A DNA stretch of 44,548 nt from Candidatus Woesearchaeota archaeon (GTDB lineage: Archaea; Nanobdellota; Nanobdellia; UBA10117; JABICX01): contig CAZGVA010000001.1 in the NCBI GenBank assembly GCA_964528765.1, forward strand, positions 1 through 44,548, in the 5' to 3' direction. Positions 1 through 44,548 of this stretch are shown in pieces. Both the position numbers and the translations under genes were made by a program. How positions within the stretch are numbered: the stretch's first letter is position 1; the number at the start of each line of letters is the position of its first letter. The notes under the pieces were generated by a model, which searched no databases, had not been told where the DNA came from, and saw nothing but the letters and a program-made list of their open reading frames with translations.

Positions 1-3000
1 AGTCTGAGCATTAATTGCAATGCTTCCAGTATTATTTCCATTACTGATTGTTGTGCTATCCCAACTGTATGCTTCTGAGTTGTCAAAGTTTGCTAGCCAT
101 TGTGTGTTTGTGTTATTTGTAATGTTTCCAGTTCCGGAATCCAATGTTCCATTAATCGTTAAGGAATCTACATAAAGTGTTGATGAGTCAGTGATGTTTA
201 ATGTATCTCCAAGTCTAAACGTAAATCCATTAAACCATACTTCCTCTTCAATTGTAATTGTCTTATTGTATGTCTTATAATTTGTTACAATGTCTTTCTG
301 GACATCTACCCATTTTAGAATTAGATTACTTGGTGAATAACTTGTTGCAGATAATAAATTTGGTGCTCCCACTTCATCACTAACATTTGCTAGATAACTA
401 GCAGAGGCTCCCTGTAATGTTGTTATGGTTTGACCATTATGTCCATATAAATAATCTACTGAAATTATTCCAGACTGACTAGTATTTCCCATAGTCAAAA
501 TAAGATTATTTTCAGTTATGTAGAATAAATCAACGCTACCTACACCACTTAACTCATTGATAATCGTCATGTTTGTTTTCATCTCAAGATTTCGCTGACC
601 TTCTGTTGCATCTACTTCAACATTGTAAAAGGAGTTATTTCCGTCCCAGTTTGAACTTGAACTCGAACCCCAATTTACAGCTACATTATCATCTACAAAT
701 CGCTTAGAAGTCGCAGTTCCATCATTGTGGGTGAATGTTCCTGAATTATTAAAGTTTCCAGAAATTGTTGTTGTTCCGTTTGTTGCAATGTATGTTCCGG
801 ATAAAATAGTCAAGCTTCCCAGATAGTGGCTTCCAGTTTCATCTCCATCGCCAAATGTTCCACCATTAACAATCAAATCACCATTAATATTAACTACTTC
901 ATCTTCATGAGTGGATGAGGATTTGAAGTAGCCGCTAGTTATATTCATATCATTTGCAGTTATATTATCTCGCCATACAGTATTACTTTCAATAATTACG
1001 TTGTTGAAGGAATTTTCTTCATCCAAATTACCATCAATAGCAACCCAGTCCTCTAAATGATCAAATACAACCGTTCCAGAATTATTGTAAAATGTTCCTT
1101 CATTATTCCAAGCAAGATTGTCAACACTTTCTTTACTCGTGATTGTTGTTGTTTCATATGTTGCATTGTAAACTCCACCTGAGTTGATTGTTAGTGAACC
1201 AAAGTAGTAGCTCTCATTATATGTGTCTGTTGTATCTTTCCTAATTTCTCCACCATCTTCAATTACAACATCTCCAGAAACATTCAAATTTCTTTGTGTT
1301 GGCACTACTAATCCCTCAACAACAGTTAGATTTCCTTCAATGCGCATTCCTTCAGGATTTGAATTTCCAAAGTAAGGCATTTGCAATGTTGCTCCAGACA
1401 TATCAACAATAACATTATACAGTGGATCTGCACAAGCTCTAATCCGCATGCCAGTATCACTCGCAAATACAAATGTTCCATTATTGTGTGTGACAGTTCC
1501 AGATGTACATTCCAAATCATTTGAAACAGTGGTGTTTGTTATTGTTGTGTTTCCAGAAGTTGCATCGTATTCTCCGCCGGAGTTGATTGTTAATGAACCA
1601 AATGACTGTGAATAATTACCAATATTAGCGGTAATAACATCAAGAGTTCCCGTTACAATAACATCGCCAGTTACAGTTAAAGCATGTATATTTATTTCAT
1701 ACGTTCCAGAAGAGATGATTAGATTATTATCGATTGTATACGCTGCTCCTGCGCTGCCCCATGAATTTTCAATTACGCCACCCGTGGCTATTTCTAAATC
1801 ATAAATATTTCCCGTATTTCCATTTGGATCTATTTTTGTAGGATTTATAGTGGTTATATTAATAAGCCCGTCATTTGCATTTAATATTCCATCATGGATA
1901 AATGCATATCCGCTACTTGCTTCATTAGATATAATTGTTGTTTGATTGGTTGCTTCGTATGTTCCTGTAGAATAAATTCGAACTGAACCAAATTCTTGAT
2001 TTCCACCAAGACTTGCATTCAGAATTCCACTTATTTCTGCATCTGCTGTTCCGTTAATTGAATAAACATCTGTTGAAACCGTAACATCTTCATTTACAGT
2101 TACATTATAACAAGTTAAATTAGCAGTTAGAGTTGTGTTTACTGCAAATGTACAATTTCCGGGAGTTGGTCCGCCAGAGAAAATCCACATTCCATCTGGA
2201 ACATTATTACCATAATCCACACCATCATATACATAGATTATATCGGTTCCAGTGTTGTTTCCATAGCTGACATTTGCATAGTTGAATGTTTCTGTGATTG
2301 CTGAAGCGTTGATTTTCCAGTAATTTGATCCGGAAATTGTTGCATAATCAGTTAAATTACCTTCAACATTAACTGCTCCCGTACTTGTTCCAAAACCTGT
2401 TGCTAAAGTTGATGTAAAATTGAAAACTGCGCCCGGATCAACATTTAGTGTTCCAGTAACGGTGATATAACTTACTTGAATATTATTATCACTAGTATTT
2501 ACTTCATCACCTGATCCAATAGATAAATATCCATTAACGGTTGCATCTCCAGAAAAACGAGTTTTAGTTGATACAATAAGATAGGGATATGTGCTGGCAG
2601 GTATTGGTTCTAAACTCTGCCAATAAAATATATATTGATCTGCAAGAGTTGCTCCACCATCATTAAATGTTCCTGGATTATTCAATCTAAAGACTGTTGA
2701 AGCATCTCGATTAAATGTTCCTGACCCCACCGTCAAATTTCCGTCGAGAGTAATTTGCTCAGCAGTATCTCCTGAAATAACAAATGGATCTAAAGTTGTT
2801 GTTTTTCCAGAAGCCGCGGTTTCTAAACTATACATATCCAAATTTCCTAAGTAAGTGAAGTTTCCATCGCCAGTCATATTTACAATTGATGTTCCTTTGG
2901 TGAATGCGCCACTACTTGCCCAGATTGTTGAAGCACTTGCATTTCCCGTATTTGAGCCAATTGAATCTGCAACGTCTGTTCCAGTTCCTTCATCAAATTG

Positions 3001-6000
3001 CCAGCAAGATACTAAATTAGTTTGACTCAGATCTACACATGTTTCAAACATATTTGCTCGGATATCTGCTTCTGAAAGAGCTGCATCATATATAGAAACT
3101 CTTCCGATTTCTCCATCCCAATAACTAGTAAAATCTCCTGCTGTAAATAACGAGCCAATTGTAAAATCATTTGTAGATGCGATAGACCCACTAACCTCAC
3201 TAGATGCTACAATTTTTCCATCAATATACAATAATAAATTAGCGCCATCATAAGTTCCAACTGCATTATGCCATTTTCCATCATTAACATCTTCTGGACT
3301 CATTGCACTTGTTGATGGACCATTATCAATTGTAATTCTTACATTTCCATTACTCATATACATTCTATATCCTGTCGCAGTTCCAGTTGCTCTACTAATT
3401 AAACCATAAGTAGTATCCATTGTTGACGCAGTTGTTTTAAACCATACATCAAAAGTTCCAGCTGTTGTTATTTCTAATGAATTATCCTCACTACAATTAA
3501 CATTTTTAGTTCCATCCAGATCTAAAGCACTCTTTCCAATTAATCCACCTGAAGATTGCCAGTTTTCTTCAACTTCAATTATTGCAGTTCCACCATCAAG
3601 TTCTGCGCCTGTTGCTATTATGATATTATCAATATCCTGACTACGTCCTTCTAAATCATATACTCCCGAACCAATAATCAAAGTATTAGCTAAATTAGAA
3701 GTAAATGATCTACTTGAAGTGAAAGTTCCACCATTAAAGAAAATAACTTCTTTTGTAGGTGTATTCAAATCATTGTTTCCACTTCCAGTCATAATTATTT
3801 TTGTTGTGCTTTCCCCAGTCCATCCTGTTCCATCATAATCAACAAGATCTGCAAATATTATTGAGTCTGTTGAGTCAATTGCTCCATCAATATTTAAAGT
3901 CCCATCAAACTCTGCTCTTTGGCCATTCAAGTCTAATGTATCATCTGCTGAAACGGTAAATGCATCAAATTCACAGTCACCATCAAGGGTGATTGTTACA
4001 CTATTTCCGCTTGTTGAAGTAACATCATCTTGGAAGTCAAGCCATTTTAGAATTGTTGAAGTTGTAAAATGATAATATGGTTCATCTGAAACAATTCCGG
4101 GATATAATTGACTAGCTCCTTGAAGACGGCTATTTACCGTTGTCTGCCACCCACCGGTCAGAGTTCCTTGTGAAGACGAATTTCCAAGAGTTAGAGTACT
4201 ATATAATCTAATTACATCATTTGCTGGATTAGCTAGGGATGACCTAACAATAATTGGTACGTGAAGATCTAACTTATCAGTACCGGACACAGTTATGTTA
4301 TAGAATTCAGATTCAGAAGAGCCAAGTATATTCATAGCAACCGTGTCACTTGCGAAGTCAACGGTTCCATCATTATGTATGAATGTTCCATCATTGTCAA
4401 AGTCACCTGAAAGAGTTGTAGTTGCACTTGTAGCTGAATAAGTTCCACTTTCATTTATTAAAATTGAATTAAAACTTTGGTTTCCACCGAGACTTGCATT
4501 AAGAGTTCCATTAATACTTGCTTCGCCAGATGCTGTAATATTATATTCATCTGTATCTAATGTAATTCCTTCATCTACAATTAATTCAGTACAAACAAGA
4601 TTTGCAGTAAGAGTAACTATTGGTGCTGTATCAAATACGCAACCCTGTGCAATAACAACTGTATCTGAAGCATCTGATCCATTAACTAAACCATCGAAAG
4701 GTGTTACTGTGCAATTCCAATTATCTGCATTTGTTAAATTATCTCTTGCAAGTATATGTGAATCTGCAGATTGTTCAATTGTAAGATTCAACACATCATC
4801 TTTATACCATTGGAAAATGTAATTTTCCGGATCACTTTCTGCATCTGACCATCCCGCGACAGTACATGTTAAATCATTATCGGTTGTTGGTGAATCGGGT
4901 GTAACATCCACACCTGAAATTGTTGGAGCAACATTACCTTCACCAAGACTGTAATTTGTAAACTGACTCACATTGAAATAAAATGTTTCAGCTGTATCGT
5001 TATACGCATCACTACAATATTCAGATGTACACGTAATATTATTTCTAAATGCAACTGGTACTTTATAACCACTAATTCCATATAAAGTTAGATTAGCACT
5101 TTGATTTAATCCTTGGAAGCTATCTGAATCAACATCAATTAAGTTTTCAGATATTGTTATTCCATTATCGAGTCCAAGTGTTCCAGATTCAGTTACAGAA
5201 AGATCTGTTGAGTTCCAGACTACTTGTCCTAAAGAGTTATTGTATATAAGTGAGTTAAGGTAACTTCCACCTGTATCATCTAAAATAATATTTGCAGTTG
5301 CAGTAATATTATTATTTACGATAATATTATTGTGCGAGCTATCTGTTAAATACACAGAGTAATCGAATTGATTTGTAAAATTATTGTTTCTCAAGATGTG
5401 ATGATCTGCATCGTCAAAGACTATTGCGTGATCATTTGATGCTTCACTATACACTCGATTATTTTCAAGAATACTACGATCTGTATTCATCAGTAATATT
5501 GCCCAAGATGCTCCAGTAATATTATTATTGTATACCCAATTATTAAGTGTGTCTGATGCATACAATTGAAATGCGTAAGATCCATCACTATGAAAATCGT
5601 TGTTAGTCCAATTACAACGATTACAATTTCTAGCGTACACTGATCGATCATCCTTTGTATATATTGTATTACTATCTGCTACTAAATCATCTGCACCGTA
5701 TGTCCAAATTCCAATACTTCCGCCACTGCCATCAAGAGTTATTATGCAATTTTGTATCTGCGTATTATATGGTGTACCTCTTACATATATTCCATATTCA
5801 CTGGTTGATCCAGAAAGAGTAATATTTGTAGTATTAATTAAGGTATTATCGTAAGCACTACCATACACTTGAATACCAAAATCACTATCTGATCCAGTTA
5901 AATTAATGTTACAATTTTTAATCTCTACATTTTCGGCTAATACATCAATTCCATAATCGCCAGTTCCTTGGATTGTATAGCCATCACAGTCAAATACAAC

Positions 6001-9000
6001 ATTTGCTGCAGTTATTCTTACGATGTAATCATCAGTACATCCAGTAATATTATAAGCTAAAGTATATGTTCCCGATTCATTAATACCCATTCCGCAAGCA
6101 CTAATTGTTCGTGTTGAACTATTTATCCAACTTGAGTTATCAATTCCATCTGTAGCTAAACAAGATAGAGTCCAATTTGATCCGGGATGTGTATCTGCAC
6201 TAGATATATTATATATATTCTTTTCAATACCTTGTGTGAATGTTCCAACTTCACCCGTTAAGTTTAATGTATCATTCATATACAACTGGTAATAGTACGT
6301 TACATCTTCAGCATCGCCATCTGTCGCATTACAATATCCCATTAAACGCGAACGATCGAATGGATCAACCGGCGTAATATTTGCTGAAATTATAACTGGT
6401 GCTAAATTAAATTGTAAACTATAATTTGTAAATTCAGATACATTGAAGTAGTAATTTCCACTGCCAGTTTCAGTTACAGCTGAACAATATGCACCACAAT
6501 CAACTTCATTTCTCAAAGTAGTTGGTGTTTGTCCTGCTTCTAATCCATAGAACGTTAAATTGGCTGATTGGTTTAATCCTTGGAATGATGTTGAATCTAC
6601 ATCAATCATATTTTCAGAAATTGTAATTCCATTATCTAAACCAACTATTCCAGATTCCAAAACAGTTAGATTTGTTGAGTTCCAGATAACTTGTCCTTGT
6701 GAGTTGTTGTATATCAATAAATTAGATACACCTACGCCACTTGCATCATCGATTGTGTACGCAGACGATGCCGAAATATTATTATTTAATAATATATTTT
6801 CAGAAGAATCCCCAACAAATGTTAATACAACACTTAAACCACTAAGATTATTATTTGATATTATATTTAGATCTGCAGTATTCACTTGCATAGCTTGAGC
6901 ACCAGGTGTTGAAATCTTATTATTATCGACGATATTTGAATCGCTACTCAGCACAACAGTATATGAACCCGTTGCATAAAGGTCATTATCTTTCAATAAA
7001 TTATTTGGCCCACTATTAAATTGAGTAACCTCGCCACTTGCAGATAAATTATTATTTGTAATATTATTATCATTTGAGTTAGATGTAACATAAATTCCAT
7101 AATGACTTACAACATTAACCAAATTATTATTCATTATATTGTAATCTGAACTTGTTAAGTAAATTCCATACCGATCTTTAACTTCAATCACATTATCATC
7201 AATTATATTGGAATCTGAATCCGTCATGTAAATTCCAAAATCATCTCCTGTTGTGTTGATTATGTTAGATGTAAAGTTGTTGTAATCCGAACTAGATATG
7301 TAAACTGCTTCATCATCTCCTGCTTTAATATAATTATTTGTAAAAACACTTCGAGAAGTAGTGCCAGTAAGATAAACAGCTCGAGATCCACTAACAGTAA
7401 TATTATTATCCCATACACTATTGTTTTCAGAATCTCCAGTTCTAATAGCAACTGCCCCCGTTGCGGCAGTTATATCATTATTATGTATATTTGAATTATC
7501 TGGACCATACCCCCAAACATGATCTAAATCAATTGCGTATTGGCCATCAACAGTAATATTATTATAAGATATATTTAGATTGTTCATTCCACCCAAAGCA
7601 ACTATTGCCTGATCATCTTTTACATAAATTGTATTATTATATATTACACTACTAGTTGTCCACACGTAAATTCCATAATCTGAATCACTACCCGTTAAAG
7701 AAATATTGCAGTTTCTGACAGTTATATTGCCCGCAGTCAGCATAATTGCTCTATCCCCAGTTCCTTGAATCGTGTGTCCATCACAATCAAATACAACATC
7801 ACTTGCTGTTATGTTGATTATGTAGTCGTTGGTACAATCCATAATATTTGCTTGTAAGGTTTTTGACGCAGTGATTTCTTGACTACATGTGTCTCCAACA
7901 GAATAATTTGTAAATTCTGAAACATTAAAATAATATGTTCCTCCACCAACATTAGTTATTTCACTACAATAATCTCCACAATCGGCATAGTTTCTTAATG
8001 GCATTGGATGTATAATTCCAGAAACATCATAGAAAGTCAGGTTAGCAGATTGATTTAGTCCTTGGAATGATGTTGAATCTACATCAATCATGTTTGATGT
8101 AATTGTAATTCCATTATCAATTCCGAGTGTTCCTGACTCAGTTACATTTAGATTTGTTGAATTCCAGACTATTTGACCTTGGGAATTGTTGTAAATTAAA
8201 GTATTGTTATAACTAATTCCACTATCATCCAATATAACATTTGGTGTTGCAGCAGTTATATTATTATTTAATAATATATTAGATCCGGCAGGCGAAACTA
8301 AAGAAATTCCCGAATAAGAATCAGCAGTTATAATATTATTTTGTAGTAGGTTATTATGCGCACCATTTATTGTAATTGCTTTATTATTTGCAGTTATATT
8401 GTTGTTAGTAATGATATTATCATCACCACTAATCTGTAACCCGTAGCTACCTGATATAGCTACGGCAATGTTGTCTGTAACTATGTTACTTGAGCTTGAA
8501 CTAAGACGGATTGAATTGTATTCGGCAGCAGTTACATTATTGCTTATTATTCGATTATTTGTGCTACTGCTCGCCAGAGATATTCCTTCCCGATTTAGAA
8601 CTACTATATAATTATTTGTAATGTTATTATAGGTGGACCCTGTTAGATAAACACCATAATAATCCTCGACCTCAATCAAATTATTATCAATTGTGTTGTG
8701 ATCTGAAGCAGTCATATATATACCATAATCCATTGTAGAACCCGTTACATTAATTATATTATTTTGTAAAATGTTGTTTTCAGAACTTAACTCAATATAA
8801 ACTGCAGATCCACCAACAGCAGTAATATTATTATTTGAAACATTGTTGTCTGAACTCGTACGTAATCTAATTCCATACTCATTAGTTACATCCAGTTGAT
8901 TATCTGTTACGGTGTTATTATTACAACCATCATAAAAATAAAGTGCATACTCATCTGTCGATGTAAAAACATTATTTGATATTGTGTTATCAATGCTGTC

Positions 9001-12000
9001 TGGATATAATAACATAACTCTTTCGCCAGTAGCGGTATTGTTTATAATATCATTATTATTACTTGTAGCTAACTTAATTGCCCAATGATGATCAACATAA
9101 ACAGTATTATTATATATTGATCCATTGTCTGCTGTATCATATAAAATTCCATAATCCTTACCCGTTCCATTCAATGAAACATTACAATTCTGCACTGTAA
9201 CACCCGACGCATTAACATATATTCCATAACTTTCATTTCCTTGGATTGTGTATCCTGCGCAATCAAATACGACATCTGCTGTTGTGATATTGATTATATA
9301 ATCAACCGTACAATCCATTATGTCTTCTTCTAAATCGGTTGATTCAGTAATTTCAGTATTACATAAGCTAAATTCTTCAAATGACCACATTCCCTCAGGC
9401 ACATTATTACCATAATCAATTCCACCCATAACTGTAATTATATCTTCTCCAGTGTTATTTCCATAGCTGACGTTTGCGTAAGTAAAGTTCTCAGCCATTG
9501 CTGAAGAATTGATCATCCAAGATACGCCAGTTCCAGTTACATGAGCATAATCGGATTCATTTCCAACGATATTTACCTCACCCGTAAATCCACTTGTATC
9601 ACTAAATCCCCTTATATGTGTGAAGTTAAGCATCGATTCCGGTCCTAAATTAAATACTCCCGTGCCTGAGATTTCACTTGTTACAGTTAAATCATATGTA
9701 TTTGAATAAAATGTATCGCTACTTCCAAGACTTAATGTTTCCGTAATAATATCGCCACTTGCGTAAGATGTATCGTTTTGAACTCTTAATAATTGATAGG
9801 TTGATCCAGTAATATTTACACCATTATAGTAATCTCCGTAGTAGATATTTCCGAAAGTTGATCCACCATCAATTGGAGCTTCTTCAAAGAAATTGAATCC
9901 CTCATTTATAGAGTCAACTAAACTTCCAGTATCTGTTTGAAGTGTTCCGGTAAGATTAATTCTACCCCAAGTAGTTCCAATAACATCTAAGGTTGTTGTC
10001 TTTCCGGGTTGAGCTGCAGATAAATTATAAAACTGTAACGTATTATCTACTGCAAAATATATGGTTCCATCGCCAGTCATGTTTACAGTAGATGTTTCTG
10101 ATGTGAATGTTCCTGCGCCTGCCCAGACTGTATCGGCTGTTGCTGTTCCATCATTACTTCCAATTGCGTCTGCTACATCTGTTCCAGTTCCTTCATCAAA
10201 TTGCCAGCAAGAAACTAGTTCGGACGGGTTGCTCATTGAGGTACATGGTTCAAACATATTAGCTCGGATTTCCGATTCTACTAAAGTTGTGTTATATATG
10301 GAAACTCTTCCGATTTGAGAGATTAAATTAAGCCCGATTCTAAAATCAACTGCTGCGCCATTATTTCCTGCTAAAGCAGTTTCATTTCCATCTAGCTTTC
10401 CATCAACATAAATTTGCTGATCATTGTTTTCCTCAAATACCCAAACAATATGGTGCCATTTTCCATCAGATACATTTGTTGTTCCCGTAACATTACTACT
10501 TGTTCCTGAAATAATCTTACCCATAGCAGTGCTATCAACAATATGTAATCCATATCCGTAGTTGCTTTTCCAAACAATATCTCCTGTGGTGTCTAATGTT
10601 TTAACCCACGCATCTATTGTTATATCATCACCTAACAGTAAGGTATCGGGAGTTCCCATATTTACATAAGGTCCATCCAAATCCAAAGCGCTCTTTCCAA
10701 TCAATCCGCCTGAAGATTGCCAGTTTTCTGAAACAGAAATTGTTGACTCACCTGCAGTAATCATTCCGTCTGTTGCAATTGTTAAATTGCTTACATATAT
10801 TGACTGATCCGAACCAGTATGCAAACGTCTAACACCAATAATCAGATTATGCACATCATCCAATGTTGAAGTTAATGTATATATATTCGCACCGCCACCA
10901 TTCAATAAAACATTATCAAATTCTCCAGTTCCAGCCGAATTTATATCAAGTGACGGATTACCCGCTGAAATAAGAATAAGACTTGCATTAGCTAAATGGG
11001 ACGTCGCATCCAAATCAATTGTATTATTAACAAACACTAAGGCATTTTGTGCATCAAAAGTTCCATCACTATTAAGTGTTCCACCGAACTCAGCTCGCTG
11101 TCCATTCAATTCTAATGTATCTCCACTTGTAACTGTAAATCCGTCGAACTCACAATCTCCGTCTAATCTTACTAATGTAGTATCTCCACCAGTCTCTAAG
11201 GCTGTTTGATAATCTATCCACTTAAACGCAATAGTTCCAACAGTAGTTGTAAGTCCGCCAGTGGTAGATATTATTCCGGGTTCGATTTGTGATTCTCCAT
11301 AGATTCTAAATTCATTTTCTCCTGTCCAAAATTCACTTGTACCATTTACTTCTGCGCCTGCTTTCAAAGTAAGTGTATTTTCATTAACCCTATTAACTAA
11401 TCCATCATTCAAAGTAAGAGCGTTCTCAATAGTTACGCCTTCATATATCCAATATGAACCAGAAGATATTGGTTGCATAATTACATCATAAAATATTGCA
11501 TCGTTAGCATATATTTTTGCTGTAGCAGTAGCACCATCAAATAAAACTGTTCCATTGTTATGTGTAAAAGTTCCATCATTATCAAAAGCAATTCCTGAAT
11601 TTGTAATTATTGTTGTTCCGTTTGTAGCGTTGTAAACTCCACCAGAGTTGATGGTTAGTGAACCAAAGCTTATACTGACGTAGTCTTGTACGCCCGAACC
11701 TCCACCATACATTGCGCCATCATAAATTACAACATTTCCAGCAACACTCAGTAATTTCCCTCCGGTGCTAGAACCTACGTCTCCAGATAATAAATGCAAG
11801 TCTCCATCCAAACCGGCACCATTTACAATCCTGAAGTAATTTCCGTCACCTATACTAATGTTTAAATTATTGTATCCCGTTCCTGCTGTTGCTAAATCTG
11901 CTTCAATAGTTGAGTCTTGAGCCGAAATAATTACGGTTCCACCGTTTCCATAATAAGTTCCATCATCATTAATTGCATAACTACCCCATTCACCCGTTAC

Positions 12001-15000
12001 ATTCATACTTTCAGGTGTTCCATCAAAAGTTCCTGCATTATACATTCCATCATGCATTATGATTCCACCACTGGATGCATTGAATATTCCATAATTTACC
12101 AAATTTCCAGTTATATTTGTTGTTCCCGTTGTAGCGTTGTAAACTCCGCTAGAGTTGATTGTGAGCGAACCGAAAGATATATCTGCAGTAGTTCCATCAA
12201 GAGTTCCGTCTACGACAGCATCGCCAATTACAGTTAAATCGAATCCGTAACAATCTAATTTTCCCGAACTTATAGTTAAATTACCTGGAATATATGTATT
12301 TTCATCAAAAATTGTTGCAGTATAAAGCGGATCAGTTAAATTGATAATCACATTCCATGGATAAAAACTACTACTAGGTGTTAAATCAATTAATGTGCTT
12401 TCGTCAGTTTTTATTATAAATGTTGCAGTATTCGAACCAAAACCGCCATCTAAATCTACTGCGTAATTTGAATATTCACTAGTAATATTAATATTAGCGT
12501 CATTTGGAGAAAAGATTGATCCTGATGCCGAATCGATTGCACCAAAAACGTGATCAACAGTATCTCCTTGCGCATCAAATTCACCGTTATCCTGTACCTG
12601 TAACAAACCCGTTACAATTATTGGATTATTATTAGTATCTAAATCACCATCGTCAATGATTAAATTATTTGAAACGGTTAATGGTGCTTGTAAATCAAAA
12701 TCATAAGTGGCACTATCCATATCAACTTCTAAATTATATGGATTTCCTGAATTACATTCAAAATCAATATTAGTTGCAGGTGATTGTACCATAAACTTTC
12801 CAGAATTTGCATTAAAGTCTCCGTCGCAATCTATTGCATAACCTACAACACATCCGATTGGTTCTGCGGTAGTACATTCATCAGATATTGTTGTTGTTCC
12901 GCTTGTAGCATCGTATGTTCCGCCAGATTTTATTGTTAAAGAGCCAAAAGAGTGGTCGCTTGTGTTTCCATATACGATTCCATCATCAATAAAAACATCT
13001 CCCGAAGCACTCATTGAGTCAAGTAAAACCAGTCCTGTTCCTGTTCCAGTATTTGTAATTTCAGTGTTGTTTATTATAGCTCCACCAAAAATTGCTGTTT
13101 GGTTAATTGCACTTGTGAAATTTAATGTGGATTCATCGCCATTGAATGTTCCGCCAGTTACCCAAAGTTCAGAGCTCATTGTACCATCATTTGACGTTGA
13201 GTGTGAATCTGCAACATCGGTTCCAGTTCCTTCATCAAATTGATACCAACCTTTCAACTCTGTTGTTGAAGATAATTCACTATATTTATCAAACATTAAA
13301 TCTCTAATCTCAGATTCTGTAAGAATCGAGTCCCAGAAAGAAACTCTTGCGATTTTTCCATCAAAAAATTGATCGTTTACATTAGTCCGACTGGCACCAA
13401 TTGCTGCGCGATTTATATTCCCCCAATTAATTGATGAACTTGGTGTAATTTCTTGTATAATTTTGCCATCAAGATACAATCTAAATAACGTTCCATCCCA
13501 AACCATCGCAGTATGATGCCAGACTCCAACAATTGGTACAATTCCCGAAGAACCCCCCGTCTTACCATCTGTACTAACTTTCAACATATTTGGAGTACTA
13601 CCATCGGATTTAGCAACTTGTATATTGCCCCACTCCGAATCATCTGATGCACCAAGCGATACAATCTCTTGGTGAGCTGTATCATATGCATCTAAATTAA
13701 ACCAACTTTCAACAGTAAATCCGTCAGATAAGGTCATATCTGCAACTACTGCGTCAATTTCCACGAGTGCGCCTTGATTATCATCAAATGCACTCTTACC
13801 AATTAATCCGCCTGAAGATTGCCAGTTTTCTGAGATAGTAATATTAGCAGAATTTGCCTCAAAAATACCTGTATTTGCAATAGTTAAATTACCTGAATAA
13901 AATTGTGTACTTGAATCTGAAGTATTCCATGTACCTGAACCAATTATTGTTCTTTTGCGCGCAGTAGCACCTGCTGAATTAATTTTATGCGTTCCATTTT
14001 GAATAAATAGTGTTTGACCCGCAATCTGTCCATCTTCAATATCAACATTTCCACCTGCTCCAGATAAGATAATTGTTGGTGGTGTATCTGCAGGACAAGA
14101 TCCATCTAAATCTGCTCCAGCATTAAAAATAACTAGTGCATCTGTTCCAAAATCAGTAGTGCCTGCCGTATCATAATAACCATCAAATTCTGCGCGGTGA
14201 TTACTTAGATTTAATGAGTCTCCACTTGAAAGTGTGAAAGCATCAAATTCACAATCTCCCGTTAAATTAATTGTTTTAGCAGTACTCTCCGTAGTTATAT
14301 CTTGTTGAACATCAACCCATTTCAAATTAATTGTCTGTGGGGAATAAACACCACTCATTAATGCTCTTGGATGTGCTACTTCGCTACTGATTATTACGGG
14401 ATAACGCTGATTTGCACCTCGAATAGTTGTGACTGCTTGACCCGAATTACCATATAAATAATCTAAGGTAATTGTTCCAGACTGTGAAGCATTACCCATA
14501 GTCAGAATTCGATTATCTGACGTAATATAAAATAAATCCGTACCGCCCAAGCCACTTAATTCATTAATGATAGTCATATCTGCCCTCATGTTAAGATTTC
14601 TTTGGGCTGCTGTTGCATCAGAAACAACATTATAAAAAGAATTACTACCTGTCCAATCTGATGCTGAATTCAAACCCCAATAGGCATTTCCATCGCCAGC
14701 TGTAAGTCGCTTGGATGAAACCGTTCCATCATTATGTGTGAATATTCCACTTATCTCAAAATCAGTGTGAATATTCGTTGTTCCACTTGTAGCTGAATAT
14801 TCTCCGCCAGCGTTTATTGTTAGGTTTTCAAATGTGTGGTCGCTTGTGTTTCCATATAATATTCCATCATCAATAAAAACATCTCCTGAAGCACTCATTG
14901 AATCAAGTAAAATTAATCCAGTTCCAGTTCCAGTGTTTGTAATTTCTGTTCGGTTTAGCATTACTCCGCCAAACATAGCAGTTTGATTGTATGTGCCAGT

Positions 15001-18000
15001 AAAATTAAATATAGCGTCATCGGCAATCAGTGTTCCTGCAGATGCCCAGACTGTATCTGCACTTGCTGTTCCATCGTTACTTCCAATTGAATCTGTAACA
15101 TCGGTTCCAGTTCCTTCATCAAATTGCCAGCAAGACACTAGATTTGTTTGACTCATATCTGCACATTTTGCAAACATATTTGCTCGTATTTCTGATACTG
15201 AAAGCTCTGCGTCATATATAGAGACTCTTGCAATTGATCCGTTGAAATAGAAACTTCCATCACTTCTACGACCAATAGTAAGCGGATTAGTTGTATCTGT
15301 AGATATGTCTTGTTCTTTAAAACCCTCATATTTACCATCAATATATATTTTTGTGGTTGTACCATTATTTGTAAATGCCACATGATGCCATTTATCTATG
15401 TCCAACGCAGTAGTACTTACTGCAAGATCTCCAGGAGTTCCATCATATAAATAAACCTGACCGGGATAACCAATACCATCACCTGTATATGTTCCAGAAA
15501 TACCCAATGCCCAAGTATTGGTGCTTTCATATTTGGAGATTGGATAATTTACTACTTGATGCGAATAGGATGTTGGTTTAAGCCAAGTTTCAACAGTAAT
15601 TTCATTCATATTAAGACTTGCGTCATTTCCTGCATCGACATATTCATTAGTTTTTGTTAAATCCAAAGCAGACTTTCCAATTAGTCCGCCTGAAGATTGG
15701 AAGTTATCTGTAACAGATATATTCGAAGAACGTGCTTGGAGTGTTCCACCCGTGGCAATTGTTAAATTATTTGTTTTTAATCCTTGGTTGTTTGTTGCGT
15801 GCGTATCTAAGATACCTGAACCAATAATGACATTTCTATTTGTACTTATGCTATTTGTGCTCAAAGTATATGTTCCATCTTGAACAAATACCGTTTGGCC
15901 TGCAAGCTGACCATCCTCAACATCGGTTGTACTTCCTGCTCCAGATAAAATAAATGTTGGTGGCGTATCTGCAGGACAAGCTCCATCTAAATTAATATAT
16001 CCATCAAATAATACAAGTGCATCTGTTCCAAAATTTGTAGTTCCAGATCCTTGATTGAAAATACCACCAAACCTGACTCGCTGTCCATTTATATCAAATG
16101 TTTCATCATTTGAAACCGTAACTGCATCAAACTCGCAATCGCCTTCCAAAGTAATTGTTGCAAGATTTGCAGATCCGCTATCAATGGTTATATCTGATTG
16201 GAAATCAACCCATTTAAATTTCCAGTTTGAACCTACGCGGTAATCCCACGTCCAAACACCATTTTCACTATCAATTATTCCTGGATATAGTTGACTTGCA
16301 CCTTCAATTGTAGCATTATCATTACTGCTAGCTAAAATAAATCCAGTTCCACCAACAGTATTATTTAAGATACCTTGTTGTGAATCATTACCTAAAATTA
16401 TGCCTGTACCATCATACATTTGAGGTACTCCACTATCTAAATGAAGTAAATTTAAAACGGTAAAATTCTCACGGAATCTCGTATTTGTTCCAGTCTCAAT
16501 AGTTAAGTTTTCAAAAATTGCTCCATTTGGAGAAATATCCACCGGATTAGCTGTTCCATTAAATACAACATTTCCATTATTATGTACAAACTCACCATTA
16601 TTATCGAAAACAATTGCGCCGCCACCCGATATGGTGGTATTTTCTGAAGATGCTAAATAGATTCCCGTGCTTTGAATAACTAATGAACCAAAAATTTGAT
16701 CGCCACCCAGACTTGCATTCAAAGTTCCATTGATTTCGGCATCACCTGTAACTTCATATGAAAATACTGAAGTATTTACAACAATTCCTTCAGAAATATT
16801 TAAATCAGTGCATGAAACATTGTCAACTAGTTCAAAACTTTGTACGGGGTTACATTGATCAAGGTCATCTAAACTGTAATTTGTAAATTCAGAGACATTA
16901 AATTCATAATCATCCCCGCCCAAATCAGAAATTTCCCCACAATAATCTCCACAAGCTTCATCATTTCTTAATGTGATTGGAAGACTTATTCCAGAAACAT
17001 CATAGAAAGTTAGATTTGCTGGTTGATTTAGTCCTTGGAAGCTAGCTGAATCAACATCAATTGAGTTTAATGTTATATCAATTCCATTTCCAAGTCCGAG
17101 TGTTCCTGCTTCAGTAACATCTAAATCTTCAATATTTTTCCAATTAACTTCTCCATAAGAATTATTATATATAATATTATTAAGATAATCTGACGTTGTG
17201 TCATCTTTTATTATATATGATGATGACGCAGTAATATTATTATTTAGGAAAATGTTATCGTAAGTCTGAGTAAAAGAAAGATAAATAGCTTCTGTAGCTG
17301 CAGTAATTTCATTATTATAGACATTACACCCTTTGGCATCTGTAACTTGTAGTGCTTTGCTCGTAGTTGCAGTTATTGTATTATAATATATATTGTTATA
17401 ATCACCATCATTATATATCCGTAATGACATAGAATCTGCACTTATAGTATTGTTATAAACTTCATTGAGATTTGACCGATAATATAAATATATTCCTTCA
17501 TCGTTTCCCACGCTGACAGTGTTATTTGCAACAATATTTGAGTCAGCATTATTGTGTAACATTATACCTCGATTTAAATCAACCGTAACGGTATTATTTT
17601 CAATCAATCCGTTACTTGCGCCCCAATAATATATTCCATAAGATTTACCCGTTCCATTAATGGAAAGGTTACAATTCTTTACAGTAACATTATCTCCAGT
17701 TACCCAAAATCCAGTATTTTCGTTTCCTTGGATTGTATGCCCTGCACAGTCGAATACTACGTCTGACGCAGTTATGTTGATTATGTAATCATTAGTACAG
17801 TCCATTATGTCTTCACTCAATTCTGTTGATGTTGTGATTTCAGTTCCACATTCTACAGAATTATCAATACTCCAATACATTGCTTCTTCATAAAACTCCT
17901 TGTAACTAGTCACGGTACGCAGCGGACTATATGAAGCCTCATTCATGCATCGAAGTGTTACACTACTTCCACCACCTATTTGATTATGAACTAGAAATCT

Positions 18001-21000
18001 GTTGGCTAAAAAGTTATGATTTTTTTCTACTTCTAAATTATACACAACTTCTTTTTCCTCAACTAAATATTTTTCAGTAATAATTTCCCGAGTTAAATCA
18101 TAAGATTCTGCATCAACCCCAATAAATACTTTTACCCATTGAATTAATTTAACAAATAAATTGTCTGATTTTACAAAAGTATTCTCGTCAAATATAAATA
18201 TCGTATCACCGACGCTTAACTCAGATGCATACACAAAATCCTTTTTAAAATCAAGCATATCTCCTACATTAATATTATTTTCTTTTGCAAATCCCGATTT
18301 AATTTCCAATACATATCTTGTGCTATTTAAATTCTTATCATATATTTTTCCAGGTAAAGCATTATGCTCCACCGCCAATACAACACCCTCAATATCTATC
18401 CAAATAATATCTAGTGAGTGTTTCAAAGTTTTAGTTTGTATTATTACATTGCCAATATCTTGAATCATAAACAAAACACCTTCATCTACCCAAGACTCTC
18501 GATCGGTTAATCCTTGAGTTTGTTCTTCTTTTGTATACAACCTATGTGGAGTAACAAGTTTTTCATTTTCTAGAACAATGTCAGTTTCGGTTAAAAATGA
18601 GTGGCTTCTAGTTGGTTTAACTGAATAATTATTTGCTTTCAGAAGATAATACTCTTGTGGTGAATACTCAAAAACATGTGTTACTCTATCTTTTTGTATT
18701 TTTCCAGTATCTACGTTAAAAGCGAAAATCGTATCATTAACTTTAATATCTTTTATTTTGACATCTCCAAATGTCGTATGCACTAAAGTGTCACCTGTAA
18801 GACATACATTATTCTCAATCTGTATCTGAAAATGAAGCTCATCCTCGTTATAATCCCAGCACGAGTCAGGTAGTGATTCATTAGTTGTTGTTGGTCCGCT
18901 TGCTGTATCCATTCTCACTTGTATTACACTTTCATTTGTTGCTCCTGCAGGTTTTGTATAATTGAAGTCACATACAGCAATCTGTCCATTACTTGAAGTG
19001 CCAAAAGTATCCCAATCACCATCATAAAAATTGGCTGCATCAACAGGACTTCCTGTACAACTATAACTTATATCTGGATCTTCTTGATAAGACCACTCAG
19101 GATCGTAAGCAAAATCACTAACTGAATCATTTTTATTATAAAAGTCAAATCTAATTGTTGCATAACCTGCAATGTGCATAAGATTGCTTAAGTAAGCTGT
19201 TTCTGAACAAGTGTAATTTTCAATTAGCCAATAATCTGGCTTAATTGATTGATTCTGGGCTAATTCTATGTATCTGTATGAATTATTCTGAGCATCTACA
19301 ATCAACAGAGAATCTGCTAAATTAATTGAATCATTAAGATTTGCCTCTCCGCAGGTCAGGTCTAAGAACCTCATTTCATCAACTGTTTCGTCTAAGTCAG
19401 TAAGTATCTCGGTCCAGTTGGCGTTTGGTGAAGAAATCTTCAAATCTGCAGTTCCACTTGTGTTGAAAGCAACTATCCATGTTTCTCCATCTCGCAAGTA
19501 TGTGTATGGATTCAAAACAATAATTTCAATTTCAAATACTTGATCTGAAGTGTGTGGTGTGATCCATTCTAACTTGTCAATTAAACCATCTTCATCCGCA
19601 TCAATCATCCATAAATCAATATTCTCATCCAGAGTAACATCTACTTTTGTTGTTGTAGTAATAACTTCAAAGTATGTTTCATTAGTAGTTTCATTAATCT
19701 GCTCAACTTCAGTAGTATTTTCTTGTATCCAGTACAACTGGATAGCAGATTCAGGAACTTGTTGCTCAAGAGTTGTATATGTAAGAATATTTTCATAGTG
19801 CAAATCTGAAGAAACTATAACTCTCTTTCCAAGATCTGTTGCTTCTTCAGTTGTTGTTGGAGCAGGAGTTTCATATTCAATAAGTAATTCATCATCAGAA
19901 GTGATATTATCATTAACAATAATTGTCTTGTTTGGACCATCTTCAAATGCTACATATCCTGTAATAGCCCCACTAAATGTTTGTTTTATCCAATTTACAA
20001 ATTTAATTAGTCCCAAATTATTTGTTTCGGAGACAGATGCTCCAGTTATTCCATAAACTTGCTCACTTGCGGGTATATCAAAACTTTCAGTTTCTGCTTC
20101 CGGATTAGCTAAGATATTTTCATCAGAAATATCATAAATTGAAATACCTTCAATATTCTCATCTGGAATTATCTCTTCAAAACCATGAGAATTAATTTTT
20201 TTGATTTTAATTTGAGTTGCATCTTCTGGAACTTCAATTAATAATTGTGTTGTATCGGATTCAGGCTGAACTAGAGTTGACCATTGAACGGGCTGGTTAA
20301 TAATTGCGTCAAATTGAACAGTTCTAACTCCCTCAGGTGTTTCGCTAATTATCTGCTCAATTTCAGGTGTATCATTTATTTCAGGAGTATTGTTCAATTC
20401 AGGAATTGTAAATTCTTCTTCAGGTGTTTCTTCGGTTTCATTCACAACTTCAGGTGTTTCAGTATCTTGTGGAATTGCTCCATAAACTACAAAATAGGTG
20501 ATTGATTCTTCTTCAGCAGGCATACTTGAGACTGCGCCAGTAACTGCATCTGAAATACCAAATTCTGTCTCTGAGACCGGGTCTTGGGTTGATTCTTCTA
20601 TATCTTTTTCAGGTGTTTCTTCTACTTCTTCAACTAGCTCTGGATCTTCTTGTGTTTCTTCTTTTTCAGATTGTTCTTCGGTTTTTTCAGGTATTTCAAA
20701 CTCAACTTCAGGTGTTTCTTCTTGTTCTGGTTGTTCTTCAGATTCAGTATCATTTGTTTCAGGTTGCTCTTCAGGTGTTTCAGATTGCTCAACAGATTCT
20801 TCAGAAGAAGTTGGAGATTCGTAAATTAAATTATCAAACACAATCTCAGCTTCAATACATAACTCATTTTCATAAACTTCGTTTTGAATTGCAAAGGATA
20901 TATCTGTTCCATCAGAAGTATAAACTGCAATTCCATCCATACAAACTTGTGGTTTGTATTCGTCAAAAGTTATTATTTGAGTAATTATTTCGTCTGACGG

Positions 21001-21162
21001 TGTTGCTATTATTGAGATTGAACCCTCCCAATCAGATTCAATGCCTAAAAGGCTATACCCAGTTAGAGGAGTTGTATTTTCATTAAGAATTGATACTAAA
21101 GATAACAGTGCTAATAACGCTATAACAAGTACAAAAATGGTACTATCTTTCTTAAATTCCAT
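1..21162 (-). CDS. giant secreted/cell-surface (adhesin-like) protein, N-terminal 7,054 codons; 3' end lies beyond window position 1
   Basis: Not in the supplied ORF track because there is no stop inside the window. ATG at 21160-21162 (alternative in-frame ATG at 21184-21186) gives MEFKKDSTIFVLVIALLALLSLVSILNENTTPLTG..., a KK plus hydrophobic signal anchor. Hand translation in the frame whose codons end at coordinates divisible by 3 is open and protein-like wherever I checked: 21162-20290, 18804-18421, 18048-17947, 15702/15097, 13830/13213, 10728/10174, 4944-4801, 3567-2971 and 60-1. Any in-frame stop would have produced a listed Met-to-stop ORF, and none exists. Only 61-131 aa antisense or out-of-frame scraps are listed across 21 kb. 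Many N-x-S/T sequons. Confidence 0.85.
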   Translation of the reverse strand, partial: MEFKKDSTIFVLVIALLALLSLVSILNENTTPLTGYSLLGIESDWEGSISIIATPSDEIITQIITFDEYKPQVCMDGIAVYTSDGTDISFAIQNEVYENELCIEAEIVFDNLIYESPTSSEESVEQSETPEEQPETNDTESEEQPEQEETPEVEFEIPEKTEEQSEKEETQEDPELVEEVEETPEKDIEESTQDPVSETEFGISDAVTGAVSSMPAEEESITYFVVYGAIPQDTETPEVVNETEETPEEEFTIPELNNTPEINDTPEIEQIISETPEGVRTVQFDAIINQPVQWSTLVQPESDTTQLLIEVPEDATQIKIKKINSHGFEEIIPDENIEGISIYDISDENILANPEAETESFDIPASEQVYGITGASVSETNNLGLIKFVNWIKQTFSGAITGYVAFEDGPNKTIIVNDNITSDDELLIEYETPAPTTTEEATDLGKRVIVSSDLHYENILTYTTLEQQVPESAIQLYWIQENTTEVEQINETTNETYFEVITTTTKVDVTLDENIDLWMIDADEDGLIDKLEWITPHTSDQVFEIEIIVLNPYTYLRDGETWIVAFNTSGTADLKISSPNANWTEILTDLDETVDEMRFLDLTCGEANLNDSINLADSLLIVDAQNNSYRYIELAQNQSIKPDYWLIENYTCSETAYLSNLMHIAGYATIRFDFYNKNDSVSDFAYDPEWSYQEDPDISYSCTGSPVDAANFYDGDWDTFGTSSNGQIAVCDFNYTKPAGATNESVIQVRMDTASGPTTTNESLPDSCWDYNEDELHFQIQIENNVCLTGDTLVHTTFGDVKIKDIKVNDTIFAFNVDTGKIQKDRVTHVFEYSPQEYYLLKANNYSVKPTRSHSFLTETDIVLENEKLVTPHRLYTKEEQTQGLTDRESWVDEGVLFMIQDIGNVIIQTKTLKHSLDIIWIDIEGVVLAVEHNALPGKIYDKNLNSTRYVLEIKSGFAKENNINVGDMLDFKKDFVYASELSVGDTIFIFDENTFVKSDNLFVKLIQWVKVFIGVDAESYDLTREIITEKYLVEEKEVVYNLEVEKNHNFLANRFLVHNQIGGGSSVTLRCMNEASYSPLRTVTSYKEFYEEAMYWSIDNSVECGTEITTSTELSEDIMDCTNDYIINITASDVVFDCAGHTIQGNENTGFWVTGDNVTVKNCNLSINGTGKSYGIYYWGASNGLIENNTVTVDLNRGIMLHNNADSNIVANNTVSVGNDEGIYLYYRSNLNEVYNNTISADSMSLRIYNDGDYNNIYYNTITATTSKALQVTDAKGCNVYNNEITAATEAIYLSFTQTYDNIFLNNNITASSSYIIKDDTTSDYLNNIIYNNSYGEVNWKNIEDLDVTEAGTLGLGNGIDITLNSIDVDSASFQGLNQPANLTFYDVSGISLPITLRNDEACGDYCGEISDLGGDDYEFNVSEFTNYSLDDLDQCNPVQSFELVDNVSCTDLNISEGIVVNTSVFSYEVTGDAEINGTLNASLGGDQIFGSLVIQSTGIYLASSENTTISGGGAIVFDNNGEFVHNNGNVVFNGTANPVDISPNGAIFENLTIETGTNTRFRENFTVLNLLHLDSGVPQMYDGTGIILGNDSQQGILNNTVGGTGFILASSNDNATIEGASQLYPGIIDSENGVWTWDYRVGSNWKFKWVDFQSDITIDSGSANLATITLEGDCEFDAVTVSNDETFDINGQRVRFGGIFNQGSGTTNFGTDALVLFDGYINLDGACPADTPPTFILSGAGSTTDVEDGQLAGQTVFVQDGTYTLSTNSISTNRNVIIGSGILDTHATNNQGLKTNNLTIATGGTLQARSSNISVTDNFQSSGGLIGKSALDLTKTNEYVDAGNDASLNMNEITVETWLKPTSYSHQVVNYPISKYESTNTWALGISGTYTGDGIGYPGQVYLYDGTPGDLAVSTTALDIDKWHHVAFTNNGTTTKIYIDGKYEGFKEQDISTDTTNPLTIGRRSDGSFYFNGSIARVSIYDAELSVSEIRANMFAKCADMSQTNLVSCWQFDEGTGTDVTDSIGSNDGTASADTVWASAGTLIADDAIFNFTGTYNQTAMFGGVMLNRTEITNTGTGTGLILLDSMSASGDVFIDDGILYGNTSDHTFENLTINAGGEYSATSGTTNIHTDFEISGIFTHNDGTVSSKRLTAGDGNAYWGLNSASDWTGSNSFYNVVSDATAAQRNLNMRADMTIINELSGLGGTDLFYITSDNRILTMGNASQSGTITLDYLYGNSGQAVTTIRGANQRYPVIISSEVAHPRALMSGVYSPQTINLKWVDVQQDITTESTAKTINLTGDCEFDAFTLSSGDSLNLSNHRAEFDGYYDTAGTTDFGTDALVIFNAGADLDGSCPADTPPTIILSGAGGNVDIEDGQIAGQTLFIQNGTHKINSAGATARKRTIIGSGTWNTSDSSTQFYSGNLTIANTGIFEANSANITISENWQSSGGLIGKSAFDDNQGALVEIDAVVADMTLSDGFTVESWFNLDAYDTAHQEIVSLGASDDSEWGNIQVAKSDGSTPNMLKVSTDGKTGGSSGIVPIVGVWHHTAMVWDGTLFRLYLDGKIIQEITPSSSINWGNINRAAIGASRTNVNDQFFDGKIARVSFWDSILTESEIRDLMFDKYSELSSTTELKGWYQFDEGTGTDVADSHSTSNDGTMSSELWVTGGTFNGDESTLNFTSAINQTAIFGGAIINNTEITNTGTGTGLVLLDSMSASGDVFIDDGIVYGNTSDHSFGSLTIKSGGTYDATSGTTTISDECTTAEPIGCVVGYAIDCDGDFNANSGKFMVQSPATNIDFECNSGNPYNLEVDMDSATYDFDLQAPLTVSNNLIIDDGDLDTNNNPIIVTGLLQVQDNGEFDAQGDTVDHVFGAIDSASGSIFSPNDANINITSEYSNYAVDLDGGFGSNTATFIIKTDESTLIDLTPSSSFYPWNVIINLTDPLYTATIFDENTYIPGNLTISSGKLDCYGFDLTVIGDAVVDGTLDGTTADISFGSLTINSSGVYNATTGTTNITGNLVNYGIFNASSGGIIMHDGMYNAGTFDGTPESMNVTGEWGSYAINDDGTYYGNGGTVIISAQDSTIEADLATAGTGYNNLNISIGDGNYFRIVNGAGLDGDLHLLSGDVGSSTGGKLLSVAGNVVIYDGAMYGGGSGVQDYVSISFGSLTINSGGVYNATNGTTIITNSGIAFDNDGTFTHNNGTVLFDGATATAKIYANDAIFYDVIMQPISSGSYWIYEGVTIENALTLNDGLVNRVNENTLTLKAGAEVNGTSEFWTGENEFRIYGESQIEPGIISTTGGLTTTVGTIAFKWIDYQTALETGGDTTLVRLDGDCEFDGFTVTSGDTLELNGQRAEFGGTLNSDGTFDAQNALVFVNNTIDLDATSHLANASLILISAGNPSLDINSAGTGEFDNVLLNGGGANIYTLTSTLDDVHNLIIGVRRLHTGSDQSIYVSNLTIATDGMITAGESTISVSENWQSSGGLIGKSALDLDGPYVNMGTPDTLLLGDDITIDAWVKTLDTTGDIVWKSNYGYGLHIVDSTAMGKIISGTSSNVTGTTNVSDGKWHHIVWVFEENNDQQIYVDGKLDGNETALAGNNGAAVDFRIGLNLISQIGRVSIYNTTLVESEIRANMFEPCTSMSNPSELVSCWQFDEGTGTDVADAIGSNDGTATADTVWAGAGTFTSETSTVNMTGDGTIYFAVDNTLQFYNLSAAQPGKTTTLDVIGTTWGRINLTGTLQTDTGSLVDSINEGFNFFEEAPIDGGSTFGNIYYGDYYNGVNITGSTYQLLRVQNDTSYASGDIITETLSLGSSDTFYSNTYDLTVTSEISGTGVFNLGPESMLNFTHIRGFSDTSGFTGEVNIVGNESDYAHVTGTGVSWMINSSAMAENFTYANVSYGNNTGEDIITVMGGIDYGNNVPEGMWSFEEFSLCNTEITESTDLEEDIMDCTVDYIINITTADVVFDCAGYTIQGNESYGIYVNASGVTVQNCNVSLNGTGKDYGILYDTADNGSIYNNTVYVDHHWAIKLATSNNNDIINNTATGERVMLLYPDSIDNTISNNVFTSTDEYALYFYDGCNNNTVTDNQLDVTNEYGIRLRTSSDNNVSNNNITAVGGSAVYIELSSENNILQNNIINVTGSTMDYGIYMTASDHNTIDNNLIEVEDYYGVYLTGSTYNNITNNYIVVLNREGISLASSSTNNRIISNNVTAAEYNSIRLSSSSSNIVTDNIAVAISGSYGLQISGDDNIITNNNITANNKAITINGAHNNLLQNNIITADSYSGISLVSPAGSNILLNNNITAATPNVILDDSGISYNNTLIYNNSQGQIVWNSTNLNVTESGTLGIDNGITITSNMIDVDSTSFQGLNQSANLTFYDVSGIIHPMPLRNYADCGDYCSEITNVGGGTYYFNVSEFTNYSVGDTCSQEITASKTLQANIMDCTNDYIINITASDVVFDCDGHTIQGTGDRAIMLTAGNITVRNCNISLTGSDSDYGIYVWTTSSVIYNNTIYVKDDQAIVALGGMNNLNISYNNITVDGQYAIDLDHVWGYGPDNSNIHNNDITAATGAVAIRTGDSENNSVWDNNITVSGSRAVYLTGTTSRSVFTNNYIKAGDDEAVYISSSDYNNFTSNIINTTGDDFGIYMTDSDSNIIDDNVIEVKDRYGIYLTSSDYNIMNNNLVNVVSHYGIYVTSNSNDNNITNNNLSASGEVTQFNSGPNNLLKDNDLYATGSYTVVLSSDSNIVDNNKISTPGAQAMQVNTADLNIISNNNLSGLSVVLTFVGDSSENILLNNNISASSAYTIDDASGVGVSNLLIYNNSQGQVIWNSTNLTVLESGIVGLDNGITISENMIDVDSTSFQGLNQSANLTFYGLEAGQTPTTLRNEVDCGAYCSAVTETGSGNYYFNVSEFTNYSLQFNLAPVIISANITPVDPFDRSRLMGYCNATDGDAEDVTYYYQLYMNDTLNLTGEVGTFTQGIEKNIYNISSADTHPGSNWTLSCLATDGIDNSSWINSSTRTISACGMGINESGTYTLAYNITGCTDDYIVRITAANVVFDCDGYTIQGTGDYGIDVLAENVEIKNCNINLTGSDSDFGIQVYGSAYDNTLINTTNITLSGSTSEYGIYVRGTPYNTQIQNCIITLDGSGGSIGIWTYGADDLVADSNTIYTKDDRSVYARNCNRCNWTNNDFHSDGSYAFQLYASDTLNNWVYNNNITGASWAILLMNTDRSILENNRVYSEASNDHAIVFDDADHHILRNNNFTNQFDYSVYLTDSSHNNIIVNNNITATANIILDDTGGSYLNSLIYNNSLGQVVWNSTDLSVTESGTLGLDNGITISENLIDVDSDSFQGLNQSANLTLYGISGYKVPVAFRNNITCTSEYCSDAYNDTAETFYFNVSQFTNYSLGEGNVAPTISGVDVTPDSPTTDNDLTCTVAGWSDAESDPENYIFQWYKDDVLNLTIEQSADSHILARDNLTNADNWNCTVTPFDGLVNGSDASDTVVIAQGCVFDTAPIVTLTANLVCTELIVDEGITLDTDEYNITASGEASINGTLNASLGGNQSFNSILINESGTYSATSATTTLSGDFDNDGTFIHNDGTVDFASDTVAMNILGSSESEFYNITVSGTDKLDLHVPIIVRSSLANPANDVIRLYSTLTLGNSSSQGTLTGGWQTTVNSRLQGASQLYPGIVSDEPYYHFTTSTILKWLDFQDDVTSTSGNSVTITLDGDCEFDAFTVSADDTLDLNGQRAEFDGTLNIDGAIDSTDSIIFADLVDYDGTGWTGESTTKIIMTGSGNNDLNTPTKEVIFFNGGTFTSSRSFTSNLANTLIIGSGVYDLEGRSQDIDNIIIATGAELDGGTAIIEVEENWQSSGGLIGKSALDLDGTKNVNCSEDNSLEITTAGTFDVWFKTTASTMDTTYGLISRATGTATGYRMYMSNGNVRITIDNGPSTSAMSPEDVNDGKWHNAVGTYDGANLLLYIDGKIVASSEVSGSIASTNDFTIGSLFTAGDFTSYWDGEIGRVSIYDAALSEADIRANMFETCVDLSQTNLVSCWQFDEGTGTDVADSIGSNTGNASASTIWASSGAFTKGTSIVNMTGDGNFTYLGNLDMYSLETAASGKTTTLDPFVISGDTAEQITLDGNLTVGSGTFNRDASTVFRLNNPGTFNDGGATLADQYIFYWQSLEPIPASTYPYLIVSTKTRFSGDATVNGYLSIGSGDEVNTSDNNIQVSYITVTGTLNVDPGAVFNFTSTLATGFGTSTGAVNVEGNLTDYATISGSNYWKINASAITETFNYANVSYGNNTGTDIIYVYDGVDYGNNVPDGMWIFSGGPTPGNCTFAVNTTLTANLTCYNVTVNEDVTVSTDVYSINGTADAEISGILNASLGGNQEFGSVRIYSTGTYEATNQTTIISNEASSGYAFIHDGILNANDGLINITTINPTKIDPNGNTGNIYDLEIATGGVIENSWGSAGAAYTIDNNLIISSGTYEINIHALTVTGDVIVTGTLDVITANIGNYSQSFGSLTINSGGEYDATSGNTTITNTTVSNDLECTSGTVTHNNGTFVFASDTGMRIRACADPLYNVIVDMSGATLQMPYFGNSNPEGMRIEGNLTVVEGLVVPTQRNLNVSGDVVIEDGGEIRKDTTDTYNESYYFGSLTINSGGVYNATYETTTITSKESVDNLAWNNEGTFYNNSGTVVFDHLEDWVAIDGNLDEENSFNNVIIESNTVWRDNITANDMNITSGYFKSSSTHEDEVVNINGDLIVNGGTFGDGDETGSHYLGSLTILSGTYIATNGTTTISGNFNNSGTFTHNDGTATSKRFVDDNVAVNWGSSSSSNWDGNNSFYNVEVDATEGQRNLEMKTNMTIINELSGVGSVDLFYITENNLILTMGNTSQSGIISVDYLYGHNGQTITTLQGASASYLANVSDEVGAPNLLSATSYSPSNLILKWVDVQKDIVTNYKTYNKTITIEEEVWFNGFTFRLGDTLNITDSSTLYVDSLTINGTLDSGTGNITNNTNTQWLANFDNSEAYSWDSTTISNGNNTGSIAINAQT
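2971..3567 (-). other. LamG-like lectin domain 4
   Basis: ENWQSSGGLIGKSALDLDGTKNVN...KWHNAVGTYDGANLLLYIDGK...IGRVSIYDAALSEADIRANMF...LVSCWQFDEGTGTDV. Frame verified at 2971-3015 and 3520-3540. Confidence 0.75.
4651..4929 (-). other. ~93-aa Ig-like beta-sandwich domain after beta-helix module 4
   Basis: Verified translation: APTISGVDVTPDSPTTDNDLTCTVAGWSDAESDPENYIFQWYKDDVLNLT...NWNCTVTPFDGLVNGSDASDTVVI. Confidence 0.45.
4945..6096 (-). repeat. beta-helix module 4 (NosD/PbH1-like)
   Basis: CGMGINESGTYTLAYNITGCTDDYIVRITAANVVFDCDGYTIQGTGDYGIDVLAENVEIKNCNINLTGSDSDFGIQV..., ending IDVDSDSFQGLNQSANLTLYGISG..FNVSQFTNYSL. Confidence 0.7.
6097..6402 (-). other. ~100-aa Ig-like beta-sandwich insert between beta-helix modules 3 and 4
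   Basis: APVIISANITPVDPFDRSRLMGYCNATDGDAEDVTYYYQLYMNDTLNLTGE...NWTLSCLATDGIDNSSW. Paralogous to 4651..4929. Confidence 0.45.
6415..7887 (-). repeat. beta-helix module 3 (NosD/PbH1-like)
   Basis: CSQEITASKTLQANIMDCTNDYIINITASDVVFDCDGHTIQGTGDRAIMLTAGNITVRNCNISLTGSDSDYGIYV..., ending IDVDSTSFQGLNQSANLTFYGLEAG..FNVSEFTNYSL. Confidence 0.7.
7897..9363 (-). repeat. beta-helix module 2 (NosD/PbH1-like)
   Basis: CNTEITESTDLEEDIMDCTVDYIINITTADVVFDCAGYTIQGNESYGIYVNASGVTVQNCNVSLNGTG..., many (S/T)xNNxIxNN coils, ending IDVDSTSFQGLNQSANLTFYDVSG..FNVSEFTNYSV. DNA is roughly 75-90 percent identical by eye to modules 1, 3 and 4 at both ends. Confidence 0.7.
10174..10728 (-). other. LamG-like lectin domain 3
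   Basis: ENWQSSGGLIGKSALDLDGPYVNMG...KWHHIVWVFEENNDQQIYVDGK...IGRVSIYNTTLVESEIRANMF...LVSCWQFDEGTGTDV. Confidence 0.7.
13213..13830 (-). other. LamG-like lectin domain 2
   Basis: ENWQSSGGLIGKSAFDD...VWHHTAMVWDGTLFRLYLDGK...IARVSFWDSILTESEIRDLMF...KGWYQFDEGTGTDV. Confidence 0.7.
15097..15702 (-). other. LamG / concanavalin-A-like lectin domain 1 (Laminin_G_3-like) of the giant protein
   Basis: FQSSGGLIGKSALDL...KWHHVAFTNNGTTTKIYIDGK...IARVSIYDAELSVSEIRANMF...LVSCWQFDEGTGTDV. Confidence 0.7.
16870..17850 (-). repeat. right-handed parallel beta-helix module 1 (NosD/PbH1-like) of the giant protein
   Basis: Starts CGTEITTSTELSEDIMDCTNDYIINITASDVVFDCAGHTIQGNENTGFWVTGDNVTVKNCNLSINGTG.., continues as ~22-aa NN-I/T coils, and ends ..IDVDSASFQGLNQPANLTFYDVSG...CGDYC...FNVSEFTNYSL. 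Confidence 0.7.
17983..18804 (-). other. Hint (intein-like / bacterial-intein-like type) autoprocessing domain, 274 codons, inside the giant ORF (aa 787-1060)
   Basis: Verified codon by codon. ...IENNV|CLTGDTLVHTTFGDVKIKDIKVNDTIFAFNVDTGKIQKDRVTHVFEYSPQEYYLLKANNYSVKPTRSHSFLTE..., with the Cys1 codon at 18802-18804 and a block-B-like T-x-x-H (TRSH) about 65 residues in. ...EKEVVYNLEVEKNHNFLANRFLVHN, with the terminal Asn codon at 17983-17985, followed by QIGGGSSVTLRC. The +1 residue is Gln, not Cys/Ser/Thr. No LAGLIDADG/HNH-like motif seen in the ~170-aa middle part. Confidence 0.8.
20329..20820 (-). repeat. acidic Glu/Thr/Pro-rich low-complexity linker of the giant protein (about aa 115-278)
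   Basis: Translation: ESPTSSEESVEQSETPEEQPETNDTESEEQPEQEETPEVEFEIPEKTEEQSEKEETQEDPELVEEVEETPEKDIEE...TETPEVVNETEETPEEEFTIPELNNTPEINDTPEIEQIISETPEG. ETPE-type units are reiterated. The plus-strand Ser/Leu-rich ORFs 20498..20824 and 20589..20984 are its antisense shadows. Confidence 0.8.
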
Positions 21163-21415
21163 TCTTAGATAAAACCTCCATACCATAGCGAGTAATTTCA
21201 AAAATTCGAACTTGCGGTGTATTGATCACTTCGCGAATATAACCTCGTCCAATGAGATTGATAAGATGATTACGTGTAGTGCGCCAGTTTACATCAGCAT
21301 TTATGGCTAATTCATTGATATTTTTCTGACCGTTTGAAAGAGAAAGAAGTATCTTGCGTCGTAATTCTACGAAGGTTCGTTTACCGTTTTGTTTAGATTT
21401 TGTTTTCCTGACCAT
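21152..21415 (-). CDS. small winged-helix (wHTH) DNA-binding protein, 87 aa
   Basis: Basic N-terminus, then FVELRRKILLSLSNGQKNINELAINADVNWRTTRNHLINLIGRGYIREV..RIFEITRYG, a helix-turn-helix plus wing pattern of ArsR/MarR-like archaeal regulators. Its last 11 nt overlap the start of the giant ORF (ATGGAATTTAA). Confidence 0.65.
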   Translation of the reverse strand: MVRKTKSKQNGKRTFVELRRKILLSLSNGQKNINELAINADVNWRTTRNHLINLIGRGYIREVINTPQVRIFEITRYGMEVLSKNGI

Positions 21416-21544
21416 CGTAGATACTTCTAGCTAGATTAACGTTACTGCATTGCTAAAGAAACAATAATGTATATTGTATATTATATATAAGCGTTTTGTT
21501 TTTAGGTATAGGTTATGTCTATTATAGTCATAACGTCTATGCAT

Positions 21545-21585
21545 AATAGTACTATGCTAGTATCATAACAGAGTTAATAGTACTA
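21545..21585. promoter_or_regulatory. pair of palindromic AATAGTACTA boxes, candidate operator upstream of the wHTH/giant-gene operon
   Basis: AATAGTACTA occurs at 21545-21554 and 21576-21585. The core TAGTACTA is a perfect palindrome, and the first copy extends to ATAGTACTAT. Spacing is 31 bp centre to centre, and the boxes lie 130-170 bp upstream of ATG 21415. Confidence 0.25.
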
Positions 21586-21788
21586 AGGTATGACTGCCGT
21601 AGATAGACCTTAACACTATAAATTTCGTACATTATTGTCTATATAGAAAATTAACAATCCAAAAAATAAGCATACCTCGTAAAAAATACAAAAATAACTA
21701 CCGTTGTATATTATTTAAAATTTAAAGCAATTACTCCTCGATAGAAGTATCTATATCAAATTCAAATTAATAAAAAATCAAAACTAAA

Positions 21789-22061
21789 TTATTTTAGTTT
21801 CTTAATTTCTGTTTCAAAACTTTTCACATCTTTGGAAAGTGAAGTCAATGCATCATTCCAAGATTTCTTAGCATCCTTGCCTTTTGTCTTTAAGGTAAAT
21901 AATAAGTCACCAGCTTCTGGATGTATAACTTTAAAACCAGCTATTTCGGTTGTCTTATCTTCCAATAATTTATCTTTAACTACATTCATAAAGCCTTGGT
22001 CAATATTCGTAAAAGATACTTTAAGTAAATCTTTCTTATTTTCAACAACTTTTAGTGCCAT
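21789..22061 (-). CDS. rpoL: DNA-directed RNA polymerase subunit L (Rpo11)-like protein, 90 aa
   Basis: The pattern LKVSFTNIDQGFMNVVKDKLLEDKTTEIAGFKVIHPEAGDLLFTLKTKGKDAKKSWNDAL aligns by eye with archaeal RpoL (ELKIEGEDHTLGNLL..L......A.Y..PHP......I.I.T.G..P.EAL). Size is right. Confidence 0.55.
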   Translation of the reverse strand: MALKVVENKKDLLKVSFTNIDQGFMNVVKDKLLEDKTTEIAGFKVIHPEAGDLLFTLKTKGKDAKKSWNDALTSLSKDVKSFETEIKKLK

Positions 22062-22103
22062 TCTTAATTTCTTAATTAAGGGTTTAAAAGGCTTACGCTA
22101 AGC

Positions 22104-22121
22104 AAATAAAAATAAAAAAAA
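22104..22121 (-). terminator. oligo-T tract (T8-A-T5-A-T3 on the coding strand), archaeal-type terminator
   Basis: Lies 7 nt downstream of the stop at 22129-22131. The TATA-like box of the rpoL-like gene follows. Confidence 0.45.
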
Positions 22122-22128
22122 GGTTCGC

Positions 22129-22518
22129 TTAAGCTTGACTATATGCTTCTGCGTACCAAGTATTTGTTGTTACTAAAACAATAAAGGCTGCGATTCCTGT
22201 GCCAACTAAAGGAATAAATCCTAAAACTCGCGTAAGAATCAAACTATATACTACGGCCAAAAGCCATATTCCAATATATGTACCACTTATTTTACCAAGT
22301 ATTTCCTTAATACTAAAACCTGCTGCGAAAGAATCTTTTTTTGCAAAATTTACTATAGCTAAAGGTGTTATGAATGATGCAATTAACAATAAAACAATTG
22401 CTACTGCAAGTAAACTTAAATTACCTTCAACAAGAGTCATAATTATTGCATATGGATCTTGTATAAGTCCAATTGTATCGATTGTTCCCATAAAAAACTT
22501 AAATAAAACATAAGCCAA
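22129..22518 (-). CDS. DUF4013-type multi-pass membrane protein, C-terminal fragment (frame continues upstream to the A8 run)
   Basis: The track ORF starts at a TTG. The same frame reads upstream as YALPEWKEWGDLLVKGILVAIISLIYALPGLLVLAYVLFKFF..., i.e. the LPEW..W motif expected right after the GY...R loop found in ORF 22575..22832. Confidence 0.6.
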   Translation of the reverse strand: MAYVLFKFFMGTIDTIGLIQDPYAIIMTLVEGNLSLLAVAIVLLLIASFITPLAIVNFAKKDSFAAGFSIKEILGKISGTYIGIWLLAVVYSLILTRVLGFIPLVGTGIAAFIVLVTTNTWYAEAYSQA

Positions 22519-22574
22519 AACAAGCAGTCCCGGTAATGCATAAATAAGACTAATTATTGCAACAAGTATTCCTT

Positions 22575-22832
22575 TTACAAGTAAATCTCCCCATTCCTTC
22601 CATTCTGGAAGTGCATATTTTTTTTCTTCCCTAATACGGTTTTAATACATCTTACACCATATCCCATTGTAAGTAAATTTACAATTGGAATCGAGGCCAA
22701 GATAATTCCTAAAATTAGTTTGCCAATATCGTTAAAGGGTCTTTTGAATCCTTCTCCAATATTTACCATTTTACTCGAAAAAGTATATACTTTAGAATTG
22801 ATAACAGTTTCGATAAAATTAGTCGTTATCAA
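22575..22832 (-). CDS. DUF4013-type membrane protein, N-terminal fragment (ends 14 codons after an A8 run)
   Basis: FKRPFNDIGKLILGIILASIPIVNLLTMGYGVRCIKTVLGKKK, then the out-of-family tail NMHFQNGRNGEIYL*. Confidence 0.6.
   Translation of the reverse strand: MITTNFIETVINSKVYTFSSKMVNIGEGFKRPFNDIGKLILGIILASIPIVNLLTMGYGVRCIKTVLGKKKNMHFQNGRNGEIYL
22618..22625 (-). other. A8 homopolymer (T8 on plus strand) at the frame break of the DUF4013 gene; slippery A_AAA_AAT context
   Basis: Zero-frame codons are ggg aag aaa aaa aat atg. The -1 frame continues tat gca ctt cca gaa tgg = YALPEW. Confidence 0.7.
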
Positions 22833-23490
22833 GAGTATAAATGATATTTGAAATATTTAATTGGGTGCCAGGTTCAACATTAAATACCAAACGAACCACA
22901 TCTTTCTGAGATAATTCCATATATATGTTTGATGTTTCATCCATCTCATTTGAAAATTTGCCAGAAACTAACTCTGTACCTTTTTTAATTTCAGGGTGCG
23001 GTAAATCAACTAAATCTGGTTGTTCTTTAATAACCAAAAAATTAGCCGGTTCAATCTTACGATATTGTTCTAAATCTGGTGCATTAAACGATTGATCATT
23101 AACAGACATACCTGTAACTTGTGCTAACCCGTAATCAATTTTTTTAATATTTTCAAAAATCTTTAGATTTTTATCATTTGATTGCAAATATATTTCAACT
23201 TGTCCATCACCAATAATTTCACCAGATATTCCAAAAGAAGTTATTTTTAGTGTTTCGGGTTCTTTAGTTGAAACAATACATAGCTTACTTTCAGTTAATT
23301 CCATATCAACTGCTTGTTCATAAGATTCATATGAAATAAAACCAGTAATTGGATTTGCATCAAATCTTAAGAAAATCATGGGAACAATGACAACAAGCAT
23401 AATCCCAATTACAATTATATACTTATTACTAAAATTACGTGACGGATTTGTGCGTTCACTTAATGAATTATATTGCAAGGACTTACGCAT
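22819..23490 (-). CDS. hypothetical N-terminally membrane-anchored protein, 223 aa
   Basis: Single TM (YIIVIGIMLVVIVPMIFL) after a polar leader; no recognisable domain. Overlaps the next gene by 14 nt. Confidence 0.6.
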   Translation of the reverse strand: MRKSLQYNSLSERTNPSRNFSNKYIIVIGIMLVVIVPMIFLRFDANPITGFISYESYEQAVDMELTESKLCIVSTKEPETLKITSFGISGEIIGDGQVEIYLQSNDKNLKIFENIKKIDYGLAQVTGMSVNDQSFNAPDLEQYRKIEPANFLVIKEQPDLVDLPHPEIKKGTELVSGKFSNEMDETSNIYMELSQKDVVRLVFNVEPGTQLNISNIIYTLDND

Positions 23491-23592
23491 ATTCGTATTA
23501 TCTTCAGTGATATATAATATTATCTTTAGTGATAGATCAATTACAAATTATAATATCTTTTTTTATATTATATTCAATTATGTGATAACAAA

Positions 23593-26500
23593 TTATTTTT
23601 GCTTAAATAATGCACTCATCTTCATACGTTTAGGCATAGTTTTTGCAGATGTTTTTTTCTTAATTGTATGACGTTTCTTATGTTTACGAATAGATTTTCC
23701 TTTATGCTTAAACATACTAGTTTTTGCAATTAATAATGCACCAATAATTACTGCTAGAACTGCAGTAACAATTAATGAAGTTTTTGCAGCAGGCAAACCC
23801 ACATCACGCTCAAGTTCAATTATAGATCCAGTTAAGCCATCCACTTCATACTCACATGCATCACAATCATTGCCTCCGCAATCAACACTTTCTTCATCAT
23901 AATTCCAAATATTATCTGAACAATGTATTGGATTACATTTTCTGGTCTCAATTGGCTTGTCAATTATTGAATTGCAATTACTTACATCCTTACATGTTCT
24001 TGCTTGAGTACCATTCACACAATTATACCAAGTACTACAACTCCACTCTTCGGTACAATTTTGGTTGTTTTTATTTACAACGGTAGCGCCGCCACCATTA
24101 TTATTATCATTATTTCCTGAAGGCGCTGGCGTATCTGCTTCATTTGAAGAAGTATCTACTGAGAAATTAACTGAATCAACATTAGCATTACCTGCAAGAT
24201 CTTCTACATACAAATTAAATGTATACTCTCCATCAGTATCAACTGCAAAAGTTATATCTGTGCAATCTGTCTCAGTATGTGGAATCACCGTATTTTCTGT
24301 AACTGCAAAAGTAACATTATATATACAATTGAGAGTGGTTTCATCCGATACATCATAATCAATGGATATATCTGTTGTTGAACTATATACACCAGTTGGC
24401 TCATCAACAGAAACTGATGGATTAATGGTATCTATACCAAATGTAGCATTACTGGAAAAGCCTTCACGATTCTGTGAATCATTGCAAGTCACTTGCCATA
24501 CATAATAACCTTCAGCTAAATTATCAAGATTAAACAAATTTGATTCTCCATTTGAAACCAACGTTTGATTAGATTGATTGAATTTAAATGTTCCAGTAAA
24601 ATTACTCCAAAGCTCACAAACTGCAAGATTTAAGCCCGATGTAACTGTATAATTGAAATTAATATTTGAACTATCTGATAGCCAAAGGTTATCTGGACTA
24701 TTTACATTAATTGCGGGAGCAGTAGTAACTACTGTAAATGTACTATTATCCTGTCCAAAAAATCCAATTGAATCGTTAGCATACACGTAAATTGTATAAG
24801 TTCCATCAGAAACCGAAAATGTGGAATTATCACAATTTAATATAGTAGTATTGGTTAAGCCTTCATTGAGAGAATACCAACATGAATCGATGGTTGAAAC
24901 ATCAGTAATTTCATATTCCAAAGGAACTGGAACAGATGCATATTGCGATTCTTCTGGAATTAAAATGGTGACAATTGGTGCAGTTGTATCAACTGAAAAA
25001 TCAATACTTGAAGAATTTTCATTTCCTGCAAGATCAACACAATAAATAATTAATGAATTACTACCTTCTGAAGCCGTTATGGTAGTATTTGGTGTGAACG
25101 TTGTATTTGATACGCCATCATCAAAAGAATATTTCCATGTGCTAATTTCTTCATTTGATGAAACATTAATATCGACTAAAGGTGTTATATATATGGTATT
25201 TTCAGGTCTAGCAATCTCAACGGATGGGTATATTGAATCAACACTAAATGTAACTGAATCACTTGCTTCTTCCCCCAAAGTATCATTAACATAAACATAG
25301 ATTGTATATTCACCATCATCAGCCATATCAAAAGTAAGATTATTACAAGAAGCTATAATTATATTCGACCCCTCATCAAGATTATACCAGCAGGAATCAA
25401 TATTATCGTCTGAATCTGCCACTTCATATTCTAAAGAAATTCCAGTCTGATATGTATAGGTATCTTCTTCTTCAGGAGCTAAAATAGATATTGTTGGTGC
25501 AGCGTTTAATATAGTATAATCTACGGTAACATTGTATAGGGCTGGAGCAGTATTGTAATTATTTGTTTCAAGCGAAACAAAATATTGGAAATATTGATTA
25601 TCTGAAATTGAAAGAGTTTGCGGAGATTGGTCAGCAATATCTATCCAAATTTCACCTGAACATGACGAATCAGCACAACTACGAATTTTGAAATCTAAAA
25701 TCGTTTCTTGAGCAACAGTGATTGTACCTTTAATATCACCATTTCCGCCATTAAAATTAATTGCAGATTTTGACCAAGTTATACCGTCTGTAGAATTCCA
25801 TACATCCTCATCAGCTTCAAAAATATATGCCATGTCACCAATAATTGTACTTGATTTTACATGTTGACCCTCTCCGGAATTATAATCATCACTTGTTTTG
25901 GTCCATGTTCCATGCGCATCTGAAGCTCGCCAAATATCATCATCACCTTCAACAACATAATAATATTGAGAAGTTACAATAAATGCGCCATTTGAATTAC
26001 CTTCTCCGTCATTAAAATCATCCTTAACAAGATTCCAAGAAGTTCCATCTAATGAATTCCACACATCAGATTGTGAGTCAACAACCCATAACGTACCGTC
26101 AGCATCAATATCCATTCCCTTAATATTACCATTTCCATCATTAAAATCATCATATACTTTTGTAAATGTAATTGCATTATCTATTGAAACCCATACATCT
26201 TCATTGCCATCAATAATGAACAATGCACTGCCATTATATTCTATAAATTTACTACTTGAGCCACTATCTGAATTAAAATCATCATTTATTTTTGTGAATG
26301 ATTGAGCAAAATCTGCTCCACGCCAGACATCCTGGTTATCAATAACATAAAAATAATTACCATCATAAGCAAGTCCATCAGCATCATTACCAACACCACC
26401 ATTATAATCATCTAAAACTAGTGTCCAAGTAAAACCCTGATCAATTGATTTCCAAATATCACTACTAGAATCTACGGCATATAATAAATAAGATTGGAAT

Positions 26501-27411
26501 GAATCAGATTCCCATTCAAACGTATTCCAAGAAGAATCTGCGCTAGCAGTATATATGTCTGAAGTATATGTTCCATTATTACCTGCACCATATTTCGCAG
26601 ACTGTCTTTGATAAATATTATAAATTTCTGAACGCGTTAAAGTTCGATTCCAAATAGCCACTTCATCAATAATTCCATTGAAAAAGTTACTTGGTCCGCC
26701 AGAATCCCATTCTTGTCCTACACTTGCTCTATCCGTATCGATTAAATCAGTGGTGATGGTTATATGTTCACGATCCAAATAACCGTCAACAAAAATACCT
26801 GAACGAGATCCATTAGTTTGAGCTACAACATAGTGCCATTCGCCATCAGAAATATCTACATAACCATTGCTTCCTTCAATTGATGCGTACCCTGCTGCCA
26901 TTTCTAATCGCCACTTATTATTATTAGCTGAGTCATGGAATGTAATTAAACCGGCATCTGTCGAACTATCTGCTTTAAGCCATAGCGCAACAGTAAAAAC
27001 ATCATCTAACTCTTCAGTAACACTATCGAACGAAAGATAATCATTTGATCCATCAAAATCTAATGCATTTCCTAATCGACCACTTGCAGAGTAAGTTGCA
27101 CCTTCATTTGTTCCATCATGATCATTACCTGAATAATCTAAGATTGTTCCAGATGTCTCATTAAGATGAAATAACACAACATTACCCGTCATATCAATGT
27201 AACCATCATCTTGCTGATCTGCCAGTAAATCTTTCTCTACATCATCCCATAACGCGAGAGTTAATGCGGTTGAATTATGTTCAGTATTATTATATTCACC
27301 AGTTTGAAGCGAAGTAAACATTTGTGTAGCAAATCCCGCCGACAAACCAACTGAAAGTAATAGTATTAAAGCAAATACTCTATAGAGCCCACTCTTTCTA
27401 TACATACTCAT
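23593..27411 (-). CDS. large surface protein, 1272 aa: signal peptide, LamG_3-like domain, six Asp-box (BNR) repeats, five Ig-like repeats, Cys-rich stalk, C-terminal TM anchor with basic tail
   Basis: Signal peptide: MSMYRKSGLYRVFALILLLSVGLSAGFA. LamG: LFHLNETSGTILDYSGNDHDGTNEG...GNALDFDGSNDYL...EWHYVVAQTNGSRSGIFVDG...IDEVAIWNRTLTRSEI. Asp-boxes: SIDQGFTW, SIDNAITF, SLDGTSW, ASDAHGTW, STDGITW at ~45-aa spacing. Five ~85-aa repeats ending ..SV(T/N)FSVD(T/S). Stalk: CTEEWSCSTWYNCVNGTQARTCKDVSNC. TM: TSLIVTAVLAVIIGALLIA, followed by a K/R-rich tail. Confidence 0.75.
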   Translation of the reverse strand: MSMYRKSGLYRVFALILLLSVGLSAGFATQMFTSLQTGEYNNTEHNSTALTLALWDDVEKDLLADQQDDGYIDMTGNVVLFHLNETSGTILDYSGNDHDGTNEGATYSASGRLGNALDFDGSNDYLSFDSVTEELDDVFTVALWLKADSSTDAGLITFHDSANNNKWRLEMAAGYASIEGSNGYVDISDGEWHYVVAQTNGSRSGIFVDGYLDREHITITTDLIDTDRASVGQEWDSGGPSNFFNGIIDEVAIWNRTLTRSEIYNIYQRQSAKYGAGNNGTYTSDIYTASADSSWNTFEWESDSFQSYLLYAVDSSSDIWKSIDQGFTWTLVLDDYNGGVGNDADGLAYDGNYFYVIDNQDVWRGADFAQSFTKINDDFNSDSGSSSKFIEYNGSALFIIDGNEDVWVSIDNAITFTKVYDDFNDGNGNIKGMDIDADGTLWVVDSQSDVWNSLDGTSWNLVKDDFNDGEGNSNGAFIVTSQYYYVVEGDDDIWRASDAHGTWTKTSDDYNSGEGQHVKSSTIIGDMAYIFEADEDVWNSTDGITWSKSAINFNGGNGDIKGTITVAQETILDFKIRSCADSSCSGEIWIDIADQSPQTLSISDNQYFQYFVSLETNNYNTAPALYNVTVDYTILNAAPTISILAPEEEDTYTYQTGISLEYEVADSDDNIDSCWYNLDEGSNIIIASCNNLTFDMADDGEYTIYVYVNDTLGEEASDSVTFSVDSIYPSVEIARPENTIYITPLVDINVSSNEEISTWKYSFDDGVSNTTFTPNTTITASEGSNSLIIYCVDLAGNENSSSIDFSVDTTAPIVTILIPEESQYASVPVPLEYEITDVSTIDSCWYSLNEGLTNTTILNCDNSTFSVSDGTYTIYVYANDSIGFFGQDNSTFTVVTTAPAINVNSPDNLWLSDSSNINFNYTVTSGLNLAVCELWSNFTGTFKFNQSNQTLVSNGESNLFNLDNLAEGYYVWQVTCNDSQNREGFSSNATFGIDTINPSVSVDEPTGVYSSTTDISIDYDVSDETTLNCIYNVTFAVTENTVIPHTETDCTDITFAVDTDGEYTFNLYVEDLAGNANVDSVNFSVDTSSNEADTPAPSGNNDNNNGGGATVVNKNNQNCTEEWSCSTWYNCVNGTQARTCKDVSNCNSIIDKPIETRKCNPIHCSDNIWNYDEESVDCGGNDCDACEYEVDGLTGSIIELERDVGLPAAKTSLIVTAVLAVIIGALLIAKTSMFKHKGKSIRKHKKRHTIKKKTSAKTMPKRMKMSALFKQK

Positions 27412-27502
27412 ATATAGAATATATAACCATAGTATATAATAATTATTTACTCCTTAATTACAATAACAGAAATGTCTTTAAGATTAATCTACGCGTTACT
27501 AA

Positions 27503-28183
27503 CTAAATTAACTCCTCTGCATTAATTAATGTTCGTGGCCAGGAATCTTCAACAAGTCTTGGACAAGCAGTATTTATCCAAACATCAATGTCTTGAAAAT
27601 TTAGCATGTTTTCTGCAGTGATTATATCTGAAATGAATGTATATGTGTTTGAAAATCTCTTTTGTACTTTTTTAGCTAAGTTTGGCTTGTATTGACCTGG
27701 CTTTGTTGACAGAATAATTCCTACTTTATTAGCCTGTTTTAATTTATCCACTCTTGCTGCTTGTTTAGCAAGATATTTCCTATTGTCTTGTTCAGTAAAC
27801 ACTTTCATATGCATAGAAAATGGATTAATTTTTATCACCGGTTTACTTGTTTCAATAGTAATCTCAATTGGATGAAACTCGCCAGTACCAATATATAGAA
27901 AAGCATCAACTTTCATGGATTTTGATGCAGTTGCATCACATCCAAGTATTTGACCTGCATACGTAGTACAAGGTCCTTGACAATCTTTCGTTTTCTTTGA
28001 TTTACCAATTAAAACTTTCAAACCTTGTGATTCAAGATATTTTTTAGCTTTATTTAATTGTCCAATATGTTGGACTGTTGTAAATAATCCAATTATTTGA
28101 TATTTCTGAATTTGTTTAAGATTTTTTCTAATTGATTTAACAATATCTTGATCTGACCTTGCTTCAATGAACATAGTTTGCAT
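27503..28183 (-). CDS. dph2: 2-(3-amino-3-carboxypropyl)histidine synthase (diphthamide synthesis Dph2), C-terminal fragment (domains 2-3), 226 aa
   Basis: TTVQHIGQLNKAKKYLESQGLKV...AGQILGCDA...FLYIGTGEFHP...INPF...VGIILSTKPGQ...IDVWINTACPRLVED match archaeal Dph2 from just after its first domain. Own ATG, and a TTTTAAATATA box about 22-32 nt upstream. Confidence 0.8.
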   Translation of the reverse strand: MQTMFIEARSDQDIVKSIRKNLKQIQKYQIIGLFTTVQHIGQLNKAKKYLESQGLKVLIGKSKKTKDCQGPCTTYAGQILGCDATASKSMKVDAFLYIGTGEFHPIEITIETSKPVIKINPFSMHMKVFTEQDNRKYLAKQAARVDKLKQANKVGIILSTKPGQYKPNLAKKVQKRFSNTYTFISDIITAENMLNFQDIDVWINTACPRLVEDSWPRTLINAEELI

Positions 28184-28217
28184 AGTATATACTGTAAAAT
28201 ATATTTAAAAGGTTAAT

Positions 28218-29267
28218 CTATCTCAATCTAAACGCATAATGTACTTTCCCTTTTTTTTCAATAATATCAAAGTATCCTTTTAATTTAGCTATCTGTCGAT
28301 TACGAGGCAGATTATGTTCACGAATATCTCCGTTATCGTTGAATAAAATATTATGCAGTTGAGCTTCTGTAAATCTTGTTTTATAAAATCCTTCATCAAC
28401 AATTACACCTGCGAAATCATTAACCACTTTCCTAAATTGTTCGTTAGTAAGATTAAAATGGTGTGCTTTACGGTAATCTTGTTGTATATGTATAGCTTTT
28501 ACGGGAAAGCCAGCACGTGCTAATGTTGCTTGTGCAATCTTAAATTCTTCAATTGATTCGAAAACACCTGTATCCAATAATGGTTGAATGCCAGTCATCT
28601 GAAGTATTTTTTTATAACGTCTCATACCAACACCTAAAAATTTACGATACACCGTAGTATTGTAACTATATGGTTTTTTAGGCATCCATTCAAGGTAAAT
28701 AATTCCCGCAATACTTTTTCTAAGTTTTAGCAAGCCCATATAATAATCGCTAATTGCTTTTTCACTATCATGAATATATGATTTATCACCAACACGCATT
28801 TCAACACAGACCCTTGCTGGATGAATAACAAATGATCTAAATCCTAATTTATTTGCTTTTAAAATAAATGCTTCAAGTAATTGAAAGGTATTATAGAATT
28901 TACGTGTAGCTTTGTCCCATTCAGGATATACGTCATCATATCTTGAACCTACGGGAACATGTAATCGAATATTACGTAAAGGTATCTTCTTAGAAACTAA
29001 AATAGCTTTTAACTCAACTAAACGATTAAGAAATACTGATTGTAAGTCATTATTATAGTAATCATTTTTATCTAAACCCATACCTACCTCAATTGTGACA
29101 AATTTCAACTCAATAATATCATCTAAGAACTTTTCAAAATCTTCATTGAAAATTACAGACTTTGCAAGAACGATTTTTCCTTCTTCAAACATCTGAGAAA
29201 TATACTCCCAACTATTAAATAAATTACGTCTATAATGATTAAAATTTAAAAAAAAAGAAAAATCCAA
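28218..29267 (-). CDS. hypothetical protein, 349 aa; possibly a xylose-isomerase-like / AP-endonuclease-2-like TIM barrel (tentative)
   Basis: Alternating strand/helix pattern with strand ends FVTIEVG, IRLHVPVG, FVIHPAR, IIYLEWMP, PLLDTG, AIHIQQD and GVIVDE. No firm family call. Confidence 0.3.
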   Translation of the reverse strand: MDFSFFLNFNHYRRNLFNSWEYISQMFEEGKIVLAKSVIFNEDFEKFLDDIIELKFVTIEVGMGLDKNDYYNNDLQSVFLNRLVELKAILVSKKIPLRNIRLHVPVGSRYDDVYPEWDKATRKFYNTFQLLEAFILKANKLGFRSFVIHPARVCVEMRVGDKSYIHDSEKAISDYYMGLLKLRKSIAGIIYLEWMPKKPYSYNTTVYRKFLGVGMRRYKKILQMTGIQPLLDTGVFESIEEFKIAQATLARAGFPVKAIHIQQDYRKAHHFNLTNEQFRKVVNDFAGVIVDEGFYKTRFTEAQLHNILFNDNGDIREHNLPRNRQIAKLKGYFDIIEKKGKVHYAFRLR

Positions 29268-29273
29268 ATCTAT

Positions 29274-29558
29274 CTATTTAATCTTTGAAAAGATTTGGAA
29301 AACCATCGTAATGGCTCCGATTAGCACTAAAACAAATGCAATTACTATGAAGATCAATTCGACCCAAGGAACGATACGACCGATAACTTGTACTCCCTCT
29401 GCTGTCTTGACTACTGCGCCAAGAAGTAAGAATACTGCTCCGGATGCAACGTAACTTAACTCTTTTTTGATTAAATCAACGTAACCACTATATTTCAAGA
29501 ATGCTAATCCCAAAAGTAGGCCAATACCTACACCAAGTGTTCCTTCAAAACCTAACAT
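29274..29558 (-). CDS. small membrane protein, 94 aa (about 3 TM helices)
   Basis: Gly/Leu/Val-rich hydrophobic segments. 6 nt upstream of the 349-aa ORF; own AT-rich upstream region. Confidence 0.55.
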   Translation of the reverse strand: MLGFEGTLGVGIGLLLGLAFLKYSGYVDLIKKELSYVASGAVFLLLGAVVKTAEGVQVIGRIVPWVELIFIVIAFVLVLIGAITMVFQIFSKIK

Positions 29559-29646
29559 TGCTTTTCACCTATAATTTAAGTTGACTACCTATATACTCTG
29601 TTCTATATAAATATAATTTATTACTATAACAAAACAAAAACATGGA

Positions 29647-29895
29647 TTAAATTTTAGAATGACCAAAATTAATTACTAAATCAAATTTTAAATTAGATAA
29701 CTGGGAGGGAATATCGCATGCCCCAAAATTACTTCCAAACCAAACCTGAACATCGGCATTAGTTTTTTTCTTTAAGATATCAACAATTTTAGTTGCTTTT
29801 GGTTTTAAACCATCTGGTAATTGAATACAAACTTTCTTTGCATTAGATTTCTTAATTGCATTTACAATTTTATTAAGTTCAAAATCAACTTCCAT
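29647..29895 (-). CDS. dph2: diphthamide synthesis Dph2, N-terminal fragment (domain 1), 82 aa
   Basis: KKVCIQLPDGLKPKATKIVDILKKKTNADVQVWFGSNFGACDIP...FDLVINFGHS is the Dph2 N-terminal signature (..alQfPdGL....yGACd....d.l.H.GHs). It stops two codons after GHS. Confidence 0.8.
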   Translation of the reverse strand: MEVDFELNKIVNAIKKSNAKKVCIQLPDGLKPKATKIVDILKKKTNADVQVWFGSNFGACDIPSQLSNLKFDLVINFGHSKI

Positions 29896-29927
29896 AAATA
29901 TATAAATGAAAAAAAGTTTATAAATAT

Positions 29928-30227
29928 ATGGTTAAGCGGACAGTTACTCAAGCAAAACTTGCGAAATATAAGAAATTAACAGAAAAAGCACTTAATATGG
30001 TTAAAATTAAAGCGGATATTAGTGCTAAAGATAAAAAAATCTGTGAAAAATATATTGATTTTTGCTCTAGATACTTATCAGATGCTAATCATTTTGAAGA
30101 TAAAGGGGACTTCGTAACTGCTTTTGCAGCCATTAATTATGCTCATGCGTGGCTAGATGCTGCGGCTATTGCGGGTTTTCTAGATATAAAACACAAAAAT
30201 AGAAATAAATATTTTACAATTGATTAG
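29928..30227 (+). CDS. DUF357-like small archaeal protein, 99 aa
   Basis: YLSDANHFEDKGDFVTAFAAINYAHAWLDAAAIAGFLD resembles the DUF357 core (..D..f...gD...A.a..sYa.GwLDag...G). Confidence 0.45.
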   Translation: MVKRTVTQAKLAKYKKLTEKALNMVKIKADISAKDKKICEKYIDFCSRYLSDANHFEDKGDFVTAFAAINYAHAWLDAAAIAGFLDIKHKNRNKYFTID

Positions 30228-31836
30228 CTTCTTCAAGCTTACGTTTAAGATTACGTATTTGCCATTCTAACTCGGAAACTAATTGTGACCGTTTAAAATC
30301 TTCTTCAGACGTATGTTCACCTGCAGCACGTCTCTGTGCTTCTTTTGAAACTTGCTCAGTTAAACTTCGTTCAAGTTGCTCAAACTGAAATATAAGATGC
30401 TTAAAATCATGCATATCTTCTGAACCTGATAAATAAGTATTTTCTGAAGAATTAGATTCATCAGTTGTGTTTGAAGCACCATAATCAGATGAACTTGTTT
30501 GTTCAGATGATTGTTGTATTGGTTGAATTATTTCAAGCGAATTTCCACTAAATTTAATATCTTGTCCATCTTCAATGGATTTAGTATTATTTTGTATTAT
30601 TGCTGGAACTGAAAAATCTTTACAAATCTGAATTGCTGGTGAAGTCAAACCCGTAGAACCACAAACATAACCTTTTGCTTGAACTAAATATGGGAACAAC
30701 TCTCTTTCAGATTCATTTGTCACAAGGATACTCTCCGTAGTAAACTTTTGAAAATCATCATTAGTTGAAATTAATGTAGCTTGTCCCTCAGACGTTAAAT
30801 TATTTATTAAAATGCCTTTATCGGTATAAATTAGGGGTTTACTAAATAATTGTGTAATCGGTCTAGTTTGCAAAATATGAATTGAATTACGAACAATTGC
30901 CCATTCGATATATTGTGGAAAATTCATGATACTCTCAACTTGCGCAGACAAATCTGATAGAGCTTTACGTTCACCTTCTGAAAGAGTTGGTGACGGAGAT
31001 AAATTTGAAGGCAATGTTTCTAATAATAATTCACCAAACTGCGCATTTTTTGTATAGTATTTTTGCTGATTAACTTCTTTAACATAATTTACTACATTTG
31101 TTTGCTTATTAAATACAAAAACTGCTGGATTGTGCAACATTCCTGCATTCATGCCCCAAATAACTTGCGCATATATATCTGTTTTTGAATTTTTAATTGG
31201 ATCAATTGTAAACATATCACCCGATTTAACTGCATGAACCATTTTCTGTACAATTACTGAAACTGAAAAATCAAAATGACCTATATTGTGTTTATACCGA
31301 TAGTATATAGCCCATGGCGAAAAAATCGAGGCTAGTGCACTCTTTAATCCTTCACAAACTTGCTCAATTCCATAAACATTAAGTGACGATTCAAACTGAA
31401 ATGGAAAATTCTTTGTAGGTGAAAGTCGAATAGCTAAAAACGGTAAATCTCGACCCGACGTAACTAATTGTCTAGTTAATGCACTCATATTTTCATGGTC
31501 AGGGTGCTCATTGATTTTTTTATAATTATCTAATAATAAATTCTGAATTTCTGGAGTAATCGTAAATCTTGAAAATATGGTTTTTATTGTATTTGATGCT
31601 TCGTATGCACTTTTAAGATCTGAAACCATTGAAAGGGCAGATTCGATTTCTGTGCGGAATGCGTGTATTATACCATCATAAAATTTGGAATCAATAACAA
31701 AAGCATTTGGTACAGGTAATTTATGATTATATAATTCTGCAAGATATGCTACCTTTTCACCAAAATAATCTGCGTCAGATAAGGATAGATTTTTCAACCA
31801 GTGAATCAAAGATTTGTCCATATAATAAGAACACAT
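30214..31836 (-). CDS. PEP synthase / pyruvate phosphate dikinase-like protein (ATP-grasp PPDK_N-like domain plus swivel domain), lacking the C-terminal PEP/pyruvate domain and the catalytic His; acidic/Ser-rich linker and coiled-coil tail
   Basis: N-terminus: DADYFGEKVAYLAELYNHKLPVPNAFVIDSKFY (GGK..NL.EL...g.pVP.GF type). Swivel domain: ILVTNESERELFPYLVQAKGYVCGSTGLTSPAIQICKDFSVPAI, against the consensus GG.TSHAAI.ARE.G.PAV. Confidence 0.6.
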   Translation of the reverse strand: MCSYYMDKSLIHWLKNLSLSDADYFGEKVAYLAELYNHKLPVPNAFVIDSKFYDGIIHAFRTEIESALSMVSDLKSAYEASNTIKTIFSRFTITPEIQNLLLDNYKKINEHPDHENMSALTRQLVTSGRDLPFLAIRLSPTKNFPFQFESSLNVYGIEQVCEGLKSALASIFSPWAIYYRYKHNIGHFDFSVSVIVQKMVHAVKSGDMFTIDPIKNSKTDIYAQVIWGMNAGMLHNPAVFVFNKQTNVVNYVKEVNQQKYYTKNAQFGELLLETLPSNLSPSPTLSEGERKALSDLSAQVESIMNFPQYIEWAIVRNSIHILQTRPITQLFSKPLIYTDKGILINNLTSEGQATLISTNDDFQKFTTESILVTNESERELFPYLVQAKGYVCGSTGLTSPAIQICKDFSVPAIIQNNTKSIEDGQDIKFSGNSLEIIQPIQQSSEQTSSSDYGASNTTDESNSSENTYLSGSEDMHDFKHLIFQFEQLERSLTEQVSKEAQRRAAGEHTSEEDFKRSQLVSELEWQIRNLKRKLEEANQL

Positions 31837-31874
31837 TATCTGATTAAAAAGTTTGTATAGGGTAGAGAAAATAA

Positions 31875-32390
31875 TTATGCTTGAACAACTTTACATGCAA
31901 TTGGAAATTTAGCTGAAGCTTTTCTCAGTGCATTTTTTGCATGAACTGCACCATTTTCTGGAACATCTACTGAAAAAATAACTTTTCCTTTTTTAGCAGG
32001 ACAAGAACGACCAATTGGCTTACCAAAAGAATTTCGCATTCCAGTCTGCATTCTATCTGCTCCAGCACCAGTAGCTAAAGCATTTTCTCGCATAATATGA
32101 TGTGGAAAAGCATGGACATGCATTGCAAAACCTCTTTTACCATATTGTTTAGCAAGAGTATGTGTTGCAGTCATTCTACCTGCTTCTAAAGCATTGTGCC
32201 TTAAATTAATATCTTTAGTAGCAATTAACTTGAATTTTAATGGAAACTTATCTTGAAGATTGCCTGAATCTAATAAATGTAATTTTGAGCCCGGTACTCC
32301 CTTAATAAACGATTTTCGCTTATACTTAGACATTCGAGTATATGCTCGTTTAATTCTTCGGTATGCATTGGCATTTCTTAGTTTGGCCAT
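31875..32390 (-). CDS. rpl10e: 50S ribosomal protein uL16 (L10e type)
   Basis: AYRRIKRAYTRMSKYKRKSFIKGVPGSK...RHNALEAGRMTA...FHMRVHAFPHH-like (FAMHVHAFPHHIMRENA...GAGADRMQTGMR.SFGKP). Typical archaeal/eukaryotic L10e, 171 aa. Confidence 0.9.
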   Translation of the reverse strand: MAKLRNANAYRRIKRAYTRMSKYKRKSFIKGVPGSKLHLLDSGNLQDKFPLKFKLIATKDINLRHNALEAGRMTATHTLAKQYGKRGFAMHVHAFPHHIMRENALATGAGADRMQTGMRNSFGKPIGRSCPAKKGKVIFSVDVPENGAVHAKNALRKASAKFPIACKVVQA

Positions 32391-32485
32391 AGAGTATTCG
32401 TTGAATTTAGTTTTTAAATGTTACTATATTAGGTTCTACGCTAATCTTGCGGAAATATTATATAATATGGTGTAGCACATAACTT

Positions 32486-32689
32486 ATGGATCATCAAGCT
32501 GAAGCATTTGCTGAAGTATCGTATAGCTTAGTTATTTTCGCTATTGCGTTAGTTGCATGGGGTGTTGCACAATTATTAGTTTTAGATACACTTATTGCGC
32601 AATGGATGGCCGGTGTTCTAGTTTTTTTAACTGTAATGACAAGCGTTGCAGCAATTGTTCATTATTGGCGATATGGCCAGCATAAGTAG
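32486..32689 (+). CDS. small two-TM membrane protein, 67 aa
   Basis: Two hydrophobic helices (SLVIFAIALVAWGVAQLLVL, MAGVLVFLTVMTSVAAIV). Sits 49 nt upstream of the 799-aa gene on the same strand. Confidence 0.45.
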   Translation: MDHQAEAFAEVSYSLVIFAIALVAWGVAQLLVLDTLIAQWMAGVLVFLTVMTSVAAIVHYWRYGQHK

Positions 32690-32738
32690 AAATTGAAACA
32701 TTTAAAACAGTTACTTAAGTCATAATATATCCCTTAAT

Positions 32739-35138
32739 ATGACAAATAGGTACTACTCACTAAGAGAATTTAGTACAATTGCAAAGCTAGCAGAGCTTTC
32801 AAAAAAAGCGGGTTTTGATTTTATTTTCAATTTTAATTTAGGTAAATTTGAGTGCAAACAAATTCAGATTAATAAAACTCAATCAAACTTAGTTAATGTT
32901 GATGCTGAAGAATTTACTGACCAAGTTAGTTTAATGAGAGATTTTGCATTGACTAATGACGTTCCATTTAATATTAGATATTTTGCAGGTCAAAATGAAG
33001 CTAATCCTACTTTTTCACAGTTCTTTGATAGTTCTTTTACCACTAAAACACCTGAACAAGCAAATCCGGGGCGTATGAGAAAATTTATTGAAAAATTAAA
33101 ATCACCTACTGCCCTAAAAGCATATAGCCTAGGTGCAGTTGGGCTTATGGTAATAAGTCCGATGCTAAGCCCGATATTTGCTTTAGTTAAAGATTATTTT
33201 TCAAATGATTCTGATAAAGTGATTGATACTAAAACAAGTCATGAAACTTTGGAGATTAATGATTATATTGATATAAATGCAGAAGGCAATCGTCAGATTA
33301 CAGATAATACCTCGACCAATTTAGTTGAAATGCTTGATTCAACTCCCGGAAGATTATTTGATCATATGATTGAAAAAGATGGTTATCTCTATATATCCGA
33401 TAGTGGCTTAAAAATATTAAACATAAGCGACCCTGCAAATATTGACATAATTGGTAATTATTCTTCAGAAAACTCAATGGAAGTAATTTTATCTGGAAAA
33501 ACAGCCTATTTATTTGACAAAGTTGATGGAGATTGGGGTATATCAAAAATTGATATAAGTGATCCAACATCACCGAATTTAGATCAAAGAAAAATAATTT
33601 CAAATGATTACCTCGGATTAGTTAGACTAAGTAACGATAAATTACTCGTAAGAAATATTTATATGAATGGCGAAAGCTTAATTTTGGATAATAATTTAAA
33701 TGAAATAAGTAGCACTACAAAAAATATCCTAAATCCGAACAATAATCAAAATAAATTATATGAAATCGAAGTTCTGAATACAACGCAAGTACGTTTGCAC
33801 ACAATAGATAGTTCGCTGAATCGAATTGCTTCATCAAATACTGTTGAAAAACCTGAAAGTTCAATATTTATTTCAGTAAATTATATTGATAATAAATTAA
33901 TATTCACTACTGGGTCAGACTATTACACAAATCAAAGCTCAACAAGTATTTTTGAAGAAAAAGATAATAAATTAAATGAAATATCGCACGTTACGGATGG
34001 TCCAATTACTCTTGCAATTAAAAATTATTTACTTACGCAATATATTGATAATGAAAAACAAGGGGTAAGCTCAAGTTTATGGTCTACTAAAGACTCGGCA
34101 AATACCTATAAAACAAAAGAAAGTTTGCTTGGAAGTATTTTAGTTGAAGCAATTTCACCTGAAAGCGATATTATTATTGGTTTCAATAATACGCATTTTA
34201 TAACATATCGTCTAAATATGCCTAAAACAATCTCACCACAAGATTATACTATAACAAAAATTGACCCAATTGAGCCATTTACACAAGGTGATTTAATTGG
34301 TGTATTCAAATATGCGTTTGACCAATCAATTCAAGTTACACCTAAAGCAATAGATAATACAGTACATGGCGTGATTAAATCTAATAAATTAACCAATCTT
34401 CAATTAAATTTAGAAACACAAAATGGACAAAGTATTCCATTTGATATTATCCCAAATGAAGATGGAACATATGTTACACGCGTTGAAGCAGGCGAAATTA
34501 ACCTTAATTTTGCAGATTTATTAACTGGTACCGTCGGTTTAGGTGAAATACTAAATTCAGCCGTACAACAATATGGTGAATTAGAATACACCTTAAGTGG
34601 ATATGATAAAGAAGGTTTTTATTATCAATTAAAAACTGGCATACATCCGATAACTATTGAAGAAAATATTCGTGATTTGCAACAAAACCTCGGAGATAGT
34701 TCATATGGCGTATTTTATTGTCCAATTTATTTGCAAATTGTTTCACCTGATGGACAAAGAATAGGCCATTTTGATGGTGAAGATGTTACAGATATGTTAA
34801 ATAGCTTTTACTCTGGAAAAGATAGTCATCCGCAATTTTTCTTTACACCCAATGAAAATATACAACTAGCCAGTATCGCGTATGATTCGGGTCAAGTAGA
34901 TGGACGAGTTTTTGCTGAAAAAAATAATAACTTTAATTCAAATTCAGTTTCGCATACCGTAACTGCTGGTCAGAAAACCTCTTACGATTTACCAAAAGCA
35001 CCTGATAACAATACAAATCAAATTAATATAATGCCAATTGCAATTGGCGCAGGTATTGTCGGCGTAGGTGCTGCAAAATTATATTCAAATCGGAAAAAGA
35101 AAGCTAGTCATAAAATTGATCATAATCGTCACAAGTAA
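32739..35138 (+). CDS. LVIVD-repeat (beta-propeller-like) surface protein, 799 aa, with an internal TM near aa 130-150 and a C-terminal TM anchor
   Basis: DGYLYISDSGLKILNISDPANIDIIGNY and AYLFDKVDGDWGISKIDISDPTSPNL match the LVIVD repeat pattern (a.vad...GL.i.DiSdP..P). TM helices: LGAVGLMVISPMLSPIFALV and IMPIAIGAGIVGVGAAKLY, followed by RKKK. Confidence 0.5.
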   Translation: MTNRYYSLREFSTIAKLAELSKKAGFDFIFNFNLGKFECKQIQINKTQSNLVNVDAEEFTDQVSLMRDFALTNDVPFNIRYFAGQNEANPTFSQFFDSSFTTKTPEQANPGRMRKFIEKLKSPTALKAYSLGAVGLMVISPMLSPIFALVKDYFSNDSDKVIDTKTSHETLEINDYIDINAEGNRQITDNTSTNLVEMLDSTPGRLFDHMIEKDGYLYISDSGLKILNISDPANIDIIGNYSSENSMEVILSGKTAYLFDKVDGDWGISKIDISDPTSPNLDQRKIISNDYLGLVRLSNDKLLVRNIYMNGESLILDNNLNEISSTTKNILNPNNNQNKLYEIEVLNTTQVRLHTIDSSLNRIASSNTVEKPESSIFISVNYIDNKLIFTTGSDYYTNQSSTSIFEEKDNKLNEISHVTDGPITLAIKNYLLTQYIDNEKQGVSSSLWSTKDSANTYKTKESLLGSILVEAISPESDIIIGFNNTHFITYRLNMPKTISPQDYTITKIDPIEPFTQGDLIGVFKYAFDQSIQVTPKAIDNTVHGVIKSNKLTNLQLNLETQNGQSIPFDIIPNEDGTYVTRVEAGEINLNFADLLTGTVGLGEILNSAVQQYGELEYTLSGYDKEGFYYQLKTGIHPITIEENIRDLQQNLGDSSYGVFYCPIYLQIVSPDGQRIGHFDGEDVTDMLNSFYSGKDSHPQFFFTPNENIQLASIAYDSGQVDGRVFAEKNNNFNSNSVSHTVTAGQKTSYDLPKAPDNNTNQINIMPIAIGAGIVGVGAAKLYSNRKKKASHKIDHNRHK

Positions 35139-35628
35139 ATTCATATGCTAAACCATCTAGTTTTATTTCTGTAACTATTTTAAACTGCTTAGAATCGCGT
35201 ATTACAGATAACTTATCTGAATCGCTAACTACTAATGTAAACGTAGCACCGTCTTTTTTAAAAGTAATTCCTGGGTATTGAATAGTTAAACCCATATTTT
35301 CTGACCGCAAATCATCAGGGGTTTCAAAATCGATTTCATTTATGTCCAACGTCTCAAACCCTGCTAAATTAGTTTCGCAACTACCTTCGAAGTCATCTAG
35401 ATAAGCGTCCATAACTTGTAAAGCTGAATATTTCATATATTTTTCTAAATAAAATCGTGCACCTTCAGCAACAGTATAACTGTTTAGTAAATGTATTTGG
35501 TCTGCCCCAATTTCAGTTGTTTCAGTTAAAGCTAAATTATTTGAGCGAATAAATACAATTGCAACGAATATTAAAATAAACATAATTCCAATATCAATCA
35601 GTGACCCTTTTTTATTCAGAGTTATCAA
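35104..35628 (-). CDS. prepilin-like (class III signal peptide) protein, 174 aa
   Basis: MITLNKKG-SLIDIGIMFILIFVAIVFI. Overlaps the upstream gene by 17 nt. Confidence 0.6.
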   Translation of the reverse strand: MITLNKKGSLIDIGIMFILIFVAIVFIRSNNLALTETTEIGADQIHLLNSYTVAEGARFYLEKYMKYSALQVMDAYLDDFEGSCETNLAGFETLDINEIDFETPDDLRSENMGLTIQYPGITFKKDGATFTLVVSDSDKLSVIRDSKQFKIVTEIKLDGLAYEFTCDDYDQFYD

Positions 35629-36070
35629 TTAAACCGACCTCCAAATTTCTCCCATCTTCTATTGTTGGTAGATATTGTGTGCAAAATGGTTTTGTATAAT
35701 CACCAATACCTGCGTACATTTCAATAATATTTTCTTGGACGATTATATTATCCTCATCTACATCTTGCGTACCATATATGCCTGCCAATATCTCATTAGC
35801 TTTGTCAATAATAATATCCTGTTCATCTGAATCAGACATTGCCAAAGCATCTGCAAAATCATATTCCGCATATCCCTCATCTAATTGAACGGGTGAACGT
35901 AACATGCTTAAAAGAGTTACATCACAACCCTGAAACCGCGTAGCACCTTCTACTAAATAATAAAATTCCAAGTTAGTATTTGGTCTCATAATCATAACAC
36001 TTATACCCATTAATCCAATAATTATAATTGAAAAAAGAAATGTTGCTAAATCAAAATTACCTTTTTTCAT
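35612..36070 (-). CDS. prepilin-like protein, 152 aa
   Basis: MKKG-NFDLATFLFSIIIIGLMGISVMI. ATGA overlap with the upstream gene. Confidence 0.6.
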   Translation of the reverse strand: MKKGNFDLATFLFSIIIIGLMGISVMIMRPNTNLEFYYLVEGATRFQGCDVTLLSMLRSPVQLDEGYAEYDFADALAMSDSDEQDIIIDKANEILAGIYGTQDVDEDNIIVQENIIEMYAGIGDYTKPFCTQYLPTIEDGRNLEVGLIDNSE

Positions 36071-36564
36071 AAAATGACCTCCAGTGTACCTGTTTTCAAT
36101 ATATTATTTTCCCAATAATTAACCACATATATTTGTGGTTCAGATTTTAGTTTTTCTGCAGTCCAACGTATTGTACTAGTTCCATCTTGTTCAGTTAAGG
36201 TTAGTTTAAACTTTGCTGAACCATCTTTAGTTAAACATGAAAGAATATTACTCTTAGTAAACTTCTCCAAGTCAATAATACCTGCATGAACAAAATTATT
36301 GTCATCTTGATATGCTAAACATTCAGGTGCAGTAATAATCCGAGTAGCTTTAATATCATACGTAAGCTCACTTAGTGAAAAGCCAGTTACAACAAAATAA
36401 TCTTGAATTAATGGGTTAATTAACATTATCACACCAAATACAAAAACACCCATAGATCCAATTAATGAAATTAATTTAACTTCCCAACCCTGACCTTTTT
36501 TACCTTTAATTAACATTTTAGAAAATATTGAACTATTTGAATAAGTTGAATGTTTCACCTCCAC
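36067..36564 (-). CDS. prepilin-like protein, 165 aa (more likely starts at internal Met, 36516)
   Basis: ..MLIKGKKGQG-WEVKLISLIGSMGVFVFGVIMLI. Confidence 0.6.
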   Translation of the reverse strand: MEVKHSTYSNSSIFSKMLIKGKKGQGWEVKLISLIGSMGVFVFGVIMLINPLIQDYFVVTGFSLSELTYDIKATRIITAPECLAYQDDNNFVHAGIIDLEKFTKSNILSCLTKDGSAKFKLTLTEQDGTSTIRWTAEKLKSEPQIYVVNYWENNILKTGTLEVIL

Positions 36565-37513
36565 AATCTACTCCAATACGAATATTTCCCGCAGATTTTC
36601 TAAATGCAATATTTTCGGGATATTCATAAGTATTCTTGCTCTTACCATATATATGACTCATAGCTTCATTTGTTGCTTTGTCTAAGGTAATGTCATCATC
36701 GCCAAGATAATACTTATTAATTCCATCAACCACCTTCCGAGTTACCTCACCCCCGATTTTTTCCGCGTTGTCAACCAATCCTGCTGCGCAAAAATCTTCA
36801 AAACCGATATAAATACAACGATTTGGATAATTATAATAGATTAACTCGGACTTAGAAAATTTTGAACTTTTTCTTTGTTCATTGATAAGTGCAATCGCTT
36901 TTTCTGAAGAGGAAAAACCCGTAATGCTCATAAGTTTATTTTGTTCTGATTTTTCTTCAAGTAAATATTTATCAGAAAAATCAAGTTGATTATGATTTCC
37001 AACAACGAAACCTAGGATAGAAAATCGATCTCTTAGTTCGTTAATAATTTTTAAACCACTAATAAATACATCGCCTACTGCGGTCCCAACTTCAACTGCG
37101 CCATTATAAATAAATGCGGGTGCTACGCTTAATAACTCTTTAAATGTTTCAATTGTTTTCTGTTCCTGTTCTTCACAAATAGAAAAACGAGATACCGTAA
37201 CCTCATCATCATCTAATATTAATGATGCAACAATATATTCTCGATTTGTTGGGTTTAAACCTTGTGAGCCATCATCAGGGCTCCAGCTTGCCCAATGCAT
37301 AAAACTTTTTTTCCAATTATCTTTTGGAAAAGTGTATTGAACATATGTTTCTTCAGGAGCGGCAGCAACGGAATCCATAGTTAATGCAATATTTGTCGCA
37401 ATGTAGCCCGGTCCATGATCTGCCAGAAGTCCGATTTTTACACCTACAATAAGCACTACTCCTAAACCGAGTAGGATTGCAATAGTTACACCGACTTCTA
37501 ATACTGATCCCAT
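36533..37513 (-). CDS. prepilin-like / N-terminally anchored protein, 326 aa
   Basis: MG-SVLEVGVTIAILLGLGVVLIVGV. The ATG overlaps the stop of the 36-aa ORF (TAATG). Confidence 0.6.
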   Translation of the reverse strand: MGSVLEVGVTIAILLGLGVVLIVGVKIGLLADHGPGYIATNIALTMDSVAAAPEETYVQYTFPKDNWKKSFMHWASWSPDDGSQGLNPTNREYIVASLILDDDEVTVSRFSICEEQEQKTIETFKELLSVAPAFIYNGAVEVGTAVGDVFISGLKIINELRDRFSILGFVVGNHNQLDFSDKYLLEEKSEQNKLMSITGFSSSEKAIALINEQRKSSKFSKSELIYYNYPNRCIYIGFEDFCAAGLVDNAEKIGGEVTRKVVDGINKYYLGDDDITLDKATNEAMSHIYGKSKNTYEYPENIAFRKSAGNIRIGVDCGGETFNLFK

Positions 37514-37623
37514 TATTTAACGAAATTTAGTAAAACTGTACCCATAATAACTAGTACAGCCATAAATAATAACAAGTAAACAATCATTATTGGAAAATTA
37601 TCTGAACTTGCTTTTTGATTCAT
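37513..37623 (-). CDS. unlisted small membrane ORF, 36 aa
   Basis: Verified translation: MNQKASSDNFPIMIVYLLLFMAVLVIMGTVLLNFVK*. The stop overlaps the ATG of the 326-aa gene by 1 nt. A promoter-like 18-mer lies 16 nt upstream. Confidence 0.5.
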   Translation of the reverse strand: MNQKASSDNFPIMIVYLLLFMAVLVIMGTVLLNFVK

Positions 37624-37639
37624 ATAATAAAGAACATAT

Positions 37640-37657
37640 ATTTAATATAAACTCTTC
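37640..37657 (-). promoter_or_regulatory. BRE/TATA-like promoter element GAAGAGTTTATATTAAAT (copy A)
   Basis: 16 nt upstream of ATG 37623. TATA-like TTTATATT starts at -28. Confidence 0.45.
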
Positions 37658-37660
37658 GGA

Positions 37661-37768
37661 CTATTTAATTTGCATAAAAATATACCAAATAAAATACCCT
37701 GTAACTATTGCAAATAATATAAAAGAAATTTCCCAAACAGGTATATCTGATACGCCACGTTTTAACAT
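37661..37768 (-). CDS. unlisted small prepilin-like ORF, 35 aa
   Basis: Verified translation: MLKRG-VSDIPVWEISFILFAIVTGYFIWYIFMQIK*. The identical promoter-like 18-mer lies 16 nt upstream. Confidence 0.5.
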   Translation of the reverse strand: MLKRGVSDIPVWEISFILFAIVTGYFIWYIFMQIK

Positions 37769-37784
37769 AATAAATATGTCTGAA

Positions 37785-37802
37785 ATTTAATATAAACTCT
37801 TC
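37785..37802 (-). promoter_or_regulatory. BRE/TATA-like promoter element GAAGAGTTTATATTAAAT (copy B, identical to A)
   Basis: 16 nt upstream of ATG 37768. Confidence 0.45.
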
Positions 37803-37878
37803 TAAAACGTATCTACTAATTAGATGGGTGTTCTCACAAAAATAGATAGGTTTTTATGCGTTTTGTTCTTAGTTTTAT

Positions 37879-39222
37879 ATGATAGATACTACACTTACAA
37901 GTCATGAAACGCAAGCACAAGAGATAATAACTACTTATAATGCGCCATTTAAATTAGTTGGAAATCAAATTAGACATTTAGGAAATACTTCTGAGTTATA
38001 TCACAATGTAACTAAACTTCAAGACATTGCATTTAATACTCGAGATGAAAAAGGTAACAAAATACAATTAGAAGATGTTATGTTTGGCAAAGCATTTCAG
38101 CAAGCCATAGCTGAAAAAGATTCTTTAGAACTACCTGAACTTTTAATGGACAGCTTAAATAATGCTGAAGAAATGATTGAAAAATACAAGCTTCCTTGGA
38201 AAATAGAAGAAGTAACTGATCCAAATAGTGCGAATTACTCAATTGGTGAGCAACTTGTACATACTGGTAAAAATGGTTGGTTATATCAAGATGCTATGGA
38301 CCTCGTAGTTTTATGTAATACTGAAGGTTTGACTTTTGATGACCGAGCATTTGAACAAACTGCTTATTTTTCAGCAATTACTGAAGATAAAGCTTGGCAT
38401 AAAAAACAAATTCTTGCCGGAAATATAACTGAAACGGGTTATAAAACAAAAAAACCCAGTTTATTATCACGACTTTTCGGTGGACTAAAAAATACCTCAA
38501 AATCACCGATAGAAGGTCATTTTAAAGCAAATTATAATCAAAATCGTTCAGTCTCAGGTATATATTATCCAATAATCCCGAAAATTATTGATTCAATTAG
38601 TGATACATTGGCAACGCGCAAAGAATTTGCAAAACATGGCGTTGTTCAAACTGAACCTACGCACCAAAAAACTAAAGCAATTCTCGGAGCAGGATTATTT
38701 GCTAGTGCAACTGCAGTAACACTTACTGCAGGCTGTATTGAAAGTAATAGCCACTCGGATGATGAATATGTAGGTGAAGAATTTCATATTTGGAAAAACG
38801 CTGATCAACAATTTTTAAGTGGAACAACAATAAGATACGATAACGAGTTAGGAAAAACTATTGAACAAAGAAATGGGGTCCAAGAAGGAGACTCAGTAAT
38901 TGTTCATGGTAGCATTAACGTACTTGCGTTTGGGAATAATCGTGATTATACAGGTGATGGTGTCAATGATTCATATACATTTACCGGTTTTGTAACTCAT
39001 CAAGATAACTGTGAAATGGGCATATATGAATTTGGAAAACAAGATCGTAATACATCTCTTTGGTGGCAAATTAAACAAACTGTTAGGAAAGTAACTAATA
39101 ATGATACGCACATTATAATTGATATCCCATCAATACACGCAAATGACGATGAACGTCCAGATTTGTGGCAATATGTAAAGATAATTCCAGAAGATAATAA
39201 AACAAAACCTGTTGAATTGTAA
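37879..39222 (+). CDS. hypothetical membrane protein, 447 aa (soluble N-terminal ~270 aa, one TM followed by a Cys, ~150-aa C-terminal domain)
   Basis: The TM AILGAGLFASATAVTLTAGC resembles a lipobox-like LTAGC. No family recognised. TTTTTATG box at about -28. Confidence 0.55.
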   Translation: MIDTTLTSHETQAQEIITTYNAPFKLVGNQIRHLGNTSELYHNVTKLQDIAFNTRDEKGNKIQLEDVMFGKAFQQAIAEKDSLELPELLMDSLNNAEEMIEKYKLPWKIEEVTDPNSANYSIGEQLVHTGKNGWLYQDAMDLVVLCNTEGLTFDDRAFEQTAYFSAITEDKAWHKKQILAGNITETGYKTKKPSLLSRLFGGLKNTSKSPIEGHFKANYNQNRSVSGIYYPIIPKIIDSISDTLATRKEFAKHGVVQTEPTHQKTKAILGAGLFASATAVTLTAGCIESNSHSDDEYVGEEFHIWKNADQQFLSGTTIRYDNELGKTIEQRNGVQEGDSVIVHGSINVLAFGNNRDYTGDGVNDSYTFTGFVTHQDNCEMGIYEFGKQDRNTSLWWQIKQTVRKVTNNDTHIIIDIPSIHANDDERPDLWQYVKIIPEDNKTKPVEL

Positions 39223-39225
39223 AAT

Positions 39226-40143
39226 TTAGTCGTATTCTACAGGCCCAAGTGGAAATTTAAAACTATCTATAGATGGAAGTTCGAAGTTATTACTCTTAAT
39301 TGGGTCACCTACATAAACATATCCGTTTGATTTAAGCATATCACTTTTATCCATATTTATTGTCAATGGTCCACTTATTGAATCGTCATCAGAAAAACTT
39401 GCACTGAATCCTTTGAATAAACTATTATCTGAAGAAAACCATCCAATATATATTGGTGGCCAATTTTGAACAACAATATCTGCTGAGTATAAATGTTCTG
39501 CAATAGTTAAGTCACGATTATAATATGAACGAGTATAAGGCACCATCTCAAAAGTATTTGCATCAAATTGTGAAGAGTCACCCATATAAAAACAGTTTAT
39601 ATTTGTATAAGGTGTTTGTGATGATTTGTAAAAACATCGTTCAATTAAATGAAAATAAGTTTTTGCTGCAGAGCGTTTTTTCCATTCCAGACTATTTTTA
39701 TTGGATTTACAATTAGTTTTATATTGACATTCATCTGCATCATTTGAAGGACATTTACTTAAACTAAATCCCGTATCTTCACCAAAATCAATAAAATCAT
39801 TACAATCAACTTTATTATATGCGTCACCTATATCAATAGATTCCATATTACAAAAAAACAAAAGCTCACTTACAATAGCAGTAGTAACGACTCCACCAAC
39901 AGTGCCACCTGTGCCCATAAGTACTGAGTCTGAAACAACACCTGAGATTTGACCACCCATATTTTCAGCAAGTTCAACATTAAATCTACATGCACTATCT
40001 AACATGGTTCCACTTGCACGAGATACAACAAAAACTAAAACTGTAAAAATCAGAACTGCTCCAACAATTCCCAAGATAAGTAAACTACTGTGAGATAATG
40101 CATCACTTTCCTCACCTTTTTTATTCATTTTTTTAAATTTCAT
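39226..40143 (-). CDS. prepilin-like protein, 305 aa, Cys-containing ectodomain
   Basis: MKFKKMNKKG-EESDALSHSSLLILGIVGAVLIFTVLVFVV. The ATG overlaps the stop of the 49-aa ORF (TAATG). Confidence 0.6.
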   Translation of the reverse strand: MKFKKMNKKGEESDALSHSSLLILGIVGAVLIFTVLVFVVSRASGTMLDSACRFNVELAENMGGQISGVVSDSVLMGTGGTVGGVVTTAIVSELLFFCNMESIDIGDAYNKVDCNDFIDFGEDTGFSLSKCPSNDADECQYKTNCKSNKNSLEWKKRSAAKTYFHLIERCFYKSSQTPYTNINCFYMGDSSQFDANTFEMVPYTRSYYNRDLTIAEHLYSADIVVQNWPPIYIGWFSSDNSLFKGFSASFSDDDSISGPLTINMDKSDMLKSNGYVYVGDPIKSNNFELPSIDSFKFPLGPVEYD

Positions 40144-40292
40144 TATTTAAGAGCAGATAAAATAAACTCATCTACAGCAAATTTACTTGAATCAGAAAAA
40201 TAAACATACAACACGTACATAATCATAAATCCTGCAATCATGAGTAATATTTTAACAATTGTTCCAGAACTCATACCTGCTTGTCCTTTCAT
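40143..40292 (-). CDS. unlisted small prepilin-like ORF, 49 aa
   Basis: Verified translation: MKGQAG-MSSGTIVKILLMIAGFMIMYVLYVYFSDSSKFAVDEFILSALK*. A promoter-like 17-mer lies 17 nt upstream. Confidence 0.55.
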   Translation of the reverse strand: MKGQAGMSSGTIVKILLMIAGFMIMYVLYVYFSDSSKFAVDEFILSALK

Positions 40293-40309
40293 ATTTTACA
40301 ACACTTAAG

Positions 40310-40326
40310 TTTGTAATAAATGTTTC
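40310..40326 (-). promoter_or_regulatory. BRE/TATA-like element GAAACATTTATTACAAA (copy C)
   Basis: 17 nt upstream of ATG 40292. TATA-like box starts at -28. Confidence 0.4.
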
Positions 40327-40345
40327 GTAATATAATATTACCCAA

Positions 40346-41152
40346 TCACCTTACTACCCAATCACATATGTTAGACTGACAATCTGACTCAAGGGTAAAG
40401 GATTCACAATTTGTATCTAATGCTCGCACACAAAATCCTTGAACACAGGAACACCATTGAAAAGCGCCCCAACTTGAGCATTGCTCATTTATACATTCAT
40501 AAATACACCCAGATTTTCTTTCGCAGGAATTTTCATTTGGTCTAAGAGGGCATAAATCAATACATTGTCCTTGTGATCCTAATGAACAATGACTTGGTTC
40601 ACCTTCGCAATTCCACCCTGATTCAATCGTACATACTCTCGAACAACCATCGTGCCGGTTTGTATTACCATCATCACACATTTCACCTACGTCAATGAAA
40701 TGATTACCACAATTAGCCTCGCAAATATAATTATAACAATATTCATCTGAAGCACAATTAGAATCTTCGCAACATTCTCCATGTTCAAGTACATGATTAC
40801 AACAAACTTTTGTATTATCTATTGAAGTTCCTGCTTCATCAATACATCCTCTATCAAATTCAATTGGGTCTGGGTAACAACATTGTTCTTCATCACACCC
40901 ACAATCTTCTATGCAGTTTTGGCAGTTTTCTTCTTTATCTATTTCACACTCACCATTTCCACAGTAAAGAAGTAACTTAGTATCTTCTATTGCATCGCCA
41001 GGGTCTGCTGTATCAATTAACTTATTTGTATCATCTTTTGTTGCATCAAAACCTTTACTAAAATACATAATAAGAGTAATAAATATAATAATTATAAGCA
41101 CACTAACTACAATAAGCTTAATTGCAGTAATATCTCCTTTCTTAGACAACAT
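40346..41152 (-). CDS. prepilin-like, extremely Cys-rich secreted protein, 268 aa (34 Cys), with a Myxococcus-type cysteine-rich repeat
   Basis: MLSKKG-DITAIKLIVVSVLIIIIFITLIMYF. CGNGECEIDKEENCQNCIEDCGCDEEQCC module (40718..40963). CGNHFIDVGEMCDDGNTNRHDGCSRVCTIESGWNCEGEPSHC (40586..40711) matches the CGNG..e.GE.CDDGN....DGCs..C pattern. Confidence 0.7.
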   Translation of the reverse strand: MLSKKGDITAIKLIVVSVLIIIIFITLIMYFSKGFDATKDDTNKLIDTADPGDAIEDTKLLLYCGNGECEIDKEENCQNCIEDCGCDEEQCCYPDPIEFDRGCIDEAGTSIDNTKVCCNHVLEHGECCEDSNCASDEYCYNYICEANCGNHFIDVGEMCDDGNTNRHDGCSRVCTIESGWNCEGEPSHCSLGSQGQCIDLCPLRPNENSCERKSGCIYECINEQCSSWGAFQWCSCVQGFCVRALDTNCESFTLESDCQSNICDWVVR

Positions 41153-41169
41153 AATTAACTAAGCAAGTT

Positions 41170-41186
41170 TTTGTAATAAACTTTTC
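41170..41186 (-). promoter_or_regulatory. BRE/TATA-like element GAAAAGTTTATTACAAA (copy D)
   Basis: 17 nt upstream of ATG 41152 and 3 nt after the preceding stop. Confidence 0.4.
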
Positions 41187-41189
41187 GGC

Positions 41190-41954
41190 TTATTTTTTAG
41201 AACAATCAATTGCAACGTCATCAAAAAATACTTCAGTTCCTTCCAAATAATTGGCATTTTCTTCTTCAGGATAAGCTGAAGTTAAAATAACACAATTTAA
41301 ATCATTAGAATCTTGCGGAACATCAAATTCCCATTGAACTTTATGCCATAAATCATCTGCAGGAATTGTTGCCATAAAATATTTATATGAATTAAATGTA
41401 CAAACAGACTTTTTAATATCATCATTAAATTCTTCGCAATTGGACTCGTCATCATTTAGATCAACTGTCCAATCATTAGATCCAATACGTGCATAATTTA
41501 TACTTGAAAAGGTATTTGATTTTATATTAGCCGACAACATACATCGTTTATACTCACGGATTTCTGCTGACCATAAATCACTTGAACAAAGAGTAATTTC
41601 GCCAAAATTAGCGTCCCCGGAGTTAGTTTCTGAGTAAATTTGTGCAGAAAAATCCCCTTTTACAAAATCAGTAGATATTCGCTCTGAACCTTCTGCAAAT
41701 ACCCAAAGTGCATCTCGTTCAAATGAAGGGTTTCTTAATAAATTACCTGATAAATATGAGGGTCTGTCTCTTAACGCAAGTATATCGTCACCAATATCCG
41801 AATCAACCGTATTAACTGTTTTCTCTGTATTCATCTTAATTTCAGTACTATAATCTTCCCATGCCATAAAAATTATTATCATAAAAATTAAAACAATCAT
41901 AGCCAATACAATTAGCTTAATTGACCAACTCATTTCCCCTTTATTAGACATCAT
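41190..41954 (-). CDS. prepilin-like protein with a CBM4_9-like / galactose-binding-like jelly-roll domain, 254 aa
   Basis: MMSNKG-EMSWSIKLIVLAMIVLIFMIIIFMAW. NLLRNPSFERDALWVF...GDFSAQIY ... LWHKVQWEFDV ... VFFDDVAIDC fits the N.gFE...W ... W ... yvDDv.l layout of CBM_4_9. Confidence 0.55.
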   Translation of the reverse strand: MMSNKGEMSWSIKLIVLAMIVLIFMIIIFMAWEDYSTEIKMNTEKTVNTVDSDIGDDILALRDRPSYLSGNLLRNPSFERDALWVFAEGSERISTDFVKGDFSAQIYSETNSGDANFGEITLCSSDLWSAEIREYKRCMLSANIKSNTFSSINYARIGSNDWTVDLNDDESNCEEFNDDIKKSVCTFNSYKYFMATIPADDLWHKVQWEFDVPQDSNDLNCVILTSAYPEEENANYLEGTEVFFDDVAIDCSKK

Positions 41955-41977
41955 AGTTATATAATAAAAAACATAAC

Positions 41978-41994
41978 TTTGTAATAAACTTTTC
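41978..41994 (-). promoter_or_regulatory. BRE/TATA-like element GAAAAGTTTATTACAAA (copy E, identical to D)
   Basis: 23 nt upstream of ATG 41954 and 5 nt after the preceding stop. Confidence 0.4.
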
Positions 41995-41999
41995 TACAT

Positions 42000-43496
42000 T
42001 TATTCAAGGTACGCCCATTTACCTAAATTACATACCCAAGAAGGGTACGTCGTTCCAGATGTTACACAATAACCATTAACCATAACACAATTATTATCTG
42101 GAATATCGATGCAAGAGTTTCCATCACTACATTTTCCCTCAATATAACATTCAACATTTGTTGAGTAACTACTTTTAGTAAAAGATAAGTAATCTTTATA
42201 TTCGGCATTCATATGACGATAAGTCCATTTATAACTTATTACGCCACCTGTATTAACTTCTTCAATATTACTAATAACGTTACTATCGCAATGTGTTGTT
42301 GAATCAGATACTGCTTTTGACCATTTTCCTGCATAGCAAAACCAATCAACATTTCCGCCTTGCTCAATACAATAACCATTAACCGTAACACAATTATTAT
42401 TTGGAATATCGATGCAAGAGTTTCCATCACTACATTTTCCAGGTTCATCTAAACATCTAATGTCATATAAATCTAAAACTGACTCGGCATAAATTAAAGA
42501 ATCTTCGCAATATTCTGCTTCGGGACTTCTTGCATACTCACAAAAGCCAATACAACACGTATTATCTACGCAAGTACTTCCAATACATACGCAATCAGAC
42601 GCATACATACATTGTTCATCTGTATAACACAGTTCACCTGAAGATTTAGATCCATCAACACATTCATGTGTAACTGTACATATTTCTCCAGTTCCACACT
42701 CCGAATCTACATCGCAATCTCCAATATTGCACCCATCTGAGGTACACATGCCCGAAGGACACTGCACAGCAGTACTTCCATAACAATATTTATCATCATT
42801 TGCATTCAAAACATAACCATCAAAATCAGATACGCAAAGAATAACATCTTCATTATAATCATCTTTCGCATAATTCAAATTAATTTTTAAATTATTTGTA
42901 TTTATACAATCGTCACATGAATTGCTTGGGTCAAAAATATCTGATGTTGTAAAAGTTATTCCTAAAGGATATACCCAATCTAAAGTATATCCGTAATTAG
43001 CTAATTCACAAGCATTACGTTCTCTACAAGTATTTGCATCGCAGATATTTGTTTCAGGATCTCCGCAATCAGAATCTACGCAACAATCTCCTGATTTCAT
43101 TTCTAAACTACAACAAATTTCAGTTTCATCTTGCGACGAAGCTTTATCATCAAAACATCCACGCTCGAACTCTGCCTCCGCAGGTGAACAGCATTGTGTT
43201 TCATCACATCCACAATCTTCTGGACAATTATAGCAATTTTCTTCTTTATCAACTTCACAATTAACATTACCGCAATGGGACATAAACAAAGTATCGCGAA
43301 GAAAATCACCGTGCTCTGAAACTATATCGATTGCAGAAGAATCACTTGTTTTTTCAGAAAAATCTTTTGTTGATTCATCTAACGGAGTAAGATAATCATC
43401 AAAAACTCCGAAAACAAATAGCAGAACAAGAATTGCCAATACAGAACCCAATATTAGTAATAGAATCATATTGGATATTGCTTTTTTGGACTGCAT
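42000..43496 (-). CDS. prepilin-like, Cys-rich secreted protein, 498 aa (50 Cys)
   Basis: MQSKKA-ISNMILLLILGSVLAILVLLFVF. CGNVNCEVDKEENCYNCPEDCGCDETQCC module (43026..43274) paralogous to the 268-aa protein. Duplicated GKCSDGNSCIDIP(N/D)NNCV(T/M)VNGYC unit. Confidence 0.7.
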   Translation of the reverse strand: MQSKKAISNMILLLILGSVLAILVLLFVFGVFDDYLTPLDESTKDFSEKTSDSSAIDIVSEHGDFLRDTLFMSHCGNVNCEVDKEENCYNCPEDCGCDETQCCSPAEAEFERGCFDDKASSQDETEICCSLEMKSGDCCVDSDCGDPETNICDANTCRERNACELANYGYTLDWVYPLGITFTTSDIFDPSNSCDDCINTNNLKINLNYAKDDYNEDVILCVSDFDGYVLNANDDKYCYGSTAVQCPSGMCTSDGCNIGDCDVDSECGTGEICTVTHECVDGSKSSGELCYTDEQCMYASDCVCIGSTCVDNTCCIGFCEYARSPEAEYCEDSLIYAESVLDLYDIRCLDEPGKCSDGNSCIDIPNNNCVTVNGYCIEQGGNVDWFCYAGKWSKAVSDSTTHCDSNVISNIEEVNTGGVISYKWTYRHMNAEYKDYLSFTKSSYSTNVECYIEGKCSDGNSCIDIPDNNCVMVNGYCVTSGTTYPSWVCNLGKWAYLE

Positions 43497-43505
43497 AATT
43501 AATAC

Positions 43506-43685
43506 CTACAGAGTAGATGTATCTGTTCCAATGCGCATTAAATTATCAAATGCATCTCGGACACCTGCACCATATTCTGTGAACATAATTAATAAAAAGA
43601 TTGCAACAACAATGATAATAACAATACCAATAATTATCCAATACCACTCAACTCCGCCTTTTTTATTAAATTTTGGTAATTCCAT
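43506..43685 (-). CDS. unlisted small prepilin-like ORF, 59 aa
   Basis: Verified translation: MELPKFNKKG-GVEWYWIIIGIVIIIVVAIFLLIMFTEYGAGVRDAFDNLMRIGTDTSTL*. 1 nt after the stop of the 106-aa gene and 9 nt before the 498-aa gene. Confidence 0.55.
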   Translation of the reverse strand: MELPKFNKKGGVEWYWIIIGIVIIIVVAIFLLIMFTEYGAGVRDAFDNLMRIGTDTSTL

Positions 43686-43686
43686 A

Positions 43687-44007
43687 TTAATTTACGCTTG
43701 GACAGCCAGTACACATTATATCACACGTAACAATATTTGCACAATCATTAGAATCAGTACAAAAATCAGATGCGCATTCATCAAACTCAACTAAATCGTT
43801 TTTATCATCTTCTGCACTTGAACACAGACGATTACATTTTAATTCAGATATTTCTGAGCCACCTACTCCGCTTGCATCTTTAATATTATCGACATCTTTT
43901 GTTGTGTCTGAAAAAGCAGGTAAGAACCAAATAATAATTGCAATCAAAACAACTGCGACAATTACAAGTGTAACAATTGTTGTAAACGCGATTTCTCCTT
44001 TTTTCAT
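43687..44007 (-). CDS. small Cys-rich prepilin-like protein, 106 aa (candidate major subunit)
   Basis: MKKG-EIAFTTIVTLVIVAVVLIAIIIWFLPAF, then KCNRLCSS...DFCTDSNDC...CDIMCTGC (8 Cys). Own TTATATATAT box at about -31 to -22. Confidence 0.65.
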   Translation of the reverse strand: MKKGEIAFTTIVTLVIVAVVLIAIIIWFLPAFSDTTKDVDNIKDASGVGGSEISELKCNRLCSSAEDDKNDLVEFDECASDFCTDSNDCANIVTCDIMCTGCPSVN

Positions 44008-44065
44008 ATTAATATAATTTGTCTGATATATATAATGGTTATGTAATTATTTTAAAATAAAATTT

Positions 44066-44079
44066 AAAAATAGAAAAAA
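44066..44079 (-). terminator. oligo-T tract (T6-C-T-A-T5 on the coding strand)
   Basis: About 32 nt downstream of the stop at 44111-44113 and ahead of the promoter of the 106-aa gene. Confidence 0.4.
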
Positions 44080-44110
44080 TTCCTGTTTTGGATTTCTTGG
44101 TTCTCAATTA

Positions 44111-44548
44111 TTAACAACTAGTTACACCAGCACAACTAACTTCTTGCACACTATCAAAACAATCCGTATCTGTGCAATAATCACTCGTAGCCCATGCTGT
44201 ACTCGCTAATGCAGTTGCAGTAACACAGAACGCATCACATTTTGCTTCAATAGCTTCTTGTGCAACGTCGGCTGAATAGTCACCATCATCACATGCATCG
44301 CCACCACTGTCTGCTACACCTACGCAAGCAACTTTGTATGTTCCTGAGTCGTAACAATCCTTATCCGTACAATAATTACTACCTGTTGCATCTATTTTTG
44401 CCTGAGCAGTATCACAATAATCGTCACACTTAATTACAGTTATTGCATCAGCAGTACCTGTATTATCACCAACATCTGTTAGACCTGAGCCTGCTTCTTG
44501 AAATGATGGCAAGAACCAAATTATAATTCCAATTAATACTACTGCAGT
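44111..44548 (-). CDS. Cys-rich prepilin-like protein, partial (N-terminus beyond window end), paralogue of the 106-aa protein
   Basis: The frame stays open from the track start (a TTG at 44512) to 44548: TAVVLIGIIIWFLPSFQEAGSG.... This shares IIIWFLP(S/A)F with the 106-aa protein. Two copies of a KCx3C...YCTDxDC unit, 12 Cys. Confidence 0.65.
   Translation of the reverse strand, partial: TAVVLIGIIIWFLPSFQEAGSGLTDVGDNTGTADAITVIKCDDYCDTAQAKIDATGSNYCTDKDCYDSGTYKVACVGVADSGGDACDDGDYSADVAQEAIEAKCDAFCVTATALASTAWATSDYCTDTDCFDSVQEVSCAGVTSC

What the first reader, a model, noticed from the sequence alone, without database searches (positions are those of the whole stretch)
1..21162. A 21-kb, >=7,054-codon gene is invisible in the ORF track
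Half of the window looks empty in the supplied track, with only 61-131 aa scraps. That is an artefact: the minus-strand frame whose codons end at multiples of 3 starts at ATG 21160-21162 and never meets a stop before position 1, so no Met-to-stop ORF could be reported. Every stretch I translated by hand is coherent protein. The order is a signal anchor, an acidic linker, a ~500-aa unknown region, a Hint domain, beta-helix modules, LamG domains and solenoid repeats with reiterated FGSLTINSGG(V/E)Y(N/D)AT turns. The gene is still incomplete at the window edge, so the real protein is larger. Proteins of this size are rare in archaea and would dominate the coding budget of a small genome.
Basis: seen in the sequence. 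Interest (0 to 1): 0.7.

Follow-up and report, generated by a model that had tools for sequence, protein, structure and literature searches.

The report
Giant archaeal surface protein with intein-like insert
Half of this contig is one real, unfinished gene for a huge (over 7,000 amino acids) sugar-coated surface protein of a tiny DPANN archaeon, which is a known kind of protein, but it carries an unusual self-cutting intein-like element with an extra domain of unknown function nested inside it.

Summary
The minus-strand frame 21162->1 has 7,054 codons and no stop, against 276-927 stops in the other five frames. The window is the whole 44,548-nt contig, so the gene is cut by the contig end.

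It is a modular exported protein of at least 760 kDa, pI 4.05, with 221 N-glycosylation sequons. Its parts, in order:
- an N-terminal hydrophobic helix and an acidic spacer;
- an all-beta module of about 400 aa with no Pfam family, which heads at least 77 surface-protein genes in DPANN genomes (435 to more than 4,363 aa);
- four NosD/beta-helix modules, four LamG domains and unannotated beta-solenoid modules.

Neighbouring genes (L10e, diphthamide synthase, RNA polymerase subunit L) mark an archaeon. Giant DPANN surface proteins of up to 9,409 aa are already published, so size alone is not new.

The unusual part is aa 787-1060. This is a Hint/intein domain with Cys1, TxxH and terminal His-Asn intact, but Gln at +1. 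A well-conserved DUF192 domain sits where a homing endonuclease normally would. The element is inserted precisely into a small beta domain that three homologues carry uninterrupted. No protein combining Hint and DUF192 appeared among the 150 best matches (the only ones listed) in 1.84 billion representatives. It most likely cuts itself out after export, as bacterial intein-like (BIL) domains do.

The parts
1..21162 (-). Giant ORF, 7,054 codons, 3'-truncated by the contig end (partial product >=760 kDa, pI 4.05, 221 N-x-S/T sequons)
21073..21162 (-). N-terminal signal/anchor helix (aa 1-30). It is followed by TPLTGYS, a P-x-[ILF]-T-G motif shared by most family members
20293..20820 (-). Acidic Glu/Thr/Pro-rich spacer (aa ~115-290) built from degenerate short repeats
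   Evidence: family D8
19063..20295 (-). Conserved N-terminal all-beta module of a DPANN surface-protein family (aa 290-700; core aa ~424-690; ends FAYDP). No Pfam family and no PDB relative
18805..19092 (-). N-terminal part of the small host beta domain (aa 691-786; YQED..DGDWDTFG..NYTKPAGA..CWDY)
17983..18804 (-). Hint/intein-like element (aa 787-1060). Cys787 is residue 1, block B is T851-x-x-H854, and it ends VYNLEVEKNHNFLANRFLVHN1060. The +1 residue is Gln1061 (codon CAA)
18241..18582 (-). DUF192 domain nested in the Hint between block B and block F (aa ~861-974)
17863..17982 (-). C-terminal part of the host beta domain (aa 1061-1100; ...LRC..FYEEAMYWSI)
16864..17889 (-). Module A copy 1: NosD/right-handed beta-helix plus ~100-aa tail (aa 1092-1433)
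4939..9399 (-). Module A copies 2-4 (aa 3922-4424, 4426-4916, 5016-5408), with two Ig-like linker domains (aa ~4917-5010 and 5410-5505)
15187..15651 (-). LamG (Laminin_G_3) domain 1, aa 1838-1992
13306..13758 (-). LamG domain 2, aa ~2469-2619
10267..10653 (-). LamG domain 3, aa ~3504-3632
3061..3510 (-). LamG domain 4, aa ~5885-6034
1..1800 (-). Beta-solenoid repeats with FGSLTINSGG.Y.AT turns (aa 6455-7054). The model is all short beta strands. The window ends inside a module-junction motif
21152..21415 (-). 87-aa winged-helix (HTH_45, weak) gene whose 3' end overlaps the giant gene's ATG by 11 nt; likely co-transcribed

Best explanation
Window 1-21162 (minus strand) is a single genuine gene. 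The contig end truncates it. It encodes a giant, Sec-exported, heavily N-glycosylated, acidic surface protein of a DPANN (Woesearchaeota-like) archaeon.

Shown: the protein starts with one hydrophobic helix and an acidic spacer. Next comes a conserved ~400-aa all-beta module that heads a large family of DPANN surface proteins whose C-terminal 'passengers' vary widely. Here the passenger is more than 6,000 aa of repeated beta-helix (NosD-like), beta-solenoid and LamG lectin-like modules.

Inferred: the protein is held on the cell by its N-terminus and projects a long glycan- or protein-binding fibre that mediates contact with a host cell or substrate. This matches what has been proposed for other DPANN giant and LamG proteins.

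Shown: between the stalk and the passenger, a small beta domain is interrupted, precisely, by a 274-aa Hint (intein-fold) element. The element keeps Cys1, the TxxH motif and the C-terminal His-Asn. It has Gln instead of Cys/Ser/Thr at +1. It carries an intact DUF192 domain at the position where inteins carry a homing endonuclease.

Inferred: after export the Hint folds and forms a thioester at Val786-Cys787, and Asn1060 cyclises. Because +1 is not a nucleophile, the main products would be cleaved ones, as in A-type bacterial intein-like domains. These products would be the membrane-anchored stalk, a free ~31-kDa Hint::DUF192 protein outside the cell, and the passenger with an N-terminal Gln. 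Some ligation of the two flanks, or continued non-covalent association of the two halves of the host domain, is possible.
For: Gene reality:
- 0 stops in 7,054 codons against 276-927 in the other frames.
- Significant Pfam domains along the whole length.
- Internal repeats are old: DNA copies are 60-91% identical over at most 272 nt, and protein modules are 30-58% identical.
- Window 16064-22766 is 100% identical to a separately assembled JGI contig, and 20811-21645 to an ENA contig.

Archaeal host: L10e, diphthamide synthase and RNA polymerase subunit L are next door.

Exported and glycosylated:
- Only one hydrophobic helix, at aa 5-30.
- 3.1 sequons per 100 aa, with 139 expected from composition, against 0-1.5 in most neighbouring genes; only two neighbours reach ~2.3, one of them the LamG surface protein.
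- pI 4.05.

Family:
- 34 homologues share aa ~424-690 at 44-47% identity, mostly from DPANN MAGs.
- 77 loci in GTDB genomes carry the module near the N-terminus, with ORFs of 435 to more than 4,363 aa. Most complete members have only the N-terminal helix.

Solenoid: the model has pTM 0.69 and is all-beta. The top Foldseek hits are all beta-helical adhesins or passengers, though none is significant.

Hint:
- Intein_splicing scores 43.7 bits (cut-off 35.8), TIGR01445 28.8 (24.5) and TIGR01443 28.8 (15.6). DnaB and DnaX mini-inteins are the best PDB matches.
- C787, T851, H854, H1059 and N1060 fall in invariant alignment columns.

DUF192: 54 bits (cut-off 27), 36-42% identical to stand-alone DUF192 proteins. 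50 of 51 of those proteins start with a hydrophobic helix, so the domain works outside the cytoplasm.

Precise insertion: with aa 787-1060 removed, the flanks align without a gap across the junction to uninterrupted homologues in L080, L081 and L011.

Cleaving type: among 140 Hint C-termini of the 150 closest representatives, 138 end in His-Asn. The +1 residue is Lys in 86 and Cys/Ser/Thr in only 30. BIL domains lacking the +1 nucleophile give mainly cleaved products (PMC7664689; PMC7765530).
Against: - There is no expression, proteomic or biochemical data, so export, glycosylation, adhesion and Hint activity are all inferred.
- The C-terminus is missing, so a second (C-terminal) anchor or an enzymatic or ATPase domain cannot be excluded.
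- Window 1-16063 has no independent assembly.
- Block F position 4 is Asn rather than the usual Asp, which may affect catalysis.
- The Hint scores better against true-intein models than against PT-HINT (22 bits, below the 27.7 cut-off) or the BIL structure 2lwy (E 0.075). Its assignment to a cleaving class therefore rests on the +1 residue and on its nearest relatives.
- The element is a singleton. None of the 77 related loci has it, so it may be a recent, selfish or even mildly harmful insertion rather than a functional part.
- The Foldseek matches for the solenoid and for the N-terminal module are not significant.
Confidence: 0.75

Rival explanations
1. The Hint is a true intein that splices efficiently. 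It would restore an intact host domain and a single-chain giant protein, and DUF192 would be a passenger that replaced the homing endonuclease.
For: - Best sequence matches are true-intein models and DnaB/DnaX mini-inteins.
- The insertion is precise and lies inside a folded domain that homologues carry uninterrupted. That is the hallmark of an intein, whose removal is needed for host-domain integrity.
- A BIL domain has been shown to ligate without a nucleophilic side chain (Aranko et al. 2013, cited in PMC7664689).
Against: - The +1 residue is Gln (CAA, at least two nucleotide changes from any Cys, Ser or Thr codon; identical in a second assembly). The canonical transesterification step is therefore impossible.
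- Most nearest relatives also lack a +1 nucleophile.
- The host is a non-conserved extracellular protein, which is typical of BILs and not of inteins.
Confidence: 0.12
2. The Hint::DUF192 is an inactive relic or purely structural insert. The protein stays as one chain with the element displayed on the stalk.
For: - It is a singleton, absent from all 77 related loci.
- Block F position 4 is Asn instead of Asp (alignment).
- Its GC content is slightly lower (29.4% against 33-34% in the flanks), as expected for an acquired element that need not be functional.
Against: - All residues needed for thioester formation and Asn cyclisation are intact.
- The DUF192 signature (GL, GxLF, DIIWID, YVLE) is well kept at 36-42% identity to free-living homologues.
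- There is no frameshift or stop.
Confidence: 0.2
3. The 21-kb ORF is an assembly artefact: a chimeric concatenation or collapse of several paralogous surface-protein genes.
For: - The protein is built of repeated modules.
- The contig breaks inside it.
- Other assemblies of the same population are fragmented into 0.8-6.7 kb pieces.
- Nothing independent covers window 1-16063.
Against: - No long near-identical repeats exist that could mislead an assembler. The longest repeat is 272 nt at 78%, and the most similar is 46 nt at 91%.
- The reading frame is kept over 21 kb with zero stops in 33% GC DNA.
- Module order is regular.
- The first 5.1 kb are identical in a separate assembly.
- Relatives with uninterrupted ORFs longer than 4,000 aa are common.
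Confidence: 0.04
4. The passenger is mainly enzymatic. It would be a polysaccharide-degrading or cell-wall-attacking machine (NosD/pectate-lyase-like beta-helices) rather than an adhesin.
For: - Four Beta_helix/NosD modules. This fold is common in polysaccharide lyases and hydrolases and in tailspikes, which appear among the Foldseek hits.
- LamG and CBM-like domains often accompany such enzymes.
Against: - No catalytic family (GH/PL) model matched.
- The best structural neighbours of the solenoid are adhesins and autotransporter passengers, not enzymes, and none is significant.
Confidence: 0.2

Closest known systems
Giant membrane-anchored surface proteins of DPANN archaea (e.g. SVXNc_0300, 9,409 aa, and 'SPEARE' proteins of Nanohaloarchaeota; LamG-rich surface proteins of Woese-/Micrarchaeota)
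   Same: - Very large size and acidic composition.
- N-terminal export signal.
- Long arrays of beta-rich adhesion-type domains, including LamG.
- A small-genome DPANN host.
- A proposed role in host contact (PMC10266531).
   Different: - No detectable sequence relationship to those proteins was seen.
- This protein belongs to a different family, defined by its own ~400-aa N-terminal module.
- Its passenger is beta-helix, solenoid and LamG rather than Ig-like arrays.
- The C-terminal TM and VirB4-like ATPase of the nanohaloarchaeal proteins cannot be checked because the C-terminus is missing.
- None of those proteins is reported to hold a Hint domain.
A-type bacterial intein-like (BIL) domains / PT-HINT autoproteolytic Hint domains
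   Same: - Hint fold motifs with Cys1 and C-terminal His-Asn.
- No nucleophile at +1.
- Located in a variable, exported, non-housekeeping protein.
- Nearest relatives mostly have Lys at +1.
   Different: - The host is archaeal.
- It scores above threshold only for intein models, not PT-HINT.
- It sits near the N-terminus, upstream of a 6,000-aa passenger, rather than just before a C-terminal toxin.
- It interrupts a folded domain precisely, as an intein does.
- It carries a nested DUF192.
Canonical class 1 inteins with a nested homing endonuclease
   Same: - Blocks A, B, F and G are present.
- A foreign domain is nested between blocks B and F.
- The insertion is precise, and element-free homologues of the host domain exist.
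   Different: - The +1 residue is Gln.
- The nested domain is DUF192, a domain found in extracytoplasmic proteins, not a LAGLIDADG or HNH endonuclease.
- The host is an extracellular, poorly conserved protein rather than a replication or repair enzyme.
Beta-helical autotransporter/TPS adhesins of bacteria (Ag43, pertactin, FHA)
   Same: Long beta-solenoid passenger with repeated G-rich turns. These are the top, though non-significant, structural neighbours.
   Different: - There is no beta-barrel translocator or TPS domain.
- The protein is archaeal and anchored by its N-terminus.
- Sequence similarity is undetectable.

Membership tests
Canonical (class 1) intein | Hint splicing blocks A, B, F, G recognisable | tested here: met
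   PF14890 43.7 bits (cut-off 35.8); TIGR01445 28.8 (24.5); TIGR01443 28.8 (15.6); DnaB/DnaX mini-intein matches
Canonical (class 1) intein | Cys/Ser at residue 1, and His-Asn at the C-terminus | tested here: met
   Cys787; His1059-Asn1060
Canonical (class 1) intein | Cys/Ser/Thr nucleophile at +1 of the C-extein | tested here: not met
   Gln1061, codon CAA, identical in a second assembly
Canonical (class 1) intein | Precise insertion into a host domain that exists without the element elsewhere | tested here: met
   Uninterrupted homologues in L080, L081 and L011 align across the junction without a gap
Canonical (class 1) intein | Protein splicing demonstrated | not testable with these tools
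   Needs expression of aa ~690-1112 and analysis of the products
A-type bacterial intein-like (BIL) domain | Hint motifs with conserved C-terminal His-Asn but no +1 nucleophile | tested here: met
   definition from PMC7765530 and PMC7664689
A-type bacterial intein-like (BIL) domain | Located in variable regions of non-conserved (often secreted) proteins | tested here: met
   The host is a variable giant surface protein, and the element is absent from 77 related loci
A-type bacterial intein-like (BIL) domain | Type-specific sequence motifs / closest similarity to known BILs | tested here: inconclusive
   BIL structure 2lwy matched only at E 0.075, weaker than true inteins. PT-HINT scored 22.3 bits, below its 27.7 cut-off. 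No A-type BIL profile was available
A-type bacterial intein-like (BIL) domain | Bacterial host | tested here: not met
   Archaeal contig. A close Hint relative, P0038, is also from a Micrarchaeota MAG
DUF192 (PF02643, COG1430) | Match to the family profile above its gathering score | tested here: met
   54-55 bits against a cut-off of 27; profile positions 8-96 of 96; PDB 3pjy E 1e-4
DPANN surface-protein family with the conserved N-terminal module (unnamed; alignment A1) | N-terminal hydrophobic helix followed within ~150-925 aa by the ~270-aa core ending (F/Y)AYDP, then a variable passenger | tested here: met
   44-47% identity to 20 homologues; same position and order as in the 77 loci
Nanohaloarchaeal giant 'SPEARE'-type proteins | C-terminal transmembrane region and VirB4/TraG-like ATPase domain; Ig-like arrays | not testable with these tools
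   The C-terminus lies beyond the contig end, and the exact 50-mer of window 1-50 was not found in three collections. No ATPase or Ig arrays occur in the 7,054 aa present

The most novel reading that the evidence does not exclude
The Hint::DUF192 insert is an intein-derived processing device that acts outside the cell and has been put to use. After Sec export it excises itself and so uses the giant adhesin as a vehicle to deliver a free DUF192 protein to the cell surface. At the same time it turns the adhesin into a two-chain molecule whose stalk and 6,000-aa passenger are held together only by the two halves of a split beta domain. In the boldest form, its Val786 thioester is captured by a nucleophile on the host or on the cell's own envelope, Hedgehog-style, to make a covalent link. 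This would be the first archaeal example of Hint-mediated surface-protein maturation, and it would give DUF192 its first functional context.
Probability: 0.1. Interest if true: 0.75.

Novelty: new variant of a known kind. Interest (0 to 1): 0.45.

Why it matters
DPANN archaea live attached to other cells, and their giant surface proteins are the prime candidates for that contact. Almost nothing is known about how those proteins are matured.

This gene adds a well-defined member of a large family that has not been described in the literature I searched. The family is marked by a conserved N-terminal module and a conserved 'helix + P-x-[ILF]-T-G' start.

The gene also shows a Hint element with all cleavage residues intact sitting exactly between stalk and passenger. 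If the element is active, it would show that intein-like autoprocessing operates on archaeal cell-surface proteins. It would extend the 'bacterial' intein-like class to archaea. It would also offer an easily testable 274-aa construct that links DUF192, a widespread secreted domain of unknown function, to a concrete biological setting.

As a practical point, the case shows that ORF tracks requiring a stop codon can hide half a contig.

Tried and rejected
1. Extending the gene. An exact 50-mer of window 1-50 is absent from genome contigs, metagenome contigs and viral contigs. Neighbour-gene look-ups returned only 0.8-6.7 kb contigs of the same population. A search with the last 600 aa gave no hit above 38% identity. 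The C-terminus was therefore not recovered. A 38%-identical homologue (L084) continues at least 1,000 aa past the equivalent point, but it has a frameshift and a stop.

2. Relatives carrying the same Hint::DUF192. The word-indexed search gave one weak hit. The exhaustive search gave only Hint-only or DUF192-only proteins among the best 150. None of the 77 family loci has either domain.

3. A structure model of the Hint::DUF192 precursor. MAFFT mis-aligned the mixed partial sequences. No model was made.

4. Fold assignment of the N-terminal module. The model has pLDDT 71, but no Foldseek or PDB-sequence match is significant.

5. Pfam assignment of the interrupted host domain. Only a sub-threshold CBM_6 hint appeared, at E 0.038.

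6. Repeat collapse as an explanation, rejected because the repeats are too divergent.

7. RNA genes. There are no Rfam or tRNA hits in the window.

8. Viral origin, rejected because the contig carries ribosomal, RNA-polymerase and diphthamide-synthesis genes.
Full report
**Observation.**
Translating the minus strand from 21162 to 1 gives 7,054 codons without a stop. The other five frames of the same stretch contain 276-927 stops, in DNA of about 34% G+C. The frame begins with ATG 21160-21162 (MEFKKDSTIFVLVIALLALLSLVSIL...). The nearest in-frame stop is 23 codons upstream. One alternative ATG lies 8 codons upstream. Exact look-ups of neighbouring proteins show that the longest record carrying them is 44,548 nt. 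The window is therefore the whole contig, and the ORF is cut by the contig end. That is why a Met-to-stop ORF list shows only scraps.

**Is it a real, single gene?**
- Significant Pfam matches are spread along the whole length.
- A self-comparison shows two recurring module types, whose copies are only 30-58% identical at the protein level.
  - Module A is a NosD/right-handed beta-helix plus a ~100-aa tail, at aa 1092-1433, 3922-4424, 4426-4916 and 5016-5408.
  - Module B is a solenoid followed by a LamG domain, at aa ~1445-2060, 2100-2690, 3165-3700 and 5518-6100, with a partial copy from aa 6776.
- At the DNA level the longest repeat is 272 nt at 78% identity, and the most similar is 46 nt at 91%. 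Nothing is similar enough to cause repeat collapse or chimeric joining.
- Window 16064-22766 is 100% identical to a separately assembled JGI contig, Ga0208904_1005554 from sample 3300025669. Window 20811-21645 is identical to an ENA contig. This confirms the start, the N-terminal region, the Hint element and the first beta-helix.
- Window 1-16063 has no independent support.

**Host and context.**
- Neighbouring genes include ribosomal protein L10e, diphthamide synthase, RNA polymerase subunit L and a PPDK-like enzyme. Diphthamide synthesis and L10e point to an archaeon.
- There are no tRNA or Rfam hits in the window.
- All close relatives of the protein's N-terminal module come from DPANN metagenome-assembled genomes: Woese-, Nano-, Aenigmat-, Micr- and Pacearchaeota. 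Some records are labelled 'Methanosarcinales', probably wrongly.
- An 87-aa winged-helix gene overlaps the giant gene's start by 11 nt, so the two are probably co-transcribed.
- The next gene upstream of that cluster (23593-27411) encodes another LamG/Ig-like surface protein.

**Anatomy.**
The partial product is at least 760 kDa with pI 4.05. Thr, Asn, Ser and Gly make up 39.5% of it. It has 221 N-x-S/T sequons, or 3.1 per 100 aa, against 139 expected from composition. Most neighbouring genes have 0-1.5 per 100 aa; only two reach about 2.3, one of them the neighbouring LamG surface protein. It has a single hydrophobic helix, at aa 5-30. These features fit an exported, N-glycosylated archaeal surface protein, but that reading is an inference. 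The order of parts is:
- signal or anchor helix;
- acidic Glu/Thr/Pro spacer (aa ~115-290);
- conserved N-terminal module (aa 290-700);
- a small beta domain interrupted by the Hint element (aa 691-1100);
- beta-helix, solenoid and LamG modules to the end of the contig.

LamG domains lie at aa 1838-1992, ~2469-2619, ~3504-3632 and ~5885-6034.

I modelled the last 600 aa, which have no Pfam match, using 16 homologues. The model has pLDDT 70.7 and pTM 0.69 and consists of short, periodic beta strands. Its best PDB neighbours are all beta-helical adhesins or passengers (Ag43, an antifreeze-adhesin beta-helix, IgA1 protease, VacA, pertactin), but none is significant (E >= 0.05). The 'solenoid' reading is therefore supported at the level of fold class only.

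The window ends inside the motif ...ISNGNNTGSIAINAQT. At aa ~3899 and ~6299 this motif precedes 'DYGNNVPxGMW' and a new module. A 38%-identical homologue (L084) continues at least 1,000 aa beyond the equivalent point. The real protein is therefore clearly longer, perhaps above 8,000 aa.

**The 'unknown' N-terminal region is a family signature.**
- A search with aa 290-1075 returned 34 proteins. The shared part is aa ~424-690, at 44-47% identity, and not the Hint.
- In these proteins the module ends in (F/Y)AYDP. Unrelated passengers follow it: beta-helix, LamG, Ig-like, RCC1, VCBS and others.
- A profile scan of GTDB genomes found 126 matches, of which 77 distinct loci were kept, often several per genome. 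The ORFs range from 435 aa to more than 4,363 aa. Eleven run off the 10-kb flank I could fetch.
- Most complete members have only the N-terminal helix and no C-terminal anchor.
- A model of the module (pLDDT 71) is all-beta. It has no significant match in the PDB by fold or by sequence.
- I infer that this is a membrane-proximal stalk shared by a large DPANN surface-protein family. The giant is its largest member that I could measure.

**The Hint::DUF192 element.**
- Residues 787-1060 match intein models above their thresholds: PF14890 at 43.7 bits (cut-off 35.8), TIGR01445 at 28.8 (24.5) and TIGR01443 at 28.8 (15.6). DnaB and DnaX mini-inteins are the best PDB sequences.
- The catalytic positions are intact: Cys787 (block A, CLTGDTLV), Thr851-x-x-His854 (block B), and the end VYNLEVEKNHNFLANRFLVHN1060.
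- The next residue is Gln (CAA), not Cys, Ser or Thr.
- A DUF192 domain is nested between block B and block F, at aa ~861-974. It scores 54 bits against a cut-off of 27, matches PDB 3pjy, and is 36-42% identical to stand-alone DUF192 proteins with the family's motifs kept.
- Of 51 stand-alone relatives, 50 begin with a hydrophobic helix. DUF192 is therefore an extracytoplasmic domain, which fits an exported host protein.
- An exhaustive HMMER search of 1.84 billion representative proteins gave 2,354 hits. The best 150 are either Hint-bearing proteins or ~150-aa DUF192 proteins, and none has both. One caveat: the giant itself is not in that library, so truncated proteins are probably under-represented.
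- No paper in the library mentions both 'DUF192' and 'intein'.
- Both parts occur separately in DPANN. P0038 is a Micrarchaeota 'Hint domain-containing protein' and P0063 is a Woesearchaeota DUF192 protein.

**The insertion is precise.**
The flanks of the element (aa 691-786 and 1061-1100) are the two parts of a ~135-aa beta domain: YQED..DGDWDTFG..NYTKPAGA..CWDY...FYEEAMYW. Three homologues carry this domain uninterrupted. One is in a family member (L011) and two are on metagenome contigs (L080, L081). With aa 787-1060 removed, the alignment runs across Val786|Gln1061 without a gap. The domain has no Pfam family; CBM_6 matches only at E 0.038. None of the 77 related loci contains a Hint or a DUF192. 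The element's G+C content is 29.4%, against 33-34% in its flanks. It therefore behaves as an acquired, intein-like insertion in a non-conserved extracellular protein.

**How it most likely works.**
Shown: the element has the residues needed for the N-S acyl shift and for Asn cyclisation, and it lacks the +1 nucleophile. Among 140 Hint C-termini in its 150 closest relatives, 138 end in His-Asn. The +1 residue is Lys in 86 and Cys, Ser or Thr in only 30. Its nearest kin are thus the non-splicing kind.

From the literature: Hint domains without the +1 nucleophile (BIL domains) give mainly N- and C-terminal cleavage products. They lie in variable regions of non-conserved proteins, and a single mutation can turn them into splicers (PMC7664689; PMC7765530).

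Inferred: after export, the element excises itself. This separates the anchored stalk (aa 1-786) from the passenger (aa 1061 onward) and frees a ~31-kDa Hint::DUF192 protein. The two chains may stay together through the split beta domain, or may be partly re-ligated. I put about 0.5 on the element being active, and about 0.12 on efficient splicing.

The adhesin or host-contact role of the passenger is also an inference. It rests on domain types and on what has been proposed for other DPANN giant and LamG proteins (PMC10266531). An enzymatic role for the beta-helices is not excluded.

**Comparison and novelty.**
Giant surface proteins of DPANN archaea are published, up to 9,409 aa. It is not a detectable homologue of the nanohaloarchaeal proteins. 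It belongs to a separate family that I did not find described, defined by the N-terminal module.

The Hint element fails one defining test of a canonical intein (the +1 nucleophile). It meets the functional definition of an A-type BIL, except that its host is archaeal and its similarity to known BILs is weak. The nested DUF192 and the precise interruption of a host domain are, as far as these searches reach, without precedent.

I rate the whole as a new variant of a known kind, with interest 0.45.

Noticed in passing
window 27503-29895 (minus strand): Diphthamide synthase (PF01866) is in two pieces: 29647-29895 (profile positions 1-56) and 27503-28183 (positions 64-273). Two ORFs without Pfam hits, in other frames, separate them (29274-29558, hydrophobic; 28218-29267, 349 aa). 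This is either a split gene or an insertion.
   Followed up: no
window 35104-44007 (minus strand): A run of genes whose products start with 'M..KKG/KG + ~20 hydrophobic residues' (e.g. 43687-44007, 42000-43496, 41190-41954, 40346-41152, 39226-40143). They look like archaeal class III (type IV pilin-like) signal peptides and may form a pilus or surface-structure cluster. There are almost no Pfam hits.
   Followed up: partly
window 21052-21072 (aa 31-37, TPLTGYS) and family loci L003-L079: 43 of 69 members of the N-module family have T-G-[hydrophobic], usually P-x-[ILF]-T-G-[MFY], within ~16 aa after the first hydrophobic helix, against 7.8% of background windows. A second 'amphipathic helix + [IF]TGY' occurs before the conserved core (giant aa ~383-404). 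This may be a processing or sorting motif.
   Followed up: partly
proteins P0036-P0038 and relatives: The closest relatives of the Hint are proteins with four or more tandem mini-Hints joined head to tail by 'HN-KGG-C', followed by a Tim44-like domain. One is from a Micrarchaeota MAG. This architecture is odd and, as far as I know, undescribed.
   Followed up: partly
window 23593-27411 (minus strand): A second large surface protein (1,272 aa) with LamG and bacterial Ig-like domains lies 2.4 kb upstream of the giant gene. It is weakly similar to the giant's LamG modules.
   Followed up: no
L084 (ENA ERZ27250163 k141_100267): A 38%-identical homologue of the giant's C-terminal modules in another metagenome is broken by one frameshift (~nt 330) and one in-frame stop (nt 3246). 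It is either a decaying copy or contains assembly errors.
   Followed up: partly
locus records L009-L023 etc. (contigs CAYUHF01...): Several GTDB genome records that hold many paralogues of this DPANN family are titled 'uncultured Methanosarcinales archaeon'. One genome has at least 8 copies on separate contigs. The label looks like a taxonomic mis-assignment of DPANN bins.
   Followed up: no

Follow-up and report, generated by a model that had tools for sequence, protein, structure and literature searches.

A giant open reading frame (ORF) on the minus strand of a 44,548-nucleotide stretch of DNA from a Candidatus Woesearchaeota archaeon (the window) contains an intein-like segment that is followed by glutamine. 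This locus raises the question of whether the segment is a genuine Hint domain and, if so, what becomes of the protein that carries it. Hint domains without a nucleophile at position +1 are known from bacterial secreted proteins, as bacterial intein-like (BIL) and pre-toxin HINT (PT-HINT) domains. The present case adds an archaeal example, a giant surface protein whose owner is probably a DPANN-like archaeon with a small genome.

Motifs and profiles of the Hint domain

In a six-frame scan, the open frame spans positions 1 to 21225 and runs off the start of the window. From the Met at 21162, the ORF encodes at least 7,054 aa, its 3' end lying outside the window. Counted from this Met, minus-strand translation places the Hint domain at residues 787–1060 and positions 17983–18804, exactly where the sequence-only reading had put it, while plus-strand translation of the same segment is full of stops. 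The features of the locus are as follows.

1–21162, minus strand: giant ORF (six-frame scan, translation, Pfam)
18805–21162, minus strand: N-terminal flank ("N-extein"), residues 1–786, ending ...IENNV (translation, homologue comparison)
18583–18804, minus strand: N-terminal part of the Hint domain, Hint residues 1–74, with blocks A and B (motifs, profiles, alignments)
18238–18582, minus strand: nested DUF192 (PF02643), Hint residues 75–189 (Pfam, alignments, AF2, Foldseek)
17983–18237, minus strand: C-terminal part of the Hint domain, Hint residues 190–274 (motifs, profiles, alignments)
17980–17982, minus strand: +1 codon CAA, Gln, a non-nucleophile (translation)
17833–17979, minus strand: C-terminal flank IGGGSSVTLRC...YWSIDNSVECGTEIT, residues 1062–1110 (translation, homologue search)

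With slashes marking the two junctions, the minus strand reads ...ELHFQIQIENNV / CLTGDTLVHTTFGDVKIKDI...KPTRSHSFLTE...VVYNLEVEKNHNFLANRFLVHN / QIGGGSS. Block A starts with the nucleophile Cys1 (Cys787, codon TGT, 18802–18804), and block B is T65-R-S-H68 (18601–18612). The C-terminal part contains an L196-x-x-G-D motif, a second insert of ~30 aa (Hint residues 205–235, 18100–18192), block F and block G, the latter being the terminal His273-Asn274 (17983–17988). Block F, VYNLEVEKNHNFLAN (in summary form VYNLEVEKNHNF), lies at 18001–18045 and includes 'VYNL'; its position 4 is Asn256, in contrast to the Asp of a canonical class 1 intein. The absence of a +1 nucleophile holds at the codon level. 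Single-base changes of CAA lead to a stop or to Lys, Glu, Pro, Arg, Leu, or His, but to none of Cys, Ser, and Thr, and a base-call error is unlikely because CAA is more than one step from any nucleophile codon.

The profile search and intein-block alignment proposed in the sequence-only reading bear out its claim of a complete set of blocks A, B, F, and G. The Pfam Intein_splicing model matches with 46.6 bits (cut-off 35.8, E = 4e-12), and the NCBIfam models intein_Nterm (TIGR01445) and intein_Cterm (TIGR01443) with 28.6 (cut-off 24.5) and 28.7 (cut-off 15.6), respectively; phmmer matches in the PDB include the mini-inteins Spl DnaX and Ssp DnaB. The Pfam Hint model (PF01079) gives no match to the native domain. 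PT-HINT (PF07591) scores 25.9 on the native sequence, under its cut-off of 27.7, and 33.9 when DUF192 is deleted, covering in that case only profile positions 1–95 of 137.

In-silico deletion of Hint residues 75–189 leaves a 159-aa remainder, which matches the Intein_splicing model over its full length with 55.2 bits and can be aligned from one end to the other with 1MI8, the Ssp DnaB mini-intein (2–158 against 4–155). The remainder also matches the Clostridium thermocellum BIL domain 2LWY (E = 1.2e-4), a similarity no stronger than that to the true DnaX/DnaB mini-inteins (7e-6). For a putative horseshoe beta fold with juxtaposed termini, support comes solely from the 1MI8 sequence alignment, the Hint part having a pLDDT below 50 in both AF2 runs. 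Judged by its motifs and profiles, this is a complete, genuine Hint domain in which classical splicing would be precluded.

The domain resembles class 1 mini-inteins (1MI8 and Spl DnaX, 7CFV) in this end-to-end alignment and in the scores of the intein models, and endonuclease-containing inteins in carrying a foreign domain between blocks B and F. It differs from inteins in its Gln +1, its block F Asn, its non-conserved host site, and an exported-type DUF192 instead of a nuclease. A canonical class 1 intein is ruled against by Gln +1, by Asn256, and by the lack of a conserved host site.

A DUF192 domain behind block B

The sequence-only reading had described some 170 aa between blocks B and F as devoid of motifs. 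This description does not hold, as the gap contains a 115-aa DUF192 domain, inserted right behind block B, together with the ~30-aa insert. DUF192 is extremely common in Patescibacteria/CPR and is represented by two crystal structures; we know of no function assigned to it. Its Pfam score is 57.2 bits within the native sequence and 60.1 bits when it is taken by itself (cut-off 27). The family-invariant G98, L99, D132, and E167 are retained, as are F112, K125, and W135, while two residues of the near-invariant WMKDM motif, Trp and Met, have been substituted. AF2 yields a pLDDT of 80–96 over the segment, and Foldseek matches the model to 3M7A and 3PJY with E = 2.7e-8 to 6.3e-8, a TM score (target) of 0.70–0.75, and an rmsd of 2.4–2.6 Å. 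The nested copy shares with stand-alone DUF192/UPF0127/COG1430 proteins (3M7A, 3PJY) the invariant Gly-Leu, Asp, and Glu and a matching predicted fold; unlike them, it lacks a separate signal peptide and the two WMKDM residues.

The best 120 database homologues of the segment are all stand-alone proteins with PF02643 only, mostly from Patescibacteria. Nearly all have ~141–182 aa, one of 299 aa having two DUF192 copies, and the closest (~155 aa) carry a hydrophobic segment at the N-terminus. The DUF192 protein behind PDB 3M7A, Saro_0823, has been detected in a periplasmic proteome after removal of its signal peptide (PMC3608174). Both DUF192 and the Hint host, with its N-terminal hydrophobic signal, are in keeping with an extracytoplasmic location.

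Searches of 1.84 billion representatives (best 150 matches), of GTDB genomes, and of JGI metagenome and viral contigs yielded no other protein with a Hint-nested DUF192. The combination of Hint and nested DUF192 is a singleton, with no orthologue in the collections searched. Within these collections the architecture is new, with an exported-type DUF192/COG1430 domain where inteins normally hold a homing endonuclease.

Relatives of the Hint domain and layout of the host

The best-scoring Hint relatives among the 1.84 billion representatives are tandem PT-HINT-type 'poly-Hint' secreted proteins (P0002, P0003, P0007, P0016), and Pfam places the closest relatives in PT-HINT first. The relatives include P0059, a YD-repeat protein from a CPR bacterium. 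We counted conservation over 70 Hint units from the closest relatives. C1 is kept in 84%, T65 in 94%, H68 in 97%, the block F Asn256 in 93%, and H273/N274 in 99% of the units. At +1, 59 of the 70 have Lys and only three have Cys, Ser, or Thr. The shared block F Asn, His-Asn end, and non-nucleophile point to a member of a non-splicing Hint clade rather than a decayed intein. The giant protein deviates from this clade in its -1/+1 pair, Val/Gln versus mostly Gly/Lys.

The PT-HINT relatives have in common with our domain the 'VYNL' of block F, a non-nucleophile behind the His-Asn, and a Gly-rich stretch past +1. They are ~132-aa mini-Hints without a nested domain, usually with Gly -1 and Lys +1. 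A PT-HINT domain is expected just upstream of a C-terminal toxin, whereas the Hint domain of the giant protein is single, near the N-terminus, and followed by adhesin-like repeats that extend over at least ~6,000 aa.

A-type BIL domains are defined by intein-like motifs and a C-terminal His-Asn without a +1 nucleophile (PMC4031507), and occupy variable regions of non-conserved secreted proteins (PMC7765530), in the summaries that these two articles give of the work of Amitai (2003) and Dassa (2004). Our domain agrees with them in blocks A, B, F, and G, Cys1, the C-terminal His-Asn, the missing +1 nucleophile, and the variable secreted host; the archaeal host, the nested DUF192, and the second insert set it apart. 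The likeness to A-type BIL and PT-HINT domains that the sequence-only reading had proposed is upheld by both the BIL definition and the PT-HINT type of the nearest relatives.

From the N-terminus onwards, the giant ORF encodes a hydrophobic signal or anchor and an acidic linker, then a conserved module and the Hint/DUF192 cassette, and after these beta-helix (NosD) and LamG repeats. The module, at residues 540–695 (19078–19545), is common to the metagenomic proteins P0152–P0155, and the Hint domain follows a 786-aa N-terminal part that includes this module rather than lying just downstream of anchor and linker, as had been supposed. Homologues of the module diverge immediately past 'AYDP', before the Hint site. 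In one related giant gene, the module is followed directly by the beta-helix; of the homologous giant proteins with and without the insert that the sequence-only reading had called for, this is one without the cassette, and none with it was found in the collections searched.

No homologue was detected in a word-indexed collection of 5.8 billion proteins for residues 696–786 of the N-terminal flank or for residues 1061–1110 on the C-terminal side, and no recognisably conserved single domain was found across the Hint flanks. The beta-helix region starts at about residue 1121 (17308–17802), and the Hint domain is followed by no fewer than 5,994 aa in which Pfam recognises beta-helix and LamG repeats. 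The true C-terminus, where an anchor or a distant toxin may be encoded, lies beyond the window. The host segment is variable, with modules shuffled in relatives. The N-terminal signal and the flanks without a detected homologue fit a variable secreted giant protein of an archaeon, in line with the giant surface protein of the sequence-only reading.

Two aspects of composition can be added. The GC3 of the cassette equals that of the host gene (0.19), and the cassette is therefore not a recent arrival. Its K+R content is 10.9%, against a mean of 3.0% and a maximum of 6.2% in the rest of the protein; this distinct basic content suggests that the cassette is still under constraints of its own. The 'GGG' past +1 is more like the linkers between Hint units in the related clade (HN-KGG-C) than like a structural element of the host.

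Possible fates of the giant protein

On balance, we lean slightly towards an autoprocessing Hint domain of the non-splicing kind, which would function in the manner of A-type BIL or PT-HINT domains and which contains a nested DUF192, in a Sec-exported giant surface protein. Its most likely function would be self-cleavage outside the cell at one junction or both. All catalytic residues are kept in a clade systematically without a +1 nucleophile, which argues for selected cleavage chemistry rather than decay. In type A BILs, an N-terminal thioester is formed, cleavage occurs by Asn cyclisation, and cleavage products outweigh splicing (PMC4031507). Counting against cleavage are the singleton status of the cassette, the loss of Trp and Met from the WMKDM motif, and the low pLDDT of the Hint part.

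In such a scheme, export and folding would precede processing. Cys787, helped by T65/H68, would turn the Val786–Cys787 peptide bond into a thioester and, separately, Asn1060 would cyclise with the help of His1059, breaking the Asn1060–Gln1061 bond. With Gln at +1, classical splicing cannot pass through its branched intermediate, and the main products would therefore be cleaved chains: a 786-aa N-terminal fragment with the signal or anchor, the 274-aa Hint–DUF192 cassette in free form, and, from the C-terminal side, a beta-helix/LamG passenger at least ~6,000 aa long, starting with a Gln that could form pyroglutamate. DUF192 would be extracytoplasmic, travel with the Hint domain, and possibly bind a ligand or modulate cleavage. 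Cleavage rates are not predictable, as Val -1 and Gln +1 differ from the Gly and Lys of the related clade. If active, the cassette would offer a simple handle on the maturation of giant adhesin-like proteins and a rare functional clue for DUF192.

The sequence-only reading had suggested release of the passenger by cleavage or, alternatively, religation of the flanks, both purely by inference. Religation could follow the BIL-A-type mechanism, in which, after cyclisation of Asn1060, the alpha-amino group of Gln1061 attacks the Val786 thioester; ...IENNV-QIGGGSS... would be joined, the Hint–DUF192 cassette excised, and the giant protein left as one chain. This mechanism has been described for type A BILs (PMC4031507), the residues for thioester formation and Asn cyclisation are all present, and the detectable relative 2LWY ligates without nucleophilic side chains, according to a title cited in PMC4031507. 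We nevertheless regard splicing of this kind as unlikely, as characterised BILs cleave more than they splice (PMC4031507), the flanks form no recognisably conserved single domain that would need repair, and the 'GGG' looks like a linker of the related clade.

Similarly unlikely is a catalytically silent cassette, a domain-shuffling fossil whose present role would be limited to structure or binding, the chain staying uncleaved. The singleton status, the unusual -1 and +1 residues, the possibility that large inserts disturb the fold, and the host-like GC3 are compatible with it. However, decay should have cost some of the catalytic positions conserved in the active-type clade, all of which are intact, and the basic composition suggests separate constraints. 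An inactive cassette would be merely a curious product of domain shuffling.

A Hedgehog-like transfer appears distinctly improbable. Here, DUF192 would be an adduct-recognition module for a small molecule, glycan, lipid, or component of a partner-cell surface, whose nucleophile would resolve the Cys787 thioester and leave the 786-aa fragment covalently attached. An accessory region on the Hedgehog Hint domain recruits an external nucleophile (PMC7765530), and in both systems a secreted protein combines a Hint domain, with thioester chemistry at Cys1, and a non-catalytic accessory region. DUF192 keeps the invariant Asp132 and Glu167 in a confidently predicted fold and begins right after block B, adjoining the catalytic T65/H68 in sequence. 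Against this, no DUF192 has a known ligand or activity, AF2 gave no relative orientation for Hint and DUF192, and the C-terminal His-Asn, dispensable in Hedgehog-type domains, is kept. In Hedgehog, moreover, the accessory (sterol-recognition) region follows a Hint domain without C-terminal His-Asn, whereas that of the giant protein is nested and unrelated in sequence. As the arrangement is unique, transfer is without comparative support. Its boldest form, an archaeal device in which DUF192 recognises a ligand on the own envelope or on a host cell so that the giant adhesin is cleaved, and one fragment tethered, only on contact, is a long shot. If true, such a device would give the widespread orphan DUF192/COG1430 its first function, in ligand or adduct recognition, and would be the first case of a Hint domain that holds a nested effector domain other than a nuclease.

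Already disfavoured, and very improbable, is a decayed or atypical true mobile intein with DUF192 in place of the homing endonuclease: Intein_splicing outscores PT-HINT in Pfam, and the endonuclease-bearing inteins P0021 (LAGLIDADG) and P0037 (NYN) likewise have their inserts between blocks B and F, but the +1 residue is no nucleophile, conservation of the host site is lacking, the Asn of block F and the +1 pattern agree with the non-splicing clade, and DUF192 proteins are exported (one experimentally periplasmic), which is incompatible with a DNA-homing role.

Should the favoured self-cleavage take place, the domain would be a natural Hint scaffold that tolerates a 115-aa insertion behind block B and could be useful for intein engineering. 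The gap in the 1MI8 alignment coincides with the second, small insert, DUF192 being located instead directly behind block B. The endonuclease deletion by which Wu et al. made the Ssp DnaB mini-intein in 1998 is reportedly at the place of this gap.

The Hint domain of the giant surface protein

A putative autoprocessing domain of the bacterial intein-like (BIL) or pre-toxin Hint (PT-HINT, Pfam PF07591) type, carrying a nested DUF192 domain, occupies residues 787-1060 of the archaeal giant surface protein. The host frame lies on the minus strand, where it runs without a stop across positions 1 to 21225 (7,075 codons) and leaves the window; the plus strand over 17893-18924 is closed by many stops. 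Numbered from the Met at 21162, residues 787-1060 correspond to the segment CLTGD...VHN. The sequence-only reading, which gave no strand, had placed this segment exactly (codons 787-1060, positions 17983-18804), as the minus-strand translation confirms. From its N-terminus, the giant protein is arranged as follows:

N-terminal hydrophobic signal or anchor
20293-20805, minus strand: acidic, low-complexity Glu/Thr/Pro-rich linker with ETPE-type repeats (residues about 120-290), separating the N-terminal anchor from the first globular parts
19078-19545, minus strand: conserved module (residues about 540-695)
91-aa segment with no detectable homologue
17983-18804, minus strand: Hint-DUF192 cassette (residues 787-1060, Hint residues 1-274)
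50-aa segment, likewise lacking a detectable homologue
beta-helix (NosD) and LamG repeats, at least 5,900 aa

In translation, the cassette junctions on the minus strand (marked by slashes) read ...DELHFQIQIENNV/CLTGDTLVHTTFGDVKIKDI...VKPTRSHSFLTE...VVYNLEVEKNHNFLANRFLVHN/QIGGGSSVTLRC. The residue following the terminal Asn274 (+1) is Gln, encoded by CAA, so that the splicing nucleophile is missing as had been proposed. This codon is one base away from AAA (Lys), and no change of one base turns it into a codon for Cys, Ser or Thr; the missing nucleophile is therefore not a one-base sequencing artefact.

The native segment scores 46.6 bits with the Pfam model Intein_splicing (cut-off 35.8), 28.6 with intein_Nterm (NCBIfam, cut-off 24.5) and 28.7 with intein_Cterm (NCBIfam, cut-off 15.6), all above threshold and in agreement with the Hint identity first read from its motifs. 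A phmmer search of PDB sequences matched the Spl DnaX and Ssp DnaB mini-inteins. Removal of residues 75-189 in silico leaves 159 aa. Their alignment to the Ssp DnaB mini-intein 1MI8 runs from end to end (query 2-158, chain 4-155), and they reach 55.2 bits over positions 9-155 of the 155 in Intein_splicing. This remainder also matches the C. thermocellum BIL domain 2LWY (E=1.2e-4) and, over its N-terminal half, PT-HINT (33.9, cut-off 27.7). These alignments indicate a complete Hint domain when the insert is taken out. A second small insert, at about residues 205-235, is absent from related mini-Hints and coincides with the gap of the 1MI8 alignment, a position that we take, from how the mini-intein was made, to be the canonical endonuclease site.

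Relatives and class of the Hint domain

The top-scoring relatives are secreted proteins with two to four or more tandem Hint units of about 132 aa (the database proteins P0002, P0003, P0007 and P0016, among others), for which PT-HINT ranks first in Pfam. These four carry signal peptides, and their units, which have no +1 nucleophile, are linked by a near-invariant ...VHN-KGG(G)-CFL... junction, so self-cleavage would yield single Hint units. P0002 has a Tim44-like domain (Pfam) C-terminal to its Hint units, and the C-terminal end of P0003 appears similar. The annotation of a further relative, P0059, is that of a YD-repeat protein in a Candidatus Roizmanbacteria genome. Conservation was tabulated over 70 tandem-type units from the closest relatives.

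Conservation of key positions in 70 tandem-type Hint units
Cys1: 84%
Thr65: 94%
His68: 97%
Asn256 in block F ('VYNL'): 93%
His273-Asn274: 99%
+1 residue: Lys in 59 of 70; Cys, Ser or Thr in 3 of 70

The Hint domain of the giant protein has every tabulated feature of this clade, including the block F Asn, where class 1 inteins have Asp, and the missing nucleophile, as well as a Gly-rich run past +1, which reads QIGGG here and KGG(G) in the tandem relatives. It thus groups, by its conserved positions, with a clade that keeps the thioester and Asn-cyclisation residues and systematically lacks the splicing nucleophile. This clade-wide retention of catalytic residues together with the shared absence of the nucleophile argues against a decayed intein. 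The published definition of type A BILs, namely intein motifs, a C-terminal His-Asn, no +1 nucleophile and residence in variable, non-conserved proteins, in which cleavage outweighs splicing (PMC4031507, PMC7765530), fits the domain. Its motifs, missing nucleophile, variable host and PT-HINT relatives all support the BIL-A or pre-toxin-Hint-like identity suggested by the sequence-only reading. This type of domain is already known; what is new here is the archaeal giant surface protein as host, and the nested DUF192.

On a viral contig (L034, IMGVR_UViG_3300025669_000871), positions 1535-1612 encode the N-terminus of an intein, with 69% identity to Hint residues 1-26. The contig shares JGI metagenome 3300025669 with another contig, L031, which encodes an identical L10e protein; similar Hint N-termini are therefore present on a viral contig of that metagenome.

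The nested DUF192 domain

The interval between blocks B and F, initially read as some 170 aa without a visible homing-endonuclease motif, holds a DUF192 domain (PF02643) at Hint residues about 91-186. It scores 57.2 bits (cut-off 27), outscoring Intein_splicing in the same Pfam scan, and residues 75-189 alone score 60.1 bits. The insertion point lies directly after block B (...TRSHSFLTET), ahead of a conserved L-x-x-G-D strand. In endonuclease-bearing inteins among the matches, inserts occupy the same interval, as in the database proteins P0021 (LAGLIDADG) and P0037 (NYN). The intein of P0037, at residues 1383-1704, holds between blocks B and F neither LAGLIDADG nor HNH, but NYN, a PIN-like nuclease (PF01936, 1455-1600) and possibly a homing nuclease of an unconventional kind.

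In an exhaustive search of 1.84 billion representatives, the middle part alone was matched by over 100 stand-alone DUF192 proteins, some 150 aa in length, with E-values as low as 5e-14. Alignments show that the family-invariant Gly98-Leu99, Asp132 and Glu167 are retained, as are Phe112, Lys125 and Trp135, while the Trp and Met of the near-invariant WMKDM motif are missing. AlphaFold2 run on the single sequence gave a pLDDT of 30.7. A second run used an alignment of DUF192 proteins only and resolved DUF192 alone, with pLDDT values of 80-96 over this segment. With Foldseek, the modelled domain matched the DUF192 crystal structures 3M7A (E=2.7e-8, TM 0.70, rmsd 2.4 Å) and 3PJY (E=3.6e-8, TM 0.75), and nothing of known function was matched significantly. 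Weak, sub-threshold likeness to MazE/AbrB-like and molybdopterin-binding barrel domains was seen in DUF192 proteins, a hint that the domain may be a small ligand-binding barrel. In CPR genomes, the genes surrounding stand-alone DUF192 genes were housekeeping only and gave no functional clue, and no function for DUF192, COG1430 or PF02643 was found in the literature searched. DUF192 relatives have N-terminal hydrophobic segments, and Saro_0823 (PDB 3M7A) was recovered by experiment from a periplasmic proteome in processed form, its signal peptide removed (PMC3608174).

The exhaustive search gave 1,897 matches, of which the best 150 (at least 46.8 bits) were examined; none combines Hint and DUF192. 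Since a typical DUF192 alone scores 47-69 bits, a protein with both domains should rank near the top. A word-indexed protein search with the cassette returned one match, a mini-intein. The best 120 DUF192 homologues in a collection of 5.8 billion proteins, mostly from Patescibacteria, carry PF02643 and no other domain; where a DUF192 protein does, occasionally, have several domains, it is made of tandem DUF192 repeats or is a fusion to a radical-SAM (RlmN-like) domain. GTDB genomes, JGI metagenome contigs and viral contigs yielded intein-block matches only, confined in the five viral loci to the N- or C-terminal blocks. The DUF192 part had no tblastn match in 24 loci (those from genome and metagenome scans, and the related contig L004), and no paper in the literature searched treats DUF192 together with inteins. 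The Hint-nested DUF192 is thus a singleton in the searches run, and appears unprecedented within the best 150 matches examined, the protein sets being poor in truncated ORFs.

Host site, predicted processing and genomic surroundings

The conserved module upstream of the cassette shares 46-52% identity with parts of four metagenomic proteins (P0152-P0155). After the motif AYDP the homologues part ways, to PF10102 in P0152, PF24517 in P0153 and a beta-helix in L004, which indicates module shuffling at exactly this boundary. L004, one long contig, shares module residues 547-695 only and continues into its beta-helix without a Hint domain. The cassette therefore lies at a module boundary of a shuffled, variable protein. 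As to homologous giant proteins with and without the insert, which the sequence-only reading had proposed to look for, one without it was found (L004) and none with it among the best 150 of 1,897 matches. In L004 the giant beta-helix/LamG gene (9196-20729) is split into several called ORFs, the breaks probably being frameshifts or assembly errors, and a separate 849-aa protein (4521-7070) carries an intein with LAGLIDADG_3.

In a test of whether the Hint domain splits a conserved host domain in two, the flanks, spliced in silico, had no significant homologue (best in Pfam, CBM_6, E=0.069; best in PDB, an antibody (immunoglobulin) light chain, E=0.14) and no paralogue within the window. The N-terminal flank overall contains 14% Glu and 2.4% Lys. 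Lys and Arg make up 10.9% of the cassette, against 3.0 ± 1.2% (maximum 6.2%) in other 274-aa windows of the giant protein. In nucleotide composition the cassette bears no mark of a recent foreign origin, its GC3 and that of the host gene both being 0.19. Such a basic island at the protein level, with the GC3 of its host, suggests that the cassette is a self-contained globular module with its own constraints, resident in the gene for some time.

Cys1, T65 and H68 for the first step and H273/N274 for Asn cyclisation are present, and the transesterification nucleophile is absent. From these catalytic residues we infer that the cassette could cleave itself. The host signal sequence, the hydrophobic N-termini of DUF192 relatives and the periplasmic Saro_0823 show the setting to be extracytoplasmic. 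After export, a thioester would form at Val786-Cys787 and the Asn1060-Gln1061 bond would be cleaved, giving mainly cleaved chains and possibly minor ligation by aminolysis, as in type A BILs. For the M. magnetotacticum BIL, a substitution at +1 is reported to have rescued splicing. N-terminal Gln can form pyroglutamate, and the new N-terminal Gln of the C-terminal product could do so. Cleavage could set free a passenger of at least 6,000 aa; should the protein also be anchored at its C-terminus, the cut would do no more than detach the N-terminal part. Such anchoring occurs in this genome, as seen in a second large surface protein next to the giant gene:

23593-27411, minus strand: 1,272-aa protein that has a signal at its N-terminus, LamG_3 and Ig-like repeats, a Cys-rich stretch and, at its C-terminus, a transmembrane anchor followed by a basic tail

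The nested DUF192 might, at low probability, have a role in adduct recognition, by analogy with Hedgehog. Another possibility is that domain shuffling produced the cassette as a one-off, in line with the lack of recurrence of its architecture in other genomes searched. A nested non-nuclease domain is a real curiosity for Hint and intein specialists, and a possible handle on DUF192.

The contig (GC content about 33%) encodes a uL16 of archaeal/eukaryotic type and Dph2 (arCOG04112), and its gene content identifies it as archaeal; its source may plausibly be DPANN-like. On the minus strand, a run of small and medium ORFs (35104-37513 and 39226-44512) has pilin-like N-termini, M..KKG or KKA ahead of some 20 hydrophobic residues (for example MKKGEIAFTTIVTLVIV, MLSKKGDITAIKLIVV and MQSKKAISNMILLLIL), which look like archaeal class III signal peptides. 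Of these ORFs, three were run against Pfam (36533-37513, 39226-40143 and 42000-43496), and none had a match. Several of the pilin-like ORFs are strikingly Cys-rich (40346-41152, 42000-43496, 43687-44007 and 44111-44512).

Follow-up and report, generated by a model that had tools for sequence, protein, structure and literature searches.

In the single-chain Dph2 of P. horikoshii (3LZD), the [4Fe-4S] cluster is ligated by Cys59, Cys163 and Cys287, three separate positions that contribute one Cys apiece (PMC11048331), and these are the residues named in a preliminary description of the present locus. The eukaryotic enzyme is a Dph1-Dph2 heterodimer, in which two different polypeptides likewise supply non-canonical Cys ligands for clusters, with the difference that its subunits are full-length paralogs carrying three ligands each (PMC11048331). 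Closer to our case, separate genes for the N-terminal and C-terminal domains of Dph1/2 are reported in DPANN archaea in the relevant passages of Narrowe et al. 2018 (PMC6143161), where Dph5 is also recorded as present in Woesearchaeota, and those of Dombrowski et al. 2019 (PMC6349945) place the split in Parvarchaeota, Pacearchaeota, Woesearchaeota and Altiarchaeota. DPH2 of the nanoarchaeote Nst1 is listed among split protein genes by Podar et al. 2013 (PMC3655853, Table 1; Nst 222, Nst 440). The dph2 split described here is an instance of this already known DPANN phenomenon; as far as the published passages describe it, the enzyme, the kind of lineage and the two-gene arrangement are the same. 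Those passages note the split alone; where the break falls with respect to the Fe-S ligands, how the genes are ordered, and the membrane-protein gene and cargo slot found here between the halves are not part of their account. In Nst1, a genome-reduced DPANN archaeon, the halves lie far apart by their gene numbers, whereas here they are co-oriented and 1.46 kb apart. The reading that we prefer, at a probability of roughly 0.85, is that Dph2 (2-(3-amino-3-carboxypropyl)histidine synthase) is encoded by two genes, as an inherited state, in this Woesearchaeota-like DPANN archaeon, and that what lies between the halves falls into two parts, a resident membrane-protein gene (T) and a slot for variable cargo, occupied here by a gene that we call X. 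The features lie as follows in the window, the whole 44,548-nt stretch of DNA that was analysed.

29917..29924, minus strand: TATA-like box TTTATAAA; it starts 29 nt before the ATG of the N-fragment
29647..29895, minus strand: dph2 N-fragment, 82 aa, Dph2 domain 1 (PF01866, TIGR03682, 6q2d/6bxm alignments)
29604..29611, minus strand: TATA-like box of T, from the sequence
29565..29570, minus strand: ribosome-binding-like site of T, AGGTGA, from the sequence
29274..29558, minus strand: T, 94-aa three-helix membrane protein, nested between the dph2 halves
28218..29192, minus strand: X, 324-aa near-orphan protein; the ORF reaches TTG 29267 (349 aa)
28200..28210, minus strand: TATA box TTTTAAATATA; it starts 27 nt before the ATG of the C-fragment, inside the 34-nt X-to-C spacer
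27503..28183, minus strand: dph2 C-fragment, 226 aa, Dph2 domains 2-3 (PF01866, TIGR03682, 6q2d alignment)

Each of the four ORFs reads from the minus strand at the position first given, and 1,463 bp (29647-28183-1) holding two genes separate the fragments, a gap that we recomputed from the coordinates and that matched the one first given. Both fragments exceeded the curated 33.2-bit cutoff of PF01866 (Diphthamide_syn), with residues 26-81 of the N-fragment aligning to positions 1-56 of the 302-position profile (E 2.6e-11, 43.9 bits) and residues 2-213 of the C-fragment to positions 64-273 (E 2.7e-45, 155.5 bits), and both were above the TIGR00322 cutoff of 35 (77.6 and 151, respectively). On the archaeal Dph2 equivalog model TIGR03682 (arCOG04112) neither fragment singly reached the cutoff of 202.8 bits (N-fragment 59.7, C-fragment 182.3), as is expected for the halves of a split gene; they cover positions 1-64 and 72-284 of its 308, and the simple sum of their scores, 242 bits, lies above the cutoff. 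Against the solved Dph2 6q2d, N-fragment residues 5-81 correspond to chain residues 9-85 and C-fragment residues 2-214 to chain residues 93-300, and in 6bxm the fragments align to 8-84 and 92-294. These boundaries imply that about 7 residues are absent at the junction, close to the 8 or so estimated initially, and the assignment of the 82-aa and 226-aa ORFs to domain 1 and to the remainder of Dph2 was confirmed together with the breakpoint. Co-linear and free of overlap, the fragments jointly span the family profile save for these roughly 7 linker positions; the linker between domains 1 and 2 measures 11-12 aa in fused Dph2. With domain boundaries drawn from the alignments, the N-fragment, whose C-terminus is GHSKI followed by the stop, breaks off in the linker that leads from the first alpha/beta domain (...NFGH) into the opening strand of the second (MFIEA...). 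Relative to single-chain archaeal Dph2 (3LZD, 6q2d, 6bxm), to which both fragments align over their own length, the three domains are carried by two ORFs rather than one chain, some 7 residues of the linker are missing, and the C-fragment stops about 25-35 residues short of the C-terminus of the solved and fused enzymes.

The three Cys motifs, FGACDI (Cys60) on the N-fragment and ILGCDA (Cys82) and NTACPR (Cys207) on the C-fragment, line up with the Cys motifs of 6q2d and 6bxm, as do the FGACD, LGC, ACPR, GxGxFHP and KPGQ motifs with those of the single-chain enzymes. The two chains combined thus carry the three Cys ligands of archaeal Dph2 (ligand identity from PMC11048331) in a 1+2 distribution, as had been proposed from the window. 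The arrangement differs from Dph1-Dph2 in that a single catalytic unit is divided, so that two chains would jointly ligate one cluster.

To place the locus among its relatives we examined homologs of the C-fragment, of which 119 besides the window's own were listed. Among these listed matches, 110 of the 119 are stand-alone C-fragments of 183-249 aa from Woesearchaeota/Nanoarchaeota MAGs, and 9 of the 119 are full-length proteins of 321-331 aa. The stand-alone C-fragments that were aligned all begin at the identical column. The survey of intact and split states that the preliminary description had called for gave, among 80 species-representative loci, 47 fused dph2 genes, in Methanosarcinales, Hadarchaeota, Halobacteriota and one Aenigmatarchaeota, and 33 split ones, all DPANN. 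In a neighbour-joining tree of the C-domain all fused sequences group together, apart from the split ones; the sequences are very divergent, and the ancestral architecture rests on this tree. A Parvarchaeota-labelled locus has a stand-alone C-fragment (225-aa ORF, matching from residue 4) that is consistent with the same breakpoint. We conclude that the split is old, inherited and lineage-wide, and older than X.

Each half appears to have its own promoter. The TTTATAAA and TTTTAAATATA boxes would, by their positions, serve leaderless transcripts of the N-fragment and, independently, of the C-fragment, and the C-fragment's own ATG and box, already pointed out in the preliminary description, are indeed in place. 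Across loci, TATA-like heptamers are most frequent at -30 to -27 from the N and C start codons, the peak for the N-fragment being at -30 to -28; of 68 unique upstream regions of split C-fragments, 36 have such a heptamer at -33 to -26, compared with 4 and 2 in control windows. Spacer alignment further showed that the C-fragment promoter block is conserved between the window and relatives that have no X.

The T gene immediately follows the N-fragment. Its product, first described as a membrane protein, is modelled by AF2 as three helices (residues 4-24, 27-55 and 63-93; pLDDT 81) and lacks both Cys and His. Searches of Pfam and NCBIfam, by profile against PDB and with Foldseek found no family or structure match for it, the hits being hydrophobic and below threshold throughout. 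In every locus with both halves co-oriented on one stretch, T lies between them, and the N-T-C order is repeated in independent assemblies. Among 80 T-anchored loci, the N-fragment is upstream in 68, where the median distance is 76 bp, and a contig end truncates 9 others (68 of 71 informative loci have it just upstream); the C-fragment is downstream in 47, with a gap of less than 150 bp in 26 of these. T is under strong constraint as well (dN/dS 0-0.16). It is a conserved resident of the split-dph2 locus and not a recent insert. In lineages with two T copies, T adjoins large surface proteins, which suggests a role in the cell envelope. Full-text literature searches found no description of a nested T gene, and its conservation between the halves is apparently the sole new detail of this locus.

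It may be asked whether T is integral to the locus, its insertion into the linker having made the split, or its product acting with the two-piece enzyme, for example in membrane placing or assembly. We regard this as unlikely; if it holds, the N-T-C order would have been kept over very deep divergence in Woesearchaeota, Pacearchaeota and Nanoarchaeia. The related proposal that T is no passenger and is coupled to the split enzyme as a membrane tether, assembly partner or co-regulated third component, or split dph2 by inserting, strikes us as distinctly unlikely, even though several observations point its way: among the loci examined T occurs solely in dph2 N-T-C contexts and no locus has N followed directly by C without T, T is better conserved than either Dph2 fragment (82% between the window and one relative, L001, versus 70% for N and 61% for C), and N-T-C loci are spread over several deep split clades of the C-domain tree. 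Set against these is a clade of split C-fragments with neither N nor T nearby, represented by at least 10 loci with the full 10 kb of upstream sequence, so that a linked T seems not to be needed for split Dph2 to work. Moreover, promoter-like signals are often found separately for N, T and C, unrelated genes intrude into the N-to-T as well as the T-to-C interval, T lacks Cys, His and any recognisable domain, and the surface proteins beside T in two-copy lineages suggest an envelope function instead.

X behaves differently. The preliminary description gave a 349-aa gene, and the ORF does extend that far; the start is most likely ATG 29192 rather than the TTG, because the resulting 324 aa fits the called protein and both homologs. 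An exhaustive profile search of 1.84 billion representatives returned two homologs and one weak match. Neither Pfam (even at E <=10), NCBIfam nor PDB gave a sequence match, AP_endonuc_2 and related Pfam models of xylose isomerase-like TIM barrels included. The suggestion of a possible TIM barrel holds at the level of the predicted fold: the AF2 model, of medium confidence (pTM 0.70), matched D-tagatose 3-epimerase in Foldseek (E 8.5e-8, TM ~0.53) and also UVDE. X is therefore predicted to be a divergent xylose-isomerase-like TIM barrel resembling D-tagatose/D-allulose 3-epimerases, UlaE and UVDE, and in the model its invariant E168, D207, H235 and E267 lie at the ends of consecutive strands, an arrangement that resembles the metal tetrad of that superfamily. 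Unlike these enzymes, it belongs to a family of three members and one weak match with no sequence-level link to them. X is absent from 165 of 165 other loci, and an independent metagenome has it in the identical slot, in the order N82-T94-X323-HIT162-C226. X is variable cargo between T and the conserved C-fragment promoter, and a connection with diphthamide synthesis is unlikely. The window's 1,272-aa surface protein showed no BLAST relationship to the large cargo proteins that recur in the T-to-C interval.

These results modify the initial statement that dph2 is split by a two-gene insert. Two genes do lie between the halves, but to take them as the cause of the split is misleading, X being later variable cargo and T a conserved resident. 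A mobile-element origin of the T and X DNA was rejected: it has no terminal inverted repeats, target-site duplication or transposase/integrase domain, contains only short AT-rich chance repeats, and is not distinct in GC (0.29-0.33). A tRNA scan of the 44,548-nt window found none.

We also considered that the C-fragment might be active by itself, or with some other partner, on two Cys ligands, the N-fragment having drifted or become dispensable. Many genomes have no N within 10 kb of C, and the bulk of the conserved motifs is on the C-fragment, in whose alignment C82, C207, GxGxFHP, KPGQ and TACPR are invariant. This explanation is nevertheless very improbable, as the N-fragment retains the G-x-C-D ligand motif in 64 of 64 unique split sequences at a dN/dS of 0.01-0.23, and the cluster of solved Dph2 is bound by a single Cys at each of the three positions, Cys59 included (PMC11048331).

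A pseudogene origin, in which an insertion disrupted dph2 and left the fragments as remnants, we hold to be scarcely credible. The interrupted gene, the loss of about 7 linker residues and a C-terminal tail shorter than in the solved enzymes would fit such decay. The short C-terminus is, however, no sign of damage because it is common to all split relatives, and fused DPANN Dph2 is short too, at 304-310 aa. Over dozens of lineages the same breakpoint recurs with intact ORFs, the ligand and catalytic motifs are invariant in both halves down to about 35% identity, and dN/dS stays well below 1 (0.03-0.20 for the C-fragment), while the C-fragment keeps its own conserved promoter; decay was rejected on the conservation, the invariant motifs and the dN/dS values. 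Intact and complementary halves, purifying selection in relatives and a common breakpoint are what a functional split gene presents, and from the sequence comparisons the two-gene dph2 is probably a real and functional split, as the preliminary description had argued. As for an assembly chimera or halves rejoined by trans-splicing, a split intein or ribosomal bypass, we give these almost no credence: nothing favours them beyond the interruption itself, the same gene order in independent assemblies from several projects contradicts the chimeric insert that had been raised as a concern and led us to reject it, and rejoining is opposed by the 2-5 complete genes, some on the opposite strand, that separate the halves in relatives, and by fragments that account exactly for the Dph2 sequence with no spare residues for intein halves (the N-fragment stops 3 residues past the conserved GH and the C-fragment begins 3 before the conserved strand), on which ground split intein and trans-splicing were rejected.

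With a two-gene Dph2 as the preferred reading, the putative mechanism would begin with production of the N- and C-fragment products from separate promoters, after which the N-fragment would dock non-covalently on the C-fragment, bringing Cys60 to meet Cys82 and Cys207 around one [4Fe-4S] cluster. The N+C unit would then dimerise as single-chain archaeal Dph2 does, and the dimer would move the ACP group of SAM onto the histidine of EF-2. The proposal that the Fe-S cluster is built across two polypeptides, made at the outset from the window, gains support from the comparative evidence; we infer the two-polypeptide assembly and its activity from that same evidence. No second dph2, and no dph5, dph6 or EF-2, is present within the 44,548-nt window.

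The current understanding of diphthamide synthesis is unchanged by these findings. A split dph2 upsets the single-copy marker counts used for genome completeness, a point raised in the relevant passage of Narrowe et al. (PMC6143161). What is added here is the position of the breakpoint, in the linker after domain 1 with the ligands divided 1+2, and the finding that promoter-like boxes are common on both the N- and C-fragments. T, in addition, is a marker of a large DPANN clade and a candidate for functional work. A radical-SAM-type [4Fe-4S] site shared by two polypeptides, as the alignments suggest, would be a natural experiment on how modular Dph2 is.

Four open reading frames occupy the minus strand between positions 27503 and 29895 of the window, as the preliminary description had it, together with the promoter-like box that it assigned to the C-fragment:

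29647..29895, minus strand: N-fragment, 82 aa (Dph2 domain 1)
29274..29558, minus strand: T, 94-aa membrane-protein gene
28218..29267, minus strand: X, 349 aa with a TTG start
28200..28210: TTTTAAATATA box, beginning 27 nt ahead of the ATG of the C-fragment
27503..28183, minus strand: C-fragment, 226 aa (Dph2 domains 2-3)

The outer two frames are the halves of Dph2. In a Pfam profile search the N-fragment matches positions 1-56 of PF01866 (302 positions; E 2.6e-11) and the C-fragment positions 64-273 (E 2.7e-45); the archaeal Dph2 equivalog TIGR03682 (308 positions) is matched at 1-64 and 72-284, and the solved enzymes align at residues 9-85 and 93-300 (6q2d) and 8-84 and 92-294 (6bxm). These ranges therefore indicate that about seven residues are missing from the domain 1/2 linker, without duplication. 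Motif alignment with the solved enzymes gives the N-fragment one ligand, Cys60 (FGACDI), and the C-fragment two, Cys82 (LGCDA) and Cys207 (TACPR), bearing out the proposed 1+2 division of the [4Fe-4S] ligands; the Pyrococcus horikoshii ligands are, in agreement with the preliminary description, Cys59, Cys163 and Cys287, with Asp60 adjoining Cys59 (PMC11048331). The C-fragment ends 25-35 residues short of the solved and fused enzymes, as does that of every split relative. It also carries an insertion, KDCQGPCTTY (27971..27985, residues 67-71), whose two extra cysteines (C-x3-C) sit ten residues ahead of Cys82; both are common only to the closest relatives (P0003), one is present in the homolog P0014, and the insertion is not present in fused Dph2.

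Passages in Podar et al. (PMC3655853; nanoarchaeote Nst1) and Narrowe et al. (PMC6143161) already report split dph2, as does Dombrowski et al. 2019 (PMC6349945) where it treats Parvarchaeota, Pacearchaeota, Woesearchaeota and Altiarchaeota; the window adds another case, from a Woesearchaeota-like genome. Searching with the C-fragment returned 365 proteins at E ≤1e-10. Of the 119 other homologs among the matches listed, 110 stand alone at 183-249 aa, with 35-71% identity (named sources are Woesearchaeota, Nanoarchaeota or Nanoarchaeia MAGs), and nine are full-length (321-331 aa; those named are Methanococcoides or Halobacteriota). The stand-alone proteins all start at one alignment column, M-x-x-LFIEA, equivalent to EKVLFIETR of full-length Dph2, and C82, C207, GxGxFHP, KPGQ and TACPR are invariant. 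When 80 species-representative genomes were surveyed with six-frame ORFs and iterated HMMs, dph2 was fused in 47 (Methanosarcinales, Hadarchaeota, Halobacteriota, one Aenigmatarchaeota and one unclassified archaeon) and split in 33, nearly all under DPANN labels. Every unique split N-fragment (64/64) retains the G-x-C-D ligand motif, and these proteins stop 3-14 residues past the conserved GH, where the linker of fused enzymes runs for 11-12 residues, so that the break lies inside the domain 1/2 linker.

For both fragments TATA-like heptamers are concentrated 27-30 nt upstream of start codons, the spacing expected for archaeal leaderless transcripts; of 68 unique regions preceding split C-fragments 36 contain one, compared with 4 and 2 for control windows, and the promoter block of the window's C-fragment is conserved in relatives. 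Over locus pairs of moderate divergence, Nei-Gojobori dN/dS amounts to 0.01-0.23 (N) and 0.03-0.20 (C). In a neighbour-joining tree of the C domain all fused sequences group together, separate from the split ones. The closest species-representative relatives of the window are Saanich-Inlet-type Woesearchaeota MAGs (C-fragment 61% identical). The shared breakpoint, motifs, dN/dS, promoters and tree together argue for one old fission of dph2 kept by selection; the original observation was accurate and its interpretation, a functional split and not decay, sound. We put a probability of roughly 0.85 on an inherited, functional two-gene Dph2 in which domain 1 would be docked non-covalently and T and X are mere neighbours.

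The described "two-gene insert" does comprise two genes between the halves, but not a single entity, T being conserved and X variable cargo. The order N, T, C recurs in relatives, tightly packed in loci L004, L008 and L011 and with extra genes added in others. When 80 metagenome loci were retrieved with T alone, an N-fragment lay upstream on the same strand in 68 (median gap 76 bp), the remainder being cut by a contig end (9) or unexplained (3); a C-fragment lay downstream in 47, within 150 bp in 26 of these. Two tandem T paralogs occur in 38 of the 80, and at no locus does C directly follow N without T. Between the window and L001, identity is 82% for T, 70% for N and 61% for C, and dN/dS of T is 0-0.16; T is more conserved than the enzyme it interrupts. 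Its predicted structure is a three-helix membrane protein (pLDDT 81) lacking both Cys and His; searches of Pfam, NCBIfam and the PDB, by sequence and by fold, gave no match. In some locus pairs (among L108/L113, L116/L122 and L001/L087) T has a much lower dS than the flanking N and C (e.g. 0.014 vs 0.55 and 0.52), and in others the pattern is reversed; this discordance suggests mosaic recombination across the locus.

The exclusive N-T-C context of T would fit a coupling of T to the enzyme, or a split caused by T insertion, but we consider either unlikely: the genes often have separate promoter-like signals, interruptions flank T on both sides, and in one clade the split C-fragment lies more than 10 kb from any N or T, which shows that dph2 can be split without a linked T. 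The reading of T as a neighbour of an inherited two-gene enzyme is preferred.

X most likely starts at ATG 29192, giving 324 aa instead of the 349 first described. Only two of 5.8 billion proteins are homologous to it, exhaustive searching of 1.84 billion representatives with a profile adds one weak match, and none of the other loci examined contains it. A 76%-identical homolog (P0122) fills this slot in a contig from an independent metagenome, with the order N82-T94-X323-HIT162-C226, a finding that rules out a chimeric assembly; yet the C-fragment of apparently the same contig (P0005) is only 60% identical, and X is either slower-evolving than Dph2 or exchanged between lineages. The suggestion of a TIM barrel holds at fold level only: the medium-confidence model (pTM 0.70) resembles D-tagatose 3-epimerase (E 8.5e-8, TM ~0.53), UVDE and UlaE, which supports a predicted xylose-isomerase-like barrel. 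Spacer alignment places X exactly between the T-rich tail of T and the conserved C-fragment promoter, with no repeats, target duplication or transposase in its flanks. The T-to-C interval serves generally as a cargo slot: its length varies between loci, from a few overlapping bases up to 7.6 kb, and in two-T lineages large surface proteins (Ig-like, fn3, Kelch, MopE-type Cys motifs) recur in it. One family of such proteins, found there repeatedly, has 31 members (750-1,400 aa; Big_5, fn3, Kelch, Cu-binding_MopE motif; L015, L017, L018, L100-L125, L131, L143, L152), a hint that T may go with cell-envelope genes instead of Dph2.

Elsewhere in the window, a giant minus-strand ORF (1..21225; at least 7,075 codons, signal/TM-like N-terminus near 21180) extends past the left end, and relatives carry genes of 12,630, 8,977 and >3,034 aa at its syntenic place. 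A predicted 1,272-aa surface protein (23593..27411, minus; LamG/Laminin_G_3, Big domains, Cys-rich C-terminal region, TM anchor, Lys-rich tail) separates the C-fragment from DUF4013 and RNA_pol_L genes, which in relatives directly follow it. A DUF357 gene (+) and a 540-aa PPDK_N/PEP-utilizers gene (-) overlap convergently by 14 nt (29928..31836) and adjoin the N-fragment in relatives too; compared with full-length PEP synthases (~800 aa), the 540-aa protein is truncated at the C-terminus, its matches stopping near model position 450. The approximately ten, mostly minus-strand ORFs of 35104..44512 have almost no Pfam matches, and several bear N-terminal hydrophobic segments and may be pilin-like or signal-anchored. 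EF-2, dph5, dph6 and a second dph2 are absent from the window.

That the C-fragment acts without N is very improbable given the strictly conserved ligand motif in N, and a pseudogene, a chimera or rejoining of the halves each has a negligible probability. In the two-gene Dph2, docked domain 1 would contribute the third cluster ligand to domains 2-3, T and X standing outside the enzyme; from the structure of single-chain Dph2 we infer that the two chains would assemble around a shared cluster. Main texts on split dph2 and Dph2, found by searches aimed at these rather than at T, yielded no description of the nested gene, and this conserved small membrane-protein gene between the halves may be the sole new item.

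Follow-up and report, generated by a model that had tools for sequence, protein, structure and literature searches.

A candidate archaeal type IV filament locus with numerous pilin-like genes in a Woesearchaeota archaeon

Comparison with described filament systems

The Epd pilus locus of Methanococcus maripaludis (archaeal TFF 'system 1') is an operon-like cluster of about 11 genes (PMC4371748; PMC4858521; bioRxiv 10.64898/2026.04.22.720090). The locus analyzed here, which lies partly in the window (the whole contig of 44,548 nt, ending inside the cluster) and partly beyond it, shares with Epd the grouping of ATPase, platform and numerous minor pilins in one operon-like cluster, a class III protein that carries a sugar-binding module, putative processing sites of the KG/Q type (slashes mark putative cleavage sites) and, in some genomes, a peptidase gene of its own at the locus. 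However, Epd has two TadC genes whereas one long platform-like gene (~700 aa) is present here, its peptidase is the 9-TM EppA whereas relatives of our locus encode one resembling the shorter FlaK/PibD form, its +1 residue is an invariant Q whereas ours varies (E, D, A or Q), and the candidate subunits here number 17-19.

Other systems resemble the locus in part. In the description by Makarova et al., archaeal T4P subclade 4F likewise has an ATPase with an N-terminal extension carrying two CxxC motifs and coiled-coil cytoplasmic proteins encoded by the ATPase, a likeness of features and not a clade assignment; as a difference, the candidate pilins here are adjacent and numerous. The closest annotated homologues are a haloarchaeal pair (ATPase, 42% identity; platform, hhalign probability 99.8% over 517 columns against the partner behind the haloarchaeal secretion ATPase), and the coiled-coil proteins of the DPANN loci showed no similarity to the genes flanking that pair. 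Bacterial T2SS, Com and T4P systems (GspH-K, ComGD-GG, PilVWX-FimU) also have the gene order ATPase, platform, major pilin and then a string of minor pilins, and their 3' end likewise holds small minor subunits that form a conserved core, but no sequence or fold match was found, the organism here is archaeal, the G/FTLIE motif is absent and the peptidase is FlaK-like and not PilD-like. Tad/Flp pili share a CpaF/TadA-near ATPase and very small helix-only subunits (35-65 aa), but the Flp motif G/XXXXEY is lacking here and many subunits bear large ectodomains.

We consider it likely that these genes form the distal, pilin-encoding portion of a T4P-like operon carried by a low-GC DPANN archaeon (Woesearchaeota/Pacearchaeota/Nanoarchaeota group). 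Since an ATPase and a platform-like protein lie upstream, the gene order recurs and a peptidase gene is found near relatives' clusters, we place the locus among archaeal type IV filament loci of a kind already known and infer cleavage and filament formation.

A run of genes with putative class III leaders

The ORF listing contains 13 complete genes and one partial gene on the minus strand from 35104 to 44548, and in hydropathy and motif scans every protein has one TM-length helix starting within residues 1-15. The layout of leader plus single helix reported by the first-pass annotation is thus real, and its N-termini, gene sizes and overlaps agree with the listing (intergenic gaps of -17 to +53 nt). 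The leaders are short and basic, usually with [KR][G/A] before the hydrophobic helix; a [KR][G/A/S] pair was flagged in 11 of 13 complete genes and in 12 once a TTG start was used for g1, whose internal ATG call misses the leader, and the full form of g14 likewise has it. The acidic residue said to follow the putative cleavage site often was seen at +1 in g7, g9, g10, g13 and g14. The leader-helix pattern is far beyond chance: applied to 80 related loci, the same filter flagged hardly any ORF on the upstream side of the ATPase but up to 10 of about 15 on its downstream side. In a logo of 188 such ORFs, N occupied -4 in 48% and K occupied -3 in 71%, two positions that played no part in ORF selection; -1 was G (75%) or A (22%), and +7 to +25 was hydrophobic. 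The +1 to +6 stretch is polar and the H-domains of g7 and g6 start late, which is atypical of characterised archaeal pilins.

A check of the N-termini with predictors of the Pfam Class_IIIsignal type, which had been proposed, failed as posed: none of the 14 proteins matched Pfam Class_IIIsignal, Pilin_N or archaellin models, or NCBIfam pilin models. Class_IIIsignal matched one of 134 relatives, and a single weak Flp_Fap match (E 0.037) was not significant. Neither solved pilins nor an annotated haloarchaeal pilin gave a significant match to the N-terminus profile, and Foldseek of the one confident model against PDB returned no match. Rule-based archaeal criteria (G, A or S at -1, a charged residue at -2, an H-domain after the site; PMC4371748), by comparison, hold for 13 of the 14, the exception being g4 (MG/S), which fails at -2. 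We therefore read the missed matches as probable blindness of the models and not as refutation, and class III (pilin-like) precursors, with small major paralogues and many minor or tip subunits of an adhesive filament, remain the best reading of the run, as first suggested.

From the contig end to the last gene of the operon, all genes of the run are on the minus strand. The contig end falls inside g14 (44111..44548), a partial major-pilin paralogue whose full form (161 aa, MAKG/EIQFTTIALLV..., 12 Cys) is encoded in the overlapping contig L002, with a TATA-like box upstream. The candidate major pilin g13 (43687..44007; 106 aa, MKKG/EIAFTTIV..., 8 Cys) has a TATA-like box of its own and falls in a conserved family with the pattern 'MNKKG-(A/Q)E-LS-x-NTIIIIILA...' (phmmer matches in L009, L071, L036 and L088; alignment). 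The mini-pilin-like g12 (43506..43685; 59 aa, ..NKKG/GVEWYW..) is a conserved type of small ORF, because homologous ORFs of about 51 aa occur in relatives' clusters (e.g. L036:15574-15729 and L057:6781-6936).

Three large ectodomain-bearing proteins follow. The first, g11 (42000..43496; 498 aa, KKA/ISN), is disulfide-rich with 50 Cys, contains an internal 72-nt repeat and shares a membrane-proximal Cys module, 50% identical, with g9 (40346..41152; 268 aa, SKKG/DITAIK, 34 Cys), which matched DUF4215 (27.5 bits) and TIGR02232 myxo_disulf_rpt (47.5 bits). This match and a Cys content of 10-13% bear out the disulfide-rich modules claimed earlier. Between them, g10 (41190..41954; 254 aa), preceded by a TATA-like box at 41959-41994, has a CBM4/9-like (jelly-roll, carbohydrate-binding) ectodomain; its best non-self relative, P0024 (E 9e-15), is made of five CBM_4_9 domains, which for this protein supports the lectin-like jelly roll of the first-pass annotation.

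The 49-aa mini-pilin-like ORF g8 (40143..40292; MKG/QAG.., TATA-like box 40291-40326) overlaps by 1 nt with g7 (39226..40143; 305 aa, ..NKKG/EESD..), which is hydrophobic from about +11 and found no homologues in related loci. A plus-strand gene of 447 aa (37879..39222), which the first-pass annotation passes over, splits the run between g7 and the 35-aa g6; its product is not pilin-like, lacks an N-terminal helix, has a mid-protein TM ending in LTAGC and gave no Pfam match. Two further mini-pilin-like ORFs, g6 (37661..37768; MLKRG/VSD.., TATA-like box 37767-37802) and g5 (37513..37623; 36 aa, MNQKA/SSD.., TATA-like box 37622-37657), are followed by g4 (36533..37513; 326 aa, MG/SVLEV.., overlapping g5 by 1 nt), which has an N-terminal helix and for which a homologue search found none.

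The last three genes include conserved ones. A homologue of the minor-pilin-like g3 (36067..36516; 149 aa, or 165 aa from an upstream GTG) is the third-from-last gene of relatives' clusters (L058:17858-18334, L036:17898-18371), and an AlphaFold model of family member P0003 (pLDDT 84) consists of two helices, the N-terminal one long, and a four-stranded antiparallel sheet, a predicted topology that is pilin-like. The 152-aa g2 (35612..36070; MKKG/NFD..) overlaps g3 by 4 nt and has a GGAGGT Shine-Dalgarno-like site upstream. The 174-aa g1 (35104..35628; ..NKKG/SLID..), with GGAGGT 7 nt ahead of its TTG start, is homologous to the last pilin-like gene of L036, L058 and L038, and its 3' end overlaps a convergent 799-aa gene by 35 nt. 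The window also encodes surface proteins of at least 7075 aa, 1272 aa and 799 aa. Archaeal markers among its large ORFs were L10e and Dph2 (Pfam).

Candidate assembly genes past the contig end and in relatives

Pfam searches of all large ORFs revealed no assembly machinery in the window. Two metagenome contigs, joined through overlaps of 100% and 99.1% identity, extend the contig: L002 matches window positions 43375-44548 at 100% identity over 1174 nt, and its positions 1-791 match L005. About 1.3 kb past the contig end lie four small ORFs with N-terminal helices (three with a KG motif), a platform-like protein and an ATPase. The earlier statement that machinery is missing is thus literally true inside the window, but both genes lie just past its end. 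The seeming absence arises because the contig breaks inside the cluster; machinery elsewhere, one of two options raised before, is found directly upstream as a T2SSE-family ATPase and a 9-TM platform-like protein, and the other, a different kind of surface array, was a puzzle produced by the contig boundary.

The secretion ATPase (L005:4970-7270, 766 aa, FlaI/CpaF/GspE-type) has intact Walker A, Asp, Walker B and His boxes, scored 54 bits against Pfam T2SSE (cutoff 24.9), had afGspE 2OAP (4.7e-30), CpaF (6.8e-21) and FlaI (6.5e-18) as best PDB matches, and matched the NCBIfam TadA and FlaI models at ~1e-35. Two CxxC motifs lie in its N-terminal extension, and coiled-coil cytoplasmic proteins are encoded adjoining it. 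Immediately downstream is the platform-like protein (L005:7292-9364, ~690 aa, 9 TM). Its L009 orthologue matched T2SSF over the full domain (E 4.8e-5), a 'faint' T2SSF match is on record for its L088 orthologue, and hhalign against an annotated T2SSF protein gave E 0.011; no match in PDB and no internal repeat were found. The Pfam matches lie below threshold, and the kinship to T2SSF suggested by these sequence comparisons is weak.

A total of 226 ATPase relatives were found and 80 loci kept, with titles mostly of Woesearchaeota, Pacearchaeota and Nanoarchaeota and a few mislabelled MAG titles. The order ATPase, platform and about 10-13 KKG-helix ORFs recurs in genomes of these three groups (L009, L023, L036, L038, L045, L058 (AR20 complete genome), L069 and others), and in L088 and L089 the same cluster is followed by L10e, PPDK and a split Dph2, an arrangement identical to that of the window. 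Three relatives (L038, L069 and L090) encode a FlaK-like A24 prepilin peptidase (281-288 aa, 6-7 predicted TM) near the cluster; in L069 and L090 it lies where the pilin run ends. FlaK 3S0X was matched by L038:3738-4604 (2.8e-9) and L069:20741-21598 (6.9e-6), both with aligned catalytic Asp motifs, and L090 has a Peptidase_A24 gene behind the run. None was found in the window or L005 (~55 kb available from the source genome).

Proposed assembly and alternative explanations

In a type IV filament, the precursors would be inserted N-in/C-out via Sec and cleaved by a class III signal peptidase behind the G/A of the M-N-K-K-G leader, and the ATPase, acting through the platform, would pull the N-terminal helices from the membrane into a polymerising filament. 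The small Cys-rich paralogues (a 165-aa protein, g14 and g13) may form the shaft; the conserved 3' genes g3, g1 and perhaps g2, with the helix-only proteins of 35-65 aa, may provide minor or priming subunits; and the large lineage-specific g10 (CBM4/9-like), g9 and g11 (disulfide-rich), g7 and g4 may be tip or decorating adhesins. Such a filament would probably serve to attach the cell to a host or to a surface.

A first alternative is that these components build a short pseudopilus or bindosome-like platform, a membrane-proximal structure that would present CBM and Cys-rich binding proteins or aid export or anchoring of the huge surface proteins. The cluster is rich in large class III-type proteins (up to 498 aa), as is the Sulfolobus bindosome (PMC4371748; bioRxiv 10.64898/2026.04.22.720090), helix-only mini-subunits are numerous, and the surface proteins of at least 7075, 1272 and 799 aa are encoded in the same window. 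However, g13, g14 and the 165-aa protein are small, separately promoted tandem duplicates, as expected of a shaft, and domain searches of the cluster turned up neither ABC transporter nor substrate-binding-protein domains, so we regard this structure as unlikely.

Very unlikely, in our view, are plain type II signal-anchored proteins, never cleaved or polymerised and forming a tethered array beside a secretion ATPase. TM-length H-domains could be mere anchors, Pfam, NCBIfam and structure searches leave the pilins unrecognised, and the available sequence of the source genome holds no peptidase gene. But a plain anchor has no need of the M-N-K-K-G leader, G/A at -1 included, that is conserved across about 190 otherwise unrelated proteins; the clusters are strictly co-oriented downstream of ATPase and platform in many genomes, the A24 peptidase closes the run in L069 and L090, and helix-only proteins of 35-65 aa are ill-suited to a surface array.

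We also consider very unlikely a filament for DNA exchange or uptake, like Ups or competence pili, that would supply DNA or nucleotides to a genome-reduced symbiont. Genes for an RPA-like OB-fold protein and a YdjM membrane hydrolase lie directly behind the pilin run in several relatives (with RadA added in L036); in L048 and L031 they precede the ATPase and follow a pilin run on that same side. The best NCBIfam model of the ATPase is a TadA conjugal-transfer-associated ATPase, and the closest plasmid homologues adjoin helicase, ParA and DUF87 protein genes. But RPA and RadA are housekeeping genes, L10e and PPDK take their place behind the cluster in the source genome and L088, domain searches of the cluster gave no ComEC-like, nuclease or DNA-binding hit, and its lectin-like and Cys-rich ectodomains indicate adhesion.

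Two further observations concern the candidate filament proteins and their neighbours. The major-pilin paralogues are hypervariable. N-glycosylation sequons are strongly avoided by the cluster proteins (1 observed, 22 expected; g11, 0 versus 5.5; g7, 0 versus 3.3), and they exceed expectation in two neighbouring large surface proteins; the 447-aa plus-strand protein has 10 versus 4.1 expected.

Leaders and layout of the gene cluster

The window has a GC content of about 33% and is archaeal, encoding ribosomal protein L10e and a split diphthamide synthase Dph2 as archaeal markers, together with a PPDK-like enzyme. From position 35104 to its right end, the minus strand carries 13 complete ORFs and one truncated ORF of 35-498 aa (g1, the last gene, to g14, the truncated one), each opening with a short leader, mostly basic, and then one hydrophobic stretch of transmembrane (TM) length. 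A [KR][G/A] pair stands just before this stretch in 12 of the 13 complete genes (in g1 as KKG, read from a TTG start) and in the full-length form of g14 obtained from L002, an overlapping metagenome contig; g4 (326 aa, MG-SVLEV) is the exception among the complete genes. The class III signal peptide rule of PMC4371748 (short charged leader, charged residue at -2, G, A or S at -1, and a site before an H-domain of ~20 residues) describes 13 of the 14 genes, g4 being without the charged -2 residue. The polar stretch from +1 to +6 is atypical for characterised archaeal pilins. Sec type I and lipoprotein signal peptides, defined by an H-region of 7-15 residues and then an AxA site or lipobox, were rejected, since the hydrophobic stretches span 19-27 residues and have no C-terminal cleavage motif.

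The leader and helix layout that the first-pass annotation had described across 14 minus-strand ORFs is thus real, except that the annotation overlooked an intervening 447-aa plus-strand gene (37879-39222). This gene is antisense to the cluster, splits the run and is not pilin-like. Its sequon-rich product has no N-terminal signal, carries a mid-protein TM segment ending in a lipobox-like LTAGC, and has no homologue in related loci or in Pfam.

Intergenic spacing in the cluster ranges from -17 to +53 nt. GGAGGT ribosome-binding sites were found at two internal genes, and archaeal BRE/TATA-like boxes, e.g. gaaaagtttattacaaa, lie 22-30 nt before the ATG in seven genes, which suggests that several transcripts may be leaderless. 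Scans for tRNAs, Rfam families, sigma-70 promoters and terminators returned nothing informative.

Neither the full proteins nor the 60-residue N-termini of all 14 genes gave anything but TM-helix noise with Pfam and NCBIfam. No window protein was matched at E up to 10 by the curated models (Class_IIIsignal PF04021, archaeal pilin N-terminal, archaellin and NCBIfam), so that the Class_IIIsignal comparison proposed in the first-pass annotation matched none of the N-termini. Among 134 relatives, Class_IIIsignal matched one and Flp1_like two. Word-indexed homology searches with g3 (149 aa) and g13 (106 aa) returned self-matches only, and a family-profile search returned 21 unnamed hypothetical proteins. 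The AlphaFold model of g3 itself was poor and too uncertain to use (pLDDT 54). That of P0003, a protein of the g3 family (pLDDT 84), has helices at residues 3-35 and 41-56 and a four-stranded antiparallel sheet, a predicted topology that is pilin-like. Foldseek comparison of the P0003 model with PDB gave nothing under E 0.1. Against PDB sequences, the N-terminal profile found generic TM helices, with a Geobacter pilin only at E 0.6, and its match to an annotated haloarchaeal pilin was not significant (E 0.064). The interpretation as putative pilins is right in substance, and it is based on the genomic context together with the leader conservation rather than on any direct homology to pilins already known. 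Because standard pilin models miss the cluster proteins, the pilin content of DPANN archaea is probably under-counted.

Predicted assembly genes beyond the contig end

The window is an entire contig, the longest one recorded for its proteins having 44548 nt, and the cluster runs off its right end. A look-up of the 106-aa g13 returned L002, which is 100% identical to window positions 43375-44548 and reaches past the end. It completes the truncated g14 (161 aa, MAKG-EIQFTT...) and encodes a further protein of 165 aa, whose leader looks like a textbook case, MNSKG-QGLSLNYIVIAIIAALILVIIVAF. A metagenome scan with the 165-aa protein returned a second contig, L005, whose sequence agrees fully with L002 over positions 1-791 and departs from it only within the variable pilin gene. 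Upstream, L005 carries in order 65-, 47- and 45-aa ORFs with an N-terminal helix (the KG motif is present in the first two and absent from the 45-aa ORF), a 690-aa protein with nine TM segments and a 766-aa ATPase. Joined through L002, the end of the 9-TM gene projects ~1.3 kb beyond window position 44548 and the ATPase gene ~3.4-5.7 kb beyond it. The apparent lack of assembly machinery that had puzzled the first-pass annotation is therefore a product of the contig end, with the ATPase and a platform-like gene lying just beyond.

The assembly was probably broken at this point by the repeated pilin 5' region. Window positions 43907-43956 and 44496-44545 form a 50-nt repeat with 78% identity in the 5' regions of the major-pilin paralogues, and L005 has an additional paralogue of 102 aa, bordered by a perfect repeat of 63 nt from the pilin 5' region (L005:10548-10610 and 10972-11034). 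On these co-occurring contigs, the C-terminal domains are wholly different (161 versus 102 aa) after an almost identical N-terminus of ~30 residues. The combination of pilin 5' repeats and differing C-termini suggests a putative cassette-like variation of pilins.

The ATPase (L005:4970-7270) matches Pfam T2SSE at 54 bits, above threshold, and its closest solved structures in PDB are Archaeoglobus GspE (2OAP), the Tad ATPase CpaF and the archaellum ATPase FlaI. NCBIfam models place it in the TadA/FlaI/VirB11 superfamily under every equivalog cutoff, including that for FlaI (121 bits against a cutoff of 550). Its sequence contains a Walker A motif (GTRSAGKS), an Asp box (VEDTLEL), a Walker B motif (IIGEVR) and a His box (GTIHG). 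A secretion ATPase of the FlaI/PilB/CpaF/VirB11 superfamily is encoded with the candidate pilins. An archaellum was rejected, as Pfam found no archaellin, FlaH or FlaF/G among the scanned window and L005 ORFs and the ATPase falls under the FlaI equivalog cutoff. The N-terminal extension of the ATPase (~290 residues) carries two CSSC motifs ~45 residues apart (residues ~100-155), possibly a zinc-binding module, and is kept along its length in relatives, where tblastn matches cover residues ~10-750.

The 9-TM protein, encoded directly downstream of the ATPase, is probably a strongly diverged platform of the FlaJ/TadC type. T2SSF was matched at E < 0.01 in only two of 23 orthologues, below threshold, with a best E of 4.8e-5 over the full domain; a precomputed T2SSF match for the orthologue in locus L088 is described as 'faint'. 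By hhalign, the family profile aligned over 517 columns at 99.8% probability with the protein encoded next after a haloarchaeal secretion ATPase, the pair being annotated as 'type II/IV secretion system ATPase subunit' and then 'secretion system protein'. Alignment with an annotated T2SSF-family protein was colinear but weak (E 0.011). The profile had no match in PDB, hhalign found no internal duplication, and tblastn found no match in plasmids.

Conservation of the locus and a predicted prepilin peptidase

Among species-representative genomes, 226 relatives of the ATPase were found, with 44-57% identity over the full length. The 80 loci kept have titles that are mostly Woesearchaeota, Pacearchaeota and Nanoarchaeota, including the complete AR20 genome, apart from a few evidently mislabelled MAG titles. 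Many loci share one plan: two or three ~190-aa 5-TM paralogues are followed by two divergently transcribed coiled-coil genes, the ATPase, the platform and about 10-13 ORFs that start with M-N-K-K-G and a helix. The cluster of L088 and L089 is then followed by L10e, PPDK and split Dph2, exactly the window order, so that both halves of the locus stand on one contig in a close relative.

The leader logo was built from 188 pilin-like ORFs of related loci, aligned at the G; positions -4 and -3 played no part in ORF selection. It has M at -5, N at -4 (48%), K at -3 (71%), [KR] at -2, G (75%) or A (22%) at -1, Q, E, A or D at +1 and E, I or L at +2, and is strongly hydrophobic from +7 to +25. This M-N-K-K-G logo supports the reading of the leaders as putative class III signals. 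Positional homologues were identified for g3 (the third-from-last gene), g1 (174 aa, the last gene) and g12 (59 aa, a mini-ORF of ~51 aa in relatives). The best-conserved family, 'KKG-(A/Q)E-LS-x-NTIIIIILA', includes the products of g13 and g14 as well as the 165-aa protein, which are likely shaft pilins. No homologue of g2, g4, g7 (305 aa), g10 (254 aa) or g11 (498 aa) was detectable, even in syntenic relatives; fast evolution of these genes is as expected for exposed subunits.

No class III (A24) peptidase was found among the window or L005 genes. The 5-TM paralogues upstream of the ATPase were rejected as the missing peptidase because neither a conserved Asp nor GxGD is present in them. Across all retrieved loci, a motif scan revealed two polytopic proteins with D..K.E and GGGD.K, each matching the FlaK structure 3S0X with alignment of the two catalytic sites. 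One is encoded directly after the pilin run (L069:20741-21598) and the other, in L038, ~5 kb upstream of the ATPase; in L090, a Peptidase_A24 gene follows the pilin run. These genes indicate that a predicted A24 prepilin peptidase is present in the lineage.

The tandem 5-TM paralogues (L005:1857-3148; L058:7242-8926; L036:7225-8902; L023:6973-8664; L014:6897-8667) share the motif G-F-(F/Y)-D-V-V-L-P-F-L-L-V-F-T, have no Pfam family or conserved catalytic Asp, and may serve the system as accessory membrane components. The two divergently transcribed coiled-coil proteins adjoin the ATPase in nearly all relatives (L005:3535-4897, minus strand; L058:8919-9897; L036:8903-9857 and others), the shorter one apparently being split in L005 into 78- and 57-aa ORFs. 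A 206-211-aa 6-TM protein lies inside the pilin run of two relatives (L009:9762-10397 and L088:5525-6145); it has no Pfam or NCBIfam match and is missing from the cluster of the window. After the pilin run, several relatives encode an RPA-like OB-fold protein and a YdjM membrane hydrolase (L058:19552-21545; L036:19542-22256; L038:20323-21868; L048:6320-8807; L031:6415-8855), with RadA also at that place in L036, L048 and L031. A link to DNA handling is possible, or the conserved synteny may be coincidental.

Surface properties, affiliation and neighbouring genes

The products of g9 (268 aa) and g11 contain 34 and 50 Cys residues, respectively, and have in common a membrane-proximal Cys module (50% identical); g9 also matches the myxo_disulf_rpt and DUF4215 models. 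The candidate shaft paralogues contain ~7.5% Cys. A lectin-like jelly roll, as the first-pass annotation had suggested, finds support for g10, whose sole clear relative is made of five CBM_4_9 modules.

N-x-S/T sequons were counted in the cluster and in window positions 1-27411 and 37879-39222, with expectations from per-protein shuffles. The cluster proteins contain one sequon against 22.4 expected, for which a Poisson distribution with this mean gives a probability of ~4e-9 (one or fewer). Corresponding observed and expected numbers are 221 and 138.5 for a giant ORF at the left end of the window, 29 and 21.9 for a 1272-aa protein, 10 and 4.1 for the intervening 447-aa protein, and 9 and 11.8 for a 799-aa protein. 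Across the 80 related loci (L005-L087), the 188 pilin-like ORFs have 115 sequons versus 261 expected (0.44) and 1018 other ORFs have 1739 versus 1712 (1.02). In contrast to this avoidance, archaeal pilins are usually N-glycosylated, and those characterised usually have several sequons (Table 1, PMC4371748). The avoidance, once confirmed, could bring to light a constraint on assembly or on host recognition.

By definition, an archaeal TFF locus encodes pilins, an ATPase, a platform and a class III peptidase (PMC4858521; bioRxiv 10.64898/2026.04.22.720090). We regard the cluster as a member of this already known kind of archaeal type IV filament, with a few leads worth following; the multi-pilin Epd locus of M. 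maripaludis comes closest to it as an analogue in function. One lead is archaeal subclade 4F, for which Makarova et al. (2016) stated that the nanoarchaeal pilins 'could not be identified'. Traits reminiscent of 4F are the affinity of both ATPase and platform to haloarchaeal proteins, the Cys-containing N-terminal extension of the ATPase and the coiled-coil neighbours. The DPANN coiled-coil neighbours do not resemble the genes on either side of the haloarchaeal ATPase pair, and the link to 4F is therefore a putative one. A more far-reaching reading, which we offer tentatively and consider rather doubtful, is a DPANN-specific type IV filament subtype whose subunits are missed by current pilin models and could be the 'cognate pilins' that Makarova et al. 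(2016) did not find for nanoarchaeal ATPases of the haloarchaeal-like clade. Each locus would have 17-19 candidate subunits, with hypervariable shaft paralogues rich in disulfides, tip subunits of lectin type and active sequon avoidance beside sequon-rich large surface proteins. In combination, these traits would point to an unglycosylated, host-capturing filament central to the episymbiotic lifestyle.

To our knowledge, little has been established on the means by which DPANN archaea locate their hosts and stay attached to them, and pili are leading candidates. Together with its many relatives, the locus supplies a concrete parts list, made up of the ATPase, a platform-like protein of divergent sequence, a peptidase similar to FlaK (in relatives), candidates for the shaft pilins, conserved minor pilins, and variable tip proteins of lectin-like or Cys-rich type.

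A 799-aa LVIVD-repeat protein with an internal TM segment and a C-terminal TM anchor is encoded on the plus strand (32739-35138), convergent with g1 and overlapping it by 35 nt; the gene is absent at that position in the syntenic L088. At 27503-29895 (minus strand), the diphthamide gene is split into an 82-aa N-terminal part (29647-29895) and a 226-aa C-terminal part (27503-28183), separated by a 94-aa 3-TM ORF and a 349-aa ORF without Pfam match. The same split with two inserted ORFs occurs in L088 (15150-17527) and L089 and is therefore not an assembly error. Finally, a single minus-strand ORF of at least 7075 codons (1-21225) runs off the left end. Its product, with Laminin_G_3, right-handed beta-helix/NosD and a HINT/intein-splicing region in which DUF192 is embedded, is a giant surface protein with a possible self-processing module.
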